The position numbers and the translations under genes are program-made. Positions 1 to 64,000 of a stretch of 64,000 nt of DNA are shown here, piece after piece. How positions within the stretch are numbered: position 1 is the first letter of the stretch; each line of letters starts with the position of its first letter. Below the pieces are notes generated by a model, which saw only the letters and a list, made by a program, of their open reading frames with translations, searched no databases and had not been told where the DNA came from. The stretch covers positions 288,001 through 352,000 of the forward strand of contig CM000436.1 of NCBI GenBank assembly GCA_000165345.1, written 5' to 3'.

Positions 1-1276
1 GATATTCTTTTTGCTTTTTAAGTGAGATATTATTTGTAATAGAATCCTCAACAGCAGATTCTTGAATATTACCCAAATTATCATACTTTTCTACAAACTT
101 CTTGATTGAAACTTCGTTTAAATTAACACTAATATCATCACCACTCTCTTCTTGTCCATCATCATCATCTTCATCTTCATCATATCCATCAGGAATAACT
201 TCTCCATTTTCAATTTCAGGTTTTAAAGAAGAACCATCTTTCATATTAGAGTTAGTAGCACTTGATACTTTAGTTTTAGGGTCTTTTTTAAACTCCTTGT
301 TAGAGAAAGGAGATTTTGATGTACTTGAAGTAAATACTGTACTTTTCCTATTTCCATGGCTTGTACTTGATAAATAACTACATTGTATTTTACCTGCCTT
401 ACCTAATATAGTAGAATGTCTACGATCACAATATATTTTGGTACCTTTTTTAAGTAAGTCATTATTTACATTACTTTGTTTAGATAAGACGTAGAATGGA
501 GATGAAATTGGACCAAATGTGTCTATAATTGCTCCTACTATTGTCTTATCCTCCAAACATAAAACTGATCCCAAATCTAACATTATAGTGGATGGGTCAC
601 TTTTTACTATAAAGATTCCCTCCATGCCAAATATTGCTCCGTCATCAATAATGGAGTAAATTTCTCCAACAAACTCACAAGGAAGAGTAAGATCTACCTT
701 TTCTGGCATATCCAAAATCTCAATATTTGGTAGCCAGCTTAATTTTTCTTCAAAGTTGTCTAATTGACCATCTTTTCTTATGTTACTATGCTTTCCTTTC
801 TTAATCACCTCTTCTTCTGATTCTGCCATCTCATTTTCGCATTCACTAATATCAGATAAAGTACTCTTAGTACATTTATTATTATCCAGAATAATACCAA
901 ATTGAGATAAATAATCATCAGATAGCTTCTCACCCAAAATTTCATTTTTAGATTCATGAACTTCAGAAACTTTATGGCGGTAAATCATCTCCTTCCTAAT
1001 TAACTCCTTAATCTCGTTATCCTCATTTTCGCTGGATTCATAGCCATCATCTTCAGAATTATTCAACTCATCATCTGTTAAGATAATATCAACATTATCG
1101 GATGTCTTCTCATTTTGTATTTTCCTACCTCTTGAAGAATCTATCGCAGATAGAATGGAAGCAGACTTGTAATTTTCTAGTTCTGCGAACTTGGATGCAA
1201 GTAATAAATCGTCAATTTCTGTTTCTCCATCAATAATTATCTCACCTCCACATAACTCATCAGCTTGAACTTCCAT
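1..1276 (-). CDS. NAF1-like H/ACA snoRNP assembly factor (Gar1-fold core), 5' part only; the 3' end runs off the left edge of the window
   Basis: A continuous minus-strand reading frame starts at ATG 1274-1276 and is open to position 1. It is absent from the ORF track because no stop lies inside the window. The translation contains IFGMEGIFIVKSD...LCLEDKTIVGAIIDTFGPISSPFYVLS (the Gar1/NAF1 core motif FGP[VI]..PFYV) flanked by acidic D/E-rich stretches as in NAF1. There is an in-frame TAA upstream of the ATG. Confidence 0.6.
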   Translation of the reverse strand, partial: MEVQADELCGGEIIIDGETEIDDLLLASKFAELENYKSASILSAIDSSRGRKIQNEKTSDNVDIILTDDELNNSEDDGYESSENEDNEIKELIRKEMIYRHKVSEVHESKNEILGEKLSDDYLSQFGIILDNNKCTKSTLSDISECENEMAESEEEVIKKGKHSNIRKDGQLDNFEEKLSWLPNIEILDMPEKVDLTLPCEFVGEIYSIIDDGAIFGMEGIFIVKSDPSTIMLDLGSVLCLEDKTIVGAIIDTFGPISSPFYVLSKQSNVNNDLLKKGTKIYCDRRHSTILGKAGKIQCSYLSSTSHGNRKSTVFTSSTSKSPFSNKEFKKDPKTKVSSATNSNMKDGSSLKPEIENGEVIPDGYDEDEDDDDGQEESGDDISVNLNEVSIKKFVEKYDNLGNIQESAVEDSITNNISLKKQKEY

Positions 1277-1817
1277 TTCCTGATTTTGATGAGGAAGTCC
1301 TTCAAATGAAAGTTCTCTTTTAACTTTCGATTAAATATTTATTAATAATTTATTTACTTACGTGTCAAATTTGACATGTCTGGCGCCTAAATGGGAATGT
1401 ATCTTTAATTTTACAAGGGTAAGAGGCGTAAAGAAATTTTAGGGTTAAAATAAAACGAGAAAAGATGAAGAGAGTTAAGAATGGAGAAAAATGAGCACTT
1501 TTGGTTAAGGTTTGTTCATGTTTAGATTAAAGGATGAATTTTTTTTTTAGATATATAAATATAGATATATATATTAAATTTTCCTTTTTGTTAGTTACAA
1601 TTTGGATTAAAAAAAAATAATTCAAAATAGTTGGCGCCATTTGTTTTAATATGTTTTCAATTGATAAATTCTTTAATTAATAGTATATATTAATATATTT
1701 TCAATTATAATAAAAATCAGGAAAGAAAACGCAGAATTAGCATGAAATTGTGTGTGAGACAAAAATAGTTAACTAATAACAAAGATAATCTAGAAGTGGG
1801 AAAAGGTGCATAAGAAG

Positions 1818-2987
1818 ATGGATGAAATAGGAACAAATAAAAACTATATAATAATATTACTTGGAAGACGGCATGTAAAAGCAGGATTTTCTAAAAAAAT
1901 GGAACCATTTGTAATTTTGCAGACAAGTGAGCTCTTTTCTAAGTGTGTGGATGTATTAGAAATATCAGAAAATGATAATACAAATTTTTCTAAAGAATCA
2001 AATTATGTGACAGTTTTTAAAGATCCCATAAACTGGAAAAGAAGCTGGAGTTCTTTGATACGTATGTTGTACACTGATTATTTGATGTCAAATCCTAAGG
2101 ATTATCCAGTAATACTATTAGAAAGACCATTTTTTCCAATAGAACTTTCAAATTATATTAAACAGATTCTATTGGAGAACTATCAGGTTCCTGGTGTTAA
2201 GAGAATTAGTGAGCCAATAGTAAGTCTTTTCACCACAGGATTTAAAACAGGAATAGTGGTTGATATAGGAACAAATGAGACAATAGTTTGTCCTATTTAC
2301 GATGGATATCCAATTGAATATAATGTTAAAATAATTAATTGTGGATATGATGATTTTAAGAAGAAATTTATGAATGAATTATTTTCTCAATATAAAGAAA
2401 AACCAGAAGAAGACATAATTAAAGAAATAAGTAACGATTTAATGGATGATATTATCTTTCAGAGCGGAATAGTAAACCACGAATTTAACGATAATATTGA
2501 AAGTAATCCCAATATTACAGATTTTACATATGAGAATTTAATAGTTAAAGATAAATACATTAATTTAGTTGTTGATAAAAATACCAGAACCAAACCATTC
2601 GAGATTTTCTTTGGAGATAAAGCATTTCCCAATTCAGAAGTCATTCATCATATTGTTTTAGATGGAATCATCCAAGTTTTATTAAATTCTAATATTGAAA
2701 CAAGAAAAGAGCTTTCTCAAAATATATTAATTTGTGGCGGGCTTGCATCCGTACCAGGTTTTGAAAGAAGAGTCTCTTCTGAACTTGGAGAACTAATTTC
2801 AAATGAAAAAATACTAAAACCTTTAGCAGATCATTTCTTCGTTACTTGTCCCCCCATTTCTCCTTTTATCAGATCATACTATGGTGCAGCTCTTATGTTA
2901 CAACATGAAAAAATTAATTATAATTTTGAAAACACTAATTTACAAAGAATTTCCTCTAAAATTAACTCAAAATTAGAAATTGCATAA
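1818..2987 (+). CDS. actin-related protein (ARP/actin-like, actin fold)
   Basis: The 393-aa ORF in the track begins at GTG 1806; the first ATG is at 1818. Actin-fold signatures are present: IVVDIGTNETIVCPIYDGYPIEY (compare actin GIVLDSGDGVTHxVPIYEGY) and ICGGLASVPGFERRVSSEL (compare LSGGTTMFPGIADRMQKEI). The protein is divergent, so the ARP subfamily is not assignable by eye. Confidence 0.7.
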   Translation: MDEIGTNKNYIIILLGRRHVKAGFSKKMEPFVILQTSELFSKCVDVLEISENDNTNFSKESNYVTVFKDPINWKRSWSSLIRMLYTDYLMSNPKDYPVILLERPFFPIELSNYIKQILLENYQVPGVKRISEPIVSLFTTGFKTGIVVDIGTNETIVCPIYDGYPIEYNVKIINCGYDDFKKKFMNELFSQYKEKPEEDIIKEISNDLMDDIIFQSGIVNHEFNDNIESNPNITDFTYENLIVKDKYINLVVDKNTRTKPFEIFFGDKAFPNSEVIHHIVLDGIIQVLLNSNIETRKELSQNILICGGLASVPGFERRVSSELGELISNEKILKPLADHFFVTCPPISPFIRSYYGAALMLQHEKINYNFENTNLQRISSKINSKLEIA

Positions 2988-3226
2988 ATGCCAATTACGT
3001 GGTGCATGCGCATGATTTGCGCGCCTCAAAGTTTCTCCCCACACTTTTGGAGGCAGTGTATAATTTTAGGAATAATTAGTCAAAAAAAGGGGAATTATTC
3101 GATATAGAAAATTTAAAAGCTGATTAAATAACTGGTCATTTTTATTACATATGATATCATGTAGAAACTGTGTATGACACTTTTTTTGGTTTTTCTTTTT
3201 TCTCCCAAAATTTCAACAAGGAAGAC

Positions 3227-5215
3227 ATGAGTTTACTTAATCATTGTAAGAGGAGGATCATAGAGGAGATCATTTCACCGGTACGTGCAATGTCTGCTTC
3301 TGGAAGTGATGGATATTTAACTATGGTAGTTGATCAATTTACACTTAAAGTAATTTCCTCATGTTGTTCATTCTATGATATTATTGAGGCAGGAGTTACC
3401 ATTGTCGAGCAGTTACATTCAAAAAGGCAGCCATTAAGAAAAATGGATTGTATTTACTTTGTAACAAACGAGAAGAGAAATCTTGAACGGATTCAGAAAG
3501 ATTTTGAAGGTGAAGGGATGTATAGGTCAGCTCATTTGTTTGTTACTGGTTTTAGGGGAGAAAGAATGGCAGGTTTTGATATACTTTCTAATCACGAAGG
3601 TCTTTTGAAGAAGTTATTAGCTTTTAAAGAAGTCAATTTAGACTTTATTCCATATGATAGCAGAACCTTCTACATTGATATTGATGGTTTATTTACAACT
3701 AGTCTTGATCTTTCTGAAAAGCTTCAACAACAAATTATGTCTGGAATTAATACATTATGTAAGACTCTTGGAGTTAATAGTAAGCCAGTAATAAGATATC
3801 AAGCATCAGGAAGAGTAGAAGTGTCAACAGAATGTAAGAACTTGGCTGAAAAGCTCAATTACTTGCAGAATGGAGGAGCCGAAAGCAATGAAGAATGTAC
3901 AATATTATTATTAGATAGAAGTTTTGATACTGCTCCATTGTATATACATGATTATCACTATCAAGCATTAGCTTATGATTTATTGAATATTCCAGTATCT
4001 ATTAGTAATCCTGATCATTATAACATTTTATCAAGTACTAGACTTGACAACACTAACTTGAAGAATAAGGACGAAAACCAAAAGATGGATGATGTATATG
4101 AGTACGAAGTCTCTAGTACAGGAGGAAAAAAGGAAATAAAGAAGGCAGTGCTTGATGAAAGGGATTCAAAATGGGTATTATATAGGCATGAACATATTGG
4201 AAATGTAAACCAGGCAATTACGGATGAAACTTTAAAGTTTACTCATAATAATGTTACTGCAAAGATCCATAGAGGGGAAAATAAAGGGTCAAATTTTTCA
4301 ACAAGTGAGACAATACAAGCAGTTAGAACTCTTCCTCAATATCAACAAACTCTTTCCCGATACTGGACACATATTAGTTTGATCGGAGAATGTTTTAATA
4401 TTTTAAAGAAGAATGATATTACATCAATAGGGGAAATTGAGCAATGTATTACAACAATGTTAGATTCTGATGGGAAATCCTTAACTGCAAATAAGCAAAG
4501 AAGTAATCTGCTTACTGTGTTGGATCAATCTGCATTGGGAAAATCGGAAGGAGAATTTCCAATAATTAATAACAATAATGACAAACTTAGATTGATCTTA
4601 CTATATATCTCGCATTATACAGGAATAAATAATGATGATTTGAATCAATTAATTGAGCATGGAAGGCTCTCGAATAACGATCAAATTGTACTTAAAAAAC
4701 TTCTTGGACTTGGCTTGTGTAACTCATTTGATGATATTGCAGCTGGAAATGGAAAACATATTCACAAATACGAGCTTAATAATAAAGAAAGAGTTAAATA
4801 CTATAAACAAAGATTGAGAAATATAGAAATCAATCTTTCCAGATTTGAGCCTTTAATAAAGACAATAATCTATCACCTTCTTTGCCAACTCAATATTGGA
4901 AACAACTCATTAATTTCTTATAATAGTTTTAATCAAAATAGTTTTAACGAAGAATTTCCTTGCATCAGTAAATATTATGCTAATGAAGGTTCACATTACT
5001 TGCTTGGAAACTTGAACCAAATACAATCTCATTCTTCTATTCCTAGGTATTCTTTAAAAAACAAACTTGTGATTGTATTTGTGATAGGGTCTATTACATT
5101 TCCCGAAATTAGATGCGTTTACGAACTTATGAATGAATCCAATTCAAATATTTATATTGGAGGAATTAATATTACTACTCCTACTCAACTTATAAGGCAA
5201 GTTCTACACTCATAA
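3227..5215 (+). CDS. Sec1/Munc18 (SM) family syntaxin-binding protein
   Basis: The track ORF starts at GTG 3170; the first ATG is at 3227. The N-terminal block YLTMVVDQFTLKVISSCCSFYDIIEAGVTIVEQLHSKRQPLRKMDCIYFVTNEKRNLERIQKDF closely parallels Munc18 [64 protein letters not shown]. A length of 663-681 aa is typical for SM proteins. Confidence 0.8.
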   Translation: MSLLNHCKRRIIEEIISPVRAMSASGSDGYLTMVVDQFTLKVISSCCSFYDIIEAGVTIVEQLHSKRQPLRKMDCIYFVTNEKRNLERIQKDFEGEGMYRSAHLFVTGFRGERMAGFDILSNHEGLLKKLLAFKEVNLDFIPYDSRTFYIDIDGLFTTSLDLSEKLQQQIMSGINTLCKTLGVNSKPVIRYQASGRVEVSTECKNLAEKLNYLQNGGAESNEECTILLLDRSFDTAPLYIHDYHYQALAYDLLNIPVSISNPDHYNILSSTRLDNTNLKNKDENQKMDDVYEYEVSSTGGKKEIKKAVLDERDSKWVLYRHEHIGNVNQAITDETLKFTHNNVTAKIHRGENKGSNFSTSETIQAVRTLPQYQQTLSRYWTHISLIGECFNILKKNDITSIGEIEQCITTMLDSDGKSLTANKQRSNLLTVLDQSALGKSEGEFPIINNNNDKLRLILLYISHYTGINNDDLNQLIEHGRLSNNDQIVLKKLLGLGLCNSFDDIAAGNGKHIHKYELNNKERVKYYKQRLRNIEINLSRFEPLIKTIIYHLLCQLNIGNNSLISYNSFNQNSFNEEFPCISKYYANEGSHYLLGNLNQIQSHSSIPRYSLKNKLVIVFVIGSITFPEIRCVYELMNESNSNIYIGGINITTPTQLIRQVLHS

Positions 5216-5375
5216 AGTAATTACAATTAAAAATAAATACTAAATAGTTAATAAATAACATTATCAAAGTTTAGTTTAATTACTTTTATACTCACTGTGT
5301 TGTTTCATATTTAAGTAAAAATATTAATTTCCTAATTCAGATTTATCAGTTCATTCGAAATTAATATTACATTTT

Positions 5376-5425
5376 TTGTCCACATGCAAATATGCAATGG
5401 CCATGGCGGGCAATTTTTGCCGCCC
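5376..5425. promoter_or_regulatory. promoter motif cluster: TTGTCCACATGCAAATATGCA plus an inverted pair of E2F-like sites (TGGCGGGCAAtttttGCCGCCC)
   Basis: A GC island in AT-rich spacer about 180-220 nt upstream of the 5600 ATG. GGCGGG and CCGCCC half-sites face each other. Confidence 0.5.
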
Positions 5426-5599
5426 GAAATTTATAAGCAAGGTCTAGAGATCTTATTTGACATTCAATGTGTAAAATTGGATGAAATAAGGAGAAAAAAA
5501 GATAATAGTAGGAGAGAAAAAAATAAGGAAATATTAATTGAGCAAATTCTAGTATTATCAAATAAAAAGATTAAGAGAGAGGTATAAAATTGATTAAAA

Positions 5600-6694
5600 A
5601 TGGGGAGAAAAAGTAGTGATGGATCCGGAATGGGAGCGGATATTCTGCATGCATTGGGGTTTAATAAGACCTCAAACTCAGATAATTCTGATACTGCAGA
5701 TAATAAAAGCAAGGGTCAGACAAAATTAGGTAGACTTAAATTTCCTAAGAATAAAAAAAAATCAAAAAAACATAATATTGAGGTGGATTCTGCTAAATTT
5801 AGCACAGAAATTGATTTAAAAGCAAATGACAATAGTGAGATAGAGCAAGCAAGTGAAAAGCCTACAAATTCAAGTTTAATGGATGTTCAATTATCTTTTG
5901 AAGGAGTTCTTACTGAGCTAGAAAAATCTTTGGAAAATATTAAAAAGAATGTAGATCATGCAGAATCTTGTTTGGAGAATATTTATATATCTGTAGATAA
6001 GCTGGAGAAGTTTTCTGAACTTTGTAAAGTGGAAAATAAAGATGTTATATTAGGTTTGCATAAACTAGTAAATGTACACAAAGGAGCAGCATTACTTTCA
6101 ACATTTTCTAGTGACCCTACATTTAAAAAGAATTGCGATTACAACGTAAGTGATGAATCAAAATCTGCTGAAAAAAGGCTTGAAAGCAAAAGATCTGGTG
6201 ATACTAATGTAGTGGAATCTGAGCATGAATCAAATGTTGCAACAGTAATAGAAACTCATAATTCAAATAACTCGGAAACTAAACCAGCTTTTGTTAAATC
6301 AAATTCTAAGACTTATAATGTAAAGAACAGTCTATCAAATAATGTTTTTAATAAGACAGAAATGGTTACACCTAGTAAAAGCAATAATAATTTTAATTCT
6401 GAATCTCCTAGTGCTAAAAGCACTATGAAAAGTGAACCAATTAATAAAGAATTGGAAATAACAAAAGATGTTAATGCTTCATATTCTGACAAAAATAATA
6501 GTGAAAAGTCACCAAAGGAAGGTAAAATTAGTAAAACTGAAAAATTTAAAGAGAAGCTTAACCTCAAAATGAGGAAGAAAAAAGACAGTACACATGAGTC
6601 CAACGATCCAGATTCAGCTGATGCAGAAAATAGTACTGGTATTCAAACCAGAATGGAAAGGTTTAAGAAAAAGTTTGACCGAAAAAGTAAATAA
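5600..6694 (+). CDS. hypothetical Lys/Ser/Glu-rich low-complexity protein
   Basis: A 364-codon ATG-initiated ORF is unlikely by chance in roughly 30% GC DNA. It is highly charged (KKKSKKH, KMRKKKD) and I recognise no domain in it. An inverted pair of E2F-like sites lies at 5404-5425, upstream. Confidence 0.5.
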   Translation: MGRKSSDGSGMGADILHALGFNKTSNSDNSDTADNKSKGQTKLGRLKFPKNKKKSKKHNIEVDSAKFSTEIDLKANDNSEIEQASEKPTNSSLMDVQLSFEGVLTELEKSLENIKKNVDHAESCLENIYISVDKLEKFSELCKVENKDVILGLHKLVNVHKGAALLSTFSSDPTFKKNCDYNVSDESKSAEKRLESKRSGDTNVVESEHESNVATVIETHNSNNSETKPAFVKSNSKTYNVKNSLSNNVFNKTEMVTPSKSNNNFNSESPSAKSTMKSEPINKELEITKDVNASYSDKNNSEKSPKEGKISKTEKFKEKLNLKMRKKKDSTHESNDPDSADAENSTGIQTRMERFKKKFDRKSK

Positions 6695-7051
6695 TTTCTA
6701 CTTTCTTTTCTCCATTATATTTTAATATAATGCATGTAGTCAACAACATGTGGCGCGTGTTTGGCGCTGGCGGGCTACTGTATGTCAAGAAAAAACTGAA
6801 TTTAGTGAATTAAATCTAATTAGGAAATAGCTTGAAACTAAAACGAAGGAGAATAATCTTAATTGAAAAGAATACTGGAATTTAGACAAAAGGTTATAGA
6901 TTTCTTGTATTTTTTTTAGTTTTAACTCCTTTATCTTTAATTTTATAATTTTGTTATTTTCAATTAAGCTTAATAGTTTTTGAGACCATAATTATTATAC
7001 GATAAGTCTATAAGGTTAGAAAAGTATAGAGAGAGCTTGAAAGGTTGGAAA

Positions 7052-10000
7052 ATGAAGCAAAGTAAGCCTCAAGATAAAAGACAGGTGAGGCAGAGGTACA
7101 AACAGCATGCAAAGGATGCAAATGATATATTTGAGTTAAATTCTCCTATTGGAGTTAGTTGTTTGGATTCTGCATTACAAGATAGGCTAAATATTATTCT
7201 TCAAAAGTATAAGGATTATGGGACAGAATCTAAGAATATGGTATTGGGAGCTTTGCCTTATATTGTTTCTATGTTAAAAAAGGTGGGATATTTAGAGTTT
7301 AAGACTCCATTAAAGAGTACTATTAGAGAGAATAGTAAAACAATGCTATTTGCAGATATTTTGAAACTTGATGAGGAGTTTGGATTGTCCGGTACCTTTC
7401 AAGGATTGTTGGGAGAAAATATTCCCATAAGCAATTTAAGATTAAAGAGTCCGATAAGATTAATGAACGTGGAATTTGCTATTAATCAGGAATCTGTTGT
7501 GGATTTAGTTTTTGATCTTCCAGGATCCTTGATAGAATCCAAAGATTATACTAACTATTCTTATTTTATTAAGAGGGGAGCATTAGTTATGGACTTATTT
7601 CATAAGTTACTTAGCAAAAATAAGGATAATAAGATACAAAACATTGCAGAAAATGAGGCAGAAATGATAAATAGAGAATTATTATCTAAGGAAGATCTTC
7701 AAACTATGGGTAAGAATGGATTACCTACGCTTTTGTCAGTCAATCAAATCAAGGAAATTCAAATAGAAATTGACTATTTGTATGATCTAAGGTATATTCC
7801 AGTTGTTTCAATTGTATTAGTATTAAAATCAGGTAAAGAGTCGAAAGATTTATTTCTATCAAAATTTAGATTCAGAATCCTACCAAGTATTCCTGAATCA
7901 TCCAAATTGAGTAAAGATTCTATCTCAGTATATAGAAATTGCGTAAGAAGGAGTTTTATGAATTACGATACCTTCAAATATTATCAAGATCAATTAAATT
8001 CATGTTTTTTACCACCAACACCACAATATAATGGGGCTATTTTGAGTAATACCAAAAATCAAATGCTTAAATTATCTCAAATTATTAATGAAGTTTTATC
8101 TTCTGTTATGCTTGAAGATACTTTCCTACTTCTCAAACTTTGGTGTATAAGATGGAAGATTTGGAATCACTTAAAAGTTAATGATCAATTTAGACTTTCT
8201 GGTCAGTTTGATGAAGAAATTCTCTTATATCTTTTGTTTCATACTCTGGAATTAAATAGAGATGTATTAAATTCAAGAAAAACTAGCTCATTACAATTAT
8301 TTAAGCTTGTATTAATGACTCTACAAAAAATGATCACAAATTGGAAATCTCAAGATAAAGATCAACCCGGTACCTATTACGTGTTTGGCGAATTATCACC
8401 AAAATATTATGAGAAAATATTTGTACAAGGTAAAGACTTTAAGAGGACGAATTTATTACATTTATTTAATAGAGATTATATTGGAAACCAAGTTTTTATT
8501 TTAACAGATGAAGAAGATCAAGTATATAATGTATTTTGGAGATGTCAAGATTTACTCAAGGAGGAGTTACCTGAGATATTAAATAAAACTTTGTCACTTT
8601 TTGACAATAAAGAAATTCTTGGTTATTCTGAAACTATTTCTGATATATTTAGTCTTGGAGTTGAGCTTGATAATAAGTTAAGAGTTCAAGGACATGATCA
8701 AAATAAGATTTTGAATGATACTCCTTTAATGCTTACATTATTGGAATTTGATTCTTGTATAATGATATCTTATCCAAATTCTTTTCATAATATTCAACTT
8801 AGTTATTTAATTTCACCAGATAACAATATTCCAAAAGAAATTAGTCTAGGTGAAGATTCAAATCCAAAAACTATCAAGAGAAATTTTGATTCAATTTGGG
8901 AAAATTGTCAGAGTTCAAATTTGGTTGAGATCACGAGACGAATCTTAATTAGAAGCTACACCGATAGAGTCAAAAATATAAATTTGAGAGAAATAGTCTC
9001 AAAAGAAAAGTTTGGATGTATTATTGGTATTCAATTCGCTTCAAAAATTACAAGATCTATAGATAAAGGTCCTTTTGTTGATACTTTTGAGGCAAAATTA
9101 TTTAAAGAATTTTGGGGTAATGATAAAATTGAGACAAGAAGATTTAGAGACGGTACCGTATTAGAAACATTAATTTGGAATAATGAAATTGATTCAAATA
9201 ATGAATTTATTACAAATAAAGGGATTAATGAAGATATTTTAAAATATACATTAAGTAGACATCTCCCACAAGTTAAATTAAATTCAGAAACAATAACAGG
9301 TACCAAAGATAATAATAATATTACTTATTCTATGACACCTTTTGGATCTATTAATCCTTATTTAAGCCGAGAAAAAAATGTACATGAAGAATTCTCCAAC
9401 TTTAAATCTATTATTACTGGATTAACTTCTCTTCCTTTAAGTATTAAATCAATTCAATCATCCAATTCAATTTTGAGATTTATGAAATTTTATACCAACT
9501 TAAATTCTGATCTAAATGAAGGAGAAGGAGAAGAAATACAATGTGTAATAGAAATGGAACAATCTAATAAATGGCCAAAAACAAAAGAATCTATTGAAAA
9601 GATTAAAATTGCATTTTTATTATCAATACAAAAAGAATTAGGAGAATTACATTCTATTTCTTCTGATATTATACCAGAATATAATTATTTAGAAGGTACC
9701 GATAATCCTGATTTAAAAGGCTTTGCTCCATTTTTAGATGTATATTGGAAAGGAGATATCACTTTTAGAATTAGTATATTTCATCCAACAGAATTAGAAC
9801 AAATTGCAAAAATTACTATTGAACCTGAAAATATGTCAGAAAAAGTTATTGAAGAAAATATTAAATTTCCACAGGAAAACCTTTCCCAATTACGTAATTT
9901 GTGGTGGAAAACACAAACTGGAGCAAAATTACTCAATCTAAGTAATTATTTCCCTTCTTTAAGACAAACTATTAAGAAATTAAAACAATTTGCCTCAGTT

Positions 10001-10957
10001 AATAAGATCCCAGATTCTCAAGAATTCTTAGAACATGTTGCTGCTTATGTATATACAAATAATGATCTAATGAATTCTATATATAAGGTACCCGGTACTT
10101 CTACTACTGGATTCTTAAGATCTTTATGGTTAATTTCAAGATTTGATTGGGAAAAAAAACCATTAATTGTAGATTTTGATTTTCAAATTAATGAAGATTC
10201 TGAAATTAAAAGAATTTCTACTTCAGAATTTCAAAAGCTTGATCAGATTCATTCAATTCAGTATAATTATATTAAAAAGCATAAATTACCAAAGAATTTT
10301 TTTTATGTATCATCACAATATGATCCACAATCTTTGTTGATTAAACTACCAAGTTTCTATAATTCTACTAGATTAGTTCATTTTTCAAAATTATATATTA
10401 ATATTATTGTTTATCAGAATTCATTCAATCTGCCAATTAAAGAGATTAAATCATCATTCTTAACTCAGCCTAAAAATGACATTATTATTTGTCTTCAACA
10501 AGATTATATGAGTCTTATTAATCCTCAATCAAAAAAGTTTAAATCTTCAAATGTACTAGCACTTAAAAAACAATATGTTAATTTGAATTCTACTCAAGAG
10601 TTATTAAGTAACTGTAATATCAAAGCTTCACCTTATAATGTTGCTAAAGAGATTTTTGAGAGTTTTATATTGGAAATTAAATCACTTTGGAATCATCAAG
10701 TTGATATAATTTATGATTCTTATGTACTTCCTTATCCAGAAAAGATTTATCTTAAAGTAAGAACAAGTCAATTCTTTCCTTCAAAAATTACTGAAAGTCA
10801 AAATAAAAAAAGAAAGAATCATCTTCCTGGTTGTATTATTTCCTATTCTAATAATTCCACTGGAAATTACAATATTTTTACAATACCTAATTTACCTCTT
10901 ATTTTAAGTACAATTTGGAGTAGATATTCTGGTTTTATCACTGATATACAGATATAG
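7052..10957 (+). CDS. large conserved hypothetical protein (about 1300 aa); possibly Nrap/UTP22-like nucleolar protein, very tentative
   Basis: The track ORF starts at TTG 7037; the first ATG is at 7052. It is an uninterrupted 3.9-kb ORF. Its size and a degenerate nucleotidyltransferase-like stretch (FGLSGTFQGLLGENIP...MNVEFAINQESVVDLVFDLPGSL) are reminiscent of the Nrap domain 1, but I cannot confirm this without a profile search. Confidence 0.55.
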   Translation: MKQSKPQDKRQVRQRYKQHAKDANDIFELNSPIGVSCLDSALQDRLNIILQKYKDYGTESKNMVLGALPYIVSMLKKVGYLEFKTPLKSTIRENSKTMLFADILKLDEEFGLSGTFQGLLGENIPISNLRLKSPIRLMNVEFAINQESVVDLVFDLPGSLIESKDYTNYSYFIKRGALVMDLFHKLLSKNKDNKIQNIAENEAEMINRELLSKEDLQTMGKNGLPTLLSVNQIKEIQIEIDYLYDLRYIPVVSIVLVLKSGKESKDLFLSKFRFRILPSIPESSKLSKDSISVYRNCVRRSFMNYDTFKYYQDQLNSCFLPPTPQYNGAILSNTKNQMLKLSQIINEVLSSVMLEDTFLLLKLWCIRWKIWNHLKVNDQFRLSGQFDEEILLYLLFHTLELNRDVLNSRKTSSLQLFKLVLMTLQKMITNWKSQDKDQPGTYYVFGELSPKYYEKIFVQGKDFKRTNLLHLFNRDYIGNQVFILTDEEDQVYNVFWRCQDLLKEELPEILNKTLSLFDNKEILGYSETISDIFSLGVELDNKLRVQGHDQNKILNDTPLMLTLLEFDSCIMISYPNSFHNIQLSYLISPDNNIPKEISLGEDSNPKTIKRNFDSIWENCQSSNLVEITRRILIRSYTDRVKNINLREIVSKEKFGCIIGIQFASKITRSIDKGPFVDTFEAKLFKEFWGNDKIETRRFRDGTVLETLIWNNEIDSNNEFITNKGINEDILKYTLSRHLPQVKLNSETITGTKDNNNITYSMTPFGSINPYLSREKNVHEEFSNFKSIITGLTSLPLSIKSIQSSNSILRFMKFYTNLNSDLNEGEGEEIQCVIEMEQSNKWPKTKESIEKIKIAFLLSIQKELGELHSISSDIIPEYNYLEGTDNPDLKGFAPFLDVYWKGDITFRISIFHPTELEQIAKITIEPENMSEKVIEENIKFPQENLSQLRNLWWKTQTGAKLLNLSNYFPSLRQTIKKLKQFASVNKIPDSQEFLEHVAAYVYTNNDLMNSIYKVPGTSTTGFLRSLWLISRFDWEKKPLIVDFDFQINEDSEIKRISTSEFQKLDQIHSIQYNYIKKHKLPKNFFYVSSQYDPQSLLIKLPSFYNSTRLVHFSKLYINIIVYQNSFNLPIKEIKSSFLTQPKNDIIICLQQDYMSLINPQSKKFKSSNVLALKKQYVNLNSTQELLSNCNIKASPYNVAKEIFESFILEIKSLWNHQVDIIYDSYVLPYPEKIYLKVRTSQFFPSKITESQNKKRKNHLPGCIISYSNNSTGNYNIFTIPNLPLILSTIWSRYSGFITDIQI

Positions 10958-11653
10958 GATTTTGTTTTAATTTCAAACTACTTAATTTACTTGGATAATT
11001 TTAGATAGATAGAAAAAGAGAGATAATGAAGGAAAAAGAAAAAAAAACAAGAAACAAATCAATTCAATATTAATCGCTATATTACTAGTCCATAGGAATA
11101 ATCTGTCAATTTTACGATTTGTACTCCAATTTTACTTTCTTTCATTATATTATTCATTTAAATATATTATTTCTATAATCTTATTCAACGAATCCTTTTT
11201 TTTATTTTTCTTTCAAATTTGATCTTAATTCATCTTTTTTTTTCCCCTATTGAAATTAACCGATATAATCAATAAATTAAAAAAAAGTTTCCCACATGCG
11301 GCGGGAAAATATTGGCGCCTCATGCCAGATTAATTTATATAATTTTATATAATGGATCATTAAGTTAAATAATAGTGCAGTTAATAATAATAAAAGTTAA
11401 TAATTGTAATATAATAATAATATTAATATTTGAAAAATTAGTATTAAAAATATATTTATATATAAATAAATATACATAAATATATAAACATTTATTTATA
11501 AATATATATTGGAGTTTAGTGGGAAAGAAAAAAGATCAAGTAAATAAGAAGGTTTGTAGAAGATTGTGTGCAAAGAATTTAAGTAATATTAGGATAGTGT
11601 AAATAAGTTTGGATATTATATATAAATATAGAAAAGTAAGTGTTTGGTAGAAA

Positions 11654-12313
11654 ATGAATGGGTTTAGATTGTGTGGTGATATGCTCCACCTTTTGAGCAT
11701 TTTTCTTCTTTTAAAAAAGTTAAGAAAGAGTAAGAGTTGTTTGGGTATTTCATGTAAGATGCAGGAAATCTATTTGATAGTATTTTGTAGTAGATATATT
11801 GATTTATTATGGAGTTTTGTATCAGTATATAATACTTTAATGAAAGTTGTATTTATTGCAAGTACTAGTTATTGTATATATTTAATGAGATATCAAATTC
11901 CAATCAGTAGAACTTACGATTCAAATGCAGATAGTTTTCCATATCATAAATATTTATTATTACCAGCCCTATTATTGGGTTTTATTACTTCTGAAAAATG
12001 GATAGTTTCTGAGATATTATGGAGTTTTTCAATCTGGCTTGAATCTGTTGCAATTTTGCCCCAATTAGTACTTTTACAACAATTAAGAGAAGTAGAAAAT
12101 TTAACATCAAATTATGTTGTAACTATGGGACTTTATAGATTATTTTATATTTTTAACTGGATTTACCGTTTCTATGCTCAACATTATGTAAACTGGGTTG
12201 GCTGGATTGGAGGACTAATTCAAACAGCAATTTATGTGGATTTCTTTTACTATTATGCAATGAGTAAATGGTATGGCCAGAAATTGATACTTCCTTATTC
12301 TATTGAGATTTAG
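11654..12313 (+). CDS. ERD2: ER lumen protein-retaining receptor (KDEL receptor, ERD2)
   Basis: The 219-aa protein begins MNGFRLCGDMLHLLSIFLLLKKLRKSKSCLGISCKMQEIYLIVFCSRYIDL, matching the ERD2 consensus [37 protein letters not shown]...TRYLDLF. It is a seven-TM hydrophobic protein of the right length. Confidence 0.9.
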   Translation: MNGFRLCGDMLHLLSIFLLLKKLRKSKSCLGISCKMQEIYLIVFCSRYIDLLWSFVSVYNTLMKVVFIASTSYCIYLMRYQIPISRTYDSNADSFPYHKYLLLPALLLGFITSEKWIVSEILWSFSIWLESVAILPQLVLLQQLREVENLTSNYVVTMGLYRLFYIFNWIYRFYAQHYVNWVGWIGGLIQTAIYVDFFYYYAMSKWYGQKLILPYSIEI

Positions 12314-12693
12314 TTCATGTAATTATTTATATTTTCTGCAGTATATATTGAATATTGAGTATAAGTAGAATAAATAAGATGAATTTCTAAGGAAGACTTT
12401 CAGATAAGTGAGGGGAGGGGGGAGGGAGGCATCGGAGTGTAGGTCAAATTCACGATCCTCTGCTTTTTTTTTTCTATTTTTTAATATTCTTTCTCTTCCA
12501 ATTAGCATCTAAACTGAGTATAAATTAAGAATCTCATTCTTTTAGTATCAAAAAGAGAAAAAGAAGAAATAAAGGAAGAGAAGTAAAAACATATATTACT
12601 TAGTATTAATTTGGACAAAGTTGAATAAAATAGAGAAAGAATTAGTGACCTATTATTTCATGTTCACTCTAATTAAAAAGTATATTTTCAATA

Positions 12694-13360
12694 TTAAATC
12701 TTTGAGTTTTTGATGATTTGGTCCAACATAAGTTTTTCAGCTATAATAAGTTTTTCTTGTATATATGGAGATCCTCTATATTTTCCACTTGCTTCATTCA
12801 ATTCAAGCATTCTTCTTGCAATCTAAAGAACAATATGAATAATTCAAGTTAGAAATAATGCCAATATATGAAGATACATTTTTTTAAAAATTTCTTTATT
12901 AGTTGAGAAAGATTTGAACCATATTTCAACAGAAATTTGGTTATACAAACTTTCAGAAGAGATTGATATAATGATATTTATTATAAACTACAACACTTAC
13001 CTTTTGTATATCTTCTACAGAATACTTCTTCCCAAATTCGGTACCTAGGATTTTGTTTGCTTCTCCAAGAGTCATTTTACTTCCAAAATTGATAGATCGA
13101 ATTGCTTTAATACCATCTAAATCAATTTTAAAGTTTTAATGATAGAATTATATTTGAATATTTAACAAATTTTAGATAAACAAACCTTTATATGAATCTT
13201 TAAAACATTGCTTTACAACACTTTGTAAGGATCCTGAAGTAATCTTAATTAACTTAGTTATTACTCTGGAAATAGTTATTATTAATTATTATGAGTCAGA
13301 AATTTTGGTAAATTATTCAAGTCAACACATCTTAGCTTACCTTAAAGTCCTCGGAGACAT
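12694..13360 (-). CDS. PAM16: PAM16/TIM16 (Magmas)-like mitochondrial import motor subunit, four exons
   Basis: This gene is not in the ORF track. The minus-strand exons are 13341-13360 (ATG TCT CCG AGG ACT TTA AG|GTAAGC), 13186-13265, 13001-13116 and 12694-12822 (ending at TAA). The three introns are 13266-13340, 13117-13185 and 12823-13000, with donors GTAAGC, GTTTGT and GTAAGT and acceptors CAG, TAG and TAG. The spliced 114-aa product is MSPRTLRVITKLIKITSGSLQSVVKQCFKDSYKDGIKAIRSINFGSKMTLGEANKILGTEFGKKYSVEDIQKIARRMLELNEASGKYRGSPYIQEKLIIAEKLMLDQIIKNSKI. Compare Magmas LAQIIVMGVQVVGRAF...[52 protein letters not shown]. E2F-like (GGCGGGAAA) and GCATGCA sites lie upstream at 13835-13858. Confidence 0.6.
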
Positions 13361-13834
13361 TCTTATTGAAATACCATAAAATTAATAATATGCTTATTTT
13401 TCTATCTTTCCATGTATTTATTAGATTTATATATAATATATATTATATAGCCAAAATGTACTAATATAAGCATTAATTGTTTATATTACCATTTCTTTCT
13501 TAAATAGAAATTCAAAATCCAATAAGAAATAATGCAAAGAAAAGATATAAATTCAATATTAAGAACTGAAATTAATATGAATGAATGTGAAGTAGAAAAA
13601 CTATTATTGTAATCACTTGATAACTTGTATTATTTGTGGGGAAAAGTAAAAAGCTGAAAAATTAAGAAATCTATAATTTATTAACCAATTATTTTATAAA
13701 TGAAATAGACCATTAAAAAAATGAATCTAATTAATGATTTAAATCCTTATTTTATTTCCTTCTTACAATCAAAATTTATTATTAAAATTATAAATGATTA
13801 CCCCCCAACCGCTTTTATAGAAAGAATTTGCGAT

Positions 13835-13858
13835 TTAGGCGGGAAAGATTGCATGCAG
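13835..13858. promoter_or_regulatory. TTAGGCGGGAAAgattGCATGCAG upstream of the PAM16-like gene
   Basis: Lies about 475 nt upstream of the PAM16 ATG (13360, minus) and just 3' of the HBS1-like stop. Confidence 0.45.
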
Positions 13859-13962
13859 AAATGTAGTAGAGAATAACAATAATAACAGTGGTAATAGTAA
13901 TAATAATAATAGTAATAATAATAAAAATAATAATTAATTAATTAATTAAACAATTAAAAAAT

Positions 13963-15555
13963 TTAATGAAAGATCATTTCTCCAATAAGAACGGTGATTC
14001 CAAAAAATCGAACTGAGACTTTACTTAGATTAGTATTATCATTACATGAACATTTATTATATGAAACAATTTCTTTTTCAGTTTCAAAATAAAATATGTC
14101 ATCCCTGACACTAAGTAAAATGGCGGGAGAAGCTTCACAATGGTAATAAATCATAAAAGATTGACCAGGAACATTCCAAAATATATTTTTGGAACTTAAA
14201 AGAATTTCATTCAAGAATTTAAGACATTTTACTTTAAGTTTTGTGGAAATTTGTATTGGATATAAACTTGAAAGTAGAGATGTAATAGGTGTGTTACTAT
14301 TACGTCTTGTATTATTTTTAGAAGAAATAGTTGATACAATAATATTACCAATGCTAGGATGAATATTGCAATTAAATGTTGCAGAAGAGATATAAATGGG
14401 TCCATTACATGTATTGTATGTATGATCATGAATAGAAATAGCTTTACATTTAACAGATTCACTGAAAGGGAGTACATGATAAGATTGACCAACTTTAAGT
14501 TGACCATATTCAATATATAATGATGCTTTAAATTCAGATGAAGATACTGAGATGATTTCTAGAATACATGCAGAAAAAGAAGTAAATTGTTTAGATTCTT
14601 TATGACAATGACATTCAATAGGGCGTGGTATAGATCTTTTTGAACTTTGATTAATGCTTGATAGAATTTCAAACAAACTAGGCCCTTGATACCAAGAAGA
14701 AAGTTCTTTGGGAAAGGTGTTATTTTTATCATTAAGAATATTGACTCCATGATATGCACTTATTGGTAAAAAAATAATATTTGAATCATTTTTAATATCA
14801 GCAAGTTCTAAATTTATATAATTACTTATTGTATTAACAATATTTGAATAAACTTGTTCATCCCAATTACATAGATCCAATTTATTAACAGCAAAAATAA
14901 TATTCGATACATCTGCTAGAAGTGAATAAATAATATGTTCAATAGTTTGGCCTTTTTGAAATCCTGAATCAAATCCTGAGCTATCAATAACTACAATAAT
15001 ATTATCAGAAAACATTGATATTGAAAAGCTGTTAGGTATAAATTCAGAATGTCCTGGTGCATCCAATATTGTAACAAGTTTTTTTTCAATCATCATACTT
15101 TTAGCTGATATATTGATTGTAATTCCTCTTTCCCTTTCATCATCACAATCATCAAATATCCAAGCATATGCAAAAGATCCTTTTCCAATGATCTCACTTT
15201 CTTTCTTGTACTTTCTCATCACTCCCTCACTAATTAGTCCCAAACTCACAAATAAATGACCCATCAAAGTTGATTTACCAGAATCAACATGGCCTAACAC
15301 TACACAGCTGTAATTATCTATTGTAGGTGTTGATATTATTTCATTTTTCATCTGAATTTTTACTCCTTTATCCTGATTTTGTTTAGCCACATGTTTTTTA
15401 TCTGTTTGTACTGTAGGTTTTGTCTTTACTGTTTTTGTTATTGTTTCTCTTTCATATGCCACATTATCATCATCATCTGAATAGTAATCAGAGTCATAGG
15501 CATCATAATAATCATCATCTGTCAATTCCACATACTTTGATCGTGTACGTGCCAT
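13963..15555 (-). CDS. HBS1/eRF3-family translational GTPase (EF1-alpha-like) with an acidic Tyr-rich N-terminal extension
   Basis: The track ORF starts at GTG 15561; the first ATG is at 15553-15555 (MARTRSKYVEL). G1 GHVDSGKSTLMGHL, G3 ILDAPGHSEF and G4 AVNKLD motifs are present in EF1A-family spacing. A length of about 530 aa, the N-terminal extension and the divergent C-terminal beta-barrel region fit HBS1/Ski7 or eRF3 rather than EF1A itself. Confidence 0.75.
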   Translation of the reverse strand: MARTRSKYVELTDDDYYDAYDSDYYSDDDDNVAYERETITKTVKTKPTVQTDKKHVAKQNQDKGVKIQMKNEIISTPTIDNYSCVVLGHVDSGKSTLMGHLFVSLGLISEGVMRKYKKESEIIGKGSFAYAWIFDDCDDERERGITINISAKSMMIEKKLVTILDAPGHSEFIPNSFSISMFSDNIIVVIDSSGFDSGFQKGQTIEHIIYSLLADVSNIIFAVNKLDLCNWDEQVYSNIVNTISNYINLELADIKNDSNIIFLPISAYHGVNILNDKNNTFPKELSSWYQGPSLFEILSSINQSSKRSIPRPIECHCHKESKQFTSFSACILEIISVSSSEFKASLYIEYGQLKVGQSYHVLPFSESVKCKAISIHDHTYNTCNGPIYISSATFNCNIHPSIGNIIVSTISSKNNTRRNSNTPITSLLSSLYPIQISTKLKVKCLKFLNEILLSSKNIFWNVPGQSFMIYYHCEASPAILLSVRDDIFYFETEKEIVSYNKCSCNDNTNLSKVSVRFFGITVLIGEMIFH

Positions 15556-15759
15556 TGTCACCTATTGACAGTTTCTTCAACTAATAATAATAATAAACAG
15601 ATAATTATGTTGCTCTGGTTTTGTTATAGATTTGTATTATTCTATATTTCATTCACCCTTTCTTCTTTTTTTACTGATTTTTATTCCACACTTTTATCTT
15701 GTTTTCTTTTTTTACCTTTAATAACGTAATTATAATAAATATATTATTTTAAACAAATG

Positions 15760-15784
15760 TCGGCGCCAAACATTTGGCGCCGGT
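15760..15784. promoter_or_regulatory. tandem palindromic E2F-like sites TCGGCGCCAAAcattTTGGCGCCGG in a divergent promoter
   Basis: Lies between the HBS1-like gene (minus, ATG 15555) and the CRAL-TRIO gene (plus, ATG 16257). A second island, TGCATGCAGAGTACCGGCAT, lies at 16053-16072. Confidence 0.55.
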
Positions 15785-16256
15785 TCGGTGTAAAGTCTAA
15801 TTTTAATATTATTGCATTGAATAGTGCATGGAGGGAAAGAAAGAAAAAAAGATATTATGAAAATGGAAGTTAACAAGTAGATAAAGTAAAAATTGAAAAA
15901 TTTGTATATATTTATAAGTAAATTTATATTAGTTATAGATTTGTAATGGATTTATAAGAGAAAATAATCACAAATTAAAGAATAATAATTTAGACTTTAA
16001 AAAAAAAAAAATTATATTAAAAAAATTTTAGGGGTAAATATTAAAAAAAAAATGCATGCAGAGTACCGGCATTATAATTATTAGTATTTTTATTAAAAAA
16101 AAAACAAATAAATAAATAAATTTTTATTAATATAAATTTAGGATTAGAAATATTAATATAAATTAAAATTAACTAATTAAATAATAAATACAATTTCTTA
16201 GAATGATAATAAAGTTTAAAAACTTTGATTTACTTGATTAAAAAGTTAATACAAAA

Positions 16257-17556
16257 ATGGAGAGTATAAATAAAAGATCAAATAGAATAGAGTTAGCATT
16301 GGATGATTGGGCAAAGCTCGTGAAAAAATCATATTCAGTAGAAATTGATCAAATTAAAAAGAAACACTCAAAAATATTAAATCAATATAAACCTGATCGA
16401 ACAATATATATGGAAAATGTATTATCATATCAATATACTAAAAATATTTGTTTATTAGCAAGTGAAATAATTCGAAGAAATGGTGTATCATATTTAATAA
16501 TTGATTTCTTGAAACAAATGTTATTTTTAAGAGGTTTTTTTGCATTAACAAAAGACAGTATACTAATGCAACTTACAAGATTTTCAACATATATGAAATT
16601 AGTAGAGGTAAGTTTTCCTATTATTATATTAATAAAGTAAATGAAATAATTACATTTTTATTACTTATTTAAAATATTAGGATGGAATGAATGCTATATT
16701 TGAATCAAATAATAGTCAACATAAATCAACATTAAATATGATCAAGGAAAATAGAAGAAGAATTCTGATATATAATCTTAGAAAAGTTCTAGGGAGTGGT
16801 ATTGGTCTTAAACATGATAAACAACCAGTATTTTATATTAGAGTAGTTGATCTACATTTGAAAACAACTTTATCATTTGGATCAATCAGTGAACTTAGAC
16901 AATTGATTGTTTGGGAATTAGAAAAAGTAATATATTCTTTTTCAGAAATATCAATGAAAGAAAAGAATTTTATATCTCATATTTCATTAGTTTTAGATTT
17001 TAGTGAAATGGGGATTTATACTTGTAAAGTGGAATTTCAATCTTTTATGAGATTAATTTCAGAAATTTTAGATTTTTATTCTCCTTTATTAATTAATACA
17101 ATAATAATTCACAAATCAAAATCTTTAAAAGAGAATTTATGGTATTCTATTGAGCCAATTATTTCATTATTATATGATAGAGAAATTATTACAATTTTTA
17201 CTGATACGGAAGAAGAACTTTGGAAACTTTTGAAACCTATGAATAATGCTATTCTTCATTCAAGGGGTGGATTTATACCAAATACTTGTTTATACCCAGT
17301 TTGTTCTAGATCAACTGTTGTTCCAAATATTGAATTATGTATTCAAAAAGAAAATGATCAACAACATGAAACTTGCAATAAATATTCTACATATAAAAGT
17401 TTCTTTTTATCATTTAAACCAGATTTATCAATTAAAAAATTCATTAATAATTGTGTAAGTATAGAATGTAAATCTATTGATAGATCATATTGGACTGAAG
17501 AACAAAATGTAATAAAGACTGAACAAGTTCAGAAAAATTTTATTTATGATATTTAA
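16257..17556 (+). CDS. CRAL-TRIO (Sec14-like) lipid-binding domain protein, two exons
   Basis: Track ORFs 16257-16640 and 16687-17556 are separated by a 73-nt intron at 16608-16680. Exon 1 ends ...AAA TTA GTA GAG|GTAAGT and the intron ends ...AAAATATTAG|GAT GGA ATG, in frame. The spliced product reads ...TYMKLVE|DGMNAIFE.... Exon 2 carries a Sec14-like fold pattern: KQPVFYIRVVDLHL, ISLVLDFSEMGI, ISEILDFYSPLLINTIIIHKSKSLKENLWYSIEPIISLLYDREIITIF. Compare Sec14 GRPVYFEELGAVNL...IMDLKGISIS...[40 protein letters not shown]. Confidence 0.5.
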
Positions 17557-18881
17557 TGATTGATTGCTCAGTACCCTTAGATATTATATTAATTATTATA
17601 CTAAATTTATAGAATATGTTGCAACAAAAACAATATGATAGTTGAATAATTTATATATTAAATTCAGGCATTTGAGTTAGTTTTTTGTTTGTAATAAAAC
17701 ACTAATAATTGGATTAAAATATGTTTACTTTAAATAGTTTTAATTAATTAAAAATCAACCTGTTTATTTTACTCTTCTATTTCACACTTTTTTTCTACAT
17801 TTATTCTTTTCATTCTATATTATTTTTTTTCTATTATTAATTATTTTGATTCATAATTTACATGCAAAAAGGCGCCAAATAATTGGCGCCACAAACTTTA
17901 TGTCACAATTTAATAGAGGTTAGAACTAGTTGATAAAAAAGAAAAAAGAAAGAAAGAAAGAAATTAGAACACAATATATATGTATTTGGTAGAAAAGGTT
18001 GAGTTATACTTGGAATGCTATAAATATGAACAAGCAGTAAGTTTTAACAAATATATTTTAAATAGTGATCTATTTGTACATTTTCTTTTTTTTTTTGAAA
18101 ATCAAAATATCATATTAATTGAAAAGAGTATAATTAGATCAAATATATATAATAAATATTTATTGTTTTAACTTGTTATATTAGTGTAATTATAATTGAT
18201 TATAAATCAAAAGAATTAGCAAATATAGTAATGGAATGTATTAAGCCTGATTTTATTTTATCTAAAAATACGAAAGATTCAAGAAGAGAAATAATGGTAG
18301 ACAACACAGAATTAATAGTGTAAGTTAACTTTACATGCTTTTTGTTTTTCAGTTTATCAATAACTTCAGTGAAATAGAAAGTTCTAATGTTCAAATTCTA
18401 AGAAAAACAGTAAATGCAATATATGGAGCTTTAATTTTGTCGACTAAAACAATTGAAGAGTTTAGTAATATATAAGAGTGAATTCTTCACAATTTATATC
18501 TTTATTGAATTTGAGTATGAATCAAGTTCTTTAAAAATAGGTCTAATAAGTAAAAAGTATTAATAATAGATATTAATATTCCAATGAAATTTAATAACTT
18601 TTTAAAAATATATATCTTTATGTATGTAAATATATCTATATGCATAAATAAAAATGTTAAAGCTTGGAAATATATAATATTTATCTATTTACCTGTATTC
18701 ATACATATATATAGATAAATAGGTAAATATTTATTAGTTTTATTTCTTTCCACTTGTGAATGGATATTATCCGTGATTATATCAACTTTTCCCCTTCCCC
18801 TCATATTTGGCGCTCAAAGGTACCGTTGTATGTAATAATTTACTGAGGGAAAAAAAGGATTATTAAGCATTAAATAAATAA

Positions 18882-18931
<50 letters not shown>

Positions 18932-19081
18932 TAAAGGTAAATCAGGAAAGTAGTAAAATTACGAGGATTAATAGTTCTTCACTAATACTTGCATATTTTC
19001 AGTCAGAAAGCCAATATAAAAGAATCTAATATATGTGGATGTAAATAAGTATATACTAAAGGAAAATAAAGTCTTAGATAT

Positions 19082-20199
<1,118 letters not shown>

Positions 20200-20970
20200 A
20201 TGCATTAATTAGTCATTTTGGTAGACGATATACTGCTACTATTACTACTATTCCTATATCTATTACCTATAATAATTTACTGTCTTTCTTCGAAAAATTC
20301 CCGGCTGCAAACATGCATTTTACCTGCATGCGTTTTTTTCAATGTGGACAAAAAAGGATAATGCTTACGTGTTTTTTTTAGTGGATAAAAAGAGTCTGAT
20401 ACCGGTATGCAAGTGCACACATTTTTTTTTTTTTAACTAATTTCATAATTTTTTTTTTTAAATCGATAATAAAAAATTAGGAATAGCAAATGAATTAATT
20501 GTTTTAATTTTTGTTATTAAGAAGAAATTAAATGGCAATGAGTGAATTAATATTTGTCGAGCAATGTGTTATAGTTATCAGAGATCTCTAAACAAAAATT
20601 CGAGTAATAATGAGGGGTGAAAGTGGATATTCATTATATATAAAGTATATAGGAGATATATATTATAAATATAATTTAAGATATAGTACTCTTCGACCGA
20701 TAATGGCGGGAAGATCTACTGAAGTTATTTAAATATTGCAAATTTGCACCATACCCACAGTGGAAATGAATACAAGGGAATAATTATTTTGAATAGAATT
20801 CGAAAAAACAAGTATAATAATAAAGAAAATAAATCTTGAGTGTAATTCAAGTATAAACAAATATTATTAATAAATAAATATATTTTTATTTATATATATT
20901 TATCTATATACATATTTGCATATATTCGGTGTTTCTGAAATACATTAATATAATTTTAAAAAACAAAAAG

Positions 20971-22533
<1,563 letters not shown>

Positions 22534-23243
22534 ATATTTTCTTTAAGAGAGATTAAATAAATATTTGCTATTCAAAATACATCATAAAGAAAAATATTTA
22601 AAAGATTAAATATTAATAATAATAATAATAATTTACAATTTAAAAACATTTTCAGATTTAAACCAAATTACTTTGATTAATATTTAATTTAAGTAGTATG
22701 TAAACAATACACATATTATTATTATTATTATTATTATTATCATTATTAATACTCATATGCTTCTTTTTTCTTCAATCTTTTAATTCTGTCTCATTTTTAT
22801 TTGCATTTATTAATAAAGTTGTAAAATTTGGTTTCCACATTAATTTTTTTATATTTATATACCGGTATATTACGTAATACAATAACGGTATTATTTATGT
22901 GGATATTAAATATATTACGTTTAAATTGCATGTACATGTACATGCAAATGCAAATACGTATGAATACATAAATCTAATATTCTGTATATATTTATGGTTG
23001 ATAATTGGCTTAGAAATATACAAAAAATGTAAGAAAAAAAAATTGTATTGACTAAATAGGAAAGAAATTATTTATTTATACAAAGTAAAATCATCAATGC
23101 TAATTTATAAATATTCAAAGAACTTAACTAAACCTTCTTTTTAATAATTCACATTTTATTGCTTACTTTCTTTGTAATATAAAGTGCCAAAATAAAGCTT
23201 TTAATATATTAAATTTGATTCAAATTGGAAATATGGGACGATT

Positions 23244-24632
23244 CTAGTGGTAAAATAATTTTAACAGTGAATTTACTGATCCAAGTACTGAAATAATGAA
23301 AAATAATGAAAATAATAATCTGACTGGGCTTGAAGTAAATTTCTCCTTTTTATTATAAATTACTCTATGATGAATTAAAGCAGGGAATAAGAAGACAAAA
23401 ATCGAGTCAACAAATCCACCAGCCATAATTACAAGTGAACTTGGCTTATTCTGGAAACATATACCAATAATACATGATAAAAATAAAATTAAGGTAAGTA
23501 ATGAAATTCTTCCAGTTTTTGTTCTAATAAAAGTAGTTTTTTTATTAATAGTACCAGAAGCAATAACATTATTACCGTTATTAATCAATGGCATTCCTTG
23601 TTCATTAAAACCACTCTGGACATTTCTTGAACCTAACATTTCATTCAAATAGTCATTATCAATAAAATTTGTAAGGGCATCCAACATAGGATATATGTGA
23701 AGTGGAATTATAAAGAATAAAGATACCACAACCAGTAATCTTGAAATAAAGAATAAATATGATGTATCAGTCAAACTGTTAAGGAGAAATTCTTCAGTTC
23801 TATCTCCAAGAAATGAAAATGATATCAATGACATTATTGAATATGTAAATACTATTATAATACCAGTTACAGCTGTTAATATACGTAATCTACTTTTGCT
23901 TGGATTATTAAGATTAGATGCTGCTTGAATTATATTGAATTGTGCAAAGAATGCAAAAATACAAATATTCAATAATGAAAAGTAACTTGAAATTGAGTTA
24001 CTGTTGAAAGATATATTTGAAATTTCTTTAATAATATTATTAATACCAAAACCTGATGAAATTGATTGGCTAATTACTGATGCAAAGCATAGGAAAATGG
24101 AAATTACTGATAAAAATGTAAGTCCAATCCAATTAAAGCATCCTGAAGGAATACATATTGGAAAGAATAATAGTGAAAATAATGATATTATTGCAGTTTT
24201 TGAACTAAACATAAATAAATAGTCATTCACAAACCCAAAATATGAAATTAGCGCTGGTATTAAGTCTGATAAAACAATTAAAAATAATGGTATGCAAAAT
24301 AAACAATCTAAAAATACCAGAAAATCAAATAATCTTGGTATAGAAAAAAATGGATTTTCCGATCTCTGAATTCTTAAACTTGTTGTTATCTCTTCACTAT
24401 ATGCCATAAATAATAATGATCCATACGATTCTGCACCTGATTTCACACTTGCATTTGCCAAAGTCTTCATTGATAATACTGAAAATGTACCAACTATTAA
24501 TGAAATTATCAATCCTGCCATTGCACCACAATTCTTAAATGCTGCTGGAATATAAAAACATCCAACTCCAACTGAAGTTGCAACAACTATTAAAATTGTA
24601 GTTAACATTGAACTCTTCTCGTGGGAAAACAT
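23244..24632 (-). CDS. transmembrane amino acid transporter (Aa_trans / AVT-SLC38-like)
   Basis: The 462-aa polytopic membrane protein has about 11 hydrophobic segments. Its N-terminal region ...LTTILIVVATSVGVGCFYIPAAFKNCGAMAGLIISLIVGTFSVLSMKTL resembles the Aa_trans consensus (NLVNTIVGAGILSLPYAFKQAGW...). Confidence 0.6.
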   Translation of the reverse strand: MFSHEKSSMLTTILIVVATSVGVGCFYIPAAFKNCGAMAGLIISLIVGTFSVLSMKTLANASVKSGAESYGSLLFMAYSEEITTSLRIQRSENPFFSIPRLFDFLVFLDCLFCIPLFLIVLSDLIPALISYFGFVNDYLFMFSSKTAIISLFSLLFFPICIPSGCFNWIGLTFLSVISIFLCFASVISQSISSGFGINNIIKEISNISFNSNSISSYFSLLNICIFAFFAQFNIIQAASNLNNPSKSRLRILTAVTGIIIVFTYSIMSLISFSFLGDRTEEFLLNSLTDTSYLFFISRLLVVVSLFFIIPLHIYPMLDALTNFIDNDYLNEMLGSRNVQSGFNEQGMPLINNGNNVIASGTINKKTTFIRTKTGRISLLTLILFLSCIIGICFQNKPSSLVIMAGGFVDSIFVFLFPALIHHRVIYNKKEKFTSSPVRLLFSLFFIISVLGSVNSLLKLFYH

Positions 24633-25918
24633 TATTGTAAACAGTTCTTTATATACTAGTGATAATTTTCCAATTTATTTCTAATAATAATTAAAATATT
24701 AATATTAATAATAATACTAATATTAATATTAATATACCCTTGATTAATTTTCTCTTTTTTTATCAACTAGATTATTATAAATTATATATTTATTTTCTTT
24801 AAATCACTATTTCATACAATATTACATCTTACATATTTCATTAATTAATTATATTATTATTTCTTTATTAAATTTTAATATTCGCCGGTACTAAATTAAT
24901 TTGTGGGAGCATTTCCCGCCCAACTCCTCATATTTCTATTATATCTTTTGCATTATAATTTATATATTTTATTAATACTATTTATCCCGCCAAATTCTCA
25001 AAATTGTGCTTGCTTATCAACCAAATGGAAAAATTACTATAAAGAAATAAGGTTAAAGAAACTAGAGTTTACAAAAAAAAGTAAAATACTGAAAGAATAA
25101 ATCCAAACCAGATTTTATTCATAATTTTCTATATATATTCTAGTCATGGAATGAAAGAAAAGGTCGAATTTTTATCTTAATATTCATATTTACTTGTTAT
25201 AATTAACATTTTTCCTTTAATTTATGTAAAATGTGCACATAATTCAATTATTCTGATTTTGCCGCCCAAATATTCTTTAATTTCTGTTGTGTGTATGTTT
25301 TGTTTTCGTGTAATTTGCATGAATGTATAAATAACAAAGGGCGGCAGCATGTAAAATTTTAATAAGATTACTAATTAAAAGCTATAATTATATTAAAAAA
25401 TATCTATAAAGTTAAACATAATGAAAGTAATATAAGATAATTTAATTTTTAAATTAAATATAAATATTATATTTTTTACTTTTTTCGAGAAAATAAAGTT
25501 AATTTTTATACAAAATATTCGAATATTGCAAATAATTTAATAAAATACAAAAATGCATGACTTTGCCGCCTACACCGGTATATAATTTTGAATTAAAAAA
25601 AAAATTACACGTAATATTAAGAGGAAAAGAATAGGATTTTCTCTTTATTGAAATAACGATGACGATTATTAATATTATCATTATTGTTACTATTACTGTT
25701 GTAAGTGTTACTAATATTAATTTAAGAGTTGTTAATTATTATTGATTTCAATGCATTCAATATAAATGCTATCAAATGATAATAATAAGAGTTTTTTATT
25801 AATATTAGTAATAAAGGAAGCTACATTAATAGTATTTTTCACTTTTTTAATAGTTTTTAGTAGGAAAAAAAAAGTTACAATTAGATTTCCTTCTACTTGA
25901 ATATTACTGTTGTTTTAC

Positions 25919-28399
25919 TTAGAGTTTCTCAGCTGCAACTTTCTTCATACCATTGAATGATTCAGCTAAAATATCTTCAAGTTCTCCATAAAATTCTTTG
26001 TAAAGGCCAAATAAAGCGGATTGTTGTCTATAAGCAGTATTAAGGTCATAGTATTCTGAACTTAATCTTGAAAGTTCGTCTCTAAGTTTAGTAAGTTCTG
26101 CAGATTTATTCTCAATATCTTGTTTTTCTTTAATAGCTTTATGCTTAGAAGGAATATAATTAGATTTTATAGCTTGATCTAGTTGTGAAATCCTCTTGTT
26201 TGCATCTTCTAGATCTCTTCTGATACTGGTAATAATATTTGTTGAAATTGATTCAAAATCTGAACAAGTTGAACTTTTTGAAATAATTGAAAGAGTATCT
26301 AAAGATGCATTACTTGGACTTCTATGAGGAAGACTTTGTTTACAGAGTTTAGCTCTATTAAATCCACAACTTTCAAGCTGAGAAGTTGCAGGATTACAAT
26401 TTGCTGAATTGATTATTTCTACCATTCTTTTAACAAATCCTTTATTACTTAAGGAATTAAAATCTGTATTACATTTTGGACTGTTTAAAGATGAAAGATT
26501 ACATGGTATTTCTGGTTTTCCAAGACTGAAATGGCATGCTGGGAGATCAACAACTGATGTATTTCCTGAATATTCTGCTCTATAGTCAAGTATATCACTA
26601 TATTCAAGTTCCTTCTTTTCAAATAAATTACAGTCTTTTGGATTTGGTGCAACTTTACAAGGTGAATTAAACAGTGAACCAAAATCAGTCACTGGATTGT
26701 AATAACTAGATTTTGTTGATCCTTGAATTGAATTCTTTTCTGAAGGGGTATTGAATATATCATCTTCAATTAAAAGCTCTTCTTTTGGTAGTTCAAAACT
26801 CTTTTTAGATGTAATCTTAACGTTACTAGAACTCTTTTTACCAAATGATAACATTGACCCTAATTTTGAAAAGAAACCTGATGATTTTGATCCTTTTCTA
26901 AGTGATGAAGATCTTCTACTTAAAGAATTTACATCATTCAATTGATCTTCACTTTCTTCAAGAATATGTGGGAGCTCATTAAGATAATTAAAAGATCTAC
27001 TGGAATTTATTGAAAATTGTTTATTTAGTGAATTAATTCTGCTTAAATTAATAGAAGATCCTGATTCACTTCTTTGTATAGATTTTGACCTGATAGAAAG
27101 TTGTTTTGCTAGATCATCTTCATCTTTTGGTAGATATGGCTTTTTCTCAGATTCTGGATTCATTGAAACAAGAACTGGTGGATTTGAAACTCCTTTTCTC
27201 CAATCATCAGAAGTACATGATGGTATACCTGCAAAACAATCAGGGAATAAATCTTCAGAGTATGAATGTTGTTTTCTAGGTAAACAAATACTAACAACAT
27301 CAATAGAATCGGTGTTAACAGCTTTAAATAAGCGAATTACTTCGGATTTTGATACATCTAAACATCTTGTTGGTAAAAAGCAGACTCCTCTTTGTGGTTT
27401 AGTTGTTCTAACTTCTTCCATTAAAGTTAAAGAATCTTCTTCATTATCAAATTTAAAGACTCTGAAATTTCCATCACCTTTACCAAAAACAGTTAATAAT
27501 TTAAAGTTATCATCAAAATTTGGATATAAAGTACTTGACATTATATCTAATTGTATATCAATAATTGGTGATTCTATATTACGTATATCCCAAAGTTTTA
27601 CTGATCTAGATCCTGCTTTAGTAAATCCTGTGGTTACAAATTTATTTTGTATAGTACCAAAGCCACCCATCCAAGTACATTTACCAATACGGGTACCTTC
27701 ATGTGCTAAGAAATTTAATGCTGTCGTTTGTTCTCTAGGATCTACAATTCTAACTAATCTATCTTTATTAGTAGTAGCTAAGATATTACCAAAATAGTTC
27801 CATTTAATATCATAGCAAAGATTCTTGTTTTCTTGATAAGAGAAGATTTTTAAAGATCTTTCAAGATCCCAAATAGCTATTTCTCCATCGCTAGATGTTG
27901 AAGATAAGATATTATTAGCATTTCTATTAAACTCAATCAAAGTTACTCTCTTTTCATGGCCATGTAAACTTGCTATAGGTGAAGCTATTTTTTCAATAAA
28001 TTCTCCTCTTTTTATATTTTGAGAATCATTCATATCACTTTCCAAAACATCAAAGAATTCTCCATTATTTGGTAATTTCCATGTTTTGATACTTCTATCA
28101 TCAGAACTGGTTGCCAAAAAGTTATTATAAAATGGAGAGAATTTCATATCGGTGATTCCTGCTGAGTGACCAGAAACCATCATTATTGGAGGTTTTCTAA
28201 TACCTATTGAATCCATTGATATAATGCTTGCAGACCCTCCTCCTCCATCATTTGCAAAAGCTATGAACTTGGATGAACATGTTAATCCTGGTCCTTCATT
28301 TAGTCTAGTACCTATTCTTAGATCAGTATAGTTTTCCTTGAGTATTTTACTTGACAGGGTTTTGAAGCTATTAACTCCTGATTGCATTCTAAGTGTCAT
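25919..28399 (-). CDS. coronin-like WD40 actin-binding protein with a long Ser-rich insert and a C-terminal coiled coil
   Basis: The N-terminus FKTLSSKILKENYTDLRIGTRLNEGPGLTCSSKFIAFANDGGGGSASIISMDSIGIRKPPIMMVSGHSAGITDMKFSPFYNNFLATSSDDRSIKTWKLP follows the coronin signature (SKFRHVFG...GGGAF.V..L...GR........GH...V.D..W.PF......S.S.D..V.W.IP). It has WD repeats, and the C-terminal heptad coiled coil is typical of coronins. It is 826 aa because of a low-complexity central region. Confidence 0.7.
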   Translation of the reverse strand: MTLRMQSGVNSFKTLSSKILKENYTDLRIGTRLNEGPGLTCSSKFIAFANDGGGGSASIISMDSIGIRKPPIMMVSGHSAGITDMKFSPFYNNFLATSSDDRSIKTWKLPNNGEFFDVLESDMNDSQNIKRGEFIEKIASPIASLHGHEKRVTLIEFNRNANNILSSTSSDGEIAIWDLERSLKIFSYQENKNLCYDIKWNYFGNILATTNKDRLVRIVDPREQTTALNFLAHEGTRIGKCTWMGGFGTIQNKFVTTGFTKAGSRSVKLWDIRNIESPIIDIQLDIMSSTLYPNFDDNFKLLTVFGKGDGNFRVFKFDNEEDSLTLMEEVRTTKPQRGVCFLPTRCLDVSKSEVIRLFKAVNTDSIDVVSICLPRKQHSYSEDLFPDCFAGIPSCTSDDWRKGVSNPPVLVSMNPESEKKPYLPKDEDDLAKQLSIRSKSIQRSESGSSINLSRINSLNKQFSINSSRSFNYLNELPHILEESEDQLNDVNSLSRRSSSLRKGSKSSGFFSKLGSMLSFGKKSSSNVKITSKKSFELPKEELLIEDDIFNTPSEKNSIQGSTKSSYYNPVTDFGSLFNSPCKVAPNPKDCNLFEKKELEYSDILDYRAEYSGNTSVVDLPACHFSLGKPEIPCNLSSLNSPKCNTDFNSLSNKGFVKRMVEIINSANCNPATSQLESCGFNRAKLCKQSLPHRSPSNASLDTLSIISKSSTCSDFESISTNIITSIRRDLEDANKRISQLDQAIKSNYIPSKHKAIKEKQDIENKSAELTKLRDELSRLSSEYYDLNTAYRQQSALFGLYKEFYGELEDILAESFNGMKKVAAEKL

Positions 28400-28500
28400 C
28401 TTTAATAGAATTTTGTTTTATTTAACGCTTCTTATTAAGAATTTCTATTATTAGCAATTTATTTGCTTTACTCATTCATTTCTATGTGTATGTTTATTTA

Positions 28501-28580
<80 letters not shown>

Positions 28581-28783
28581 TTAGTTTTTAATGCTTTCAC
28601 TGAATATATTTATCAATAAACACTCTTTTCTTTGATACAATTGACTCACTACTTTTCTTACCTTTCAATGTTCTTATTTTTCTCTTTTAAAATCTTAAGT
28701 ATTATTATTATTTTTTTTTTTTGCCTTTACCCTTTTTTCTTGTATGATCACTCCCTGACACCTGGTATCTTATGATCATGCAC

Positions 28784-28826
28784 TTCCCGCCAAAATGCGT
28801 ATGCATGCAGAAAATCTGGCGCCAAT
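28784..28826. promoter_or_regulatory. TTCCCGCCAAAA - TGCATGCAG - TGGCGCCAA cluster upstream of coronin
   Basis: Lies about 385-430 nt upstream of the coronin ATG (28399, minus strand). Confidence 0.5.
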
Positions 28827-29197
28827 ACTGTACAAATTAATAATAAAATTATTATTAAAAATGTTTAATTTAATTAATCAAATCAAATCATTTTAAAATT
28901 AAGAAAAAACAAAAAAAAAGAAAATATAAAAATTTTCTTTATTATGCTTTGCTCCATTTTTCCTGTTTGAATCACAAATCTTTTTTTTTCAAAGAAAGTA
29001 AATTATTCATATAATTTTGTAGATAAAGCGCGCAAAACATGAGAGTAGTTTACATATAAAATGTAGGAAAGATGAATACTTGATGTTGAGTGGAAAAGAA
29101 GGGAGGATGGTAAAAAAAAAAAGTTGTAGAATAAAAAGCTTAAGTAAGTGATTATTTCTCCTTTTTTTTTAGAAAAAAAAAGAAATAACTATTTGAA

Positions 29198-29904
29198 TTA
29201 ATTATAGTTAGTTTCAATAGATAATGATTCATTTAAAGAGTAATCAGAAAGATCATCAATAATATCGTCTAACTCATATAAATACCTTTCTTTTTTATTT
29301 TTCCATTTTTCTTTAAGTTCATTTAGAACTAATTTCTTTTTATTATTTATTATATTTCTTTTATCTATTGTAGTATTATTTAAAGAAGAATTCAAAGTTT
29401 CTTCTGAAATAGTTGATTCTATACTATTTTCAGCATGTAATGTTTCTTCTGATTTAGTTAAAGTTTCTTCCAATTGTTCATTTCCTGCTTTAACATGCAT
29501 TTCCATCCTTGTATATTGTAATAATCCACATGTTCTACATCTGCAAATACTAGTATCTAAAAATTTACAAATATTAAAGTTGAAAATTTTAATCTAGCTT
29601 AGAAAGTTCTTGGAATTAATCTCATTTCAAGACTTTCCCGCCATTTCTAAATTACTCTTACCTTTTGGTACTATGGTATATGCAATACATCTAGGACATA
29701 ATACTTTTATGCATTGAAAGGCTTTACCAAAATATGGATATCCAACAAAATTAATGCATTGACAGAAATAACATTTAATAAAAATACCCACTAATTATTT
29801 ATATATAGTTATAGGTTTTATAATAATTCTTATTTTTTTTTTTTTAACTTACTAACATATTCATTCTTAGTATTACATTCAGAGCAAACCACTACATTAA
29901 CCAT
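29198..29904 (-). CDS. small Cys-rich (multiple CxxC, zinc-ribbon-like) protein with an acidic tail, three exons
   Basis: Only the last exon is in the ORF track (29198-29506). I model the exons as 29853-29904 (ATG GTT AAT GTA GTG GTT TGC TCT GAA TGT ...TAT GTT A|GTAAGT), 29662-29790 and 29198-29556. The introns are 29791-29852 (62 nt, acceptor AATTAG) and 29557-29661 (105 nt, donor GTAAGA, acceptor TTTTTAG). The phases are consistent (1/1). The 179-aa product is MVNVVVCSECNTKNEYVMGIFIKCYFCQCINFVGYPYFGKAFQCIKVLCPRCIAYTIVPKDTSICRCRTCGLLQYTRMEMHVKAGNEQLEE...DDIIDDLSDYSLNESLSIETNYN. An E2F-like site (TTTCCCGCCATTT, 29634-29646) lies inside the modelled intron 2, so an alternative two-gene model is possible. 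Confidence 0.4.
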
Positions 29905-30088
29905 GGTTTCCCCTCCATTTGTTTTATTTTTTTCATAGAATACTCCTATTTTAATTAATTTATTCTTCTCTAAAAACTCTAATCTCTCTTTTATTTGTTT
30001 TAATTTCCTTTTTTTTCTTTCCTTTAATTTTTTTTATTTTTAATTTTATATTATATCCATAAATTATTATCTTTATTGCAAATTCAGA

Positions 30089-30144
30089 TTTTCCCGCCAT
30101 TTGTGAGGTATCTAAAATTTGCATTTCCACGCTTTGGCGCCAAT
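30089..30144. promoter_or_regulatory. E2F-like pair TTTTCCCGCCATTT and TTTGGCGCCAAT in a divergent promoter
   Basis: Lies between the Cys-rich gene (minus, ATG 29904) and the HECT ligase (plus, ATG 30410). Confidence 0.55.
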
Positions 30145-30409
30145 ATGAGGGGAAAATTATGGGTAACTGATTAAAAGAAATTGAATTGGAATTAAATTGG
30201 AGGAAAAAAAAGGAAAAAAAAAAAAAAGCAAAATTAAGAGAAGAAGAATTAGAAAGTTAAAGTTTGGAATTTGAGATCCATTTAAGGAGTAAATATTGAA
30301 GGAGGAAAATATAAACAAAAATAAATAAATAAAAATCCAACTATAAATTGATTCATATGTATAAAAAATAAGTGATCAATCACTTTAATTTTGGATTATA
30401 GTATTAATA

Positions 30410-33400
30410 ATGTTTGGGAAACCAAATAGTAAAGGAGTGGGGGGTAACAAATTAGTTATTGGTGCTAATGTGAGAAATAACAAAGATTTAGATATTCCAA
30501 TATCTTTTGGAAGATCTTCTAAGGACTATATAATAGAAAAAAAGAAAGAAAAAGAAAAGAGGATTTATGAAAGAATTAAAGGAAATAAAATGAAAATTAT
30601 ATCTTATTATGTATTACAATACAATTCATATAAACTTAAAAAAAGAGAATTTTGTAATGATTTGATTCATTTAATATCACAAAATCATAAAGACATAAAC
30701 AAATTGATTCAAATCTTTAGATTCACTCTAAAAATTAGTTCTAATGGTATTGAACAAGATATTGAAAGATTTAATATGATTATTGAGAATATTCATACAA
30801 ATTTTGAGAAAGTTTCTATTGAAATATCATTCAGTAATCTTTTATTTCTCTTTAGAAATTGTCTAATATTAATATTTCTTAATGATCAAAATAAAATTCA
30901 TAATATTAATAAAAATTTGGTAAAAAATCTTGCTGATCAAATATTTTACTCATTTTTTTCAAGATCTAATTTTCAAGATCAAAAGGTACCGAATATGCAA
31001 ATTAATAAGAAAAATTTTATTAACATGATTTTTAATTTTTTAATGATTGATTTATTTTTTATTAGATATTTTGAATTAAAAATCTTAAATAAAGAACTTG
31101 AAAATGAAATTATTATTGATATATTTAATGAAGTTTTTCAACTTTGTATATCCAAATTATCCAGCAAAGATAAATTGAATTTTTATTATATGGGTAAAGA
31201 TTTAATAGATTTTCCTAAAAGTGATCACTTTCTATTAGAAAAATCTAAAAAATTGAGTAAATACAATAATTCTCAAATGGAAATATTTTTTAAAAATAGA
31301 TATTTTTGGATTATATCTTGTTTATTTACTATTTTATTTAAAACTAACAATATTATTACAAAAGTTAAAACTCAAGAATTATTTCAAACTTATTTAGAAC
31401 TTTTGGATTTGGATTCTTTTCAAAATTGGATCATGAATGAAAATCAATATTCTATTAGAGTTATTAAAAGTCCATTTCAACAAATTCCTCCAAATTCACC
31501 CTTTTCTTTACTATTACTAAATTATTCTTTCTTTAATTATATTCAAGTTAATAAGAATTATTGTAAATTATCCAAAGTTATCAAACTTAATGAATTAAAG
31601 AAAATGAAAGAAACTGATCAAAAAGAATTTGTAAATACTATTGAAAATAATCTTTTGTCTATTTACTATATAATCAGTTCTTGGAATTTCTCACCAGATA
31701 CTTTAATTACTATAGACGAGACAATTTCTAACAAGAATTATACTAATAGAGATGAAATTATTCAAATGATTAGTTTTTTATTTCAAATAATTATACAAAA
31801 TAATAATACACAAATCAATTCAGATCAATCAAAATTTATCAAAGAAAAATTAAAGATTATGTATTTGATTCGTTTATATACTTTATTTTTAGATTTTCAA
31901 GGGAAATTCTTACTATTAAGTACTTATATAAAAAATACAGATATTATTAAAGATCAAAATATATTTTTTGGAATAAATAATCAACAATTAAATGAAAATC
32001 AACAATTATTCTCAAAAAATACAATTAATCAAATAATTCAACCCATTTTAAATTTGGCCTTGGATTGTGCATGCAGAGACGAGACAAGTTTAAAACATGC
32101 AATTAATATAATAAATTTGATGAATGATATTTATTTTCCATTAAATCAGGTACCAAATATAATATTTGAAAATATATATTTTTATAATAATATATTTACT
32201 AAAAATAAGGTAACTTATTTACATAATGCATTGGATTTATGTATTGATAAATCTGATCATATTAGTAACGATAATTATAATCGTGATCATCATCAATTCA
32301 TGACAAAAAGAAATCAAAGGAGGAATAGAATTAATATTTTCCATGATGATGATGATGATGATGATAATAATAATAATAGTAATAATAATATTTGTATTTT
32401 AAAAAAGATGAGATTTTTCTTCTTAATTAGTGATGATAATAATGATGATGAAGATAAATTGCAAGTATTTCATAAAAGTCAAGATCATGAATTCTTGGAG
32501 AAAATTTATTATAATAATTATTCAAATGATTACCATAATTTTCAACATTTTTGTGATATTATGTCAAAATCTAAACTAAAAGTATTTCATGAATTACAAA
32601 ACTTGGTACTTAATTATCTTTCTTTTGATACATGTTGGGTACTTGTATTATTTTTATCCATACATAATAGAATAATATTCAATAATAATGGAAATATGAA
32701 TTCTTTCTTAATTGATATAATTGAAGGAAAAGATAATATGAATATTGATAATAATGATTATTATAGTAATAATAATCATATTGGAAGACTTTTAACACTT
32801 TTTGGTATTTCATTAAACCATCAACTCCAATTTTTAGATGATTATGAAATTAAGAAAAGCTTAGAAATCATATTATTAAAAAATTCAAGCTCAAATTCAA
32901 ATAATTCTGATTTTAATAATGATAAACAAATAATAAGTTCCAAATTGATTCCATTTTTTAATTCCAATGAAATAATGATAATTGATAATAAAATTATATC
33001 AGGAATGAATGGATCTGAAATTTTGGATAATATTCTGGAAGATTTAAGTAAACATAAAAATTTAACCATGTTAATTAATTATGAAAATATTCAATGTATT
33101 AATAAATCCCAAAAAAATCTGTTAATAAATCCATTTTTATTAATAAACAATAGAAATCAATTAAACTATATTTCTTTATTTATTAATAATTTAACCTTCA
33201 CAATCTTGAAAATGATGATGTTTGAAATAAAAGATAAAAATACTGGAAATGAATTAAATATGATATATAGAAGTCAAAATAGTAATAGTATTAGTATCAA
33301 TAATAATAATAATCATCATCATCATCATCATCATCTTGGAAAATTGATAAATATCTCGATTTTTGGAGAATTGACAAGAAGACTTTATCAGAATTATTTA

Positions 33401-35095
33401 AAATTAAACCATTTCCAAATGAAATTAGATGATCCAATAATAAAAATCCCTTGGACAATTTCTGAAGCTTCCAATTTACTTAAACCTAAAGATGTATTGA
33501 TTAAACAAGCTTTACATATTGAATCACTTGGATCTTTTCCTTCAAATAATCTTGGTGAATATGGATTTAGACTTAATGATGAAGATAGAAATTTGAATAA
33601 TTTTGAAGAATATGATGATCTTTATGAAGATGATGATGATGATAATGATAATATAAGTGGTTTGACCAATAATATTAATTATAATGATAGCAATATTAAT
33701 AATAATTATAATTTTAATATTGATAATGAAAAAAGATTAGCCAGATTGGATTTATTAAGAGTATTTGATTCGACTTTAAAATATGTTTCAAATAAATCAA
33801 AATTTGAATTATTAAGACGAGTATTAAGAGAAATGCCACATTTAATAGGATTTGAGGATAGACTTCATTTCTATTATCATTATATAGCAGAATTAAGATT
33901 TAATCATTATCAACCAGAATTATTTCATGAAATTCCAAGCTTTGAAATTAGAAGAACCCATATAATAAAAGATGGATTAAATAATATTGGAAGATTGGAT
34001 CCAAATAGATTAAGAGTAGCTTTTAGAATAATATTTTTGGATGAACAAGGAGATATAGAACCAGGTATTGATGGTGGAGGACTTTTAAAAGATTTTATTA
34101 CTAGTATTTCCAAAGAGCTTTGTTCAGAAAGTTTTGGTCTCTTTAAATCTTGTAAAGATAATACAATAATACCCAGAGAATATGATAGTTTAATAGAAAT
34201 ATCCAATAAGTTTAAAGACTTATTAATTGATGAACCACTAAGTTTAAAGAAATCCAATAATATTTTATATTTATTTGAATTTTTGGGAAAAATTGTAGGT
34301 AAAGCAATTTATGAAAAGATATTATTGGAAATAGAATTCAATCCAGTATTTTTAAATTCAGTTTTTGAACAAAATAATGATTTTACTGATTTATTAAATC
34401 TTGATGAAGAATTATATAAGAGTTTAAATTATATAAAAAGCTTAGAAAATTACCAAGAAGTGAAGAATCTTTGTTTAACTTTTTCGTTAACTTTAGATTT
34501 GGGATCTTTAACAGACGTTGGTAATAATAATAAACATCTTGAGATTGATTTAATTCCAAATGGAAGAAATATTCCAGTAAATAATGAAAATAAAATTGTA
34601 TATATAAAATTATTAACACATTATAAGTTAATAACAAGTATTAAACTTCAAGCTGAAGCTTTTCTTAGAGGTCTTAGTACAGTAATTCCAAATGAATCTT
34701 TAAGATTATTTTCACCATATGAATTACAATCATTAATTTCTGGAGTATATCAAAAATTGGATGTTAATAATCTTAGATTAAATACTTGTTATACTGGTTA
34801 TACAGAAACTTCTCAACAAATTATATGGCTTTGGGATATTTTAGAGAATGAATTTTCAACGGAAGAACAAGGAGAGTTTTTGTTATTTGTAACTTCTTCC
34901 AGAAAAGCTCCTTTGCTTGGATTTCAACATCTTAATCCAAAGTTTGGTATACAAATTGTTCCAGATAATACAAGATTACCAAGTGCTTCAACATGCTTTA
35001 ATTTATTAAAATTACCATCTTATAATTCAAAAGAAATCCTTAAATTGAAATTAAGACAAGCAATTTTCAATTCTAAAGGATTTGATTTAAGTTAA
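30410..35095 (+). CDS. HECT-domain E3 ubiquitin-protein ligase (large, N/D-rich insertions)
   Basis: The 1561-aa ORF has a C-terminal HECT domain: [25 protein letters not shown]..., [36 protein letters not shown] and [36 protein letters not shown] (the catalytic Cys context TCFN.L.LP.Y). Confidence 0.85.
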   Translation: [1561 protein letters not shown]

Positions 35096-35126
35096 AACTT
35101 TATTTATAATAATAATGTTATAATTA

Positions 35127-36059
35127 TTATTTTTCTAAAGCTTTCTTAATTTCATCATATAATATTAGTACAAGTGCTCCACCTGTTCCTCTTAGTACAT
35201 TTGATAATGAACCTTTAAATAATGCTCCAACTCCTTCTTTTCTAATAATCTTTTTCAAACAATCATAAGCTCCAGTATATAAAACATCTTTCCCTTTCTT
35301 ACCAGCCATCATCATCATTCTTCTACGAATAGTATCAAATGGATAACATATTATACCAGCACTAGTTGTAACAGTTTGTGCAATTATCCATTTATAAAGC
35401 ATATTTTCTTGTTTCTGATTCTTAAAAAACATTTCTTTTGTTGTGTCATATAATCCAAAATAAGCTGCTCTATATACAAAAATTCCTTGTATTGATACAA
35501 AAAATCCTTGATATAAAGATCTAATACCACTTTGTTTTGAAATCTTCATAATGCAATCAAACATTCCCTTAAATTCTTTACTTCCATTCTTACCAATATC
35601 AGTAGCTAATCTTGTTCTTGCAAAATCTAATGGATAAACTATTCCAGAAGATGCAGCACCAGCCAAACCACCTGATAACATATTAACACCAAAAAATTTC
35701 CAGAAATCTGATTCTTTATTATAACGTGGCATCATATCTCTTATCATATCTTTAAATGCAAATCCAAATGCTTGTGTTGGAAAATATCTTATTACATTAG
35801 TTGTATTTCCTCTCCATAAACTTAATATTCCCTGTTCTTTTGATACTCTTCTTAAACAATCAAATATTCCAGCATATCTAGGAATTAAACCTTTAATAAT
35901 ATCTGGATTTGTATCTTGAGTTTGTAGAAGAAGTTTAACTCTTTCTATTGGTGCAACAGCTGTCTTACTAATTGTGGCAGAAATTCCACCTACAATAAAA
36001 TCTGTAAGGAAATTATTTTTTTTCTTTTTATTTTGTTTTTCTTCTTTTTTATTTTCCAT
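35127..36059 (-). CDS. AAC: mitochondrial carrier family ADP/ATP translocase
   Basis: The track ORF starts at TTG 36098; the first ATG is at 36057-36059 ([28 protein letters not shown]). It has three mitochondrial-carrier repeats and the diagnostic ADP/ATP carrier motif RRRMMM ([18 protein letters not shown]). An E2F-like site TTTGGCGGGAATT lies at 36342-36354, upstream. Confidence 0.9.
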
Positions 36060-36424
36060 TTTTAAAAAAATGTTCAGATGATAATTATTTAATTTCAATT
36101 TTCTTTAAAAGTTTTATTATATTAATTTCAATATTACCATATCACACCTTAATATTTCTCAAAAGAATTAATGTTTATATGTTAAATATTATAAACACAT
36201 GTACCAATAAATGTTTATAAATTTAAATACATAAGTGCATTAACAGATATTGAATATTTGTATTTATTTGATTATTCTTATTTTTGTTATTTCTTCCTTT
36301 GAATTTGCATTGATTTAATTTTAAAGTCAAATTTAGAAATTTTTGGCGGGAATTCAACCGTTTTTTTTTTTAAATTATTAATTGTCAATTATTTTCAATG
36401 AATTTATAAATTAAATATAAATAT

Positions 36425-39272
36425 TTAATTAGTGCAATATATTTCTTGTGCTGGAATAAGTTCATAATTAGCTCTATATTTTAAATATGCATTTTGACGA
36501 TGACTATTCCATGTTGTTGGAGCTTCTTGTATATTATCGGAAATTATTGTTTGATTATTAGAATTATTTATTCCTGTATTATTTGAATTAATAATATTAG
36601 AAAATGCAATTCTTTGTGCAATTAATGGTAAAATTTCATTGAGAGTTTCAATGAGTGGTATAAAATAGTCTAAAGTTAGTAAATATGTTCCATTACTTAA
36701 TCTTTTAGAATCAAAATTATCAAAATCAAATGATTCATAAGCCATTTGCATTGTTCTCCAGCCTGGAATGGTGTACTTACCATCAAACCATCCAAATGGA
36801 CCCATTTTGTTTTGTTCAGTAATATACCATCTTTGATCATATTTATATGTAACATTTGGTGCAATACAATGATTCATAACTTTAGTAATATTTGAAACTC
36901 CTTTATCATAATTTTTATCTAAATATGTGCTTTTTGGTATTAATAACCTTTTATTCATTAATTTTTGTGCGTGTAAATACTGTTGCTGGTTTTGCATGTT
37001 TTTCATTGATACAGATTTTGTAGTCTTGACTGTTTTCACTGGTGATTTTGTTGTTACTATTGTCACTCTTTTTGTAGTGGTAGTAGTTATTATTATAGGT
37101 TTTTTGGTTGTTGTTACTGTAGGTTTTCTAGTTGTAGTAGTAACTATTGGTTTTCTAGTTGTGGTAGTAGCTGTAGGTTTCTTAGTTGTGGTAGTTGCAA
37201 CTATGGGTTTCTTAGTTGTGGTAGTTGCAACTGTGGGTTTCTTAGTTGTGGTAGTAGCTGTAGGTTTTCTAGTTGTGGTAGTAGCTGTAGGCTTCTTAGT
37301 TGTGTTTGTCGTTCCAATGGGTTTCTTGGTAGTAGTTGTGTTAGTTGTCATTGTGGTTTTCTTAGTTGTGGTTGTAGTTCCAATGGGTTTCTTGGTAGTA
37401 GCTGTATAAGTTGCCACTGTGGGTTTCTTAGTTGTGGTTGTCGTTCCAATAGGTTTCTTGGTAGTAGTTGTATTAGTTGCCACTGTGGGTTTCTTAGTTG
37501 TGGTTGTCGTTCCAATAGGTTTCTTGGTAGTAGTTGTATTACTTGTCACTGTGGGCTTCTTAGTTGTGGTTGCCGTTCCTATGGGTTTCTTGGTAGTAGT
37601 TGTGTTAGTTCCCACTGGCTTTCTTGTTGTTGTTGTTGTTGTTGTAACCGTAGGTTTCTTAGTAGTTGTAAAAGTTGTAGTATTTAATGGTTTTGTTTCT
37701 TTATTTATTTTATCAATAGAACTTTCTTTTTCATTCAATGTTTCATCTCTATCTTTTTTAGTTAAAGATTCCAAAAAACTATTTAACCCATCCATAATTG
37801 TTGAATCACCAGAATTTGTATCTTTATTTGATTCTTCCTGTTGCATTTCTTCCTGCTCAAGTTCTAATTCGCTACTCTCTGAATCTTCAGTATTTGTTTC
37901 CTCATTACTGGTATCTGAATTGGTAACATCTGCAGAAGAAGAAGAAGAAGAAGAAGAAGTAGAAGTAGAAGTAGAAGTAGTAGTAGTAGTCATCTTCGTC
38001 GTTGTCGTCGTTGTTGATTGATTTTTTGAAGATATTGGCCTTTTTGTATTTGTAACACTTATTTGATTTGAAATATGAACCTTTTTTTCATTGTTACTCG
38101 ACATTTTGTCAATATTGTTACTTTTCGAGCTTTCAAATTGATTGTCTATTGTATTGCTACTTACAACTAAAGGCTCTTTATCTCCAATATATCTAACGAT
38201 TGTATCGTTAAAGTTAATTGGTTGGTAGTAAAGATGATCGTTAATTATTGGATTTTTAGCATTAAACCATTTAATTCCCATATTTGTATTAAAAAAAACA
38301 ATTCCTGCAATTGGGTAACTCATTATCAATGGTATTACATATTTTTGAGTAATACTATTACTATGAGTAACTACAACAATCTTTCTTGTTTCAAATTTTA
38401 AACAATTATTTACAAGCCAAAATAAAAATGATGAACTTGAAATTGTTTCAGACTTATTTCCAATTTTCGAATTAGTTAATTTTCCAGATTTTCCATAACC
38501 TGGTGGTGATACTGCTGCTACAGTAAAACCATTCTTATAAGCTTCATCTAATACTTTTGATTTTAACCAAGTATCCGCTATTAATTTTCCAATAAACAAA
38601 ACTAAACCTTTTTCTTCACTCTGATCTTGCTTCATTAATACTATTTCAATATCTAATTCTGATGAACAAGATAAAATTTGAGTTTTTGTAGTTATTAATG
38701 ATTTTGTATTTTTTGTTATACTATTAGATGTTTGTACTTTATCATTATTTTCATAAATATTACTTTCAATAAATATATTATTTGTATCATATGATGAAAA
38801 TACTAAAATAATCATTAGTTAAATTAAAAAAAAAAAAATTTTCAATTAATTTTAATATTAAATTAAACTTACCTAAAGATTGATAATAAAAATAACTAAA
38901 AATTGCTGGTACAAATATAAAAATTAATGTCAATATACCATTCAATTGTCTTAACTTTTTTCCTCTATGCGATTTTGGTTTTATACATGTTTTACCAATT
39001 ATCCAAGAAATGCCCCATGATATGATTGGAAAACCAAAAAATCCCATAAAAAATAATACTACTTGTATTCTATCTCGCTTATATTTTGTTCTCAGTAATG
39101 ATTTAGATGTTTTTCTTTGAATTATTTCCAGTATTGTTGTATTACTGTCCGTTAAATGATAATAATCATTTTTATCTCCAATATCAAAGTTCTCAAGTTT
39201 TTTATCTTCCTTATTATGCTCTATATTTAATTTTAAATTTTCAATATTATTTTTTCTATTTTCAGTGACCAT
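36425..39272 (-). CDS. chimeric membrane protein with N-terminal TM helices, an alpha/beta-hydrolase-like domain, a Thr-rich mucin repeat region and a C-terminal conserved domain; two exons
   Basis: Track ORFs 38787-39272 (-) and 36425-38815 (-) are joined by a 70-nt intron at 38803-38872. Exon 1 ends ...TAT CAA TCT TTA G|GTAAGT and the acceptor is TTTTAG|TA TTT TCA, in frame, giving ...YYQSL|VFSSYDTNN.... Exon 1 encodes two hydrophobic helices (VVLFFMGFFGFPIISWGISWII, ILTLIFIFVPAIFSYFYY). Exon 2 has a hydrolase-like block (GLVLFIGK...VAAVSPPGYGKSG...VVVTHSNS), acidic S/E tracts, about 25 tandem TTTTKKP(T/I)(V/G)(A/T) units, then a Cys/Trp-containing C-terminal domain. Confidence 0.6.
37040..37660 (-). 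repeat. tandem 27-33-nt minisatellite encoding TTTTKKPxxT mucin repeats
   Basis: The + strand shows repeated units such as gggtttcttagttgtggtagttgcaactgt, ggtttcttggtagtagttgtgttagtt and ccaataggtttcttggtagtagttgtattagttgccactgtgggtttcttagttgtggttgtcgtt. The opposite-strand artefact ORFs 36927-37409 and 37419-38021 are poly-V/L/F. Confidence 0.85.
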
Positions 39273-39656
39273 TTATTATTATTATTATTATTATTTTCCT
39301 TCAAGTTTTTTTAATTATTAACTTAATTTTTCTTCTTCAATTAAAAAAAAAAACAAGAATAAAAGAAAATCTTTTTTAGTTACTTAAAATATTAATGTTA
39401 TTGTATTTGTTGTCCACATAAAAAATGCATTCGTAATTTTACTTGCAATTTTGCATGCATGTAAAAAATGACGTAATTAGTTATTTAATAAAAGAAATTT
39501 TTGAGTGTGCCGGACCCTCCCGCCAATTCCACTACCAAGTAATAAATCAAATAATAAGAAATTATAACAAATAATTAAAAAAAAAAAGAAAAATGAAAAG
39601 AAAGAAAAGATAGAATGACCCAAGAAATATATATTTAAAAAATAAAATCAAAATTT

Positions 39657-41849
39657 TCAAAAATTAGCTACATTTTGTATAAATGGATGTGAGAAAGCTT
39701 CAAAAATATTAGGCCTATTTGCAGGATCATAAGTCAAAAGCCAGTTAATATATGATTTGCACTCTGAAGAAACATGATTTTCAAATATTGCACCCTTTTC
39801 AGCCTCTAAAGGTATCAATGAAAACGCTTCAGCAATAGAATTACTTCTTAAACCAAATGGCCTTCTTAAATGAAGAATCTCAAAAAATATACAACCAATT
39901 GCCCAAATATCAACTTTGTGAGAAACTATTCTTGGATTATCTAAAGAATCTCCTGGCCTTAATAGAATTTCTGGTGGCTGATACCAAACAGTACCACCTC
40001 CAATTCTCTCAATAATAATATTCCCAGATTCCTGATCAGATTGCTTACTAAGTCCAAAATCAGCAATTTTACAACATCCTCTATGGAGAATAATATTTCC
40101 AGGCTTTAAATCATAATGAATTATTGGATTCCTATTTGGAGTTATTCTATCACCATTTTTATCCAAGTTATTTAAATAAAGAATACCTTCAAGAATTTGT
40201 CTTATCCAAATAATTGCTAATTCTTCAGGAACATTACCATTTGTTTTTATAAATGTATCTAAATCTGGACCATCACACAGTTCCATAATTGTTACAAGCC
40301 TATCATTATCTACTTCAAAACAGTGAAGCATATTGACAATATTTGGATGTTTAAGATCTCTATGTAGCTTAATCTCATTACTTACTCTTTCTACGCAAAC
40401 CATTCTTTCATGTTCTGTCATATCAGGAGTAAGTTCATGAATTTTTGCAGCTGAAATACTCCAGGTATTCATATTTAATACTTCCCAAACCTCGGCAAAT
40501 CCCCCTTTTCCTATCATATTCAATAGAGTATATGCTTGAGAATCAGATAAAGTACTCAAACTGTTGTATCTTGAATTTTGTTGATGTCTAAATAGCCTGG
40601 ATTTTTTAACATATAGACTTCTTTCAATATCCAAGTTCATTCCTGATAATTCTAGTTTTTTTGTAAAATCTAATATATAATCTTGTCTTTTATTTAATAT
40701 AGAATAAGCAGTATTCTCTAAATTAGAATCCTGTTTCTTCCCAATCATTTCAATTCCATTCAAAATTTGATATGGAGTCTGATTTAGGTATCCTTGTAGA
40801 CGATTCTTTAAATTCATTAAATTCTGAAAGTTCAACCCATCTCTATAAATTTCATCATCAATATATCCTAGATTAATATGCGAAGTATAATGATTATTCT
40901 CAGCCATGTTGTTATTATTATCATCATTATTATTATTGTTATTCTTATTATTACTATCATTATTATTATCTGGATTAGTCGAGGCTAGTGTATTATAATG
41001 AACAATTTCACTTGAAGATATCTGGCTTTCTTCAATTTCTGATTTTTGTAACTCCTTCAAAGTATAACACGAATTATTCATGGAGTTTATACTACTTCTT
41101 TTACTTAAAGCCATACTTCCGCTGATTATTGATCCTTTAATATAACTATTTGCATCAAATTCTTTGTTTTCACTCGAATGTTGGGCTCTTTCAGTTATTA
41201 TATCTTGTGATATTCTATTGGAATTATCACTTTTTTCTTGTTCTTTTAAAATGATTTGCCTCTTTTTTTTCAATATATTGGCATTTGCAGCAGGAGCAAG
41301 ACCTACTTGAGATTCTTGCCAAAATAATTGATTTCTATTTAACTCTCTTTCAATCTTCTTAAGCTGAATTACTGATGTTTTAAAGCTATTCTTAATCAGA
41401 GCAAGCTTTCTTGTGAGATTTTGCTCATTGTCCTTTAGATTCTCTTTCATCAAAGTAATCTCATTACATTTCTCCATAATTTCTTCTATACTCTTATTAT
41501 TTCTTTCCATACAATCATAATCAACACAAGCTGAAATATTTTCCTTAATTTTAATAAGTTTTTCTTTCAATTTTACAATATTATCCAATATTCTATGCCT
41601 ATTTTCAGTATTATTAGATAAAGGTATCGCAAAATTTTGATCTCCTATTGACTGTTTTTCTTCATCAAGATGAATAAAAATTCCTCTTTTTTGTTGTATT
41701 CCATTATTGGAAGGGGAATGTAATCTCCCATAAAATGATTTATATCTACTCAAATACTTTGTTGCGAGAACTTGCTCATGCGCAGAAATTCTATCAATTC
41801 GATCTGAACTCAGGTCTAAATTACTTTCATTTCTATTTTCTAAATTCAT
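39657..41849 (-). CDS. TLK: Tousled-like serine/threonine protein kinase (TLK)
   Basis: An N-terminal coiled-coil region is followed by a C-terminal kinase domain with TLK-specific features: GKGGFAEV, IIHYDLKPGNIILHRGCCKIADFGLSK (TLK: IIHYDLKPGNILL...ITDFGLSK), GTVWYQPPE (TLK: GTYWYLPPE) and VDIWAIGCIFFEILHLRRPFG (TLK: [21 protein letters not shown]). Confidence 0.85.
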   Translation of the reverse strand: MNLENRNESNLDLSSDRIDRISAHEQVLATKYLSRYKSFYGRLHSPSNNGIQQKRGIFIHLDEEKQSIGDQNFAIPLSNNTENRHRILDNIVKLKEKLIKIKENISACVDYDCMERNNKSIEEIMEKCNEITLMKENLKDNEQNLTRKLALIKNSFKTSVIQLKKIERELNRNQLFWQESQVGLAPAANANILKKKRQIILKEQEKSDNSNRISQDIITERAQHSSENKEFDANSYIKGSIISGSMALSKRSSINSMNNSCYTLKELQKSEIEESQISSSEIVHYNTLASTNPDNNNDSNNKNNNNNNDDNNNNMAENNHYTSHINLGYIDDEIYRDGLNFQNLMNLKNRLQGYLNQTPYQILNGIEMIGKKQDSNLENTAYSILNKRQDYILDFTKKLELSGMNLDIERSLYVKKSRLFRHQQNSRYNSLSTLSDSQAYTLLNMIGKGGFAEVWEVLNMNTWSISAAKIHELTPDMTEHERMVCVERVSNEIKLHRDLKHPNIVNMLHCFEVDNDRLVTIMELCDGPDLDTFIKTNGNVPEELAIIWIRQILEGILYLNNLDKNGDRITPNRNPIIHYDLKPGNIILHRGCCKIADFGLSKQSDQESGNIIIERIGGGTVWYQPPEILLRPGDSLDNPRIVSHKVDIWAIGCIFFEILHLRRPFGLRSNSIAEAFSLIPLEAEKGAIFENHVSSECKSYINWLLTYDPANRPNIFEAFSHPFIQNVANF

Positions 41850-42022
41850 TTTATTCTAAGCTCAAACCATCATCCAAATTTAAGAATCACTATTTACATT
41901 ACATATTATTTAATTAATTGCAAATTAATAACTTAATTTAACCAATTTTACTAAAATTTCAAATACTACCAATTTTTACCAATATTTCTTAAATTTCTAG
42001 TACTTATATATTTTACATACAT

Positions 42023-42092
42023 ACCGGCATTCTGACAGTGTGGGGAAATGCTAAAACACCGGTACTAACATTTGCAGAAATTTGGCGCCAAA
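42023..42092. promoter_or_regulatory. ACCGGCA / ACCGGTAC / TTTGGCGCCAAA motif cluster in a divergent promoter
   Basis: Lies between TLK (minus, ATG 41849) and POLE (plus, ATG 42306). It is a GC island in an otherwise AT-rich spacer. Confidence 0.55.
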
Positions 42093-42305
42093 CACACACG
42101 TAATTATTAGTAATAAAGAATTAAAAAATATATAGAAAACAGATTTACTTTTAATGAACTATAAGCAAATAAAACTAAGGCATTTATAGATATTAGGCCA
42201 AGTTCAGTAATGCCTTATGGCATTCTTAGGTCGAAATTAACTGAAAAGTTGGTAGATATTTGAAAGTTTGGAAATAACTAAGTTAGGAATTATAACACCA
42301 GTATA

Positions 42306-45300
42306 ATGAAGAGAAGTAAAAGCTACAGGGACAATGGTCGAAAAAAGTTTGAGAGGAAGACCACTGAAAGAAAGAAAGGTAGGTTTGAGTTAGGTGGCTC
42401 TTCCAATATTGATAAAAAGTTTGGAATCAATTTTCAAAAAATTGGAGTAAATCATAGGGAAATTGGTTATTTATACAATGTTCAAGTATCATCAGAATTA
42501 ATATCTGAATCTGGAACAGCATTTGATGGAATGGAAATTGGAACTCTAGAATCTTCATCAGAACTTATTGAATCTTATAAAGAACGTTCATGTCTTAATT
42601 TATATTTTATTAATAAACAAGGAATGACATTTAAAAGTCCATTCTTCTTTAGACCATATTTTTACTTGGAAGCACAAAAAGCTGTTGATATCCATTGGAT
42701 ATTAACCAATCTTGAACATAAATATAGAGATACTACTATAGAATTTACTAATATAATGAAAGAGGATTTAACTCTTGATAATCACTTAATTGGTGAAAAA
42801 AGAGAGGTTATTAAAGCTTCTTTTGATAATGTTAAGGAACTTGTTTCTATTAGAAATGAAATTCTTGATCATATCAAGAGAAATAAGCTTGAAAAAAAAA
42901 AGAATGAAAGTTTAAGTGCTTATTACGATCAGGATCAACAAAACAACTATGAAAATAAAACTCTTGATGTATTGGATTCTATTTCAGAAATTTACGAATA
43001 TGATGTTCAATATGAAGCACGAGTTATGATTGATAACTCCATTTCTATTGGAATGTGGTATGATTCTGTACGTTGGACTCATGAACTTTTGGAATTAAAA
43101 TGTTTAGATCATGATACTTCTGCTCCTGATTTAAGAAGTTTAGCTTGGGATATTGAAACTACTAAAGATCCTTTAAAGTTCCCTAATGTAGAGAAAGACC
43201 AAATTATGATGATTTCTTGTATGTTTGAAGGTCAAGGATACCTAATTACTAATAGAGAAATTGTTTCTGCTGATATATATGATTTTGAATACTCTCCTAA
43301 AAAGGAGTATGAATCATTCTTCAAATGTATTAATTATCCTGATGAAAAAGAACTTATTTGGGGATTTATTAAACTTATTCAGACTTTAAGACCTCATATC
43401 ATTGCTTCTTATAATGGAGATAATTTTGATTTTCCTTTTCTATATGAAAGAGCTAAAAAATATGATATCGATGTTTCCAAAGAATGGGGAATACGAATGG
43501 AAATTGATCATTCCTCTGGAGGAGGATTACAATCTTCTAATAAAACTATCTTTTCTGGAACTAATATTATTCATTTAGATTGTTTTAGATGGGTAGAAAG
43601 AGATTCATATCTTCCTTGTGGTTCTAGAGGTTTAAAAAGTGTTACTAAAGCAAAGTTAAGATATAATCCTGTTGAACTTGATCCTGAATTAATGGTTCCT
43701 TATGCAAAAACAAATCCTCAAGGTCTTGCAGAATATTCTGTTTCAGATGCAGTTGCTACTTATTTTCTTTATAAGACTTATGTTCACAGATTTATATTTG
43801 CTTTAGCTACTATAATTCCTTTATCTGGAGAAGATCTTCTTAGAAAAGGGTCTGGTACTCTTTGTGAACATTTATTAATGAAAGAAGCTTTTACTAAGAA
43901 TATTTTATTTCCAAACAAAAAAGTTCAAGAAACTATGGAATTTTATCAAAATAGACCCATCTTAAATAGTACTTATGTTGGAGGTACTGTAGAATCTTTA
44001 TGTAGTGGAGTATTTAGAGCTGATATTCCTGAAAAATTCTGTTTAAATACCGATACCCTTAAACATTTAATTAAAATATTAGATACTACTTTGAATTTTG
44101 GTATTAAAGATTCTGGTACTACAATTGATAATATTGAAAATTATGAACAAGTCAGAAATGAAATTCTTGAAAAATTGCAAAGTTTATTAGAATCTCCCAG
44201 AATTAAAATTGAGCCTTTAATATATCATCTTGATGTTGCTGCTATGTATCCTAATATTATTCTAACTAATAGATTACAACCAACAGCAGTAATAGAAGAG
44301 ACAACTTGTATGAAATGTCCATTCAATTCTGAGTCAAAACTTTGCCAAAGAAGGATGAATTGGAGATGGAAAGGAGATGTTTTTCCAATTTCCAAAGGAG
44401 AGATGGAGAGAATGATTAATCATATCCAAATTGAGACTTTTGAAAATGTTAAGAATGAAATAGGAGCAGTTAACAAGAAAAAGAAATTTGAAGATCATGA
44501 AAGTGATTCAGAAAATGATGATAAGATGGAATTTACTGGAGAAAATGTTAATATTAATAATAAAGAAAAGATTAAATGGTCATCTTTAACTCCTAGACAA
44601 CAATCCGAGATTTTAATACAAAGAATGAAAGCTTATTGTAATAAGATATATAGAAAACAAACTGAGAATATTGAAGAGACAAGATCTTCAATAGTTTGTC
44701 AAAGAGAAAATCCTTTTTATATAGATACAGTTAGACGTTTTAGAGATAGAAGATATGTTTATAAAGGTAAGAAAAAAGAAGCAGAAGAAAAGTTAAAGAG
44801 AGCTGAATTATTAGGAGATTTATTAGCAGTACAGGAAGCACAGAATGAAGAGCTTTTATATGAATCTTTACAATTAGCTCATAAATGTATTTTAAATTCT
44901 TTTTATGGCTATGTTATGAGAAAAGGGAGTAGATGGTTTTCTATGGAAATGGCTGCTATTGTTACATGGGTAGGTGGTAATGTGATTAGAGAAGCAAGAT
45001 CTTTAATGGAAGGTATCGGTAGACCTTTAGAATTAGATACCGATGGGATTTGGGCAATACTTCCAAAAGGATTTCCAGAGGAAATCACTTTTAGATTAAA
45101 GGATGGTGGTAAGAAGAAGATTCATTATATTTGTACTTTGTTAAATCAACAAGTTCACAAAAGTTGGACAAATGATCAATATTTGGAATATGATGCAGAT
45201 CTTGGGAAATATAATATTAAAGTAGAGAATTCAATATATTTTGAAGTGGATGGTCCATATAAATGTTTCTTTATTCCAGCTTCTGATAAACAGAATAAGC

Positions 45301-48300
45301 TTTTAAAGAAGAGATATGCAGTTTTTGATTTTGAAAATAGGCTTAAAGAACTTAAAGGGTTTGAATTAAAGAGAAGAGGAGAGCTTCAATTGATAAAAAT
45401 TCTTCAGGAGGAGTTATTTCCAGCATTTTTAAAAGGTAATTCAAAGAAAGAAGCATATGATCATGTAGCTGCAATATCAAAGAAATGGTTAAGTTTGATA
45501 GATACTAAAGGAAGAGGTATTTTAGATGATGAACAATTATTCTTTTTGATTTCAGAGTCAAAGAATATGTCAAAGAGTGTACAACAGATGGGGAATGCTA
45601 AGTCAATGTCAATTACAACAGCAAAGAGACTTTTTGAATTTCTTCAGAATCCTTCATATATTCAGGATAAGAATATTGTTTGTAAGTTTATTGTTTCAGA
45701 GTTCCCTAAAGGAGAAGATAAAAGTCAAAGAGCAGTTCCTCTTTCTATTTTTTCAACACCTTTAGAGACAAGAGTTTCATGGCTTTCTAAATGGCTGAGA
45801 ATAAGTAAATCTGGTGGAAGGAGAGAAAAGGATGAGTTGGTGGAGCACAGGAGGAAAGCAGATGTAGATATAACGAGTGGCAGTGGTGGTGGCAGTGGTA
45901 TTCTTAATAAAGAGAATGAGAATAACAAATGGAATGTTCGTAACATTCTGGACTGGGAGTACTATAAGAACAGGCTTACAAACACTATTTTAAAGATAGT
46001 TATAATTCCTGCAATTAACCAGGGGGTTCCAAATCCTCTTCCAGAATTAGAGGTACCGAGTTGGGTAAGATACCATTCAGAGATAGTTGGTACAAATCAA
46101 CAAAAGATTTCAGAGTACTTTAATGTTGTTAAGAAGGAGGAGAAAAAGAAGAGCAGTTTCTCTGAACTTCCTAATTATAATTCTATTATTCAAGGCCGAA
46201 GTCAAGATCATGGTCAAACTCAAGATCAGGGTCAAACTCAAGATCAGGGCCAAATTCAAGATCAGGGTGTAATTCAAGACCAGGGCCAAAATCGAAATCA
46301 AAACTTAACTTTAGGTCAAGGCCAAATTCAAGATCAGGGTCAAACTCAAGATCAGGGTCAAACTCAAGATCATGGCCAAATTCAAGATCATAGCCAAATT
46401 CAAGATCATGGCCAAACTCAAGATCAGGGTCAAACTCAAGATCAGGGTCAAATTCAAGATCAGGGTCAAATTCAAGATCATGGCCAAACTCAGGCTTGTA
46501 AAATTGTAGAAACCAGAAATAACAACAGTATTTCAAAATTGAATGGAAAACTGACAAAAAAAGAGAGGATTGAATTATTCAAGGAAAAAGGATTTAAATC
46601 CTGGTTAGAGTACCATAAGAAATTTTGGTTGGAGAATTTTCATGCATTTAATGAAAAACAGTCAGAACTTGAAAAGAAGCTAAAAAATATTGATATAGAA
46701 AAACTTGAATATTTTGGAAAAGGTAATACTGCAAAAGGTATCGAATTTTTATCTGAATATATTTTCTTAACGAAAGGAAGATTTCATATTTTAGATATAT
46801 ATCCTCTTAGTATCCAACAAAGGAATATTAAAAGAAATTATGATGAAGATCTACTGGGATTTTATAATGTTGTTATGTACTCTGAAGAAACAGGAGATTG
46901 TTTTACTGTTACATTTGAGTTCCTTAGACGTTTTTATATTGCTACAAATGTTCAAATTCAAATTATGGATAATGATGATGATGGTGAATTTATTACAAAA
47001 TCTATAGCTACAGGGAAAGAGTTACCTAGAGGGGTACCGTATAATCATTTAACAGAAGTAATAATTTCAGAGAGAAGATTTCAGAAATCAAAATCAACAT
47101 TGATTTGTGATAATAATACTGTTGGTATTTATGAGACAAATTTACCACTTGAATTTTCTATTTTAGAAAAATTTGGGAATATCATAGAAAGTAATACTCC
47201 TAATGTTGAGAAATTACTTCTTAAGAATGGAGCAATTACTGATAAATTTTGGAATTCTGCTGGTGGATTAAAAGAGAAGAATTTGAATTATGGAGATATA
47301 ATACATTGGTTATTTCTTTCAATATGTACTTTTGAAGAAAGAAAATGTTTCTCTTTAACAGATTTAAGTAAGAAAAGAATTTACTTCTTTCTTGGATTAG
47401 GACCAACTATTTCTAATAATATTCTTAAATCTGAGCTTCATAGACAAATTCAACAAGATCAAAGATTGGAAAAGATTACTGAAATTCATGTTAATTATTT
47501 TAAGACAACAAAAGATTGTTTAGAAGAATTGGATCGACTTTTGAAAGATTTAATCCAAGAATTTCCAAAAGAACCTATAGTTCTTTTAATACAATCAATG
47601 GTTAGATTAGAAGAACTTAAAACACATAATAGTGAATTAAATCTTTATAAAACTATATTAAGAGAATATATTTCTGAAATGGAACATAATAAGAAAGTTA
47701 TTGAAACTAAAATAGTAACATTATGGGAAGAAATAATAGATTTTGATTCAAGTAATTCAATATTTAGTAGATTTGATTGGCATAAAGATTCGATTAGATA
47801 TTCATTAAAAGCTTTAAAAGAAGCAATTAATAAACTTCAGCTATCATTAGAACTTTCTAAAGCTTTAAGACTTCCAGTATTATATTTACTTCAATTTAAA
47901 AAAAACTTAACAAACTTTTTATATGATATAATATATTCCAGAGAACTTCATTCTATGGGATTATTAAGCTGGGGATCTTTAAGATCCACTCCAGATCTTG
48001 GGAATCCTAAGTTAATCCAACTTTCAAAAAGTGATTGGGATCTTAGAAGACTTGGATATTTAATGCCAACAAAAGATCTTAATAACTCTAAAGGAGGAAG
48101 AGTAGGTGGAGGACATAGTAATTGTAATACTAATAGCTTAGATGAATTGGATGTATTGGAAGTAGTAAGACCAGGAATCTATAGAAACTATGGGGTTCAA
48201 TTGGATTTCAAGCAATGGCTAATAATTGAATCTGTAAGAAATTGTAGGTTACTCTCTGATAAGTACAACTTGGATGACTTTGAACAAGGAGAGAAACGTA

Positions 48301-50492
48301 TTCTTGGAGCTGATTGTAAGAAAAAGAATTCTGAAAAAGATGATAAGAATAAAGATGTTTTGATCTATAATCTAGGTAGTAGAAAGCATTTGAGTAATCC
48401 AAATAATAAACAAGGCTTATTGATTTCTCAGCCTTTATATAACCATTCATCATTATCCACAAGCTCAGCTTTTCTATGTTTAGAGAAAACTATCAATAGA
48501 ATGAGATCAGTAATTGAAAACCATGAAAAAGTGGAGTCTATCTTTAGAATATACAATGCTCAAAAAACTTGTGAGAATGAACAATTTGATCAAATGAATG
48601 ACAATATTCTTGGTAAAGAAGAAGAGAAAGGGGGGAGAGAAGATAGGAAAAGGAGGAGAGAAGAAGAGGAGAAAGGGGAGGAAGAGGAAGGGGAGGAAGA
48701 GGAGGGGGAGGAAGAGGAAGAAGAAGAAGAAACTTCAAGCTTACTTTTTGAGTTTATGGTAACTCTCCAGGAAAGATTCTACTCTTGGTTATCTTCTTCC
48801 AACTCTCTCTTGTATGACCCAGCTTTAATAGAGATGACAAAAGATTATGCTCATTGGTATTTTAAATCTCTTGAATCTGATATGAGAGAAATGGGAATCC
48901 AAGTAGTATATGGAAATATTAGAAAAATGATCTTAACATTTAATTTGGATGAATTGAAGAATAATAGTATTAGGAATAATAGTGATCTCCAAAATCAGTT
49001 TTCTAAACTTATGCAAATATTAAATAACAGAGAACTATATTCTGGTATTTCTTTAGATCCTACTGTAGAGTATAAGGCTATGATTCAAATTGACAGAACA
49101 AATTATATTAGAAGAACCTTGGGAGGAGGAGGATCTGGAAGTTTGGAAGATCCATATGAAATGAATCTAAGTTTATTGAACTACTTTCCAATAAATTCTA
49201 GAAAATACATTGTTGGCGAGATTTCTAACTTTTTGATGGAGCCTCTTAGAGAATTGAGAAACTACTTCAAGAAGAATTCCAATTTATCTCTTAAGGAATC
49301 TTTGCAAATATTGGGAGACATAGTTTTGGAACAATTTGGACCTTTTAGTGAGAATTTTCAAAACTTTTTGCAGGCTATTTCCAATCCAAATACATATATT
49401 GTAAGTAAATATGGAATTCAACAGTTTGATGATCCACTAAATGATATTGGATGGAATGATGATATAATAGGGGAAGGAGAGGAAGTGAAGGAAAAGAGGA
49501 AGATTATTGAAGAGGAGGAAGAGGAGGAGGAGGAAGAAGAAGAAGAAGAAGGAAAAAGAAGGAAGAAAAAGAATGCAAACTCAATATTAGAAGAAAACGA
49601 CGATACCCTATTACTAAAGAGGAATCTAGAAAATCTAGACATTAATAATAATAGAGATGATATTCCTTTTGCTATATACCCAAATTCAATAAAGAAAAAA
49701 GGAAATAGCCATTCATTAAGGATTGAAGCTTCAACAAAAAGAATGGAAGAAAAAGGAATAAGAAAAAGAAGAAATTTCAAAGACTTATTTGAATTCCCTC
49801 CATGTATTGGAAAAGCTTATAATGGAAATAAACCCTCATTAAGCTTGGAATTAATAAAATTATTTATTTATATTTGGGGATTGGATAAATCCTTTTCAAT
49901 AGATGAATCTAAACAGAAACAATATGAACAAATAATTTTTATGGTTTGCCAAGCTGTGGATATTTCAGAGTTTAATCCAATAGTTACAGAGAAATGGACT
50001 AGTCCTTTAATTCCTTATATAATCAAAGACTTTTCTTGTCCAAATTGTTTTGAAATAGAAGATTTTGACTTTACTGGGAATGCAATACAAGATGAAGATG
50101 ATCTTGGATTATCAAGTAATAATTACAATAATATAATTAGACCAAGGTTTACTTGGTATTGTAGTCATTGTAACTTTTCTATTGATAATGAAATTTTAGA
50201 AGAAAAGCTACTTCTTGAATTCTTTGAAAGATTGGAAGTTATTCAATCACAAGATATTCTCTGTTCAAGATGTAACTCCGTTCAAATAGGTTACATGCAA
50301 AAGCATTGCGATGAATGTATGGGAGAATTAACAACAAGACTTGGAAATCATAAAACTTTCCATAATTTCTTTACTCTATTCAACTCGGTTGCTCAATATT
50401 ATTCTGATCTAAATAATGAAGAAGATGAAAATCCACAATTCCAAGGCCTTATTGAATTTAAAAATATGTATGATAATATTTTATACATTTAA
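42306..50492 (+). CDS. POLE: DNA polymerase epsilon catalytic subunit A
   Basis: The 2728-aa ORF has exonuclease motifs ([19 protein letters not shown]), polymerase motif A ([18 protein letters not shown]), motif B ([24 protein letters not shown]) and the C-terminal Cys modules CPNCF...CSHCNF...CSRCN...CDEC. Low-complexity insertions are present. Confidence 0.95.
   Translation: [2728 protein letters not shown]
46197..46494 (+). repeat. about 16 tandem 18-nt repeats (caagatcagggtcaaact and variants) encoding QDQGQ[TI]
   Basis: Direct reading gives [97 protein letters not shown] inside POLE. The antisense artefact ORFs 46110-46301 and 46186-46557 are periodic. Confidence 0.9.
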
Positions 50493-50831
50493 ATTATGAA
50501 TTTCATAGATAACTAGTTAAAAAAAAAGAAATAGAACGGAATTATTTGTTATATATAACTTACTATAATCTAAATCTATCCTTAAACTACCTATTCTGAC
50601 TTTGTTTTCAATTCGAAGATAAAAACAAATATATAAAAAAACAATTTAATGCATGTGGGTTTGGCGGGCCATTGCGTGTATGAACCTGCATGTAGTGGCG
50701 GTAACATCTTTGCCTAACATTTTCTTTCTCCCATATGATAATAGTAACAATAATAATAATAATAATAATAATATTGATAATATAATTCTCTTTATCTACT
50801 TAGTGTTAGTCTTGTCTTGATTTTTGATAGC

Positions 50832-53800
50832 TTAGGAGTCAACAATTTTGCTTTGCACCAATTTGTGTACGTTGCATAAAAAGTCAACATAAGTAGTTTC
50901 AAATCCATATGCATCTTCAACCAACATAGCCTTGAACTTGGCTTCAATATTCTGAGAAACGGGAGAAACTATAACAACAGGCATATAACAATTCACAGAG
51001 AATCTATCGTTTCTAATTTGTTGTACCACATTTGAGATACGTTTAGAAATACCAATATTGGATTCCATTGTAGGTAAATAGTCCTCAGGTGGAAAAGAAA
51101 GTTTAGTAAAGTTTTCAAAATTGATGGAAGTGACTCCGAAAATTTCTGAAATAACTTTAGAATCAACTTGGGGTCCAAAATAAAGATAGATTTCTTTCCC
51201 ATTTTCTAGGACATAAATTCCATCAGAAAGTATTCTTTCTCCAGAACAAGCAATTGAATGATTGAGCCAATATCTAGATATAATAGGAGCATCAGATGAT
51301 TGGAAGGAGCTAGTATTAGAAGCATTCATTCCCATCATATTATTGGTATTATTTCCAGTATTGATAGATGAATCATTTTGAAAGGTAAGCTGGTAAGGAA
51401 GTCCAACAGATTCAAGCTTTTGCAACTCATTATTAGATTCGGATAAAATAAGAGAATGATGCAAAGGATAGAGTCTTGGGTAAAGAGTTGCTGTAGTGAA
51501 GCTTACTGAAGCATAAAGAAGCTCATATAAACCAACAAGCTGTTCTGATACAGTAAATTCCAAAACAGTATTTAGTGGCATTAACGAAGGATGCTTGAAT
51601 AATGATGAAACATAAATCAAAGTAAGTTTAAGAGAATCAGGAAGAATGAGCTGGCCAGTTGATGATGTATTTGCACAGTGTTCTCTATAAGAAAATAGCA
51701 TATCGATAATTGAATTCAGAGTTTCTTGCTTCCAAGCTGTGAGAATTGAGCTGGAGTTTTTGTTAGTAGAAAATGGAAGACCAGGAACTACTGATGTAGC
51801 TGCAGCTATAGCTCCTGTTGAACTTACAGAAGTAGATCCAGAAGAACCAGAAAAACCTCTTTGACCTTTTGAAACAATATGATGAGCAGCCATTCTAGCA
51901 TATATATTAATAATTGGTTCAATAGAAGCATATCTAAAAGCTGTGGTAATACTAGTAGTAACTGGAATAGATATGGTAAGCACTCTCAACAGTCTTTGTC
52001 GTTTATCTTTGCATGTATATAAGCAAGCAGCTTGTAGAAAGACATTTTTTCTTTGTTCCAAATTCTCCTCATGACGAAGTAGAAATGCTATTGCAGTATT
52101 ACTATCCAACTTGGGAATTTGAAAGGCTGAAAGGTCAGGAGTCGGACCACCAGCAGTCCATGGTGCATAAATCTTAGAAACTGCAATTCCTCTAGAGCAA
52201 CGCAGTTTAAATGTACAATCATAGGCCACATTTTGCACAAAGAATATACTATATAAAGTTTGATAAATATCTCTGTAAATCTTCTCAAAAGGAAATTCTG
52301 TAAATAAACGTAATTTACCACCAGTGTGTTGAGATAAATATGCAAATGTACTTGTAGGTACAGAGTTGGCGCCAAAAGCCGACCCCGCATTTGCATTTGG
52401 ACTAGTAAGACCTTGACCTTGCTCTCCTGTTGAATAATCTCCTTGAATAATTTTTGTTACAATAAATGTGTCAAGGGAGACATTGATTTCTCTGCAAGCT
52501 TGAACCATTGTATCTAGCTGTTGAATATTATGTACCAAATATCCAGAAACAAATCCTAATGATGGTTTCATTCCTTTAGAAGTTTTTCGAGGTGGGGACT
52601 TGGGAGCCACATTGGTTTCCTTTGTGTTAATGGCAGCAAATCCAATATTTGGTACTGAACTGACAAAGGAAAAGATAGAACCGGTCGAATTTCTTGCTTT
52701 AAAAATTTGAGTAGCAAGAGAAACTGCTGAAAAGTATGCATTATGTGGAGTTGAGTGAGGGGCTATGAGAGATGGAATACGATCAATGAGTTCATGGAGA
52801 AATTCCAATCCTTGTGCAACTGGGACACAAAGCTCAGATAAAGGACAAGGTAGGAATGGCTCCATTATGTCTGATACTACGCACATTTTGATTGGAGGTT
52901 TAGAGTTTTCATTCAAATTCTGATATGGGAATAAAAGGATTTCTCTTGAATAAAGTATAAGAGTAACATTAGATTCTGGTGAACTTTGGGCCAGTTGAGT
53001 AAAAATATGTTTAAGACAATAAAGGATAAGATTTGTAACATTTCCTTGTAATGCCATAGAAGAAGCTTCAATTACAAAGCAGTAGCAGGGTAGTTCTGGG
53101 GTAGTTGTAACACCAAGACTAGCTGGGGCAAAGTAGTCTACAACTCCATGATATATTTCAGGATAGTTATTTTGATCATCATTTGGAGATTGATAGCTTT
53201 GTGTCTTGATTTGTGATTGTAGTAATCTTAAGTAGTCCATGGGAATATCAAATGTATGCCCACAAAAGTTACAAAGACACTGACTACCATTTTGAGAAAC
53301 GCATGTAAATGGATTTGCATATGCTCTACATCTAAGACACCTGATTGGCTCTATAGTAGAGGAGGAGTTTACAATAGGTACCGGATTTTCAAAATCATTC
53401 AATAGAGGGAAAGGTTGAATAATTGCTGCACATGGAAGTTTCATAGATTGCAAAATTGAGTGTTGACTTGGAATTTGGTTTAAAGTTAACTTATAAAACT
53501 TTCCTGTTGCATTACCTCTATCTATCAACATCGAATGAGGTTCGGCCAAGGAATTTGGCGGAAGTAAATACTTGTCACTCTCATAGATACAACAATCCTT
53601 ATCAATTATGTTTCCAAACACTGGCCTTGGTATCTGGGATGGATCCACTCTAGATTGTACTGGTTTAGTTAAAGATGTTACAAGATTTGTTGAATTTTCG
53701 GCCAAATGTTGTTGTTGTTGTTGTTGTTGTTGATATTGCTGTTGTTGAGTCTGCAAATTTGTCTGATACTGACCCTGATGGAACTGTGTGGAAGAACCAG

Positions 53801-54284
53801 GATGTGGTGCCGCTATTGTACTTGTTTGCATGGGCGGGTTATTCATTTTTGCCTCATGTTTGGGCGGGAACTGGCTCCCATAGGCCGTATTGTATGAGGA
53901 GCCAGTAGTAGGAATGCTTGAATTGTTGTTAGGAGGGGGGTATGTAGTTTGTTGAACAGGTTGTGGTTGTGAATTTGTGGGATTGTTATATGTATTGTAG
54001 TTATAGCTCTGGTTTATATTTGATGTGAAATTAGTGTTACTTTGAATCTGGTGGTTATTGTTTAGTTGTTGGTTATTAGCATTTTGTAGGTAATTATTCG
54101 TCTGACCATTATTATACTTATTATTAATTACGGAGTAATTTTGGACATACTGAGGTATGTTTGGTTGTTGAGTTGCACTTTGAATTGAAGATGAATTATT
54201 TGTTTGATTAGGAATGTCGTTTACTGGTAAGCTATTTCCATTTTGTGAGTAATTTGATGTACTAAAATTTGGATAAACTCTCAT
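50832..54284 (-). CDS. SEC24: COPII coat protein Sec24 (Sec23/24 family with a Q/N/P-rich N-terminal extension)
   Basis: The Sec23/24 zinc-finger is CLRCRAYANPFTCVSQNGSQCLCNFCGHTFDIP, followed by trunk, beta-barrel and helical regions and a C-terminal gelsolin-like region. The long unstructured N-terminus, rich in N/Q/P/Y (QQQQYQQQQQQQQH), is typical of Sec24 rather than Sec23. Confidence 0.8.
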   Translation of the reverse strand: MRVYPNFSTSNYSQNGNSLPVNDIPNQTNNSSSIQSATQQPNIPQYVQNYSVINNKYNNGQTNNYLQNANNQQLNNNHQIQSNTNFTSNINQSYNYNTYNNPTNSQPQPVQQTTYPPPNNNSSIPTTGSSYNTAYGSQFPPKHEAKMNNPPMQTSTIAAPHPGSSTQFHQGQYQTNLQTQQQQYQQQQQQQQHLAENSTNLVTSLTKPVQSRVDPSQIPRPVFGNIIDKDCCIYESDKYLLPPNSLAEPHSMLIDRGNATGKFYKLTLNQIPSQHSILQSMKLPCAAIIQPFPLLNDFENPVPIVNSSSTIEPIRCLRCRAYANPFTCVSQNGSQCLCNFCGHTFDIPMDYLRLLQSQIKTQSYQSPNDDQNNYPEIYHGVVDYFAPASLGVTTTPELPCYCFVIEASSMALQGNVTNLILYCLKHIFTQLAQSSPESNVTLILYSREILLFPYQNLNENSKPPIKMCVVSDIMEPFLPCPLSELCVPVAQGLEFLHELIDRIPSLIAPHSTPHNAYFSAVSLATQIFKARNSTGSIFSFVSSVPNIGFAAINTKETNVAPKSPPRKTSKGMKPSLGFVSGYLVHNIQQLDTMVQACREINVSLDTFIVTKIIQGDYSTGEQGQGLTSPNANAGSAFGANSVPTSTFAYLSQHTGGKLRLFTEFPFEKIYRDIYQTLYSIFFVQNVAYDCTFKLRCSRGIAVSKIYAPWTAGGPTPDLSAFQIPKLDSNTAIAFLLRHEENLEQRKNVFLQAACLYTCKDKRQRLLRVLTISIPVTTSITTAFRYASIEPIINIYARMAAHHIVSKGQRGFSGSSGSTSVSSTGAIAAATSVVPGLPFSTNKNSSSILTAWKQETLNSIIDMLFSYREHCANTSSTGQLILPDSLKLTLIYVSSLFKHPSLMPLNTVLEFTVSEQLVGLYELLYASVSFTTATLYPRLYPLHHSLILSESNNELQKLESVGLPYQLTFQNDSSINTGNNTNNMMGMNASNTSSFQSSDAPIISRYWLNHSIACSGERILSDGIYVLENGKEIYLYFGPQVDSKVISEIFGVTSINFENFTKLSFPPEDYLPTMESNIGISKRISNVVQQIRNDRFSVNCYMPVVIVSPVSQNIEAKFKAMLVEDAYGFETTYVDFLCNVHKLVQSKIVDS

Positions 54285-54592
54285 TATTTATTTAACTTTC
54301 TGGGTATTAAGTGTTAATAACCCATACAGTAGAGGATTATCTTTGCTCCTAATAGTATTTAATTATTCTCCCCAAATAAAATAAAGAAAGAAATGTAGAG
54401 AAAATATTCTCCTTAATTAATTTAACCATACAGTTTATTAACTAGGTTGTTGCTATTATTGTTAAATTTTTTTTATTAATTAATTTTAATATTCTTTTTT
54501 GATTAATTTTCTATTTTCCCCTCTTTCTAATATGCATTTACTATTATTTCAATTATTATTATTCCCACATTAAAGTAATAAATAAATTGCCC

Positions 54593-54606
54593 AATAGGCG
54601 GGAATT
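54593..54606. promoter_or_regulatory. AATAGGCGGGAATT E2F-like site in the Sec24 / 55210-gene divergent promoter
   Basis: Further motifs in the same spacer are ATACCGGTG at 55008-55016 and TTTTTTTTCAATGTGGAAGG at 55040-55059. Confidence 0.45.
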
Positions 54607-55209
54607 CTTATTTAAATTATTTAGTGGGGAAAATTAATTTAAAAAAAAATGAAAAAAATGCTTTCGTTTATTCATTCTTAAATATTAAAAAAAAAATTAT
54701 AATATATATAAGTTTCTATAATGAAATTGATGGATAATTGTTCTTTGATTTTGTGATTAATAAAATCTGATAATAAATAGAAAGTATTATTGAACTTAAA
54801 TATTAAAATTTTATATTATTTTCTTTCAATGTTTTGCTGTTATAAATAGATTTGTTTCTAGTAAAATATATTTATATAAAGGAAAATTATTTACTATTAA
54901 AGAAAGATCTACCTGAATTTTTAAAATAATTTCTAATTAAAAAAAAAAATTTTTATTCACAATATTTATTGGTAGCAAATATGTGGGGAAATGTTTCTAG
55001 TGTCCTATACCGGTGTTTGTTGGCATTGCATACGTGTATTTTTTTTTTCAATGTGGAAGGGGAACTTAGGTGTAAAGGCAATGCAAAAAAAAAATAAAAA
55101 TAATATTATAGAGTAAGCAGAGAATAGTTATAAATTTTAAGTATTTTTTTTTTTTCTAATAAATAATTAATAAGGTAATTAACAAAATAAAATTAGTAAT
55201 TAGATTAAA

Positions 55210-57363
55210 ATGCTAGATGGGAAAATCAAGAAGCCTGCTCATCAAAAATTACATGAAACAGTTGGAAAACATAACAGTTACATGAAAAATGTTGTATATG
55301 GTGACGAAAATATAACTGAATTAAATAAAATGGAATATCCAAGAAACACACTTTTGAGAAATAATGGATTACCAGAAAAACTTGAAAAGCATTTAAACAA
55401 TGAAAAAGAAAGAGAATTAGAATCATTATATGAAGAAAATCGACAATTATTAATGGAAATTTCAAAACTACGTAAAACAAATCAATTGTTAGTCAAAGAT
55501 GTAAATAAGAAAAATGAAATTATTGATAGTCTTGATTCAAGTCTTGTTGAAGTTGAAGAAAAACTGGAAAATGCAAAAAAGAAGAATTGGAATATGTATA
55601 ATGAAATTTTGAATAGAGAAAGAAAGAATCAACAACAAAATAATACCAGAGAACATAATACAGATTCAAATAATTCTGATGATGAAACTTATGAGCTTAA
55701 GGCCTCTAAAATTGGAACTTTTAATACAGTAAATATAATAAAATCTAATAATAAAAAAGATTTAACTAGCAATAGACCAAAGTCTACAAGTATCTCTACT
55801 TCAACAGAAAATACCAAATGGCTACAAGACATGATTTTAGAATCTTTAAGTGAAAAACATGTGGAAAAGAAAGCATATGATAATTTAAAATATGAAGTTG
55901 AGAAGCTTCAGAAAGAAATTTATTCAATGCAAACTGACTTATTGAAAAGTAATATACATGATGAAGTCATTCAAGAACCAATTGTTGATCATTCTAATGG
56001 AAAGTTATCAGTCTTCCATTCCACTAGCTCTTCAACCAATAATTCTTCAAGCATTATTGGAACATCTGTCAGCGGCTTTAATACCATCAATAATACTTTC
56101 CAATCTACTTCTCTCGCTCAAGAACTAAAGGAGGTCAACAATACTACAACTAATAGCTCCTTTGACTCTTCACAGAAATCTGAAGAAATTCAACAAGAAT
56201 CTGAAAAGGAAAATGAACAAGAAAATGTTGAATCTATTCCTCCAAGAAGTGTTCACATATTAATGGGTAAGACTTTCTCTAGAGACAATAACATTGACAA
56301 AAAAATCAACAAATACAAAAATGGTCCTAGATATAATATTCAGAAATCTGATAATGACAATTTTATTCATCCAACTTCTAATTATTACAGATCTGATATT
56401 CAAACATTCCAAACTCAAATTAATCAACAACCAAGTATAGCTACTAACGGAAATAACTATTATTACTACTCATACTCTAATTTGAATAATAAACATCAAA
56501 ATTACAACAACCTTGATCTAAAGAACTATTCTCATATCTATAATACTAATTACACTAATCCGTTTTTAAGTGTATCTACGAATGATAATTATAATAATAT
56601 GAATAGGCCTTTACAAGCATTCCAAAACAATAACTATTCTATTTATAACTCAATTAGAAGACCCATAAACCTTGCTGAATATAGAGCTAATTATAAAAAC
56701 CAACCGCATATGGACAACTTAGTAAATCACCATCCCCTAATGACTAACTCCATGTTAGATTCAGGCTTAAACCCTCAAAACTTAAAACAAGGATTTATAC
56801 AACATCAATACTCTAAAATTAATTTTCCAGAATCAAATTTAAACTCAATTCCAAGTTTAAATCCATTCTATACACAAACTATTAACTTAAATAATTATTC
56901 AAATTTACCATTTCCACCATTTCAAGTCAAAATTACACAAATATTCAGGAGAAATAGAAACAATTCTGTTCCTCCTCCAAGACCTAAAAATGAATTAAAT
57001 TCTGAAAAAGTTGTTAATGAAGAAAATCATCCAGTATCTAACAAAATTGATCTACCCGATTCTAATAATGATTCAGATAAAGATCTCCCACAGGGATATA
57101 TTCGTTTCAAAACTTCTATTTCTTCTCCATTGAGCCAGGATGATTTCTTTTCCCCAATCTCAGGAAATGTTAATAATATCTGTCCTTGCGATAAAGCCAT
57201 TGATTCATGCGCAGCCATATCAAAAAAGCTAATTCAAAATAACTATGAGAAGAAAAACAAGATGAGATCATCGTCAACATCTCTTCCACTCCCGATTCCT
57301 TTAATCGCAAAAAATAACCAATTTCAGGGAACATCTGGTCTACTCAAGTTTAGTAAATACTAG
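55210..57363 (+). CDS. hypothetical protein: N-terminal coiled coil, long Asn/Ser/Tyr-rich low-complexity remainder
   Basis: A 717-codon ATG ORF. Heptad-like segments are present (EKLEKHLNNEKERELESLYEENRQLLMEISKLRKTNQLLVKD, KKAYDNLKYEVEKLQKEIYSMQTDLLK). I recognise no catalytic motif. Confidence 0.5.
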   Translation: MLDGKIKKPAHQKLHETVGKHNSYMKNVVYGDENITELNKMEYPRNTLLRNNGLPEKLEKHLNNEKERELESLYEENRQLLMEISKLRKTNQLLVKDVNKKNEIIDSLDSSLVEVEEKLENAKKKNWNMYNEILNRERKNQQQNNTREHNTDSNNSDDETYELKASKIGTFNTVNIIKSNNKKDLTSNRPKSTSISTSTENTKWLQDMILESLSEKHVEKKAYDNLKYEVEKLQKEIYSMQTDLLKSNIHDEVIQEPIVDHSNGKLSVFHSTSSSTNNSSSIIGTSVSGFNTINNTFQSTSLAQELKEVNNTTTNSSFDSSQKSEEIQQESEKENEQENVESIPPRSVHILMGKTFSRDNNIDKKINKYKNGPRYNIQKSDNDNFIHPTSNYYRSDIQTFQTQINQQPSIATNGNNYYYYSYSNLNNKHQNYNNLDLKNYSHIYNTNYTNPFLSVSTNDNYNNMNRPLQAFQNNNYSIYNSIRRPINLAEYRANYKNQPHMDNLVNHHPLMTNSMLDSGLNPQNLKQGFIQHQYSKINFPESNLNSIPSLNPFYTQTINLNNYSNLPFPPFQVKITQIFRRNRNNSVPPPRPKNELNSEKVVNEENHPVSNKIDLPDSNNDSDKDLPQGYIRFKTSISSPLSQDDFFSPISGNVNNICPCDKAIDSCAAISKKLIQNNYEKKNKMRSSSTSLPLPIPLIAKNNQFQGTSGLLKFSKY

Positions 57364-57685
57364 ACATCTACTCTCATTGTATCCTAGCGTGACTCAACAT
57401 ACGACTCCCCTTCCCATATCCATCTTATAACTATCTATTTACTGCTAGTCAAATCTACAATCTAAAAGCAACATACAGTATAAAAACCTTAATTAATACA
57501 CAATTATTATTCGTTGTTTTTTAATATAAAATTCATACTCCTAAAAATTCTCCTGTAGAGCTCAACATGAACCCTTCTGTCCATTATACTACCTACAAAT
57601 TATTAACCGCCACATTTTCGAAAGCGCCAAATCGCATGCATTTTCATGTGGACAATTCAATACCGGTATTTATTTAGCTGGTTTT

Positions 57686-60600
57686 CTAGTGAAAGATTAA
57701 TTTATTGTTTGACATTAGATGATAATTATTATTTATTGTATTGGAAGAGTTAGAATTTGAGTTATTATTACTGTTGTTATTGTTCACATGATGATGAGAT
57801 GAAATCAGACCAGGAGAAATTGAAGAATTGGGCCCCATGTCAACGCAACTTGAAATGTTTTGTGAGTTAGAAACACTTGGATGACCGCCAGAAGCCGTAG
57901 TTGCAATGTCAGTAATTTGAAGAGTTTCAAGCTTCTTTTCAAGGACATCAATTCTATTGGTCATATCTCTAAGACTTTGTATGAAAAATGGCATTGTAGC
58001 ATCCAGACAATTATGTTTCCAAGCCATTTCCATTACAGTATCTGGTCTTAAAAACTCATAGCATGTATATAAACAAGCTACAAAGTTCTCCTTCTTGTTA
58101 TTACTAAGGAGGAATTCCAAAAGTTCTTCAATAAGAGCAACATTGCCACTCTTGTAAACCACTAAGATTGCTTCATCTATTAGCATCTCTTTCTGACAAA
58201 TTGAAAGAGCTTGTTGATAATTTGAATTCTTATCTAAGATCTTCACTGCAAGTTTTCTTAAATCATTCATTGGATGCTTTTCTAATCTGGCTGAAAGTTT
58301 TGCCTGGTCATAGTTGTCGCAAGTTAAAATTAATTTCATCAGCTTTTCAACTTCCACCTTCTCTATGTATAAATTAATCAAAGCCTCATTCACAACTTGA
58401 ATGTTCTCATCACTAATAGATTCTAAGAATTCTTGAATTATTGAAATATCGTAATTAGATCCACTCTGTGTTCCACTTTCTTTCCCAACTGAAGGTCTTG
58501 GAGAAATCCCTGTAATTGGACCCACTGTATTAGAGCTTGTTGAAGAAAGTCCTTGACTAAAATACTGTTGAATAAATCTAGTAGTAATATTAGCAAGATC
58601 AAAATTGCTTCCAGATCTTCCTGTCCCTGATTGACTATGAGCTCCACTTGTTGATTTAGTGGGAGAATAGTCTGATATATCACTAGAGTTCGACTTTGGT
58701 ATCATTTCAGAACTTTTTTTAGGCTTTAAAGTTAACATTAATAAACTATTTAGCAATTCTGGATGCTCTTGTAGATAGAAAGTCATTGATTTATAGAGAA
58801 TATCCACATTTGTAACGTTTTGTAGTATACTTAGGAATTGATCATTCTTCCATGCCTCTTTTGGATGACTTATTACTGTTAAAACTGCTTGATCAAACTC
58901 TTGATATTGGAGGTAAAGGTATACCACCTCATTCCAAAGCTGTCTTTGCTCACAGATCCTAGTAAGCTTTGGGATGTTAATTCTTCCTGAGTAAGAAGAA
59001 CAATAATCCATAAGCTTTTCAGGAGTATACTTTGCATAAAGTATTCCAAGTTCTGTGAAAAGGCTACCATTAGCACGATCTGTGTTTTGAATAGCTCCTT
59101 CTAATAGAGTTAGAAGCTCAGCTGTGAGACCCTTCTTCTCATATTCAGATACCACATCCTCACAGTAATCTGGATACACTATTATGTTAAGTCCAGCTTG
59201 ATGTGCTAACTCAGATTCACCAATCTGCATACAAATCTGCAAAAGCTCCTTCCAAGTTTTAGGAGAGTTTGCCTTCTTAGCAGTTTCCAAAGCGTTATTG
59301 TACTCTCCAAGTTGAATATAGCAACTAGTAAGCCTTGAGTAATTTGGTATTGCCTGATAGAAAATGATTGAGTATCTATAATCTTGTTCATCCATAAGTC
59401 TATCTCCAATTTTTTGAAGTTGTACTGTGTTAATACCTTGTAAGAAGCTTTGGAGATCTTGCAAAAGCTCCAACTTAGACATACAGTAAGCTAATTCTGT
59501 ATCAACAATTGGGTCTTTGGATGTTCTAGAATCTTTCAATCTTCGAACCATTTGTAAATACCCCAATAGTTCTCGATAAGCTTTAACTGAGAGACAATGT
59601 TCAATAATAAGTCTATAATCTCTGGTGTTCTCAGATTTAATAAAGCAATCAACAGCGTCCTTTGTTCGAGAAATCTTTAGATATTGTTGACCAAGAACAT
59701 CCCAAACAGAGTTATCATTGCAATAGGATGCAAAATCCTGAACCTTAGATAGATCCATATTAGCCAATTTTTCAATACTAATCATAGAATCCAAGTTTTT
59801 CATAAACTCAGATCCTTGTCCATCAATTTCAATACCCTCATTCTTTAACAATTCAAGCTTTGAAATCATTAATAAGGTCTCAACAGCCTCATTATTAAAA
59901 GAGAACTTCTTATAGATCTGAAAAGCATGTGAATAAAGCCCATGATCTATTGCAACTTTGGCCACCTCCTTAGCATCATAATTATCTAATCTGAGTACGT
60001 AATCATCCAATCTTCGAACATCTATCTTAATAGAAGTTAATAAAAGAAGATTTTGAAGGTTCTTATTCTGAGAAAATTCAGTGTTATTAACATGGAAGAT
60101 AATCTTCTCCAAAACTTCTAATAATGAATTCGGTACCTCTGCATTAATAAATGCCCTAATTACACAGCTAATTTCTTCAGATTTATTATAGAACTCTGGT
60201 AATATTGAAGAAGTAACCTGATCAATAATAGCTTGTCTACACTGCTCATTAACAACAGGTTCAATAGAATTCGAAGAATTTCCCAAAACTTTATTCCAAA
60301 GATCAAGATCTTGACGTTCAACAAGGTACCTAGCTAATAAACGATATAAATCATTTTTGTAGGTAACTTGTATAATTTCATCATCGCATTGTCCCCAAGC
60401 CTTTCTATAAGCAATATATGCAAGATAAGGATCTCTATCTTCACAATAATCTCCAATAGTTTTTGCGTCATAATGAGGATTAGTCTTAAGGAAATTCTCG
60501 GAATCCTTATTCATATCAATATAAATCTTTGCCAAAGCATTATGTAAAGCTGGATCTTGGTACCCTTCTTGAACTCTTTCTTCAAGCCAAGATAACAATA

Positions 60601-63600
60601 ACTTGAGACGATTTCTGTTTTCTGCTTGTTGAATTAGCTCTCCAAAGGAGAATGAGGATCCTAAAGTCTTGATCTCTTGTAAAAGAGATTTAACTAAATC
60701 CTCAGATCCATCAAGATCTATTAAGGTACCGATAACCAAAGGAGTTTGACTTGGATTAATCTTCAAAGTATAAACCTGTATGTACTTATAAAGTGACATA
60801 TGGTACAAGTAACTAATCAATTCTTCTACACGGTGATGAAGATCACAAACCCAAATTAATGGTCTTAAATCGCTCATCTTAATGCTCTTAAAGTACTCGA
60901 TGACTTGTTCTGGTTCGTAAGATTGTGGGAAATCCCTGCAAATCCTCTCAGCCTCTTGGATCTGGCCAAGATGGACTGAAGCTTCAATATACTTGAATAC
61001 AATAAAGGTAGAAAATGATCCTGTTCCACCATTAACCGATCCTGTATTAGAAGATGGTAATCTTCCCGATCCTGCCAGAACCACTCCAGCCCCTCCTCTA
61101 TTTTGAGTACCAGAATCTCCTATTAAGCTTTCACTAGACAAATTCAAAGAATCAGTAGAACCAGATGAAGATAAGCTATTTCCAGATAAATACTGAGTCA
61201 GATTTGACCCTACAACATAGTAAATGCCTTCCCAAATTCCCTGTTGTTCAAATAAAGTAATAATATTCTCTATTCCTATATTATCCACATTCTTAATACA
61301 TACCTGAATGACACTCTGTAAAACGGTGTTATTATTACTTAATGCTATCGAATTTGATGAACTGTTTCCTATTAACCCTGCTTGTCCATTACCTGGTAAT
61401 GCTCCATTAGACGCTAATCCACCTCCCATGGAAACTAATCCACCTGCCCCACTACTATTCTTGCAAACCAACAGTAGCTCCTTCAAACAATCAAATCTTG
61501 TCCTTGGACTTAATTTAGATAAGTAATTTGCCAGCCAATCGGTATTTAAACTCCCACAAGCTACTCCTAATATTCTCCTTATATCACGCATGTCAGAGAA
61601 ATTCTCAAGAGCCCTCTCATAGAGACCCGCCTTTTCGCAAAGGGCGGCAATTGCATGCTTGTCATAATGAGTGAAAAGGTCCATTTGGAAAAGGGCTTCA
61701 GCAACTTGTGGAGCATGAAGGAGATTAACTTCAAGTAGTTTTGTTTGGAGGGCAGAATCTTCTGGTTTATTAGCTTTGAGATGGTCTAGAAGGATAGAAG
61801 TGATTTCCTTATATCTAGAATGGGATACAAAAATCTCAACGACTGAAGTTTTATCTATATTAAGATCAAGAGATTCAGCAGAGGTGGAATTGGCCAGATC
61901 TGTTTGGGATGAAGGAGCAGGAGGGAGTATAACTGTTTTAACAAACTCAACAGTAGCATCAATATTGTTAGCAATTAAAAGACTGTTGAGTAATGACCTG
62001 ATATCAGTAGTAATAGTAGGCCAGTTTGAAGCTCTCTGTTCACGAATAAATTCTGAAACATGTGAGAAATTACCAATTTCAATAAGTGTTTGTAAGATTT
62101 TGGTTGGATTTTGAGGAGTACATTTTTTAAAAATCTTAAGAGCAAGTTTCTTTTCGCCATTCTGAAGTAGTGTATCTCCAAGTTCTTCAGAGAAAGCTAA
62201 CTTTTCTTCATTTATTAGGACTTGTAAGAAAGCTAAAGGTTGTGTAATGGAGGTAAATTCTGAAATTAAACTTGTAGAATTTGGAGAAAGTAATAGTCTA
62301 CAAAACTCAGTACTTTCAAATTGGTTTAAAGTGTGAAATTTGAATACAGTTGTAAAGTACTGGAATAATAACTTATTCGAAGAATCAACCATTTTGAAGT
62401 GATTAAGAGTTGCAGGAGTTCTTAAGCTCCCATTTTTATTAAGAGAAACAACTCTACAAGCATTTTGATAGTCTTGTCTCTTAATTGATTCATTGAACAT
62501 CCTAATTGAGAATTCATCTGTTCCCTGATAACCGTACCTCTGAGTCCATCTAAGAAGATTTGAATTTAGAGATAATTCAGGATTTGATTGGATATATGTA
62601 AGAACTGATGAGCTATTTAAAGTAATATGGAGAACCAGTCCTTTTTTATTTGCCATACAAATCCCGTGAAAACGGCTTGGAGAACCTAAAAACACAGAAT
62701 CCTGGCAGACCTTATTGCAATAAAGCAAAGTATTTGATGTTGGCTCCACGATATACAGAATTCCACCTCTTGTAATAATGAATATGACTCCAAAGTAACT
62801 TGAAACATAAGTATATATTGGAAAGTCAAAGCTATGTGCACCTCCAGCTGAGCCTTCATCTACAGTTGGAAGTTCAATAACAGCTTTGAATGGTGTTGGA
62901 GGAGATAATGATGACCCGAATTCACCAGATCCTGCTCTTTGGCCTGAAATATCCATTACATGAAGTCTAGCATTTGAATGTTCTTGTTTCTTCTCGACAA
63001 AGCAGACAATTGATGCTGGAGAATGTACAAAATCATCAACAATAAGCTCTCCAAAGTTACCAGAAAACCCTTCAATAAGTTGTTGTTGACGTTTTTCTAC
63101 TGAAAATAATTGAAGCTGGCCTTTAACGGAAATTGACCCAGTTGACTCATTTGTTACTGGGCAAAGTCCCATAAGCATACACCATCTTTGGCCAGAGTCT
63201 GTCTGATATCCAACAATTTGAGTTGATTGTTCTGCTAATTTTCCAGCTCTCTCAAAAATTCGAACAGGAATTGAATTAGAATTTCCTGATTCTATTGTCC
63301 AGTGATATATACCCTTATCACCAACAATTGCTAGAATTCTTGGAGTCAACCATCTCCAAAATACTACAGATTCAGGAAATAAGAATGCTCCAAGCTTCTC
63401 TTTAGAGTCTAGATTAAAGATTTGGACTGTACAACCATTATCTTCATATCTTCCTCTGACTACTAGAATATTTTCAATGGGATGTATTAAAGCGCTTTCT
63501 GCTTTCATTGGCTTTCTATTTATTCCTTTAGATTGAGTATCAATCACAACAATCTGTGAACCGCCATCAACACTTGTTTCCTTTACACCGACATATTTAT

Positions 63601-63709
63601 CTCCTTCCAATGTCAGGCTACCAAATCGAAAACATGATGAATTGATTCCAAGTTCCTCCAAATTTGCCAATACATTGGTAGTAATAGGGATTCCTCCCTT
63701 GTTCTGCAT
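57686..63709 (-). CDS. CHC: clathrin heavy chain (expanded, 2007 aa)
   Basis: The N-terminal beta-propeller matches the CHC N-terminus ([38 protein letters not shown]... versus [63 protein letters not shown] versus [23 protein letters not shown]). CHCR alpha-solenoid repeats run throughout. There are several Ser/Gly/Asn-rich insertions and an Asn-rich C-terminal tail. Confidence 0.95.
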   Translation of the reverse strand: [2007 protein letters not shown]

Positions 63710-64000
63710 CTTCCTCTACAATGAAAATCTATTATTTCTGCCTTCTCTTTTTATTTCTTTAATTAATAATTAAATAAGAATTTGTATTGTTTAGCCAAGT
63801 ATTAGTAATTATTCTTTTACATATACCCAGTTTAGATTAATAGCAAAAAATGTATATATATTGTGATATAAAGGGAAAATTAAGAAATAAGTTTCAGAGA
63901 ATTTTTGTTTAAAATATCTTAAAGCTCGTACTGTTCAGGGTCTCGATTACATAAATATTGCATATATATTTATATATATACTACATATACATATATATAC

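What the first reader, a model, noticed from the sequence alone, without database searches (positions are those of the whole stretch)
1381..57632. Near-universal GC-rich promoter islands: E2F-like GGCGGGAA / TTGGCGCCAA plus G-box GCATGCA in almost every 5' spacer
In AT-rich spacers the only GC-rich islands are copies of [T]TTGGCGCCAA[A], GGCGGGAA[A]/TTTCCCGCC and GCATGC[AG]. They occur upstream of nearly every gene: 1381, 1631, 3003-3025, 5404-5425, 6751-6774, 11298-11319, 13835-13858, 15760-15784, 17870-17892, 18796-18808, 20296-20330, 20704-20712, 24912-24994, 25261-25348, 25563-25570, 28784-28826, 29634-29646, 30089-30144, 36342-36354, 39453-39528, 42081-42092 and 54593-54606. Divergent gene pairs share one island (1277-1805, 15556-16256, 29905-30409, 41850-42305, 54285-55209). 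This matches the E2F/DP-type and AP2 G-box-type motifs reported as over-represented upstream of Cryptosporidium genes. It supports both the taxonomic assignment and the gene orientations used here. The sites can also be used as anchors to find missed genes.
Basis: partly seen in the sequence, partly recalled or inferred. Interest (0 to 1): 0.55.

Follow-up and report, generated by a model that had tools for sequence, protein, structure and literature searches.

The report
Known Cryptosporidium E2F-like promoter motifs
The GC-rich islands between genes in this Cryptosporidium parvum chromosome segment are real, evolutionarily conserved copies of the E2F-like (TTTGGCGGGAAA / TTGGCGCCAA) and ApiAP2 (TGCATGCA) promoter motifs that were already described for this parasite, so the finding is correct but not new.

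Summary
The window is Cryptosporidium parvum, shown by exact protein matches on a 1.34-Mb chromosome. All 22 claimed coordinates carry the stated motifs.

- **Enrichment.** E2F-like cores (tttGGCG[GC][GC]aaa) occur at 2.5/kb in 5' spacers and 0.135/kb in genes (OR 18.6, p=7e-15). TGGCGSS has 30 matches against 0.69 expected from shuffles.
- **Coverage.** All 17 complete 5'-containing spacers hold at least one E2F-like element. 17 of 19 GC-rich runs in spacers are E2F-like.
- **Position.** Sites lie about 100-480 nt upstream of ATGs.
- **Conservation.** The sites are conserved at orthologous positions in C. ubiquitum, C. canis and C. felis, and partly in C. bovis and C. andersoni.

- GCATGCA is the ApiAP2 'AP2_1' site, not the G-box. 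The G-box is G.GGGG.
- GCATGC occurs in only 6 of 17 5' spacers.
- The 29634 site is intronic.
- Two convergent 3'-3' spacers also carry conserved islands.

The phenomenon is published (Mullapudi 2007; Oberstaller 2013, 2014; Li 2021; a 2025 ATAC-seq preprint), so it is already known.

Minor extras that may be new: E2F-like sites paired 13-14 bp apart, and a conserved ACCGGT / ACGT / ATGTGGA / TGTGGGG module.

The parts
1381..1387 (.). E2F-like site TGGCGCC in the divergent spacer between the Gar1-domain gene (-) and the actin-like gene (+).
1631..1640 (.). Palindromic E2F-like site TTGGCGCCAT, 185 nt upstream of the actin-like ATG.
3003..3025 (+). TGCATGC (AP2_1-like) plus TTTGCGCGCC (E2F-like), 5' of Sec1.
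5404..5425 (.). Paired E2F-like sites GGCGGG-N8-GCCGCC, 14 bp apart, 5' of the 364-aa gene. The conserved TCCACATGCA lies just upstream at 5379-5388.
6751..6774 (+). Cluster of three E2F-like cores (GGCGCG, GGCGCT, GGCGGG), 5' of Nrap.
11298..11319 (+). Paired E2F-like sites GGCGGGAAAATATTGGCGCC (14 bp apart), 5' of the KDEL receptor gene.
13835..13858 (.). GGCGGGAAAGATTGCATGCA: an E2F-like site plus AP2_1, 5' of the small intron-containing gene 12694-13360(-). Both motifs and their spacing are conserved in four species.
15760..15784 (.). Inverted pair GGCGCCAAA-CA-TTTGGCGCC in the divergent HBS1 | CRAL-TRIO spacer. It is invariant in C. parvum, ubiquitum, canis and felis.
16053..16060 (.). 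TGCATGCA (AP2_1) in the same divergent spacer, about 200 nt upstream of the CRAL-TRIO ATG. Conserved in four species and in C. bovis.
17870..17892 (.). Pair GGCGCCAAATAATTGGCGCC (14 bp apart), 5' of the small Pcc1 gene at 18026-18475(+).
18796..18813 (+). CCCCTC plus TTTGGCGCT: a weak E2F-like half-site, 5' of the cytidylyltransferase gene (ATG about 19080).
20296..20410 (+). CATGCA / TGCATGC, ATGTGGAC, TTACGTGT and ATACCGGTAT module downstream of the cytidylyltransferase stop. ACCGGT and GCATGC are conserved in C. ubiquitum.
20704..20712 (+). TGGCGGGAA, 266 nt upstream of the 520-aa gene.
24912..24994 (-). Two E2F-like sites (TTTCCCGCC and CCCGCCAAA), 283 and 354 nt upstream of the amino-acid transporter ATG (24632, - strand).
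25261..25348 (.). GCCGCCCAAA and GGGCGGCA: degenerate E2F-like or GC-box-like sites in the long 1286-nt spacer.
25554..25615 (.). TGCATG, TTGCCGCC, ACACCGGTAT and ACACGTAAT module.
28777..28826 (.). CATGCA, TTCCCGCCAAA, TGCATGCA and TGGCGCCAA island, 5' of the coronin-like gene (-).
29634..29646 (-). TTTCCCGCCATTT inside intron 2 of the small Cys-rich gene 29196-29902(-). It is intronic, not intergenic.
30089..30144 (.). TTTTCCCGCCATTT and TTTGGCGCCAAT in the divergent spacer between the 179-aa gene (-) and the HECT gene (+).
36342..36354 (+). TTTGGCGGGAATT, 286 nt upstream of the mitochondrial-carrier gene (-).
39452..39528 (.). TGCATGCATG, TGACGTAAT and CCCGCCAATT island, 5' of the 925-aa gene (-).
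42039..42103 (.). TGTGGGGAAATG (true G-box), ACACCGGTAC, TTTGGCGCCAAA and ACACGTAA in the divergent kinase | DNA-polymerase-epsilon-like spacer. The block is conserved in C. canis.
50650..50692 (.). TGCATG, TTTGGCGGG and TGCATG island in a convergent (3'-3') spacer. The block TGCATGCAGGT...GCCCGCCAAACCC is conserved in C. canis.
54593..54606 (+). AATAGGCGGGAATT in the divergent Sec24 | 717-aa-gene spacer. TTCCCGCCTAT is conserved in C. canis.
54982..55057 (.). Block of about 75 nt holding TGTGGGGAAATG, ATACCGGTG, TTGGCATTGCATACGTGT and ATGTGGAA. It is nearly identical in C. canis, against 63% background identity.
57620..57670 (.). GCGCCAAA, GCATGCA, ATGTGGACAA and ATACCGGTAT island in the convergent spacer just 3' of the clathrin heavy-chain stop. 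The TGTCCACATG, TGCATG and GGCGC parts are conserved in C. canis.

Best explanation
These are short cis-regulatory elements of the compact C. parvum promoters.

The dominant element, tttGGCG[GC][GC]aaa, has two forms: the palindromic TTGGCGCCAA and the asymmetric TTTGGCGGGAAA. It is an E2F-type site, most likely bound by the parasite's E2F/DP winged-helix heterodimers. It marks and opens the promoter about 100-480 nt upstream of nearly every start codon, and in head-to-head gene pairs it serves both directions.

TGCATGCA is a second, less frequent element. It is bound by ApiAP2 proteins (cgd2_3490-type) and adds stage-specific control.

- **Shown here:** motif identity, extreme enrichment in 5' spacers, depletion from coding sequence and from most 3'-3' spacers, a preferred distance from the ATG, and purifying selection on the exact sequences across Cryptosporidium species.
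- **Inferred or taken from the literature:** which proteins bind, and that binding drives transcription.
For: - **Site matrix.** 29 spacer sites give T-rich positions -3 to -1, an invariant GGCG core, then [GC][GC], then A-rich positions +6 to +8. This is the canonical E2F consensus TTTSSCGC...AAA.
- **Enrichment.** The strict core set is 18.6-fold denser in 5' spacers than in genes, p=7e-15. TGGCGSS has 30 matches against 0.69 expected.
- **Coverage.** 17 of 17 complete 5' spacers are positive. The clathrin 5' spacer has its pair just beyond the window edge.
- **Position.** No core lies within 100 nt of an ATG. The median distance in tandem spacers is 293 nt.
- **3'-3' depletion.** There are 0 cores in 5,954 bp of convergent spacers against 50 in 24,781 bp of 5' spacers, across six species at the HBS1 locus.
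- **Conservation (aligned).** Synteny is kept in C. ubiquitum, canis, felis, bovis and andersoni. In the C. parvum/ubiquitum/canis/felis alignments, motif positions are invariant in 57% of columns against 18% for other spacer positions, p=3e-15.
- **Conservation (alignment-free).** In the five spacers held for all four species, every shared 7-mer with at least 3 G/C is E2F-like, GCATGCA, GTTGGGG-type or CATGTGGA-type. The non-orthologous control averages 0.05 shared 7-mers.
- **Other species.** E2F core counts pooled over the non-parvum loci are 55 in spacers against 9 in genes, OR 21.
- **Literature.**
  - E2F-like motifs lie upstream of 163 of 200 expression clusters, 2,379 genes (PMC3734150).
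  - C. parvum encodes two E2F and two DP proteins (PMC12246861).
  - Sporozoite ATAC-seq peaks are dominated by E2F motifs, and more than half are annotated as bidirectional promoters (bioRxiv 10.1101/2025.01.17.633476).
  - cgd2_3490 binds [T/C]GCATGC[A/G] on protein-binding microarrays.
Against: - No direct binding of any Cryptosporidium E2F/DP protein to these sites has been reported. The 2013 paper itself calls for ChIP-seq, and the 2025 review says most components lack validation.
- A motif upstream of essentially every gene cannot by itself explain differential expression. It looks more like a general promoter or open-chromatin element than a cell-cycle switch.
- Two convergent spacers carry conserved islands, so the element is not strictly tied to annotated 5' ends.
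- In tandem spacers the sites sit on average mid-spacer (fractional position 0.55). Proximity alone therefore does not assign them to the downstream gene.
- Four sites are GGGCGG-like and could equally fit a zinc-finger GC-box.
- TSS and chromatin data could not be examined here.
Confidence: 0.8

Rival explanations
1. The islands are 3'-end elements (termination, polyadenylation or insulation) of the upstream gene rather than promoter elements. In tandem spacers they often lie closer to the preceding stop codon than to the next ATG.
For: - The fractional position in tandem spacers averages 0.55, and several sites lie within 30-125 nt of the upstream stop: 3020, 6752 and 13838.
- The 13838 island keeps a short distance to the HBS1 stop in four species, while its distance to the next ATG varies from 222 to 604 nt.
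- Islands at 50650-50692 and 57620-57670 lie in 3'-3' spacers and are conserved.
Against: - All five divergent spacers, which contain no 3' ends, carry the motif.
- Convergent spacers, which contain two 3' ends, lack it in 5,954 bp across six species at the HBS1 locus.
- Published ATAC-seq places E2F motifs in upstream regulatory peaks.
Confidence: 0.07
2. The GGCGGG / GGGCGG-type sites are GC-boxes bound by C2H2 zinc-finger (Sp/KLF-like) or other non-E2F proteins. The resemblance to E2F sites is coincidental.
For: - Several sites read GGGCGG on one strand: 5418, 24914, 25260 and 25338.
- C. parvum is listed with 27 C2H2 zinc-finger proteins (PMC3734150 Table 2).
- No binding experiment links E2F/DP to the motif.
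Against: - About a third of the cores are GGCGCC, which is not a GC-box.
- The T3 / A3 flanks match the E2F consensus.
- Motif-comparison tools in the 2025 preprint matched E2F1 and E2F6.
- Cryptosporidium is reported as the only apicomplexan genus that retains E2F/DP, and the motif is reported as absent from T. gondii orthologous upstream regions.
Confidence: 0.08
3. The islands are a compositional or structural feature, such as nucleosome-excluding GC spikes, replication-origin marks or relics of a dispersed repeat. No sequence-specific factor is involved.
For: They are nearly the only GC-rich runs in spacers of about 22% GC.
Against: - Conservation applies to the exact sequence, not to GC content. 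It holds in C. canis and C. felis, whose spacers are 31-43% GC.
- Dinucleotide shuffles and Markov models do not reproduce the counts.
- There is no extended flanking similarity of the kind expected from a repeat family.
Confidence: 0.03

Closest known systems
Cryptosporidium parvum 'E2F-like' upstream motifs (Oberstaller et al. 2013, motif 3 DTTGSCGCCH and motif 4 TTTGGCGGGAAV; E2F1/E2F6-type motifs in sporozoite ATAC-seq peaks, 2025 preprint)
   Same: Same organism, same sequences and same upstream location. They are near-ubiquitous: 163 of 200 clusters in the paper, and 17 of 17 spacers here. They occur in bidirectional promoter regions.
   Different: Nothing essential differs; this window is an instance of the published phenomenon. 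Added here are cross-species footprinting beyond C. hominis and the recurrent pairing of sites 13-14 bp apart.
Metazoan and plant E2F/DP sites (TTTSSCGC; the overlapping inverted site TTTCGCGCCAAA of the DHFR promoter; paired inverted sites of the adenovirus E2 promoter). This comparison rests on general knowledge, not on anything tested here.
   Same: The consensus is the same, including the T and A flanks. Palindromic and asymmetric (GGCGGGAA) variants both exist. The sites are promoter-proximal and occur in pairs.
   Different: In animals the sites mark a cell-cycle regulon controlled by pRb, whereas here they precede nearly every gene. No pRb orthologue is reported in C. parvum. Binding is unproven in this organism.
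ApiAP2 'AP2_1' site TGCATGCA (cgd2_3490, cgd1_3520; P. falciparum PF14_0633)
   Same: The palindrome is identical, it is enriched in spacers, and it is conserved across species here at 13850 and 16053.
   Different: It is present in only 6 of 17 5' spacers. The TGCATG core is equally dense in 3'-3' spacers.
Apicomplexan G-box (5'-G.GGGG-3' / DTGTGGGG, bound by cgd8_810)
   Same: True copies (TGTGGGGAAATG) occur in the 42039 and 54982 modules and are conserved in C. canis.

Membership tests
E2F/DP-type binding site | Sequence matches TTTSSCGC, ideally with a T-run on one side and an A-run on the other. | tested here: met
   The matrix of 29 spacer sites has GGCG invariant (28-29 of 29), then [GC][GC]. 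T is the majority at positions -3 to -1 and A at +6 to +8.
E2F/DP-type binding site | Promoter-proximal location: enriched upstream of genes and depleted in coding and 3' regions. | tested here: met
   Density is 2.51/kb in 5' spacers against 0.135/kb in genes. 17 of 17 5' spacers are positive. There are 0 cores in 5,954 bp of convergent spacers at the HBS1 locus in six species. Two convergent spacers elsewhere are exceptions.
E2F/DP-type binding site | Purifying selection on the site at orthologous positions. | tested here: met
   The sites are invariant across four species, while flanking spacer positions are invariant in only 18% of columns.
E2F/DP-type binding site | The organism encodes E2F and DP proteins. 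| not tested
   None is encoded in this window. The literature lists cgd1_1560, cgd6_1430 (E2F) and cgd7_3650, cgd8_1850 (DP) (PMC12246861).
E2F/DP-type binding site | Physical occupancy by E2F/DP, and dependence of transcription on the site. | not testable with these tools
   This is not reported in the literature read. Only ATAC-seq motif enrichment is available.
ApiAP2 AP2_1 site | Palindrome [T/C]GCATGC[A/G]. | tested here: met
   There are 6 TGCATGCA against 0.46 expected. GCATGC occurs 7 times in spacers and 5 times in genes. The copies at 13850 and 16053 are conserved in four species.
ApiAP2 AP2_1 site | Present in almost every 5' spacer, as the finding claims. | tested here: not met
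   GCATGC is in 6 of 17 5' spacers and TGCATG in 10 of 17. TGCATG density is 1.83/kb in 5' spacers and 2.81/kb in convergent spacers.
Apicomplexan G-box | Sequence 5'-G.GGGG-3' (DTGTGGGG / KKGRGGGGRR). | tested here: not met
   GCATGCA does not match. The published tables list it as AP2_1 and list the G-box separately. True G-boxes are at 42039 and 54982.

The most novel reading that the evidence does not exclude
Beyond the known single motifs, Cryptosporidium promoters may use a fixed higher-order grammar that has not been described.
1. E2F-like sites are paired back-to-back at 13-14 bp centre-to-centre (GGCGSS-W8-SSCGCC). This suggests cooperative binding of two E2F/DP dimers.
2. A conserved module combines ACCGGT(AT), an ACGT-core (bZIP-like) site, ATGTGGA(C) and TGTGGGGAAATG.
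3. The same islands sit, conserved, in some 3'-3' spacers. There they would drive unannotated antisense or non-coding transcripts, or act as boundaries.
Probability: 0.3. Interest if true: 0.4.

Novelty: already known. Interest (0 to 1): 0.2.

Why it matters
The result confirms that a tool-free reader can recover a genuine regulatory code from raw sequence. It also confirms that the window is C. parvum.

Biologically it restates a known peculiarity. Cryptosporidium alone among apicomplexans keeps E2F/DP and places E2F-type sites in front of most genes. This points to a general promoter-opening role rather than a cell-cycle regulon.

The practical value is modest. The sites help place promoters and small intron-containing genes in a very compact genome. 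The cross-species footprints pick out specific sites (15762/15776, 42084, 13838/13850) as good targets for the mutational and ChIP tests the field still lacks.

Tried and rejected
- **Raw k-mer contrast, spacer against CDS.** It was dominated by A/T-rich words because spacers are about 22% GC. I replaced it with a Markov-corrected test.
- **Non-coding RNA genes.** The Rfam gathering scan and the tRNA scan of the whole window found nothing, so the conserved blocks are not known RNA genes.
- **Published antisense lncRNAs from the convergent-spacer islands.** The held part of the Li et al. 2021 supplement lists only two lncRNAs in this gene range. Both are antisense to other genes, and none corresponds to the clathrin, 717-aa, Sec24 or polymerase genes. 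The file is truncated and my mapping of gene numbers is inferred, so this is inconclusive.
- **ACCGGT as a known Cryptosporidium motif.** I found no relevant paper, and it is absent from the 2013 and 2014 motif papers. Outside C. parvum the enrichment is only marginal (5 in spacers against 5 in genes, p=0.05), so I do not claim it as established.
- **Bankier et al. [quoted passage not shown]
- **Orientation of the asymmetric GGCGGGAA relative to the gene.** By my reading of the table it is 8 same against 2 opposite in tandem spacers, which is too few to conclude anything.
- **ORFs in the long 24633-25918 spacer.** Only ORFs of 65 aa or shorter are present, so there is no evidence of a missed protein gene there.

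Full report
**Identity of the window.** The window is 28% G+C and very gene-dense. The 364-aa and KDEL-receptor proteins encoded at 5600-6694 and 11654-12313 are exact matches to Cryptosporidium parvum Iowa II and ATCC proteins. They lie on chromosome-scale records of about 1.34 Mb: CP029787.1, CP141125.1 and CM109968.1. I transferred the NCBI gene calls of those records to window coordinates, which gave 23 genes. These include three that a plain ORF scan misses or truncates because of introns: a 114-aa gene at 12694-13360(-), Pcc1 at 18026-18475(+), and a cytidylyltransferase starting near 19080. The model gives 5 divergent, 12 tandem and 5 convergent spacers, plus a partial 5' spacer at the right edge.

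**Check of the observation.**
- With the tool's own dinucleotide shuffles, TGGCGSS occurs 30 times against 0.69 expected, and TGCATGCA 6 times against 0.46.
- Unbiased word statistics with a second-order Markov background for the spacers put GGCGCCAA (11 against 0.11), GGCGGGAA (9 against 0.11), TGGCGGGA, GCGCCAAA and GCATGCA (11 against 0.69) directly behind the poly-A, AT-repeat and AAT-repeat words.
- The strict E2F-like set (GGCGGG, GGCGCC, GGCGCG, GCGCGC) is 18.6-fold denser in 5'-containing spacers than in genes: 2.51/kb against 0.135/kb, p=7e-15.
- All 17 complete 5'-containing spacers have at least one E2F-like element.
- The missing 18th case is the clathrin promoter. Its pair lies about 200 nt beyond the window edge and is conserved in C. 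canis.
- 17 of the 19 G+C-rich runs in spacers are E2F-like.

**Anatomy.**
- Aligning the 29 spacer cores gives tttGGCG[GC][GC]aaa. GGCG is essentially invariant, the next two bases are GG or CC in most sites, and the T and A flanks are clear.
- Cores lie 106-480 nt from the nearest ATG in most spacers (median 293 in tandem spacers), and never within 100 nt.
- Four spacers carry two cores exactly 14 bp apart, separated by an 8-nt A/T spacer: 5405/5419, 11300/11314, 15762/15776 and 17871/17885. Random placement in the same spacers gives 0.09 such pairs.
- The orthologous spacers of C. ubiquitum, C. canis and C. felis carry pairs 13-14 bp apart.

**Position relative to gene ends.** The finding's own refutation test was equal density in coding sequence and 3' regions.
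- Coding sequence is strongly depleted.
- For 3' regions, the HBS1 locus in six species has 50 cores in 24,781 bp of 5' spacers and 0 in 5,954 bp of convergent spacers.
- The bias is not absolute. The convergent spacers 50493-50831 and 57364-57685 each hold an island (TTTGGCGGG flanked by TGCATG; GCGCCAAA-GCATGCA-ATGTGGACAA-ATACCGGTAT). The key blocks of both are conserved in C. canis.
- Li et al. 2021 reported E2F/DP1 and AP2_1 motifs as the top motifs within 100 bp upstream of C. parvum lncRNAs, most of which are antisense and 3'-biased. That is the most economical reading of these islands.
- I could not find matching lncRNAs for these genes in the held part of their supplement.

**Evolutionary evidence.**
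- I fetched the syntenic loci of C. ubiquitum, C. canis (two loci), C. felis, C. bovis and C. andersoni through homologues of HBS1 and Sec24. Gene order is conserved.
- The same motifs recur in the same spacers, in the same order and at similar distances. One example is TGCATGCA about 180-200 nt from the CRAL-TRIO start together with a GGCGCC pair about 200 nt from the HBS1 start. This pattern holds in C. parvum, ubiquitum, canis and felis, and is recognisable in C. bovis.
- In four-species alignments, motif positions are invariant in 48 of 84 columns, against 815 of 4,517 for other spacer positions (p=3e-15).
- Without any alignment, in the five spacers held for all four species every shared 7-mer with at least 3 G/C is E2F-like, GCATGCA, GTTGGGG-type or CATGTGGA-type. 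The non-orthologous control averages 0.05 shared 7-mers.
- Pooled over the non-parvum loci, E2F-like cores number 55 in spacers against 9 in genes (OR 21). The signal persists in C. canis and C. felis, whose spacers are 31-43% GC, so it is not a side effect of AT-richness.

**What it is.** These are cis-regulatory promoter elements.
- The dominant one is an E2F-type site; the second is the ApiAP2 AP2_1 palindrome.
- The sequence-level and evolutionary parts of this statement are shown here.
- Binding by CpE2F/DP is inferred from three things: the match to the E2F consensus, the presence of E2F and DP genes in this genus alone among apicomplexans, and E2F-motif dominance in sporozoite ATAC-seq peaks.
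- No ChIP or mutational evidence exists in the literature I read.
- The element precedes essentially every gene here, and expression clusters carrying it peak at all time points. It therefore behaves more like a general promoter or open-chromatin element than a cell-cycle switch.

**Rivals.**
- A 3'-end or terminator role is contradicted by the motif's presence in all divergent spacers and its absence from most convergent ones.
- A zinc-finger GC-box fits a few GGGCGG-type sites. It does not fit the GGCGCC class or the T/A flanks.
- A purely compositional feature is contradicted by sequence-exact conservation.

**Comparison with the literature and novelty.** The phenomenon is published.
- Mullapudi 2007 found a GGCG-core motif upstream of glycolysis genes.
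- Oberstaller 2013 found E2F-like DTTGSCGCCH and TTTGGCGGGAAV in 163 of 200 clusters, AP2_1 BGCATGCAH, and the G-box G.GGGG bound by cgd8_810.
- Oberstaller 2014, Li 2021, a 2025 preprint and a 2025 review extend this.
- The finding is therefore already known.

**Extras not in the finding.**
- E2F-like sites are paired 13-14 bp apart.
- A recurrent module holds ACCGGT(AT), ACACGT/ACGTAA, ATGTGGA(C) and TGTGGGGAAATG at six places.
- One 75-nt block of this module (54982-55057) is nearly identical in C. canis, against 63% background identity.
- ACCGGT is not in the published motif tables I read.
- ATGTGGA resembles the 'unknown' A[T/A]G[T/A]GGA.A motif noted upstream of Class II oocyst-wall protein genes.
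- These rest on one 64-kb window plus about 120 kb of orthologous sequence. They need genome-wide testing.

Noticed in passing
window 5405/5419, 11300/11314, 15762/15776, 17871/17885; L018, L019, L020 orthologous spacers: E2F-like cores occur as pairs exactly 14 bp centre-to-centre (GGCGSS, an 8-nt A/T spacer, SSCGCC). Four pairs are seen against 0.09 expected. Orthologous pairs are 13-14 bp apart in C. ubiquitum, canis and felis. The 2013 motif paper mentions spacing only as something still to be studied.
   Followed up: partly
window 20342-20410, 22834-22945, 25554-25615, 42039-42103, 54982-55057, 57634-57670: A recurrent composite module holds ACCGGT(AT), an ACGT-core site (ACACGTAA / TTACGTAA, bZIP-like), ATGTGGA(C) and TGTGGGGAAATG. 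ACCGGTAT occurs 8 times in spacers against 0.17 expected. ACCGGT is conserved at orthologous positions in C. ubiquitum or C. canis for 4 of the 5 sites that have data. It is not in the published C. parvum motif tables I read.
   Followed up: partly
window 54982-55057 (L023 about 9270-9340): A block of about 75 nt, 150-230 nt upstream of the 717-aa gene, is nearly identical between C. parvum and C. canis, while the spacer as a whole is 63% identical. There is no Rfam or tRNA hit. It is longer than a single factor site.
   Followed up: partly
window 50650-50692 and 57620-57670: E2F-like plus TGCATG(C) islands lie in convergent (3'-3') spacers and are conserved in C. canis. They are candidate promoters of unannotated antisense or non-coding transcripts. 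No matching lncRNA was found in the truncated supplement of Li et al. 2021.
   Followed up: partly
window 22534-23243: This convergent spacer has no E2F-like core. It does have a dense cluster of TCCACAT, ATACCGGTAT, TTACGTAA, ATGTGGAT, TGCATG and CATGCA at 22834-22945. The ACCGGT and GCATGC parts recur in the orthologous C. ubiquitum spacer.
   Followed up: partly
   Followed up: yes
window 12410-12426: GAGGGGAGGGGGGAGGGA is the only long G-run in a spacer. It is G-box/GAGA-like and lies in the convergent KDEL-receptor | 114-aa-gene spacer. A published lncRNA (Cp_lnc_48) appears to be antisense to the KDEL-receptor gene, if my inferred mapping of gene numbers is right.
   Followed up: no
window 5646-5653 and 52366-52375, 53833/53863: There are motif copies inside annotated coding sequence. 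TGCATGCA lies 46 nt after the annotated ATG of the 364-aa gene, which may mean the true start is further downstream. TTGGCGCCAA and two GGCGGG lie inside Sec24; the GGCGGG copies fall 420-450 nt into the gene and read CCCGCC on its coding strand.
   Followed up: no
L008/L012 compared with L009/L011 (window 30410-35095, 35127-36059, 36425-39272): Public annotations of the same C. parvum chromosome disagree. The HECT gene is split into 627 + 878 aa in one record and is 1561 aa in others. The mitochondrial carrier is 206 or 310 aa, and the 925-aa gene is 694 aa in one record.
   Followed up: no

What the first reader, a model, noticed from the sequence alone, without database searches (positions are those of the whole stretch)
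5376..57659. Recurrent intergenic element CATGTGGACA(A) / TTTTTTTCAATGTGGA not explained by the known E2F or G-box motifs
The 9-10-mer ATGTGGACA occurs at 5376-5390 (as TTGTCCACATGCAAA, minus orientation), 20342-20353 (TTTTTTTCAATGTGGACAAAAAAGG), 39410-39419 (TTGTCCACAT, minus) and 57645-57659 (TCATGTGGACAATTC). A near-copy of its extended form, TTTTTTTTCAATGTGGAAGG, lies at 55040-55059. A related CCCACATGCGGCGGG lies at 11291-11305. All copies are intergenic, within 100 nt of E2F/GCATGC sites. For a 10-mer with 50% GC in roughly 25-30% GC DNA, 4-5 copies in about 12 kb of spacer is far above expectation. It may be a distinct transcription-factor site (it contains a CACATG / E-box-like core fused to GGACA).
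Basis: seen in the sequence. Interest (0 to 1): 0.6.

Follow-up and report, generated by a model that had tools for sequence, protein, structure and literature searches.

The report
Conserved ATGTGGA promoter box in Cryptosporidium
A short DNA word, (A)TGTGGA(C/T)AA, recurs between genes of the parasite Cryptosporidium parvum, is kept unchanged at the same places in four related species, and sits mostly next to genes switched on in female stages, so it is very probably a real but still unassigned gene-control site rather than chance.

Summary
The window is Cryptosporidium parvum chromosome 8, cgd8_1070 to cgd8_1270. ATGTGGACA occurs four times against 0.42 expected, and every copy is non-coding. 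Among GC-rich 9-mers with at least four non-coding copies, only E2F, the G-box, ATACCGGTA and this word appear.

It is not a dispersed repeat, because the flanks are unrelated.

At all four sites, and at the near-copy upstream of cgd8_1260, the core TGTGGA is invariant in orthologous spacers of C. meleagridis, C. ubiquitum, C. canis and C. felis. One felis site is missing and one reads TGTGGC. The core is among the very few invariant blocks in those spacers. It is absent from the unalignable spacers of C. xiaoi and C. serpentis.

The word fits an "unknown motif", A[T/A]G[T/A]GGA.A, reported once upstream of Class II oocyst-wall genes (Oberstaller 2013). It is missing from current motif catalogues.

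The three most female-biased genes in the window each carry it upstream in sense orientation: cgd8_1160, cgd8_1220 and cgd8_1260. Two further modules just outside the window flank genes with no such label.

Most likely it is a transcription-factor site inside composite modules (TGCAT, a T-tract, ATGTGGA, ATACCGGTAT, an ACGT core). The binding factor is unknown. The E-box reading is not supported.

The parts
5376..5386 (-). Site 1, TTGCATGTGGACAA. The box overlaps a TGCATG (AP2_1-type) site. It lies 215 nt upstream of cgd8_1090 in antisense orientation and 160 nt downstream of cgd8_1080.
   Evidence: TCCACATGCA is the longest invariant run in the four-species spacer alignment A1.
20341..20351 (+). 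Site 2, TTTTTTTCAATGTGGACAA. It lies 143 nt after the cgd8_1150 stop and 626 nt upstream of the cgd8_1160 ATG (20968), in sense orientation.
   Evidence: ATGTGG is invariant in parvum, meleagridis, ubiquitum and felis. Canis has ACATGTGGAAAGG. cgd8_1160 is labelled female-specific, log2FC 7.06.
39410..39420 (-). Site 3, TTTTTTATGTGGACAA. It lies about 140 nt upstream of the cgd8_1220 ATG (39272) in sense orientation, and 238 nt after the cgd8_1230 stop.
   Evidence: ATGTGGA is the only invariant run of 6 or more columns in alignment A3. cgd8_1220 is labelled female-specific, log2FC 6.24, and belongs to the 72-h-only cluster 44.
57645..57655 (+). Site 4, GCATGCATTTTCATGTGGACAATTCAATACCGGTAT. 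It sits in the convergent spacer between cgd8_1260 and cgd8_1270 (clathrin heavy chain), 31 nt from the clathrin stop codon.
   Evidence: Conserved in ubiquitum and canis; absent from the 159-bp felis spacer.
55050..55060 (+). Near-copy AATGTGGAAGG after a T10 tract, 159 nt upstream of the cgd8_1260 ATG in sense orientation.
   Evidence: TGTGGAAG is invariant in four species. cgd8_1260 is labelled female-specific, log2FC 3.08.
22834..22903 (.). Inverted pair TCCACAT ... ATGTGGA. The pair flanks TATACCGGTATATTACGTAATACAATAACGGTAT in the convergent spacer between cgd8_1160 and cgd8_1170.
   Evidence: TATACCGGTATA is invariant in parvum, ubiquitum and canis. Canis carries an exact CAATGTGGACAAT 8 nt upstream of it, and ubiquitum keeps TGTGGAA. 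The element is not found in felis.
20399..20408 (.). Partner palindrome ATACCGGTAT, 57 nt from site 2.
   Evidence: ATACCGGTnTGCAAGT is conserved in meleagridis, ubiquitum and canis.
55007..55016 (.). Partner palindrome ATACCGGTGT, 35 nt from the near-copy.
   Evidence: TATACCGGTGTTT is invariant in four species.
57660..57669 (.). Partner palindrome ATACCGGTAT, 5 nt after site 4.
   Evidence: Ubiquitum has AATACCAGTAT.
20325..20331 (.). TGCATGC (AP2_1-type site), followed by a T-tract leading into site 2.
   Evidence: The same order, TGCAT then T-run then ATGTGGA, is seen at sites 2, 3, 4 and the near-copy.
57634..57640 (.). GCATGCA (AP2_1-type site) preceded by the E2F-type GCGCCAAA (57625-57632), just upstream of site 4.
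39452..39461 (.). TGCATGCATG (AP2_1-type site) and the neighbouring TGACGTAA (39469-39476), both conserved, upstream of site 3.

Best explanation
(A)TGTGGA(C/T)RR, usually preceded by a T-tract, is a sequence-specific protein-binding site in double-stranded DNA. In other words, it is a cis-regulatory element of Cryptosporidium spacers.

It does not act alone. It sits in compact composite modules with a TGCAT/GCATGC site (bound by AP2_1-type ApiAP2 factors), often an E2F site, the palindrome ATACCGGTAT and an ACGT-core element.

These modules lie preferentially beside genes that are up-regulated in female stages (macrogamonts). In this window those genes are cgd8_1160, cgd8_1220 and cgd8_1260. 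In the literature the same consensus lies upstream of Class II oocyst-wall genes.

What is shown: recurrence above chance, restriction to non-coding DNA, invariance at orthologous positions within the parvum-to-felis clade, co-occurrence with ACCGGT and TGCAT, and adjacency to female-biased genes.

What is inferred: that a transcription factor binds it, and that it contributes to female-stage activation. The factor is unknown.

The copies in convergent spacers most likely mark 3'-end promoters of antisense or non-coding transcripts, or downstream enhancers of the same female genes. That part is inferred only.
For: Recurrence:
- 4 copies against 0.42 expected.
- With a look-elsewhere correction, only known motifs, ATACCGGTA and this word reach 4 copies among GC-rich non-coding 9-mers. 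Simulated sequence does so in 7 of 300 runs.
- ATGTGGA is 3-6 times denser in non-coding than coding DNA in parvum, ubiquitum, meleagridis, felis and canis. These regions are syntenic, so the counts are not independent.

Phylogenetic footprints:
- In four-species spacer alignments with only 12-33% invariant columns, the motif is one of 1-4 invariant runs of 6 or more columns.
- Over 19 orthologous instances TGTGG is 19/19, the following A is 18/19 and the preceding A is 18/19.
- Site turnover occurs within a conserved module: canis has an exact ATGTGGACAAT beside the invariant TATACCGGTATA.

Prior report: the consensus A[T/A]G[T/A]GGA.A is an unknown motif upstream of Class II COWP genes, together with AP2_1-like and E2F motifs (PMC3734150).

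Expression:
- S3 File of PMC11078545 (Tandel female-versus-asexual data) labels cgd8_1160 (+7.06), cgd8_1220 (+6.24) and cgd8_1260 (+3.08) as female-specific. Each has the box upstream in sense orientation.
- cgd8_1220 is in a cluster that peaks only at 72 h.
- Five of the six spacers flanking these three genes carry a module, against 1 of the 14 other spacers (hypergeometric P = 0.002, post hoc).

Co-occurrence with ACCGGT: 5 of 10 non-coding copies lie within 70 nt of one (P = 7e-5).
Against: - No binding or reporter data exist, and no transcription start sites were available.
- Genome-wide enrichment could not be computed.
- The female link rests on a handful of genes and was noticed post hoc.
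- In a small prospective test I examined 9.7 kb beyond the window. Two more ATGTGGAT + ACCGGT + TTACGTG modules were found next to cgd8_1290/1300 and cgd8_1310/1320. None of these genes appears among the stage-specific genes of the same table.
- cgd8_1090, downstream of site 1, is also unlabelled.
- Site 2 is 626 nt from the cgd8_1160 ATG, which is far for this genome.
- Site 4 has no downstream protein-coding gene.
- The motif is absent from the orthologous spacers of C. xiaoi and C. serpentis.
Confidence: 0.7

Rival explanations
1. It is a weak or variant G-box (published G-box-like motif 2 is DTGTGGGG). It would be read by the G-box-binding ApiAP2 proteins cgd8_810 (female-specific), cgd2_2990 or cgd1_3520, not by a separate factor.
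For: It shares (A)TGTGG with motif 2, DTGTGGGG. cgd8_810 is female-specific and binds G.GGGG. True G-boxes such as ATGTGGGGAA lie in the same spacers, for example 54981 upstream of cgd8_1260. The near-copy TGTGGAAGGGGAA abuts a G-run.
Against: The G-box is defined by four G's. Here the position after TGTGG is A in 18 of 19 orthologous instances and never G, and the next position is C, T or A and never G. A degenerate G-box should drift towards GGGG in some lineage. Where a true G-box and the box coexist, both are conserved as different words. Oberstaller 2013 judged the A[T/A]G[T/A]GGA.A motif unrelated to any of their motif families, the G-box included.
Confidence: 0.13
2. It is only the 3' extension of an AP2_1-type site. 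That would be TGCATGTG, the macrogamont motif TGCATG(T/C)(G/A) of Hasan 2024, or the ACATGY motif 7 of Oberstaller 2013. The binding factor would be cgd2_3490 or AP2-F.
For: Site 1 reads TGCATGTGGAC in all four species, and canis site 3 reads GCATGTGGAT. TGCATGYR is enriched in 65 macrogamont genes. Both AP2_1 binders named are female-specific.
Against: At sites 2 and 3 and at the near-copy the box is separated from TGCAT by a T-tract of 4-10 bases and is preceded by AA, TA or CA, yet TGTGGA remains invariant. The invariant block is TGTGGA, not GCATG.
Confidence: 0.07
3. It acts in RNA, as a UTR element (AUGUGGACAA) in the 3' UTRs of the upstream genes or the 5' UTRs of the downstream genes. 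One example would be a role in the translational repression known in female stages.
For: Three of the four exact copies are in sense orientation 143-283 nt downstream of a stop codon (cgd8_1150, cgd8_1230, cgd8_1260). Two of those genes are female-biased, at +2.49 and +3.08. Translational repression in macrogamonts is documented.
Against: Site 1 is antisense to both of its neighbours. The pair at 22834/22897 is inverted. The near-copy lies in a divergent promoter, so no 3' UTR is possible there. The tight linkage to palindromic DNA sites (GCATGC, ACCGGT) and the position and orientation turnover in canis fit DNA recognition better. If transcribed in a 5' UTR, the box would introduce an upstream AUG.
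Confidence: 0.07
4. Chance recurrence or a dispersed repeat or mobile-element remnant.
Against: The shuffle and look-elsewhere tests argue against chance. The flanks are no more alike than random AT-rich DNA. Conservation at orthologous positions in otherwise diverged spacers argues against both.
Confidence: 0.02

Closest known systems
Unknown motif 5'-A[T/A]G[T/A]GGA.A-3' upstream of Class II Cryptosporidium oocyst wall protein genes (Oberstaller, Joseph & Kissinger 2013, BMC Genomics 14:516; PMC3734150)
   Same: All four exact copies (ATGTGGACA) and the ubiquitum and canis variants (ATGTGGATA) fit the consensus. The company is the same: AP2_1-like and E2F motifs. The biology is also the same: genes peaking late or in female stages.
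   Different: That report rests on MEME analysis of four or five promoters. It gives no conservation data and no factor, and the motif did not enter later catalogues (2025 review Table 3). I could not inspect the COWP promoters themselves. The near-copy ATGTGGAAG misses the last consensus position.
[quoted passage not shown]
   Same: It shares TGTGG, lies in the same spacers, and one of its binders is female-specific.
   Different: The defining GGGG is replaced by GGA(C/T/A), and this is conserved as such in 18 of 19 orthologous instances.
AP2_1 motif TGCATGCA and the macrogamont motif TGCATG(T/C)(G/A) (Hasan et al. 2024, PMC11078545)
   Same: Adjacent to or overlapping the box at every site. 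The TGCATGTG variant is literally the overlap seen at site 1. Both are linked to female genes.
   Different: The box is conserved where no GCATG abuts it. It is not palindromic.
Plasmodium female-specific ten-base element TGTRNNYACA, bound by PFG/FD2 with AP2-FG (PMC10945693)
   Same: It is a female-stage cis element that starts with TGTR. TGTGGACA has TGT..ACA arms. PFG homologues are reported to be widespread in Apicomplexa.
   Different: The arm spacing is two bases shorter. The ACA arm is not conserved in orthologues. No Cryptosporidium PFG homologue was examined. This is a lead from the literature, not a tested relationship.

Membership tests
Oberstaller 2013 unknown Class II COWP motif (A[T/A]G[T/A]GGA.A) | Sequence fits the 9-base consensus | tested here: met
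   ATGTGGACA (four copies) and the orthologous ATGTGGATA fit. The near-copy ATGTGGAAG fails the last position.
Oberstaller 2013 unknown Class II COWP motif (A[T/A]G[T/A]GGA.A) | Lies upstream of genes rising late (48-72 h) or in female stages, together with AP2_1-like and E2F motifs | tested here: met
   cgd8_1160, cgd8_1220 and cgd8_1260 are labelled female-specific. cgd8_1220 is in the 72-h-only cluster 44. TGCAT lies within 7-24 nt of every copy. cgd8_1090 is not labelled.
Oberstaller 2013 unknown Class II COWP motif (A[T/A]G[T/A]GGA.A) | Present in the Class II COWP promoters themselves | not testable with these tools
   COWP loci could not be fetched, because look-ups are restricted to proteins of this window and their homologues.
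G-box (G[T/C/A]GGGG) | Run of four G after the variable base | tested here: not met
   The sequence is GGA(C/T/A) in 18 of 19 orthologous instances and never GGG.
AP2_1 site (TGCATGCA) | GCATG(C) core within the element | tested here: not met
   A GCATG core is present only at site 1 and at canis site 3. At sites 2 and 3 and at the near-copy, TGTGGA is conserved without it.
E-box (CANNTG, bHLH-type) | Conserved CANNTG hexamer | tested here: not met
   CATGTG is present at only two of the four parvum copies. The required C is found in 9 of 19 instances.
E2F site (TTTSSCGC / WSGCGCSW) | GCGC core | tested here: not met
   There is no GCGC in the element. E2F sites are separate neighbours.
Plasmodium female element TGTRNNYACA | Ten-base palindrome-like word with YACA at positions 7-10 | tested here: not met
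   TGTGGACAAN matches TGTR and positions 7-8 but not position 9. The distal half is variable among orthologues.
Dispersed repeat or mobile element | Similarity extending into the flanks of the copies | tested here: not met
   Ungapped flank identity is 0.23-0.43 against 0.32 expected.
Structured or known non-coding RNA gene | Match to an Rfam family or a tRNA | tested here: not met
   There are no Rfam matches at gathering score and no tRNAs in the window.
CENH3-associated (holocentromere) sites of C. parvum | GA-rich repeat motif | tested here: not met
   The published motifs are GA-rich repeats, and the box is not.

The most novel reading that the evidence does not exclude
The ATGTGGA box, the ATACCGGTAT palindrome and an ACGT-core site may form one composite module read by a still unidentified, possibly non-AP2, factor. 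One candidate is a Cryptosporidium counterpart of the Plasmodium female factor PFG/FD2. The module would bracket female-specific transcription units at both their 5' and 3' ends, as it does for cgd8_1160 and cgd8_1260. It would thereby set female-stage expression, or 3'-end antisense transcription, in a genome for which no female commitment factor is known.
Probability: 0.12. Interest if true: 0.75.

Novelty: new member of a known kind. Interest (0 to 1): 0.5.

Why it matters
Cryptosporidium has very few assigned cis elements: E2F, the G-box, TGCATGCA, CACACA, GAGA and a CAAT-like motif. Many over-represented motifs are not bound by any tested AP2 domain.

A 2026 review states that no trigger of female commitment has been identified. 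A short word that is conserved across five species and sits beside strongly female-biased genes gives a concrete bait. It could be used for DNA-affinity purification or one-hybrid screens, and it offers a concrete mutation to test in existing female reporter strains.

It would also refine the macrogamont motif TGCATG(T/C)(G/A). That motif may partly be a composite of an AP2 site and this box.

The value is incremental. The motif was glimpsed in 2013, and the kind of object, a transcription-factor site, is ordinary.

Tried and rejected
- Rfam (gathering threshold) and tRNA scans of the window found nothing. No known RNA gene explains the convergent-spacer copies.
- A homologue search with cgd8_1160, meant to find paralogues or distant orthologues, returned only low-complexity noise.
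- C. xiaoi and C. serpentis spacers contain no TGTGG[AC] and cannot be aligned. The depth of conservation beyond the parvum-to-felis clade is therefore unresolved.
- The lncRNA paper's supplements do not use cgd IDs. An antisense transcript opposite clathrin could not be confirmed.
- The ATAC-seq and polycistron preprint, the Campbell 2010 and Oberstaller 2014 PBM papers, Mullapudi 2007 and Tandel 2023 contain no TGTGG/GTGGA motif text. The 2014 supplements are not held.
- The holocentromere CENH3 motif is GA-rich and unrelated.
- The E-box reading was rejected from the position frequencies.
- The Plasmodium TGTRNNYACA element was rejected as a match on spacing.
- The prospective test in the extra 9.7 kb did not confirm the female link.

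Full report
**Origin of the window.** Ten ORF translations match Cryptosporidium parvum proteins exactly. Gene identities were fixed from supplementary tables:
- cgd8_1080 is Sec1.
- cgd8_1110 is the KDEL receptor.
- cgd8_1170 is the amino-acid permease.
- cgd8_1180 is coronin.
- cgd8_1220 is the Thr-repeat / alpha-beta-hydrolase protein.
- cgd8_1230 is a kinase.
- cgd8_1260 is the ORF at 55210-57363.
- The genes at 42306-50492 and 57686-63709 are DNA polymerase epsilon and clathrin heavy chain.
- cgd8_1090 (5600-6694) and cgd8_1160 (ATG at 20968, with a signal peptide) are assigned by position.

**The observation.** ATGTGGACA occurs four times against 0.42 expected.
- All four copies read ATGTGGACAA. 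They are the only TGTGGAC or GTGGACA words in 64 kb, and all are non-coding.
- The 7-mer ATGTGGA has 10 of its 17 copies in the non-coding quarter of the window.
It did so in 7 of 300 runs.
- In the real sequence the 9-mers that reach four copies collapse to E2F, the G-box, ATACCGGTA and ATGTGGACA(A). The word keeps company with bona fide motifs.
- The flanks of the four copies are no more alike than random AT-rich DNA. A dispersed repeat is therefore excluded.

**Conservation.** I fetched syntenic loci using the KDEL receptor, DNA polymerase epsilon and the permease as anchors. The species were C. meleagridis, C. ubiquitum, C. felis, C. canis, C. xiaoi and C. serpentis. The spacers are only 12-33% invariant across four species, yet the box survives:
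- Site 1: TCCACATGCA is the longest invariant run.
- Site 2: ATGTGG is invariant.
- Site 3: ATGTGGA is the only invariant run of 6 or more columns.
- Near-copy upstream of cgd8_1260: TGTGGAAG is invariant.
- Site 4: conserved in ubiquitum and canis, but absent from the very short felis spacer.

Over 19 orthologous instances the profile is T-tract, K, H, A, TGTGGA, C/a/t, R, R. TGTGG is present in 19 of 19. The following A is present in 18 of 19 and is never G. In C. xiaoi and C. serpentis the spacers cannot be aligned and hold no TGTGG[AC].

**Context.**
- Each box is preceded by TGCAT or GCATGC, usually through a T-tract.
- Half of the non-coding ATGTGGA copies lie within 70 nt of the palindrome ACCGGT, against a 5% expectation (P = 7e-5).
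- That palindrome, ATACCGGTAT, has 7 copies with at most one mismatch against 0.54 expected. It is itself invariant in several alignments.
- ACGT-core words (TTACGTG, TGACGTAA) accompany most ACCGGT sites.
- In the convergent spacer between cgd8_1160 and cgd8_1170, TATACCGGTATA is invariant. The ATGTGGA partner changes place and orientation between species; canis has an exact CAATGTGGACAAT. This behaviour is typical of binding-site turnover inside a conserved regulatory module.

**Literature.**
- Oberstaller et al. 2013 list 25 motifs, none of which is this word. In their analysis of oocyst-wall genes, however, they report an unknown motif, A[T/A]G[T/A]GGA.A. It lies upstream of Class II COWP genes, next to AP2_1-like, E2F and CCAAT-like motifs. 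ATGTGGACA fits it exactly.
- The 2025 review's motif table omits it, and no ApiAP2 is assigned to it.
- Hasan et al. 2024 found TGCATG(T/C)(G/A) enriched in 65 macrogamont genes. Site 1 (TGCATGTGGAC) shows how that motif could partly be a composite with this box.

**Expression.** The stage-specificity sheet of Hasan et al. uses the Tandel female-versus-asexual data.
- It labels cgd8_1160 (+7.06), cgd8_1220 (+6.24), cgd8_1260 (+3.08), cgd8_1230 (+2.49) and cgd8_1080 (+1.27) as female-specific.
- It labels coronin as asexual-specific. The other window genes are not listed.
- The three strongest female genes each have the box upstream in sense orientation. Two of them, cgd8_1160 and cgd8_1260, also have a box-plus-ACCGGT module at their 3' ends.
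- All five female-labelled genes adjoin a box-bearing spacer. Post hoc, this is unlikely by chance (P about 0.002).

I then made a small prospective test. The 9.7 kb beyond the window holds two more ATGTGGAT + ACCGGT + TTACGTG modules. Their neighbours, cgd8_1290 to cgd8_1320, are not among the stage-specific genes. They fall in the "Unresolved" part of the table, which was cut from the stored file. The female link is therefore suggestive, not established.

**Interpretation.**
- The best-supported reading is a transcription-factor binding site acting within composite modules, with a preference for female-stage genes.
- It is not a canonical G-box, because GGA is conserved rather than GGGG. It is not merely an AP2_1 extension, because it is conserved without an adjoining GCATG. 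It is not an E-box, because the C is variable.
- An RNA-level role is less likely. Orientations are mixed, and the box is tied to palindromic DNA sites.
- The Plasmodium female element TGTRNNYACA resembles it only loosely.
- The copies in convergent spacers are unexplained in detail. E2F and GCATGC sites are known upstream of antisense lncRNAs that start at gene 3' ends, which makes a 3'-end promoter the simplest guess.

**Verdict.** This is a real, conserved cis element that has been reported once and never characterised. It is a new member of a known kind of feature and of moderate interest.

Noticed in passing
window 20399-20408, 22859-22868, 22882-22891, 25572-25581, 42021-42030, 55007-55016, 57660-57669: The palindrome ATACCGGTAT has 7 copies with at most one mismatch against 0.54 expected, and all are non-coding. 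It is invariant in orthologous spacers: TATACCGGTGTTT in four species, TATACCGGTATA in three, and ATACCGGTnTGCAAGT. It is absent from every published Cryptosporidium motif list I could read. By these measures it is as strong a candidate site as the ATGTGGA box.
   Followed up: partly
window 20365, 22870, 25609, 39469-39476, 42098, 55031; L012 402, 461, 6797, 6902: ACGT-core words (TTACGTG, TTACGTAA, TGACGTAA) lie within about 40 nt of 5 of the 6 ACCGGT sites. The one upstream of cgd8_1220 is conserved, and in C. felis it is a perfect TGACGTCA. This suggests a bZIP-type site that partners with the palindrome.
   Followed up: partly
window 20555-20930: The long spacer upstream of cgd8_1160 contains unusually conserved blocks in parvum, meleagridis, ubiquitum and canis. 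Examples are AGATCTCTAAACAAAAATTCGAGTAATAATGAGGGGTGAAAGTGGA, TTCGAnCGATAnTGGCGGGA and TTCGGTGTTnCTGA. There is no Rfam match. The region could be a long 5' UTR, an unannotated exon or an RNA.
   Followed up: partly
window 36425-39272 (-): cgd8_1220 appears here as two overlapping ORFs (36425-38815 and 38787-39272). Public models of the protein range from 694 to 925 aa. This points to a frameshift or intron, or to length variation in the Thr-repeat between assemblies.
   Followed up: no
window 46220-46470 (+): An 18-nt unit, TCAAGATCAGGGTCAAAC-like, is repeated about eight times inside the DNA polymerase epsilon gene. The C. parvum protein is 2728 aa, against 2560-2612 aa in the other species.
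   Followed up: no
window 5216-5599, 20580-20600, 20800-20815, 54905-54915: AGATCT-containing words recur in conserved positions of several spacers: AGATCTTATTTGACAT, AGAGATCTCTAAAC and GGGAAGATCTAC. They may correspond to the 'unknown set 1' motifs (GAYCTMD) of Oberstaller 2013.
   Followed up: no
L012 400-490 and 6797-6902 (C. parvum chr 8, just right of the window): Two further composite modules (TTACGTG, ATACCGGT, ATGTGGAT) lie in the divergent spacers cgd8_1310/1320 and cgd8_1290/1300. None of the neighbouring genes is labelled stage-specific in the table consulted.
   Followed up: partly
window 3170-5215 and 39657-41849: cgd8_1080 and cgd8_1230 are the genes whose 3' ends abut sites 1 and 3. 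They fall in the same expression cluster (69) of Oberstaller 2013, and both are mildly female-biased.
   Followed up: no

What the first reader, a model, noticed from the sequence alone, without database searches (positions are those of the whole stretch)
12694..13360. Four-exon PAM16/Magmas-like gene hidden from ORF-based calling in an apparent 1.6-kb gap
The gap between the KDEL receptor and the HBS1-like GTPase looks empty in the ORF track. On the minus strand it contains four short exons (20, 80, 116 and 129 nt). They are separated by 75-, 69- and 178-nt introns with GTAAGC/GTTTGT/GTAAGT donors and YAG acceptors, and the phases are consistent. The product aligns along its whole length to the J-like domain protein PAM16/TIM16 (GSPYIQEKLIIAEKLM versus [16 protein letters not shown]). 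Three introns in a 670-bp gene stand out in an otherwise nearly intron-free neighbourhood. Such genes are systematically missed in ORF-only or early annotations of compact parasite genomes. This is also a mitochondrial/mitosomal import motor component, which is biologically relevant for a reduced organelle.
Basis: partly seen in the sequence, partly recalled or inferred. Interest (0 to 1): 0.7.

Follow-up and report, generated by a model that had tools for sequence, protein, structure and literature searches.

The report
Cryptosporidium PAM16 gene, four small exons
The apparently empty gap holds a real four-exon gene for the Cryptosporidium parvum version of PAM16, a small regulator of the protein-import motor of the parasite's reduced mitochondrion, but public genome annotations already carry the identical gene model, so it is a correct call and not a discovery.

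Summary
On the minus strand, exons 13360-13341, 13265-13186, 13116-13001 and 12822-12694 (20/80/116/129 nt) join through three GT..AG introns into a 345-nt reading frame of 114 codons.

The same exon lengths, phases and GT..AG sites recur in seven other Cryptosporidium lineages. Intron lengths differ freely between them, and substitutions fall mainly on third codon positions.

The PAM16/TIM16 reading is supported:
- A profile built only from Cryptosporidium sequences finds proteins that pass Pfam's Pam16 threshold.
- Profile-profile comparison gives 98.8% probability (E 1e-16).
- An HMM of non-Cryptosporidium Pam16 scores the spliced product 73.5 bits.
- The HPD motif is absent, as expected of the J-like partner.

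The gene is not new. The exact 114-aa protein is already deposited (QOY39862.1 and others). It is mostly named "hypothetical" and sometimes mis-named "ER lumen protein-retaining receptor". One orthologue is already named Magmas, and a paper summarising earlier reviews lists Pam16 for C. parvum.

Verdict: real, correctly interpreted, already known, low interest.

The parts
13341..13360 (-). Exon 1 (20 nt): ATG start codon, five further codons and the first two bases (AG) of codon 7
   Evidence: An ATG followed by a 20-nt exon (23 nt in the divergent L006/L007 lineage) and a GT donor is present in all eight other Cryptosporidium loci. Codon 7 (AG|A, Arg) spans the splice junction. It is the Arg that is invariant in the alignment with the alveolate Pam16 proteins.
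13266..13340 (-). Intron 1 (75 nt), GTAAGC...CAG
   Evidence: GT..AG is kept in all lineages, and the length varies from 66 to 108 nt. Identity to the other loci is 0.32-0.71, against 0.59-0.87 for the CDS.
13186..13265 (-). Exon 2 (80 nt): the N-terminal segment conserved in the Pam16 family (residues 7-33)
   Evidence: 80 nt in every lineage. It aligns with the N-terminal region of Pfam-verified Pam16 proteins.
13117..13185 (-). Intron 2 (69 nt), GTTTGT...TAG
   Evidence: GT..AG is kept, and the length varies from 50 to 126 nt.
13001..13116 (-). Exon 3 (116 nt): linker and first part of the J-like domain, which begins at Met48 (ATG at 13075..13073)
   Evidence: 116 nt in every lineage. The six-frame fragment holding it is the second-best Pam16-HMM hit in the window (17.5 bits). 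Read through into intron 3, it gives the 40-aa ORF 12953..13075 seen in the ORF list.
12823..13000 (-). Intron 3 (178 nt), GTAAGT...TAG; the longest of the three
   Evidence: The length ranges from 52 to 178 nt across lineages. The 5' ~70 nt are about as conserved as synonymous sites among the closest species, and that stretch is missing from the short intron 3 of C. felis and L006/L007.
12694..12822 (-). Exon 4 (129 nt, including the TAA stop at 12696..12694): the rest of the J-like domain, with N81 and the G89-S-P-Y-I-Q motif
   Evidence: The fragment holding it is the best Pam16-HMM hit among all 2,329 six-frame fragments of the window (36.5 bits, E 4e-10).

Best explanation
This is the Cryptosporidium parvum (chromosome 8) orthologue of PAM16/TIM16 (Magmas in mammals), carried by a real, spliced four-exon gene on the minus strand. 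The 114-aa product has two parts. Residues 1 to about 40 form the Pam16-type N-terminal segment. Residues 48-114 form a three-helix J-like domain that lacks the HPD motif.

The mechanism is inferred by analogy with yeast and not shown here. The J-like domain would pair with the true J-protein Pam18/Tim14. That would tether Pam18 to the TIM23 translocase through Tim44 and restrain its stimulation of the mitochondrial Hsp70 ATPase. The motor would then pull precursor proteins into the matrix of the mitosome in step with the channel.

Shown here: the exon-intron structure, its conservation across the genus, purifying selection on this reading frame, and homology and fold similarity to Pam16/Tim16. 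Inferred: splicing in vivo, mitosomal location, and binding to Pam18, Tim44 and Hsp70.
For: Gene model:
- Searches give the coordinates, the GT..AG sites and the 114-codon frame.
- Searches show the same exon lengths and phases in eight loci from seven other Cryptosporidium lineages (C. ubiquitum, chipmunk genotype I, C. canis, C. felis and three unnamed). Intron lengths vary freely.
- One search shows substitutions concentrated at third codon positions (for example 19/13/63, 23/22/60 and 22/21/60 differences at positions 1/2/3). There are no indels in the exons of the six closer lineages, and the introns are much less conserved.
- One search shows the identical 114-aa protein deposited as QOY39862.1 (CPATCC_003916), WRK33858.1 and others.
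- PMC8744675 states that the introns of that CPATCC annotation are 100% supported by RNA-seq.

Family:
- A Cryptosporidium-only profile searched against 1.84 billion representatives returns near-full-length hits at E 2e-8 to 8e-4. Of the ten scanned against Pfam, six pass the Pam16 cut-off with 34-45 bits against 30.3, two fall just below it, and two get no hit.
- hhalign of the Cryptosporidium profile against those Pam16 proteins gives 98.8% probability and E 1.1e-16 over 103 columns.
- An HMM of non-Cryptosporidium Pam16 scores the spliced product 73.5 bits (E 1.8e-21).
- The combined profile hits yeast Tim16 (2guz_B) at E 2.5e-7.
- N81-E-A-S stands where Pam18 has N-H-P-D.
- The chipmunk-genotype orthologue is already named 'mitochondria-associated granulocyte macrophage CSF signaling molecule'.
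- PMC5747110, summarising earlier reviews, lists Pam16, Tim44, Mge1 and mtHsp70 for C. parvum.
Against: - Pfam PF03656 gives no hit for the C. parvum protein even at E<=10, and only sub-threshold hits for two orthologues.
- The single sequence finds nothing meaningful in the PDB, and the Cryptosporidium-only profile finds Tim16 only at E 0.34.
- Foldseek on the whole model finds nothing significant.
- The N-terminal 45 residues are modelled with low confidence.
- I examined no transcript, localisation or interaction data. I did not look for the Pam18 partner gene.
Confidence: 0.92

Rival explanations
1. It is the active J-protein of the motor (Pam18/Tim14), not the J-like regulator Pam16.
Confidence: 0.02
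2. It descends from Pam16 but has been re-purposed in the reduced organelle. It might act without Pam18, or outside the mitosome, as a generic J-like adaptor.
For: The sequence is divergent enough to fall below Pfam's Pam16 model. Fukasawa et al. (PMC5455965) state that the C. parvum presequence import pathway has lost its receptors. I did not look for the Pam18 partner.
Against: The residues invariant across the alveolate Pam16 proteins (R7, M48, E52, A53, L57, N81, G89-S-P-Y92, A100) are all kept. The position matching the yeast Pam18-contact Leu97 holds a conservative Ile93 (Leu97's role is from memory and from the figure legend quoted). The protein is under purifying selection across the genus. 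mtHsp70, Mge1 and Tim44 are reported for C. parvum.
Confidence: 0.05
3. It is not a gene: a chance chain of short open segments with GT/AG dinucleotides in AT-rich intergenic DNA.
For: Each exon is short. GT and AG are frequent. No ORF longer than 40 aa exists on this strand in the region.
Against: Exon lengths and phases are identical in seven other lineages while the introns drift. Third-position substitutions dominate. The spliced product scores 73.5 bits against an independent Pam16 HMM, compared with at most 7.6 bits for 5,000 shuffles. The identical model is in curated annotations that were built with RNA-seq.
Confidence: 0.005

Closest known systems
Yeast Tim16/Pam16 (PDB 2GUZ chain B) and mammalian PAM16/Magmas; Pfam PF03656
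   Same: The layout is the same: a conserved N-terminal segment, a linker, then a three-helix J-like domain. The motifs (M/I)TLxE(A/S)xKIL and GS(P/F)Y(I/L)Q are shared. HPD is degenerate. The predicted fold superposes on 64 of the 65 residues of 2guz_B at 2.0 A with 30% identity.
   Different: This protein is shorter, at 114 aa, with no C-terminal tail. It is lysine- and isoleucine-rich, in keeping with a 28% GC genome. It is too divergent for the Pfam model (no hit). The organelle is a mitosome, not a respiring mitochondrion.
Alveolate Pam16 proteins (two from Perkinsus by source name, the rest unnamed) found
   Same: They align almost end to end (columns 7-110) at 23-30% identity, with the same invariant residues. 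Most pass the Pfam Pam16 cut-off.
   Different: Those proteins have Ala/Gly-rich N-termini (MAxGPLxRIxAQ...). In Cryptosporidium the matching segment is MSPRTLRVITKLIKITSGS, with the hydrophobic pattern kept but the composition shifted.
Giardia intestinalis mitosomal Pam16 (GL50803_19230; Jedelsky et al. 2011, PMC3044749)
   Same: It is a highly divergent Pam16 kept in a mitosome together with Pam18 and mtHsp70. It was likewise hard to find by sequence search.
   Different: The Giardia protein was found by organelle proteomics and localised by experiment. The Cryptosporidium protein rests on sequence and modelling only.
Pam18/Tim14 (PDB 2GUZ chain A; DNAJC19 in mammals)
   Same: It has the same J-type fold and a similar GSP(F/Y) motif, and is the presumed binding partner.
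   Different: Pam18 carries HPD and a transmembrane anchor. This protein has neither.

Membership tests
PAM16/TIM16 (Pfam PF03656) | Match to the Pfam Pam16 model at or above the gathering score (30.3 bits) | tested here: not met
   No hit at E<=10 for the C. parvum protein. Two orthologues reach 16.6 and 18.7 bits. This reflects the reach of the model and is not evidence against homology (see the next rows).
PAM16/TIM16 (Pfam PF03656) | Significant, near full-length homology to proteins that are themselves Pfam-verified Pam16 | tested here: met
   The Cryptosporidium-only profile retrieves them from 1.84 billion representatives at E 2e-8 to 8e-4. hhalign gives 98.8% probability and E 1.1e-16 over 103 columns. 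An HMM of non-Cryptosporidium Pam16 scores 73.5 bits, E 1.8e-21.
PAM16/TIM16 (Pfam PF03656) | C-terminal three-helix J-like fold closest to Tim16 | tested here: met
PAM16/TIM16 (Pfam PF03656) | HPD motif degenerate (J-like, unable to stimulate Hsp70) | tested here: met
   N81-E-A-S aligns with N-H-P-D of Tim14 and N-D-K-E of yeast Tim16. The same holds in all Cryptosporidium orthologues.
PAM16/TIM16 (Pfam PF03656) | Conserved N-terminal segment of the family (in yeast it mediates association with the translocase) | tested here: inconclusive
   Residues 7-40 align with the family's N-terminus, including the invariant Arg7. The composition has shifted, however, and the region is modelled at pLDDT below 50.
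PAM16/TIM16 (Pfam PF03656) | Hydrophobic residue matching yeast Leu97, which contacts Pam18 | tested here: met
   Ile93 in GSPYIQ aligns with Leu in GSFYLQ of 2guz_B. The role of Leu97 is taken from D'Silva et al. 2008, as cited in PMC3044749, and from memory.
PAM16/TIM16 (Pfam PF03656) | Heterodimer with Pam18, association with Tim44/TIM23, matrix-side location in the organelle | not testable with these tools
   This needs tagging and pull-downs in C. parvum. Published summaries list Tim44, Mge1 and mtHsp70 for C. parvum.
Pam18/Tim14 (true J-protein) | HPD tripeptide between helices II and III | tested here: not met
   E-A-S stands in its place.
Spliceosomal-intron-containing nuclear gene | GT..AG boundaries, consistent phases, and intron positions conserved among relatives while intron sequence and length drift | tested here: met
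Spliceosomal-intron-containing nuclear gene | Spliced transcripts across the three junctions | not testable with these tools
   No reads are available here. Indirect support: the identical model is in the CPATCC annotation, and its authors state that its introns are 100% supported by RNA-seq (PMC8744675).

The most novel reading that the evidence does not exclude
The most novel reading not excluded is that the tiny gene keeps three introns, in a genome with few of them, because an intron does something. Intron 3 is 141-178 nt in six lineages and only 52-65 nt in C. felis and L006/L007. Its 5' ~70 nt are about as conserved as synonymous sites among the closest species. A published small-RNA survey found 23 intron-encoded ncRNAs in C. 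parvum (PMC9465071). Intron 3 could therefore host a clade-specific small RNA or a regulatory element.
Probability: 0.07. Interest if true: 0.3.

Novelty: already known. Interest (0 to 1): 0.15.

Why it matters
It matters modestly. PAM16 is a core part of the motor that pulls proteins into mitochondria, so its presence supports a conventional Hsp70-driven import step in the Cryptosporidium mitosome.

The practical value is annotation hygiene. The main C. parvum and C. hominis records call this protein 'hypothetical' or 'uncharacterized'. Records linked to C. parvum, C. tyzzeri and C. meleagridis sequences wrongly call it 'ER lumen protein-retaining receptor', the neighbouring gene's name. Several records carry truncated 67-, 99- or 103-aa models. 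The Pfam Pam16 model misses the whole genus.

The case also shows that short multi-exon genes can be read correctly from raw sequence. It opens no new question.

Tried and rejected
- **Single-sequence Pfam and PDB searches** gave nothing usable.
- **The Cryptosporidium-only profile against the PDB** gave Tim16 only at E 0.34, third behind two chance hits.
- **Two strong-looking hits of the representatives search** are false positives. P0029 (3,004 aa, 14 matched stretches) and P0039 (845 aa, 7 stretches) are repeat proteins. P0029 repeats a short 'DANKILGTD' motif many times, and the repeated weak matches add up.
- **A snoRNA or other ncRNA in intron 3.** Rfam gives only a sub-threshold C/D-box match on the opposite strand (21.5 bits against a gathering score of 49, E 1.2). 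I found no credible C and D boxes by eye on either strand. Conservation equals the synonymous-site level. The block is missing from the short intron 3 of C. felis and L006/L007, and it did not align in C. canis. I did not pursue it further.
- **A hairpin in the conserved 3'-UTR motif.** There is no consensus structure, and folding z-scores are near 0.
- **A literature search for the locus tag cgd8_1115** found no paper.
- **No supplementary tables were held** for the two papers that might list this locus.

Full report
**What is in the sequence.** I read the minus strand of 12300..13900 and assembled the proposed exons.
- Exons: 13360-13341, 13265-13186, 13116-13001 and 12822-12694, that is 20, 80, 116 and 129 nt.
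- Introns: 75, 69 and 178 nt, starting GTAAGC, GTTTGT and GTAAGT and ending CAG, TAG and TAG.
- Product: a 345-nt CDS giving 114 residues and a TAA stop.

None of the three minus-strand frames is open across the region. The longest mechanical ORF there is 40 aa (12953..13075), which is exon 3 from Met48 read through into intron 3. The 1.65-kb gap between the KDEL-receptor gene (11654..12313, +) and the GTPase gene (13963..15561, -) therefore does look empty to an ORF finder.

**Where the window comes from, and whether the gene is already on record.** An exact-sequence look-up shows that the KDEL-receptor protein and the 114-aa product are both deposited Cryptosporidium parvum proteins.
- The 114-aa sequence is QOY39862.1 (CPATCC_003916, 'hypothetical protein') and WRK33858.1.
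- Its 90% cluster holds C. parvum, C. hominis, C. tyzzeri, C. meleagridis and a Cryptosporidium sp. isolate. Several carry locus tags ending '_8g1115', which fits a gene inserted between two older gene numbers.
- The cluster holds no 2004-era accession. The neighbouring KDEL receptor has one (EAK89671.1).
- Some records are truncated (67, 99 or 103 aa). Records linked to C. parvum, C. tyzzeri and C. meleagridis sequences name the protein 'ER lumen protein-retaining receptor', which is the neighbour's name.
- The orthologue in Cryptosporidium sp. chipmunk genotype I is named 'mitochondria-associated granulocyte macrophage CSF signaling molecule', that is Magmas/PAM16.

**Is the gene model real?** I fetched the syntenic locus from other Cryptosporidium lineages: C. 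ubiquitum L001, chipmunk genotype I L002, C. canis L005, C. felis L008, two unnamed Logan assemblies L003 and L004, and a much more divergent lineage seen twice, L006/L007. In every locus long enough to show the neighbours, the gene lies between the same GTPase and KDEL-receptor genes.

I then ran a free search over all ATG, GT and AG combinations near the tblastn anchors, scored only by similarity of the product to the C. parvum protein.
- In every other locus it returned exons of 20(23)/80/116/129(132) nt with GT..AG introns.
- Intron lengths vary over 66-108, 50-126 and 52-178 nt.
- The exons of the six closer lineages align without indels.
- Differences from C. parvum fall mainly on third codon positions, for example 19/13/63, 23/22/60 and 22/21/60 at positions 1/2/3.
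- The introns are far less conserved than the CDS.
- Codon 7 is split by intron 1 (AG|A) and encodes the Arg that is invariant in the alignment with the alveolate Pam16 proteins. Splicing is therefore needed to make a conserved residue.

I could not examine transcripts. However, the identical model sits in the CPATCC annotation, and its authors state that its introns are 100% supported by RNA-seq (PMC8744675).

Pfam reports no family for the C. parvum protein even at E<=10. Only two orthologues get sub-threshold Pam16 hits, at 16.6 and 18.7 bits against a cut-off of 30.3. A single-sequence search of the PDB is also empty.

More sensitive methods all agree on Pam16.
- **Representatives search.** A profile of Cryptosporidium sequences alone, run against 1.84 billion representative proteins, returns 21 hits at E<=1e-3. 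Apart from Cryptosporidium fragments and two repeat-protein artefacts, these are near full-length matches. I scanned ten of them against Pfam: six pass the Pam16 cut-off (34-45 bits), two fall just below it, and two get no hit.
- **Profile-profile comparison.** The Cryptosporidium alignment against twelve of those non-Cryptosporidium proteins gives 98.8% probability and E 1.1e-16 over 103 of 114 columns.
- **Independent HMM.** An HMM built only from those non-Cryptosporidium proteins ranks the six-frame fragments holding exon 4 (36.5 bits), exon 3 (17.5) and exon 2 (5.3) first, second and third among all 2,329 fragments of the window. It scores the spliced protein 73.5 bits (E 1.8e-21). The best of 5,000 shuffles scores 7.6 bits.
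- **A caveat.** Those twelve proteins were chosen because the Cryptosporidium profile found them, so they are the Pam16 proteins most like the query. Ten of them were scanned here against Pfam and eight passed the cut-off; the other two carry a precomputed PF03656 annotation.

**Pam16 or Pam18?** The combined profile hits both chains of the yeast Tim14-Tim16 crystal structure almost equally: Tim16 at 2.5e-7 and Tim14 at 5.9e-7. Three observations separate them.
- After the invariant Asn81 the Cryptosporidium proteins read E-A-S, where Tim14 reads H-P-D. This is the J-like member, not the J-protein.
- Residues 7-40 align with the Pam16-specific N-terminus, and by direct reading there is no transmembrane-length hydrophobic run.

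Ile93 in GSPYIQ occupies the position of yeast Leu97. That residue contacts Pam18 according to D'Silva et al. 2008, as cited in PMC3044749, and from my own recollection.

**How it most likely works.** This is inferred from established knowledge of the yeast PAM motor, as summarised in PMC3044749, PMC5455965 and PMC3097184. Pam16 pairs with Pam18 through the two J-type domains. It holds Pam18 at the matrix face of TIM23 via Tim44 and moderates Pam18's stimulation of mtHsp70. ATP-driven pulling is thereby coupled to a precursor in the channel. A paper summarising earlier reviews lists mtHsp70, Mge1, Tim44 and Pam16 for C. parvum (PMC5747110), so the partners are reported to exist. I did not search for the Pam18 gene, which lies outside the window. 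Localisation and interactions are not shown here.

**Novelty and verdict.** The exact gene model is already public, one orthologue already bears the Magmas name, and Pam16 is already listed for C. parvum in the literature. What remains is annotation clean-up: a functional name, the wrong 'ER lumen protein-retaining receptor' labels, the truncated models, and a Pfam model that misses the genus. I rate it already known and of low interest.

**Side observations.**
- **Intron 3.** It is long (141-178 nt) in six lineages and short (52-65 nt) in C. felis and L006/L007. Its first ~70 nt show 0.73-0.88 pairwise identity among the four closest species, against 0.78 at third codon positions and about 0.62 in introns 1 and 2. 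That is close to neutral expectation. Rfam gives only a sub-threshold C/D-box match on the opposite strand.
- **3' UTR.** A motif TAATTAGAGTGA..ATGAAAT, starting 19 nt after the stop, is conserved in five lineages but shows no structure signal.
- **Whole window.** No Rfam family reaches its gathering score anywhere in the 64 kb.

Noticed in passing
window 12823..13000 (intron 3), especially about 12915..12985: Intron 3 is two to three times longer in C. parvum and five other lineages (141-178 nt) than in C. felis or the divergent L006/L007 lineage (52-65 nt). Its 5' ~70 nt are conserved at about the level of synonymous sites among the closest species. Rfam gives a weak C/D-box snoRNA-like match on the plus strand at 12895..12968 (21.5 bits, E 1.2, gathering score 49).
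   Followed up: partly
window 12630..12675 (minus strand, 3' UTR of the gene): A sequence motif TAATTAGAGTGAACATGAAATAATAGGTCACTAAT, starting 19 nt after the stop codon, is nearly identical in C. ubiquitum and chipmunk genotype I and recognisable in L003 and L004. It looked like a hairpin by eye, but folding z-scores are near zero and no consensus structure is found.
   Followed up: partly
public records for the protein encoded at window 12694..13360: Deposited records linked to C. parvum, C. tyzzeri (TRY50112.1) and C. meleagridis (KAK9170789.1) sequences name this Pam16-like protein 'ER lumen protein-retaining receptor'. That is the adjacent gene's name. Other records carry truncated 67-, 99- or 103-aa models.
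   Followed up: yes
window 13838..13857 (minus strand), about 480 nt upstream of the start codon and about 110 nt past the stop of the GTPase gene: Adjacent TGCATGCA and TTTCCCGCC sequences. The second looks like an E2F-type site. They might belong to the promoter of this gene. I did not test this.
   Followed up: no
window 13361..13380 (minus strand) and the same position in L001-L004 and L008: A short motif, GAG(G/A)TATTTC in most lineages and TGGTATTTC in C. parvum, sits about 10 nt upstream of the ATG in most lineages. It may mark the transcription start or the 5' UTR.
   Followed up: no
search results, proteins P0029 and P0039 (not in the window): Two long repeat proteins scored E 7e-19 and 7e-6 against the Cryptosporidium profile. 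P0029 repeats a short 'DANKILGTD' motif many times. Repeat-summed scores like these can masquerade as homology.
   Followed up: yes

What the first reader, a model, noticed from the sequence alone, without database searches (positions are those of the whole stretch)
16257..17556. Two adjacent ORFs are one CRAL-TRIO/Sec14-like gene joined by a 73-nt intron
ORF 16257-16640 terminates only because it reads through a canonical donor (GAG|GTAAGT at 16608). The next ORF's first Met lies 6 nt after a TATTAG acceptor (16680), in the same phase. The merged 409-aa protein has an N-terminal helical region plus a Sec14-like lipid-binding fold. Calling the two separately would split a phospholipid-transfer protein into two meaningless hypotheticals.
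Basis: partly seen in the sequence, partly recalled or inferred. Interest (0 to 1): 0.5.

Follow-up and report, generated by a model that had tools for sequence, protein, structure and literature searches.

The report
Split Cryptosporidium conoid-fibre Sec14-fold gene
The two ORFs are one two-exon Cryptosporidium parvum gene joined by a real 73-nt intron, which newer genome annotations already show; its Sec14-fold protein is most likely the counterpart of Toxoplasma CF5, a structural protein of the conoid fibres, not a classical lipid carrier.

Summary
Exon 1 is 16257-16607, the GTAAGT...TATTAG intron is 16608-16680 (73 nt, phase 0), and exon 2 is 16681-17556. The product is 408 aa, not 409.

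The window is Cryptosporidium parvum. The exact merged protein is already deposited (QOY39864.1 = CPATCC_003918; WRK33860.1). Older and some newer annotations still carry the split pair (XP_627020.1, 127 aa; XP_627021.1, 289 aa).

Evidence for the intron:
- Five Cryptosporidium species keep GAG|GTAAGT and YAG|GAYGGNATG at the same codons.
- Their introns are 65-85 nt, frame-breaking, stop-filled and lower in GC than the exons.
- Exon 1 evolves as coding sequence.
- Orthologues in other genera carry both parts in one polypeptide.

Koreny et al. 2021 already list this protein as the reciprocal-best-hit orthologue of TGME49_297180. So gene structure and fold are confirmed and already known. The "phospholipid-transfer protein" label is doubtful. 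One small point: Zeng et al. 2025 score CF5 as absent from C. parvum, which this locus contradicts.

The parts
16257..16607 (+). Exon 1 (351 nt, codons 1-117, ends ...YMKLVE). It encodes the N-terminal helices, including the conserved motif GVSYLIIDFLKQMLFLRG.
   Evidence: Codon-position differences between species are 9/7/33 and 23/8/58, and synonymous:nonsynonymous codon changes are 32:13 and 55:20. AF2 pLDDT is 82-91 for aa 60-125.
16482..16535 (+). Exon-1 motif, aa 76-93 (GVSYLIIDFLKQMLFLRG). It aligns with ...RVLEEIRRLLVLRKG... upstream of the CRAL-TRIO domain in TgCF5 and other orthologues, and resembles the LRFLRARKF helix of Sec14p.
   Evidence: Exon-1-only profile hits all fall on HMM positions 60-117, upstream of the domain. 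hhalign gives P = 0.003 over 41 columns. See also multi-genus alignment A3. The resemblance to Sec14p is by eye and only.
16608..16680 (+). Spliceosomal intron: 73 nt, phase 0, GTAAGT...TATTAG, 12% GC, with stops in all three frames.
   Evidence: The position is conserved in five Cryptosporidium species with lengths of 65-85 nt. The deposited CPATCC_003918 model equals the spliced product. Baptista et al. 2022 state that the introns of that annotation are 100% RNA-seq supported.
16608..16613 (+). Splice donor GTAAGT, following GAG (E117).
   Evidence: Invariant GAG|GTAAGT in all five species.
16602..16607 (+). Upstream in-frame GT (GTAGAG). It appears to have been used as the donor in the 406-aa C. 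tyzzeri model, which lacks 'VE'. It is probably not the real donor.
   Evidence: Gap at the junction in P0001. The V codon varies synonymously (GTA/GTT/GTC) and VE is kept in all other species.
16675..16680 (+). Splice acceptor TATTAG. The in-frame TAG closes the exon-2 frame immediately upstream.
   Evidence: YAG|GAYGGNATG is conserved in all five species.
16681..17556 (+). Exon 2 (codons 118-408 plus the TAA stop at 17554-17556).
16810..17181 (+). Pfam CRAL_TRIO (PF00650) match, aa 161-284.
   Evidence: 25 bits against a gathering score of 22.6, E = 1.9e-5. 10 of 14 family members match at E <= 10 and 8 at E <= 0.01.
16419..17229 (+). Confidently modelled Sec14/CF5-type module, about aa 55-300, interrupted by the intron. 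Helix 100-125 crosses the exon junction.
17230..17553 (+). C-terminal extension, aa 301-408. It contains the family-wide H310/G313 (HSRGGF) motif and the Cryptosporidium-invariant C320, C325 and C375. aa 302-346 are low confidence and helices span 355-407.
   Evidence: Invariant columns; pLDDT profile.

Best explanation
This is one two-exon protein-coding gene of Cryptosporidium parvum (chromosome-8-sized contig; deposited as CPATCC_003918 / QOY39864.1). A 73-nt phase-0 GT-AG spliceosomal intron (16608-16680) is removed from the pre-mRNA, giving a 408-aa protein. Residues ~55-316 form a single Sec14/CRAL-TRIO-type domain. Exon 1 supplies its N-terminal helical lobe and exon 2 its alpha/beta core, so neither ORF alone encodes a foldable unit.

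The protein is the Cryptosporidium orthologue of Toxoplasma CF5 (TGME49_297180). In Toxoplasma, CF5 sits with CF1, SAS6L and CIP3 in the 'bridging complex' between neighbouring tubulin conoid fibres. The most likely role here is therefore a structural or adaptor subunit of the short Cryptosporidium conoid, with the Sec14 fold used as a protein-binding scaffold. Whether its pocket still holds a lipid is open.

Shown here: gene structure, fold, and closest relationship to CF5. Inferred: conoid localisation and a bridging function in Cryptosporidium.
For: Gene structure:
- Exact coordinates and phase.
- Donor and acceptor conserved at the same codons in 5 species, with variable-length, frame-breaking, stop-rich, low-GC, poorly conserved introns.
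- Exon 1 is under purifying selection; third-position and synonymous changes dominate.
- The read-through tails share only 'VS', which is the translation of GTAAGT itself.
- The merged sequence is identical to QOY39864.1/WRK33860.1, and 5 other species have 406-409-aa models.
- Synteny is conserved.
- Baptista et al. 2022 say the introns of the IOWA-ATCC annotation are 100% RNA-seq supported.
- Orthologues from Toxoplasma, Eimeria, Cyclospora, Plasmodium gallinaceum, Siedleckia and others contain the exon-1 motif and the exon-2 domain collinearly in one chain.
- An AF2 helix (100-125, pLDDT about 90) crosses the junction.

Identity:
- Pfam CRAL_TRIO scores 25 bits against a cut-off of 22.6.
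- The only significant PDB sequence hit is TgCF5 (E = 1.3e-8 for the single sequence, 1.1e-10 for the profile), while yeast Sec14p scores 11 bits, E = 1.3.
- Among 1.84 billion representatives only 9 match. The non-Cryptosporidium ones include the Besnoitia and Neospora CF5 orthologues, Selenidium and Eimeria.
- Koreny et al. 2021 S1 Data list this exact sequence as the reciprocal best hit of TGME49_297180. They also list C. parvum reciprocal best hits for CF1, CIP3 and SAS6L.
- TgCF5 localises to the conoid body/fibres and is resolved in the fibre cryo-EM map.
Against: - No RNA data could be examined directly here.
- Sequence identity to TgCF5 is only about 18-21%, and TgCF5 is twice as long (871 aa), with N- and C-terminal regions absent here. 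Interactions made by those regions cannot be conserved.
- Zeng et al. 2025 score CF5, CF1 and CIP3 as absent from C. parvum.
- The Cryptosporidium conoid is short, and its fibre architecture is not resolved at this level.
- No localisation or functional data for the Cryptosporidium protein were found.
- TgCF5 knockout has no plaque phenotype on its own, so its function is only loosely defined even in Toxoplasma.
- The AF2 model has moderate overall confidence (mean pLDDT 70), built from a 15-sequence alignment.
Confidence: 0.85

Rival explanations
1. There are two independent genes, as in the C. parvum Iowa II RefSeq annotation: a 127-aa hypothetical protein (16257-16640) and a 289-aa Sec14d protein starting at ATG 16687.
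For: Both ORFs are open with ATG starts. They are deposited separately in several annotations: XP_627020.1/XP_627021.1, WKS79362/3, KAL5366843/4, C. hominis CUV07658/9 and C. bovis.
Against: - Only 46 nt separate the ORF1 stop from the ORF2 ATG.
- The ORF1 tail after the donor is not conserved beyond the GTAAGT translation.
- Splice signals are invariant in 5 species while the spacer varies in length and frame.
- M120 is not kept in C. muris or C. andersoni (VEKSINS).
- Orthologues in other genera carry both parts in one chain.
- Exon 2 alone would lack the N-terminal lobe of the Sec14 fold.
Confidence: 0.02
2. It is the same gene, but the intron starts 6 nt earlier (donor GTAGAG at 16602). 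This gives a 406-aa protein lacking V116-E117, as in the C. tyzzeri model TRY50114.1.
For: The 406-aa C. tyzzeri model has exactly this 2-residue gap. The upstream GT is in frame and present in all species, because valine codons begin with GT.
Against: GTAAGT is the invariant consensus at the downstream site in all 5 species, whereas the upstream hexamer varies (GTAGAG/GTTGAG/GTCGAG). That variation is synonymous for Val-Glu, meaning these two codons are translated. All other species' models keep VE.
Confidence: 0.04
3. It is a soluble Sec14-type phospholipid transfer protein. It would exchange PtdIns/PtdCho or another lipid between membranes.
Against: - Sec14p headgroup-binding residues map to non-equivalent residues: R65/K66 to F94/F95, Y151 to L197, S173/T175 to I218/L220, E207 to L253, T236/K239 to Y282/E285. 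Only Y122 keeps an aromatic. The alignment has low identity, so this is indicative only.
- There is no CRAL_TRIO_N sequence match.
- The characterised orthologue is a stably incorporated cytoskeletal component.
- Non-phospholipid ligands, as in alpha-TTP or CRALBP, cannot be excluded.
Confidence: 0.12

Closest known systems
C. parvum IOWA-ATCC gene CPATCC_003918 (QOY39864.1; also WRK33860.1), 'CRAL-TRIO lipid binding/Sec14d domain containing protein'
   Same: The sequence is identical to the merged 408-aa product, so the exon-intron structure is the same.
   Different: Nothing differs; this is the same gene. The older Iowa II RefSeq models XP_627020.1 and XP_627021.1 are its two halves.
Toxoplasma gondii CF5 (TGME49_297180), PDB 9y9z chain J1: conoid-fibre bridging-complex subunit
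   Different: Identity is about 18-21%. TgCF5 is 871 aa with long N- and C-terminal extensions that are absent here. The Cryptosporidium protein has its own ~90-aa Cys-containing tail. Localisation and partners are untested in Cryptosporidium. Zeng et al. 2025 list no C. parvum orthologue.
Canonical Sec14/CRAL-TRIO lipid carriers (yeast Sec14p/Sfh1/Sfh5, human SPF/SEC14L2, alpha-TTP, CRALBP)
   Different: Sequence similarity is marginal (11 bits). There is no CRAL_TRIO_N match. The PtdIns/PtdCho 'barcode' residues are mostly replaced. The nearest characterised relative is cytoskeletal rather than a soluble carrier.
Other short Cryptosporidium spliceosomal introns (mean 84-99 nt, 22% GC; Isaza et al. 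2015)
   Same: It has GT-AG ends with a GTAAGT donor, is short (73 nt) and AT-rich (12% GC). Neighbouring genes in the window and in orthologous loci use the same GTAAGT donor.
   Different: Nothing unusual. It is slightly shorter and more AT-rich than the published mean.

Membership tests
Spliceosomal GT-AG intron | GT...AG boundaries with a consensus donor | tested here: met
   GTAAGT at 16608-16613 and TATTAG at 16675-16680.
Spliceosomal GT-AG intron | Removal restores one continuous reading frame whose product matches full-length homologues | tested here: met
   The 408-aa product has no internal stop. It is identical to QOY39864.1 and collinear with 406-409-aa orthologues and with multi-genus orthologues.
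Spliceosomal GT-AG intron | Position conserved in orthologues while the intron sequence, length and frame are not | tested here: met
   Five species; 65-85 nt; mod 3 = 1,2,2,1,1; stops in nearly all frames; interior identity 0.27-0.64 against 0.54-0.90 in the exon flanks.
Spliceosomal GT-AG intron | Spliced junction observed in RNA | not testable with these tools
   No RNA data were available here. The indirect support is that Baptista et al. 2022 state the introns of the IOWA-ATCC annotation, which contains this model, are 100% RNA-seq supported.
CRAL-TRIO / Sec14 domain (Pfam PF00650) | Sequence match above the Pfam gathering score | tested here: met
   25.0 bits against 22.6, aa 161-284. 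This is marginal. 8 of 14 family members match at E <= 0.01.
CRAL-TRIO / Sec14 domain (Pfam PF00650) | Sec14 fold (helical N-lobe plus beta-sheet-floored alpha/beta lobe) | tested here: met
   [not shown]
CRAL-TRIO / Sec14 domain (Pfam PF00650) | CRAL_TRIO_N (PF03765) N-terminal region detectable by sequence | tested here: not met
   No hit at E <= 10 in the C. parvum protein or any of 14 family members. Helices are present in the model, and an LFLRG motif resembles Sec14p FLRAR by eye only.
Sec14-type PtdIns/PtdCho transfer proteins | Conserved PtdIns (R65, K66, E207, T236, K239) and PtdCho (Y111, Y122, Y151, S173, T175) binding residues of Sec14p | tested here: not met
   In the pairwise/HMM alignment, 8 of 9 alignable positions are replaced by non-equivalent residues; only Y122 keeps an aromatic (F168, Y in most species). 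Treat this as indicative.
Sec14-type PtdIns/PtdCho transfer proteins | Lipid binding or transfer activity | not testable with these tools
   This needs biochemistry.
CF5 (TGME49_297180) orthogroup, conoid-fibre bridging complex | CF5 is the closest relative by sequence among all proteins and structures | tested here: met
   It is the only significant PDB hit. In the 1.84-billion representative library, the only non-Cryptosporidium hits are the Besnoitia and Neospora CF5 orthologues, Selenidium, Eimeria and one canonical CRAL-TRIO protein.
CF5 (TGME49_297180) orthogroup, conoid-fibre bridging complex | Reciprocal best hit with TgCF5 | not testable with these tools
   I had no C. parvum or T. 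gondii proteome for the reverse search. It is published: CryParIOWAATCC003452_rbh_TGME49_297180 in Koreny et al. 2021 S1 Data has this exact sequence.
CF5 (TGME49_297180) orthogroup, conoid-fibre bridging complex | Structural match to the resolved CF5 module, clearly better than to generic Sec14 proteins | tested here: met
   [not shown]
CF5 (TGME49_297180) orthogroup, conoid-fibre bridging complex | Full-length architecture of TgCF5 (871 aa with long N- and C-terminal regions) | tested here: not met
   The C. parvum protein is 408 aa. Only the central module (Tg ~279-534) aligns.
CF5 (TGME49_297180) orthogroup, conoid-fibre bridging complex | Localisation to conoid fibres and contact with CF1/SAS6L | not testable with these tools
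   Shown only for Toxoplasma. C. parvum reciprocal best hits for CF1, CIP3 and SAS6L exist in Koreny's data.

The most novel reading that the evidence does not exclude
Cryptosporidium may retain a minimal version of the whole conoid-fibre bridging complex (CF5, CF1, CIP3, SAS6L), even though the 2025 structural study scores CF5, CF1 and CIP3 as absent from C. parvum. Its 408-aa CF5 would then define the conserved core of the family: a bare Sec14 module plus a short tail. A further, more speculative step is that the Sec14 pocket still binds a lipid (for example phosphatidic acid or a phosphoinositide), coupling lipid signalling to conoid mechanics during invasion.
Probability: 0.15. Interest if true: 0.5.

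Novelty: already known. Interest (0 to 1): 0.15.

Why it matters
In practice this is an annotation issue. The C. parvum Iowa II RefSeq models and several later annotations (C. parvum WKS/KAL entries, two C. hominis annotations, C. bovis) still split the gene. The C. tyzzeri model appears to use the wrong donor. Split or truncated models can hide orthology. That may be why the paper naming CF5 lists no C. parvum counterpart, although one exists at this locus. For Cryptosporidium cell biology, the gene is a candidate marker or component of its poorly characterised short conoid. None of this is surprising to a specialist, since both the merged model and the orthology call are already public.

Tried and rejected
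- All three word-indexed homology searches (single sequence, Cryptosporidium profile, multi-genus profile) returned only Cryptosporidium proteins. They could not supply distant relatives.
- The first AF2 run, on six close orthologues, was unusable (pLDDT 40).
The run that worked (A4) used representatives.
- The exon-1-only HMM gave individually insignificant hits apart from Siedleckia. Only the consistent location and hhalign P = 0.003 give modest support.
- Pfam CRAL_TRIO_N was negative. The weak SAM_KSR1 and YacG hits are below threshold and were dismissed.
- I tried to link the 127-aa ORF to 'cgd8_3800' in Isaza et al. 2015 Table S1, which lists ORFs that are really exons of neighbouring genes. 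No link could be established. C. hominis models CUV07658/9, which from memory belong to the same group's UdeA01 annotation, are still split, so it is probably a different locus.
- Literature searches for the accession numbers found nothing.
- GTAAGT frequency in the window is not enriched, so it was not used as evidence.
- There are no tRNAs in the window.

Full report
**1. Observation**

The window is AT-rich (28% GC). ORF 16257-16640 (127 aa) and ORF 16687-17556 (289 aa) lie on the + strand in different frames.

- GAG ends at 16607, and GTAAGT occupies 16608-16613.
- TATTAG ends at 16680.
- 16681-16689 reads GAT GGA ATG.
- Exon 1 is exactly 117 codons and the intervening 73 nt (12% GC) carry stops in all frames.
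- Removing them gives a 408-aa ORF.

Everything else is exact.

**2. Is the intron real?**

GTAAGT is not over-represented in the window (18 observed against about 23 expected), so the hexamer alone proves nothing. The decisive evidence is comparative.

I fetched the orthologous loci of C. ryanae, C. bovis, C. canis and C. ubiquitum. Gene order is the same in all: an EF-Tu-like GTPase on the opposite strand, then this gene, then (where annotated) Pcc1, then a cytidylyltransferase.

- All five species have GAG|GTAAGT after the same codon (...VE) and YAG|GAYGGNATG at the acceptor.
- The sequence in between is 73, 68, 65, 76 and 85 nt long (mod 3 = 1,2,2,1,1).
- It has stops in nearly every frame and is always lower in GC than the exons.
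- Its interior is 27-64% identical between species, against 54-90% for the adjacent exon sequence.

Exon 1 evolves like coding DNA. Differences by codon position are 9/7/33 (parvum-ubiquitum) and 23/8/58 (parvum-canis). Synonymous:nonsynonymous codon changes are 32:13 and 55:20.

The peptide a read-through would add is not conserved: VSFPIIILIK*, VSE*, VS*, VSFLILWFNK*. The shared 'VS' is simply GTA-AGT translated.

The valine codon before the donor varies synonymously (GTA/GTT/GTC). V116-E117 are therefore translated, and the donor is 16608. It is not the in-frame GT at 16602 that the 406-aa C. tyzzeri model appears to use.

**3. It is already annotated**

An exact-sequence look-up shows that the merged 408-aa protein is deposited for C. 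parvum as QOY39864.1 (CPATCC_003918) and WRK33860.1. Both are named 'CRAL-TRIO lipid binding/Sec14d domain containing protein'.

Full-length 406-409-aa models exist for C. hominis, C. meleagridis, C. tyzzeri, chipmunk genotype I, C. ubiquitum, C. canis and C. ryanae.

- XP_627020.1/EAK89335.1 (127 aa, hypothetical) and XP_627021.1/EAK89334.1 (289 aa, Sec14d) in the Iowa II annotation;
- WKS79362/3 and KAL5366843/4 in C. parvum;
- CUV07658/9 and KAL3126333/4 in C. hominis;
- the C. bovis pair.

Baptista et al. [quoted passage not shown] Isaza et al. 2015 report mean C. parvum intron length of 84-99 nt and 22% GC, so this intron is typical.

**4. What the protein is**

Pfam CRAL_TRIO matches aa 161-284 at 25.0 bits (gathering score 22.6). 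CRAL_TRIO_N does not match, either here or in any of 14 family members.

Against PDB sequences the only significant hit is 9y9z chain J1, 'CF5, TGME49_297180'. It scores E = 1.3e-8 with the single sequence and 44 bits, E = 1.1e-10, with a Cryptosporidium profile. Yeast Sec14p scores 11 bits, E = 1.3.

A full HMMER scan of 1.84 billion representatives found only nine matches. Outside Cryptosporidium these are Besnoitia and Neospora proteins (the latter matching at the same coordinates as TgCF5), the archigregarine Selenidium, Eimeria, and one canonical tandem CRAL-TRIO protein.

Koreny et al. 2021 localised TGME49_297180 to the conoid body and noted its CRAL-TRIO domain. Their S1 Data list 'CryParIOWAATCC003452_rbh_TGME49_297180', whose sequence is identical to the merged protein. 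They also list orthologues from other Cryptosporidium species, coccidia, gregarines, Rhytidocystis, Nephromyces and avian Plasmodium.

Zeng et al. 2025 resolved the protein in the conoid-fibre cryo-EM map and named it CF5. They placed it with CF1, SAS6L and CIP3 in a 'bridging complex' between neighbouring fibres. Single knockout gave no plaque defect.

**5. Do both exons belong to one domain?**

Using the published orthologue sequences, a profile of exon 2 hits every orthologue (24-53 bits). A profile of exon 1 alone gives weak hits. The best or near-best hit in seven of the ten orthologues falls on the motif region (HMM positions 60-117, centred on GVSYLIIDFLKQMLFLRG) and always upstream of the CRAL-TRIO region.

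Profile-profile comparison of exon 1 with those upstream flanks gives P = 0.003 over 41 columns. In the multi-genus alignment the splice junction lies inside a segment that is continuous in every other genus.

AlphaFold2 on six close orthologues failed (pLDDT 40). With a 15-sequence alignment that included distant relatives it gave pTM 0.70, with aa 55-300 mostly at pLDDT 80-93. Helix 100-125 runs straight across the junction at 117|118.

- The next best hits are SPF 11.9, Sfh5 11.6, alpha-TTP 10.7, AtSFH5 10.6, CRALBP 10.3 and Sfh2 10.0.
- Foldseek agrees: E = 2.2e-8 against 2.9e-4 or worse.

Exon 2 supplies only about 216 confidently ordered residues. A 255-residue superposition must therefore include exon-1 helices (inference). 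So the Sec14-type module spans both exons, and neither ORF alone is a complete domain.

**6. Function**

Mapping Sec14p ligand-binding residues through the weak alignment shows most are replaced:
- R65/K66 to F94/F95
- Y151 to L197
- S173/T175 to I218/L220
- E207 to L253
- T236/K239 to Y282/E285
- Y122 keeps an aromatic

This evidence is indicative only.

Together with the much closer relationship to a stably incorporated cytoskeletal protein, this makes 'phospholipid-transfer protein' an unsafe label. The better-supported reading is a structural or adaptor subunit of the Cryptosporidium conoid.

C. parvum reciprocal best hits for CF1, CIP3 and SAS6L are also present in Koreny's data, so the partners plausibly exist. 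Localisation, partners and any ligand remain untested in Cryptosporidium. The protein lacks the long N- and C-terminal regions of TgCF5 (871 aa).

**7. A small discrepancy worth recording**

**8. Verdict**

The feature is an ordinary short Cryptosporidium intron in a gene whose merged model and orthology are already public. Novelty: already known. Interest: low.

Noticed in passing
[not shown]
   Followed up: partly
window 17980-18475 (+): A small Pcc1-like gene with two short introns. GTAAGT donors sit at 18037 and 18320. The last exon encodes ...SEIESSNVQILRKTVNAIYGALILSTKTIEEFSNI*. ORF listing breaks it into 63-aa and 46-aa pieces. The orthologous loci carry a Pfam Pcc1 gene here.
   Followed up: partly
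window ~19100-20199 (+): ORF 19396-20199 (267 aa) corresponds to a CTP_transf_like (cytidylyltransferase) gene that is 339-345 aa in the orthologous loci. A GTAAGT at 19106 suggests an upstream exon and another intron.
   Followed up: no
window 13963-15561 (-): A divergently oriented neighbour is an EF-Tu-type translational GTPase (Pfam GTP_EFTU 117.8 bits) with an acidic, Tyr/Asp-rich N-terminus. It looks HBS1/eRF3-like by eye. Its position is conserved in all four orthologous loci.
   Followed up: no
L002 2564-2941 and 3001-3858 (C. bovis); C. tyzzeri TRY50114.1: The C. bovis annotation still splits the orthologue into 125-aa and 285-aa genes, although the same GAG|GTAAGT...TTTAG|GATGGAATG intron (65 nt) is present. 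The C. tyzzeri model (406 aa) drops V116-E117, probably through a mis-called donor.
   Followed up: yes
window 17230-17553 (aa 301-408): The C-terminal tail has Cryptosporidium-invariant C320, C325 and C375, plus the family-wide H310/G313 (HSRGGF). aa 302-346 are modelled with low confidence. A sub-threshold YacG (zinc-finger) Pfam hit at aa 377-402 was dismissed. A small metal-binding or partner-binding element is not excluded.
   Followed up: no
Koreny et al. 2021 S1 Data, file 96: CF5-family orthologues are listed for the avian malaria parasites P. gallinaceum and P. relictum. None is given for mammalian Plasmodium in the paper's Table 1, which hints at lineage-specific loss within Plasmodium.
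   Followed up: no

Follow-up and report, generated by a model that had tools for sequence, protein, structure and literature searches.

Cryptosporidium parvum cgd8_1220 as a two-exon gene of a probable apicomplexan membrane-protein family with a lineage-specific variable spacer

Our analysis makes it reasonably probable that the locus studied here is a single two-exon gene, cgd8_1220 of Cryptosporidium parvum, whose product belongs to an apicomplexan membrane-protein family and combines a divergent hydrolase-like domain, a lineage-specific variable spacer with a glycosylated array, and an outward topology. All coordinates refer to the window, the whole stretch of 64,000 nucleotides of DNA that was analysed. 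The gene and its splice are already on public record (GenBank, CryptoDB), as is its indel polymorphism, and reading the raw sequence recovered the gene model present in both, with the exact splice. What we add is the support found among competing gene models, the recognition of the spacer as an insertion, the range of the family across the Apicomplexa, and the point that 'hydrolase' denotes a fold assignment with an incomplete triad.

Gene identity and deposited models

The gene is C. parvum cgd8_1220 (Q5CW90) on chromosome 8, as placed by its neighbouring genes. Over 14.6 kb, the window is 99.88% identical to the C. parvum assembly GCA_048859185.1. The features of the gene model are as follows.

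39518..39525, (-): E2F-like motif TGGCGGGA, possible promoter element ~250 nt upstream of the start codon
38873..39272, (-): exon 1, 400 nt, residues 1-133 and the first base of codon 134; start and splice as in KAL5366852.1, QOY39873.1 and WKS79371.1
38803..38872, (-): phase-1 spliceosomal intron, 70 nt, GTAAGT...ACTAAT...TTTTAG, 9% GC
36425..38802, (-): exon 2, 2378 nt, residues 134-925 and the stop codon (36425-36427)

The in-frame join of exon 1 (39272-38873) and exon 2 (38802-36425) on the minus strand gives a protein of 925 aa, not ~940 aa as a sequence-only reading of this DNA had estimated. The predicted protein is identical to GenBank WKS79371.1 at 925 of 925 residues, with the same intron. 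Q5CW90 and XP_627029.1 are the C. parvum Iowa II entries for the gene, and XP_627029.1 consists of the 796-aa ORF only, without exon 1. The annotations WRK33870.1 (BGF) and TRY49703.1 (C. tyzzeri) start at M190 and also omit exon 1. Newer models are QOY39873.1 (CPATCC_003927), WKS79371.1 and KAL5366852.1, the last of which has three residues fewer in the Ser/Thr tract and carries Y599N. The repeat array is 42 residues shorter in the IOWA-ATCC and BGF models.

Public product names for cgd8_1220 are 'Alpha/Beta hydrolase fold containing protein' and 'threonine repeat-containing protein'. A literature search by accession, product name and orthologue identifiers found no functional study of the gene. 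The E2F-like motif occurs in eight copies in the window, against 0.09 expected; we take it to be a putative promoter element, by analogy with Cryptosporidium promoter motifs.

The intron and the competing gene models

Comparative evidence bears on the choice between the competing public gene models. The intron is found at the same codon and in the same phase in seven Cryptosporidium species, namely C. muris and six species compared by length (C. parvum 70 nt, C. meleagridis 66 nt, C. canis 68 nt, C. felis 140 nt, C. ryanae 68 nt and C. bovis 80 nt). The GTAAGTTT donor is kept in six species with intron lengths of 66-140 nt. If the intron is read through, translation runs into stop codons in four species, and in C. 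parvum it continues out of frame. According to third-party gene models and the sequence itself, the intron has the properties of a spliceosomal intron: GT-AG ends restore the frame, position and phase are kept, and sequence and length vary. The gene spans annotated by NCBI allow for an intron of the same size. The earlier proposal that an intron joins the two ORFs is supported by the shared phase and position in seven species and by the identical spliced model that has been deposited.

Alternatively, the gene might be unspliced and yield two products, one from the 161-aa two-TM ORF (38787-39272) and the other from the ORF of 796 aa or its 736-aa form with a start at M190. We consider this very improbable. 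It would explain why Iowa II XP_627029.1 equals the 796-aa ORF by itself, and why BGF WRK33870.1 and C. tyzzeri TRY49703.1 begin at M190. However, the ATG of the 796-aa ORF sits within the intron and its first residues, MIIL, are not conserved, while a start at M190 would remove conserved strands of the domain (QILSCSS...IEIVL). The length and frame of the intron diverge freely between species, whereas both flanks are conserved as protein. Moreover, Neospora, Rhytidocystis and a GHVT transcript (eukprot) carry the two-TM module attached to the same domains, and the splice is used by at least three models of the C. parvum lineage (KAL5366852.1, QOY39873.1 and WKS79371.1) and by models of C. meleagridis, C. 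canis and C. felis. Judged against these sequences, the 796-aa and 694-aa public models are probably truncated, and two orthologue models translate the intron in error.

A family across the Apicomplexa

An exhaustive HMMER search of 1.84 billion proteins yielded 17 matches. All those with a named source were apicomplexan, and several spanned both domains. The family includes members from Cryptosporidium, Neospora, Eimeria, Cyclospora, Rhytidocystis and Siedleckia; no haemosporidian or piroplasm homologue was found in the same search. Word-indexed searches returned Cryptosporidium matches only, and the full-length query was swamped by low-complexity candidates. The combination of two TM segments, a hydrolase-like domain and a Cys-bearing C-terminal domain is also seen in Neospora, Eimeria, Rhytidocystis and Siedleckia, with one anchor-like segment in Siedleckia. 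Four cysteines are conserved family-wide, three of them in every sequence aligned.

In the ancestral layout, a variable N-terminus is followed by segments 1 and 2 with a strongly basic loop between them. Next come the divergent alpha/beta-hydrolase-fold domain and a short linker, and the protein ends in a C-terminal domain of ~160-200 aa bracketed by two invariant cysteines. This contrasts with the initial description of the protein as chimeric. The TM, hydrolase-like and C-terminal parts together form an old apicomplexan single-gene family, in which the spacer alone is new. The repeat array was thus inserted between two ancient domains in one lineage, and the gene did not arise by fusion of unrelated parts.

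The hydrolase-like domain and the C-terminal domain

The two globular domains and the candidate active-site residues are located as follows.

38168..38689, (-): divergent, truncated alpha/beta-hydrolase-fold domain, residues ~172-345
38360..38362, (-): Ser281 codon, nucleophile-elbow position T-H-S-N-S, strand-turn-helix in the model and last residue of the Pfam match
38234..38239, (-): Asp322-His323 codons, a dyad invariant family-wide
36428..37027, (-): conserved C-terminal domain, residues 726-925, with invariant C779 and C923 and the motifs GPFGWFDGKYTIPGW, EYF..L and IYC

Both motifs that had been picked out from the raw sequence, GYGKSG (residues 235-240) and VVVTHSNS (residues 276-283), are present. 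In the structural model, the domain has a central, mostly parallel beta-sheet with flanking helices that can be superposed on solved members of the superfamily, and the best 50 Foldseek matches listed were essentially all alpha/beta hydrolases, NDRG3 among them. The model of this domain is poor overall (mean pLDDT 48.6, with residues 144-233 below 50), and hence the fold assignment rests on ~100 reasonably modelled residues.

Every sequence match to hydrolases lies below curated thresholds. A profile search of exon 2, as suggested in the sequence-only reading, did recover Pfam Abhydrolase_1 (PF00561), but at 13.4-14.9 bits (E 0.02-0.06) the window protein stays below the gathering threshold of 25.8 bits. 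The same profile matches six of nine family members, all sub-threshold, with a best E of 0.0016. Among PDB sequences, genus-level profiles gave no useful match, and their matches to advillin and UTP-glucose-1-phosphate uridylyltransferase were dismissed as chance; the family-wide profile alone reached ABHD14B (1imj, E 0.01), which is also the closest structure. The alpha/beta-hydrolase-like module is thus borne out, as a fold, by the Foldseek matches and the sub-threshold Pfam and PDB matches. It is not free of cysteines, as had been thought, since C179 and C267 lie inside it. All aligned family members have C267, and C179 is present in every Cryptosporidium species and in all distant homologues except Neospora.

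Ser281 is located in the turn between modelled strand 113-118 and helix 123-133 (domain numbering), at position 77 of the Abhydrolase_1 profile, as expected of a nucleophile elbow. D341 of RYIGD is at the expected position of the catalytic acid; it is invariant in Cryptosporidium, and the homologues from other apicomplexans have G, E, T or K there. After RYIGD, neither a strand nor a conserved His is seen in the alignment and the model, and the sequence enters low complexity directly. The sole invariant His, H323, precedes strand 7 beside D322 instead of lying in the loop after strand 8. Without the canonical catalytic His, the name 'hydrolase' may refer to the fold alone. With the elbow Ser kept and the strand-8 His loop absent, the domain would be either a pseudo-enzyme that serves for binding or as a scaffold, which is the more likely option, or an enzyme of a non-canonical kind.

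A doubtful but possible alternative is that the domain is a working serine hydrolase (an esterase, lipase or deacylase of the ABHD14 type), in which Ser281 acts with a non-canonical base and acid such as Asp322-His323. In line with this, all lineages but one keep the elbow Ser, every aligned member has the Asp-His dyad, N282 and the SPPG.G loop occur in nearly all of them, and ABHD14B, the closest match by both structure and sequence, is an active enzyme. Yet the GHVT transcript has Gly in place of the Ser, strand 8 and its histidine loop are absent, and a neighbouring Asp and His cannot give the geometry of a canonical triad. Around 322-323 the model has pLDDT < 50, and the Foldseek matches also include pseudo-hydrolases such as NDRG3.

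The C-terminal domain matched no Pfam family. It is highly conserved, in agreement with its earlier description as a conserved Cys/Trp domain, and C779 and C923 are invariant. The sequon positions NIT771 and NGT837 are kept, as N-x-T or N-x-S, in 10 of the 10 Cryptosporidium C-domain sequences aligned. We rejected the idea of a split hydrolase whose missing strand 8 and His would come from this domain, because the C-terminal domain has no invariant His or Asp across the family.

The spacer and its length variation

In the intestinal Cryptosporidium lineage, the linker between the two domains has grown to a low-complexity insert of ~330 aa, with a Thr/Ser tract, an acidic stretch and a Thr-Lys-Pro array. 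Both the insert and its array are missing in C. muris and C. andersoni, where ~60 aa joins the two domains, and C. bovis and C. ryanae have repeat units of other kinds. In the window, the insert is composed of four parts.

37931..38014, (-): Thr/Ser tract, residues 397-424, polymorphic (ACT/TCT)n microsatellite (Tandem Repeats Finder)
37691..37930, (-): acidic low-complexity linker, residues 425-504, 20% E and 11% D
37097..37690, (-): mucin-like array, residues 505-702, 19 units TTTTKKP + T/I-V/G-A/T, 27-nt and 66-nt minisatellite periods
37028..37096, (-): degenerate array tail, residues 703-725

The array units end in [KR]K[PT], and residues 505-725 consist of 49% Thr, 17% Lys and 9% Pro. 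Tandem Repeats Finder detected a 27-nt period with 6.8 copies (37116-37304) and a higher-order 66-nt period with 5.4 copies and 88% matches (37285-37640). Tandem Ser/Thr/Pro-rich repeats, as expected of a mucin, are hence present. A mucin-like minisatellite array of the TTTTKKP type had been recognised beforehand, but it comprises 19 units of 8-13 aa instead of the ~25 units of 9-11 aa that were first counted.

The number of units varies between isolates, as in a variable-number tandem repeat. Counted as array units or [KR][KR]P motifs in the deposited protein models, which derive from assemblies and not from amplicons, it is 19 or 16 in C. parvum, 13 in C. tyzzeri, 26 in C. meleagridis and 10 in C. 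canis. Within C. parvum, the window, Iowa II, 43IA8 and GCA_048859185.1 have 19 units and the IOWA-ATCC and BGF models have 16, a difference of 126 nt that could partly reflect repeat collapse in an assembly. Furthermore, Tandem Repeats Finder located an (AGA/AGT)n microsatellite at 37934-37990, and a 9-bp indel in this Thr/Ser microsatellite distinguishes the window from GCA_048859185.1 (37957-37965). A previous study listed cgd8_1220, termed 'hydrolase', as one of 13 indel-bearing genes of C. parvum, C. hominis and C. meleagridis; cgd7_4020 is in the same list, and cgd8_1220 is not in the supplements of that study (PMC7718795). The deposited models and these indels agree with the prediction that the minisatellite is polymorphic in length between strains.

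Changes in array length may arise via replication slippage or unequal exchange between the 27-nt and 66-nt units. The repeat could be one more typing locus; primers for the typing loci TP14, MM18 and MM19 had no match in the window. The repeat also breaks short-read assemblies.

Membrane topology

Upstream of the hydrolase-like domain, hydropathy and charge counts delimit three elements.

38997..39068, (-): hydrophobic segment 1, residues 69-92, Gly/Pro/Trp-rich, +7 net charge on either flank
38943..38996, (-): basic loop GKTCIKPKSHRGKKLRQL, residues 93-110, net +7
38874..38942, (-): hydrophobic segment 2, residues 111-133, probable membrane span

The two hydrophobic segments (residues ~69-92 and ~111-133 in Kyte-Doolittle windows) are consistent with the two N-terminal TM helices noticed at the outset. 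Segment 1 is conserved in Neospora, Rhytidocystis and the GHVT transcript, and the basic loop is also found in distant homologues. Across the genus Cryptosporidium, K50, P55, K56, H58, G60 and KLRQLNG are invariant. The 925-aa protein has no N-terminal signal peptide. Membrane orientation is ambiguous, because two TM segments put both termini on one side. The charge pattern, with a loop of +7 and a flank of -3 after segment 2, favours a cytosolic loop and an outward C-terminal part, although the N-flank of segment 1 is equally basic. The four conserved cysteines, the conserved sequons and the single anchor in Siedleckia also point to an outward orientation.

With segment 2 as an N-in/C-out anchor, the hydrolase-like domain, the spacer and the C-terminal domain would all be lumenal or extracellular. 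The conserved cysteines, four in number, would be oxidised. O-GalNAc glycosylation of the Thr array would make it a stiff spacer and keep the C-terminal domain tens of nanometres away from the hydrolase-like domain near the membrane. This differs from the sequence-only reading, which envisaged an enzyme-like head on a stalk in a putative surface or secreted host-interaction molecule. Because the anchor is N-terminal, the hydrolase-like domain lies next to the membrane and the C-terminal domain would be at the far end of the stalk.

The opposite topology, which we judge rather unlikely, has a cytosolic N-terminus and two spanning segments, so that the hydrolase-like domain, the Thr-rich region and the C-terminal domain are all cytosolic; the array would be an unglycosylated, disordered linker instead of a mucin, and the protein would lack host exposure. 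The missing signal peptide, the even number of segments and the strongly basic N-flank of segment 1 (+7) fit this arrangement. The same holds for the very basic N-terminus of ~200 aa in the Rhytidocystis homologue, which is unlikely to be translocated and argues for a cytosolic N-terminus, and hence possibly for a cytosolic C-terminal part. In addition, many cytosolic proteins encoded by this AT-rich genome have low-complexity runs of Asn, Thr and Ser, as the neighbouring HECT ligase does. However, the inter-segment loop is just as basic, and by the positive-inside rule it should be cytosolic. Conservation of four cysteines over deep apicomplexan lineages, and of sequon positions in Cryptosporidium, fits an oxidising, glycosylating compartment, and the Siedleckia transcripts have a single anchor-like N-terminal segment. 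Finally, tandem arrays rich in Thr and Pro typically belong to secreted mucin-like glycoproteins in Cryptosporidium.

A bolder idea can be entertained, to which we give limited credence. cgd8_1220 might represent an undescribed apicomplexan membrane-protein family without a Pfam model, present in Cryptosporidium, coccidia, Rhytidocystis and Siedleckia, and built of two hydrophobic segments, a truncated alpha/beta-hydrolase fold with a Ser and an Asp-His dyad, and a C-domain bracketed by two invariant cysteines. In intestinal Cryptosporidium, a glycosylated spacer of variable length would push apart two anciently adjacent domains, as a natural experiment. If true, the C-domain would act at a distance, e.g., on host or oocyst-wall ligands, and a non-canonical hydrolase would work at the parasite membrane.

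Comparison with known proteins

ABHD14B / CIB (PDB 1imj) and the CIB-like hydrolase Ta0194 (3bdi) are minimal, lid-less alpha/beta hydrolases, and ABHD14B has a complete Ser-Asp-His triad. In contrast, the cgd8_1220 product lacks the strand-8 histidine loop, its acid is not conserved, and its elbow reads T-H-S-N-S where the usual small-residue pattern ends in Gly. Because the match is below family thresholds, the likeness to ABHD14 concerns the fold only and not family membership.

The array resembles those of gp900/cgd7_4020, gp40/15 and the Muc family, which likewise have Thr-rich, Pro-containing tandem arrays that are encoded by mini- or microsatellites and vary between isolates and species. 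Cryptosporidium mucin-like glycoproteins have N-terminal signal peptides and no enzyme-like domain. Here, by contrast, the array separates two ancient globular domains as an internal spacer, with two hydrophobic segments ahead of it and no signal peptide, and its glycosylation is putative. Similarly, the NDRG family, an inactive alpha/beta-hydrolase fold, has an incomplete catalytic triad, and NDRG3 has been mentioned above as a structural match. There is no specific sequence relationship to it, however, and the cgd8_1220 family retains the elbow serine.

Gene structure and deposited models

The two minus-strand open reading frames that the sequence-only reading had joined across an intron form a single gene. 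This gene is cgd8_1220, because its neighbours are cgd8_1200 (HECT ligase), cgd8_1210 (mitosomal ADP/ATP carrier; Q5CW91, the accession adjoining Q5CW90), cgd8_1230 (kinase) and cgd8_1240 (DNA polymerase epsilon). The order of the flanking stretches is kept from C. muris to C. parvum.

Exons, intron and flanking stretches of cgd8_1220
39272 (ATG) to 38873, minus strand: exon 1, a 400-nt ORF segment directly 5' of GTAAGT
Ending at 38803, minus strand: phase-1 intron of 70 nt, GTAAGT...TTTTAG
After TTTTAG to the TAA at 36425-36427, minus strand: exon 2, a long ORF
30410-35095, plus strand: flanking stretch
35127-36098, minus strand: flanking stretch
39657-41849, minus strand: flanking stretch
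42306-50492, plus strand: flanking stretch

The exons join in frame, with G from exon 1 and TA from exon 2 forming Val134, and the product has 925 aa rather than the ~940 aa originally proposed. Left unspliced, exon 1 would be read on to a stop at 38787, and the 796-aa ORF then needs an ATG within the intron. The fetched Cryptosporidium loci are syntenic (kinase, cgd8_1220 orthologue, carrier, HECT), and in six species a phase-1 intron occupies the same codon position just 3' of hydrophobic segment 2. It always starts with GTAAGTTT and ends with AG, at lengths of 70 nt (C. parvum), 66 nt (C. meleagridis), 68 nt (C. canis), 140 nt (C. felis), 68 nt (C. ryanae) and 80 nt (C. bovis). Read-through would bring stop codons in four of the six species and a frame shift in five. 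The conserved intron is also seen in C. muris, which has one additional intron upstream. Since the GT-AG segment diverges freely between exons that are themselves conserved, there is strong comparative evidence for splicing.

The same join appears in a deposited model, WKS79371.1 ('threonine repeat-containing protein'), which is identical to the 925-aa product at every residue. What had been reconstructed from raw sequence is a real, previously annotated gene, and little of it is new. The surrounding 14.6 kb are 99.88% identical to the C. parvum assembly GCA_048859185.1; a poly-T run at 39353, ~80 nt 5' of the ATG, differs from it by one base in length. Two further models share the splice, the 883-aa IOWA-ATCC protein QOY39873.1 (CPATCC_003927, 'Alpha/Beta hydrolase fold containing protein') and the 922-aa KAL5366852.1. 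The Iowa II model (XP_627029.1 / Q5CW90) consists of the 796-aa ORF alone, and the BGF model (WRK33870.1, 694 aa) starts at M190.

In other species, the C. meleagridis model KAK9170801.1 (P0014) and a C. canis model (P0006) translate the intron. The former carries an extra 21-aa insert (GKFNLILKLIKIFLYKNLTII) where the splice should be, without a frame shift because the intron is 66 nt long, as measured in another C. meleagridis assembly. The 400-aa C. muris model CMU_025150 omits the exons for both hydrophobic segments, which are readable upstream of it in DS989727.1 (L007, ~2560-2945), split there by the extra intron and by the conserved phase-1 one. In C. ryanae and C. bovis, the orthologue is split over two contigs ending within the array, giving separate 5' and 3' partial proteins (P0021, P0022). 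A Logan-derived copy of exon 1 (P0019) has one extra residue in the translated intron (FFFFNN vs FFFFN), and therefore a small length difference there.

The hydrolase-like domain

The alpha/beta-hydrolase likeness proposed earlier is supported at the level of the fold by profile matches and a structural model. The conserved block is short (residues ~172-345) and is not free of cysteine, as had been claimed, since C179 and C267 fall inside it. The only Pfam match, Abhydrolase_1, is sub-threshold (14.9 bits vs a cut-off of 25.8) and recurs in six of nine orthologues. The AF2 model, for which nine orthologues were used, was poor overall (mean pLDDT 48.6), with a core at pLDDT 66-80 whose strand and helix order is typical for the initial two-thirds of such a hydrolase. 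When the profile was made from the entire apicomplexan family, the best PDB sequence match was 1imj (ABHD14B/CIB; E 0.01), aligned over the region of strand 3, helix A and strand 4 and the S/D-x-P-G-x-G loop. These matches do not support membership of any particular hydrolase family.

In the AF2 model, Ser281 (T-H-S-N-S) sits at a strand-helix turn, the nucleophile-elbow position, and it is kept in all aligned homologues except the GHVT transcript, which has Gly. Conservation of the Asp of RYIGD is limited to Cryptosporidium, and nothing like strand 8 with its histidine loop comes after it. The sole invariant His, H323, adjoins the invariant D322; both precede strand 7 and fall where the model is poor. 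Catalytic competence is more likely to be lost or non-canonical.

An apicomplexan family with a variable linker

Searched with the spliced 925-aa protein, matches were confined to Cryptosporidium. A profile spanning both globular domains, run exhaustively with HMMER against 1.84 billion representative proteins, yielded 17 matches, several covering both domains. Sources outside Cryptosporidium include Neospora caninum (NCLIV_055600), Eimeria necatrix, Cyclospora cayetanensis, Rhytidocystis pertsovi and Siedleckia nematoides; the remaining matches were one transcriptome sequence and a few short fragments. C267, C779 and C923 are kept in all aligned family sequences and C179 in all except Neospora. 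The GP.G.F.GK...GW, EYF..L and C-terminal YC motifs are also conserved.

The Cyclospora homologue OEH77728.1 (P0031), deposited as 'tubulin delta', has a long, unrelated N-terminal stretch that looks like coiled coil, and the gene model is probably fused or misnamed. In Siedleckia, the hydrolase-like domain has a second paralogue (P0033, P0041), which is shorter and reads C-Q-S-N at the elbow; this points to a possible duplication of the family in blastogregarines.

The repeat array is mucin-like, as predicted, with tandem units rich in Thr (49%) alongside Lys (17%) and Pro (9%). It comprises 19 units, not ~25, of 8-13 aa each ending in [KR]K[PT] (residues 505-702). Tandem Repeats Finder resolved the following repeats.

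37116-37304: 27-nt period, 6.8 copies
37285-37640: 66-nt higher-order period, 5.4 copies, 88% matches
37934-37990: (AGA/AGT)n microsatellite

The arrays of C. bovis and C. ryanae use different units, KTNTTTKVTNTTNKAS and NITNNNQKS. C. muris and C. andersoni, which are gastric species, lack the Thr array and have only ~60 residues between the two domains. Because the hydrolase-like and C-terminal domains occur together across Apicomplexa, with a short linker in the gastric species, the protein is not the chimera of unrelated modules envisaged earlier. On this sequence comparison, the linker between anciently coupled domains has, in the intestinal lineage, become a fast-evolving low-complexity insert.

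Length polymorphism

The array was expected to vary in length, and both the differing deposited models and a published indel list agree with this. cgd8_1220 appears in that list as 'hydrolase', one of 13 indel-bearing genes in C. parvum, C. hominis and C. meleagridis (PMC7718795); we found no functional study of it in the literature. The gene is set apart from that of another C. parvum isolate by an indel of 9 bp within the Ser/Thr microsatellite (37957-37965) and a single array SNP (37408, Tyr/Asn). The IOWA-ATCC and BGF models have 42 aa (126 nt) fewer, within the 66-nt sub-array. Counts of the [KR][KR]P motif are 13 in C. tyzzeri, 26 in C. meleagridis, 10 in C. canis and either 19 or 16 in C. 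parvum models, a difference that might reflect assembly collapse. Polymorphism is thus indicated by the indels, the unit counts, the contig breaks within arrays and the published list. TP14, MM18 and MM19, the established markers on chromosome 8, are different loci; their primers have no match in the window.

Membrane topology

Hydropathy analysis found the two N-terminal hydrophobic segments that had been proposed as an anchor (residues 69-92 and 111-133). Both, with the intervening basic loop, are present in Neospora, Rhytidocystis and the GHVT transcript. The loop carries a strongly positive charge (+7) and the stretch following segment 2 is acidic (-3), a pattern that speaks for segment 2 being an N-in/C-out anchor. 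The C-terminal part would then face outward, which also fits the four conserved cysteines, the sequon positions conserved in Cryptosporidium and the single-anchor form of Siedleckia.

Two full spans would place the N-terminus outside too, in conflict with its charge: the N-terminal flank is as basic as the loop, and the Rhytidocystis N-terminus is long and basic. These features, telling against an outward N-terminus, would suit a wholly cytosolic C-terminal part in which the array is merely a disordered linker. We consider this less likely. Segment 1, with its many Gly, Pro and Trp residues, may instead be re-entrant, and that would remove the conflict. In such an outward layout, the hydrolase-like domain would be membrane-proximal, followed by the mucin-like spacer and a distal C-terminal domain. 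On this layout, the earlier picture of a stalk raising an enzyme-like head would have assigned the wrong domain to the tip. Other Cryptosporidium mucins carry O-GalNAc, and by analogy the outward-facing array would be O-GalNAc-glycosylated.

An E2F-like octamer

The E2F-like octamer TGGCGGGA occurs eight times in the window, vs 0.09 copies expected by chance.

14121, 20704 and 36344, plus strand: TGGCGGGA
24985, 28785, 29636, 30092 and 39518, minus strand: TGGCGGGA

One copy lies ~250 nt upstream of the cgd8_1220 ATG, and another in the gap that separates its stop codon from the ADP/ATP-carrier gene's start. An E2F-type promoter motif is known in Cryptosporidium, and the excess of the octamer probably reflects this motif.
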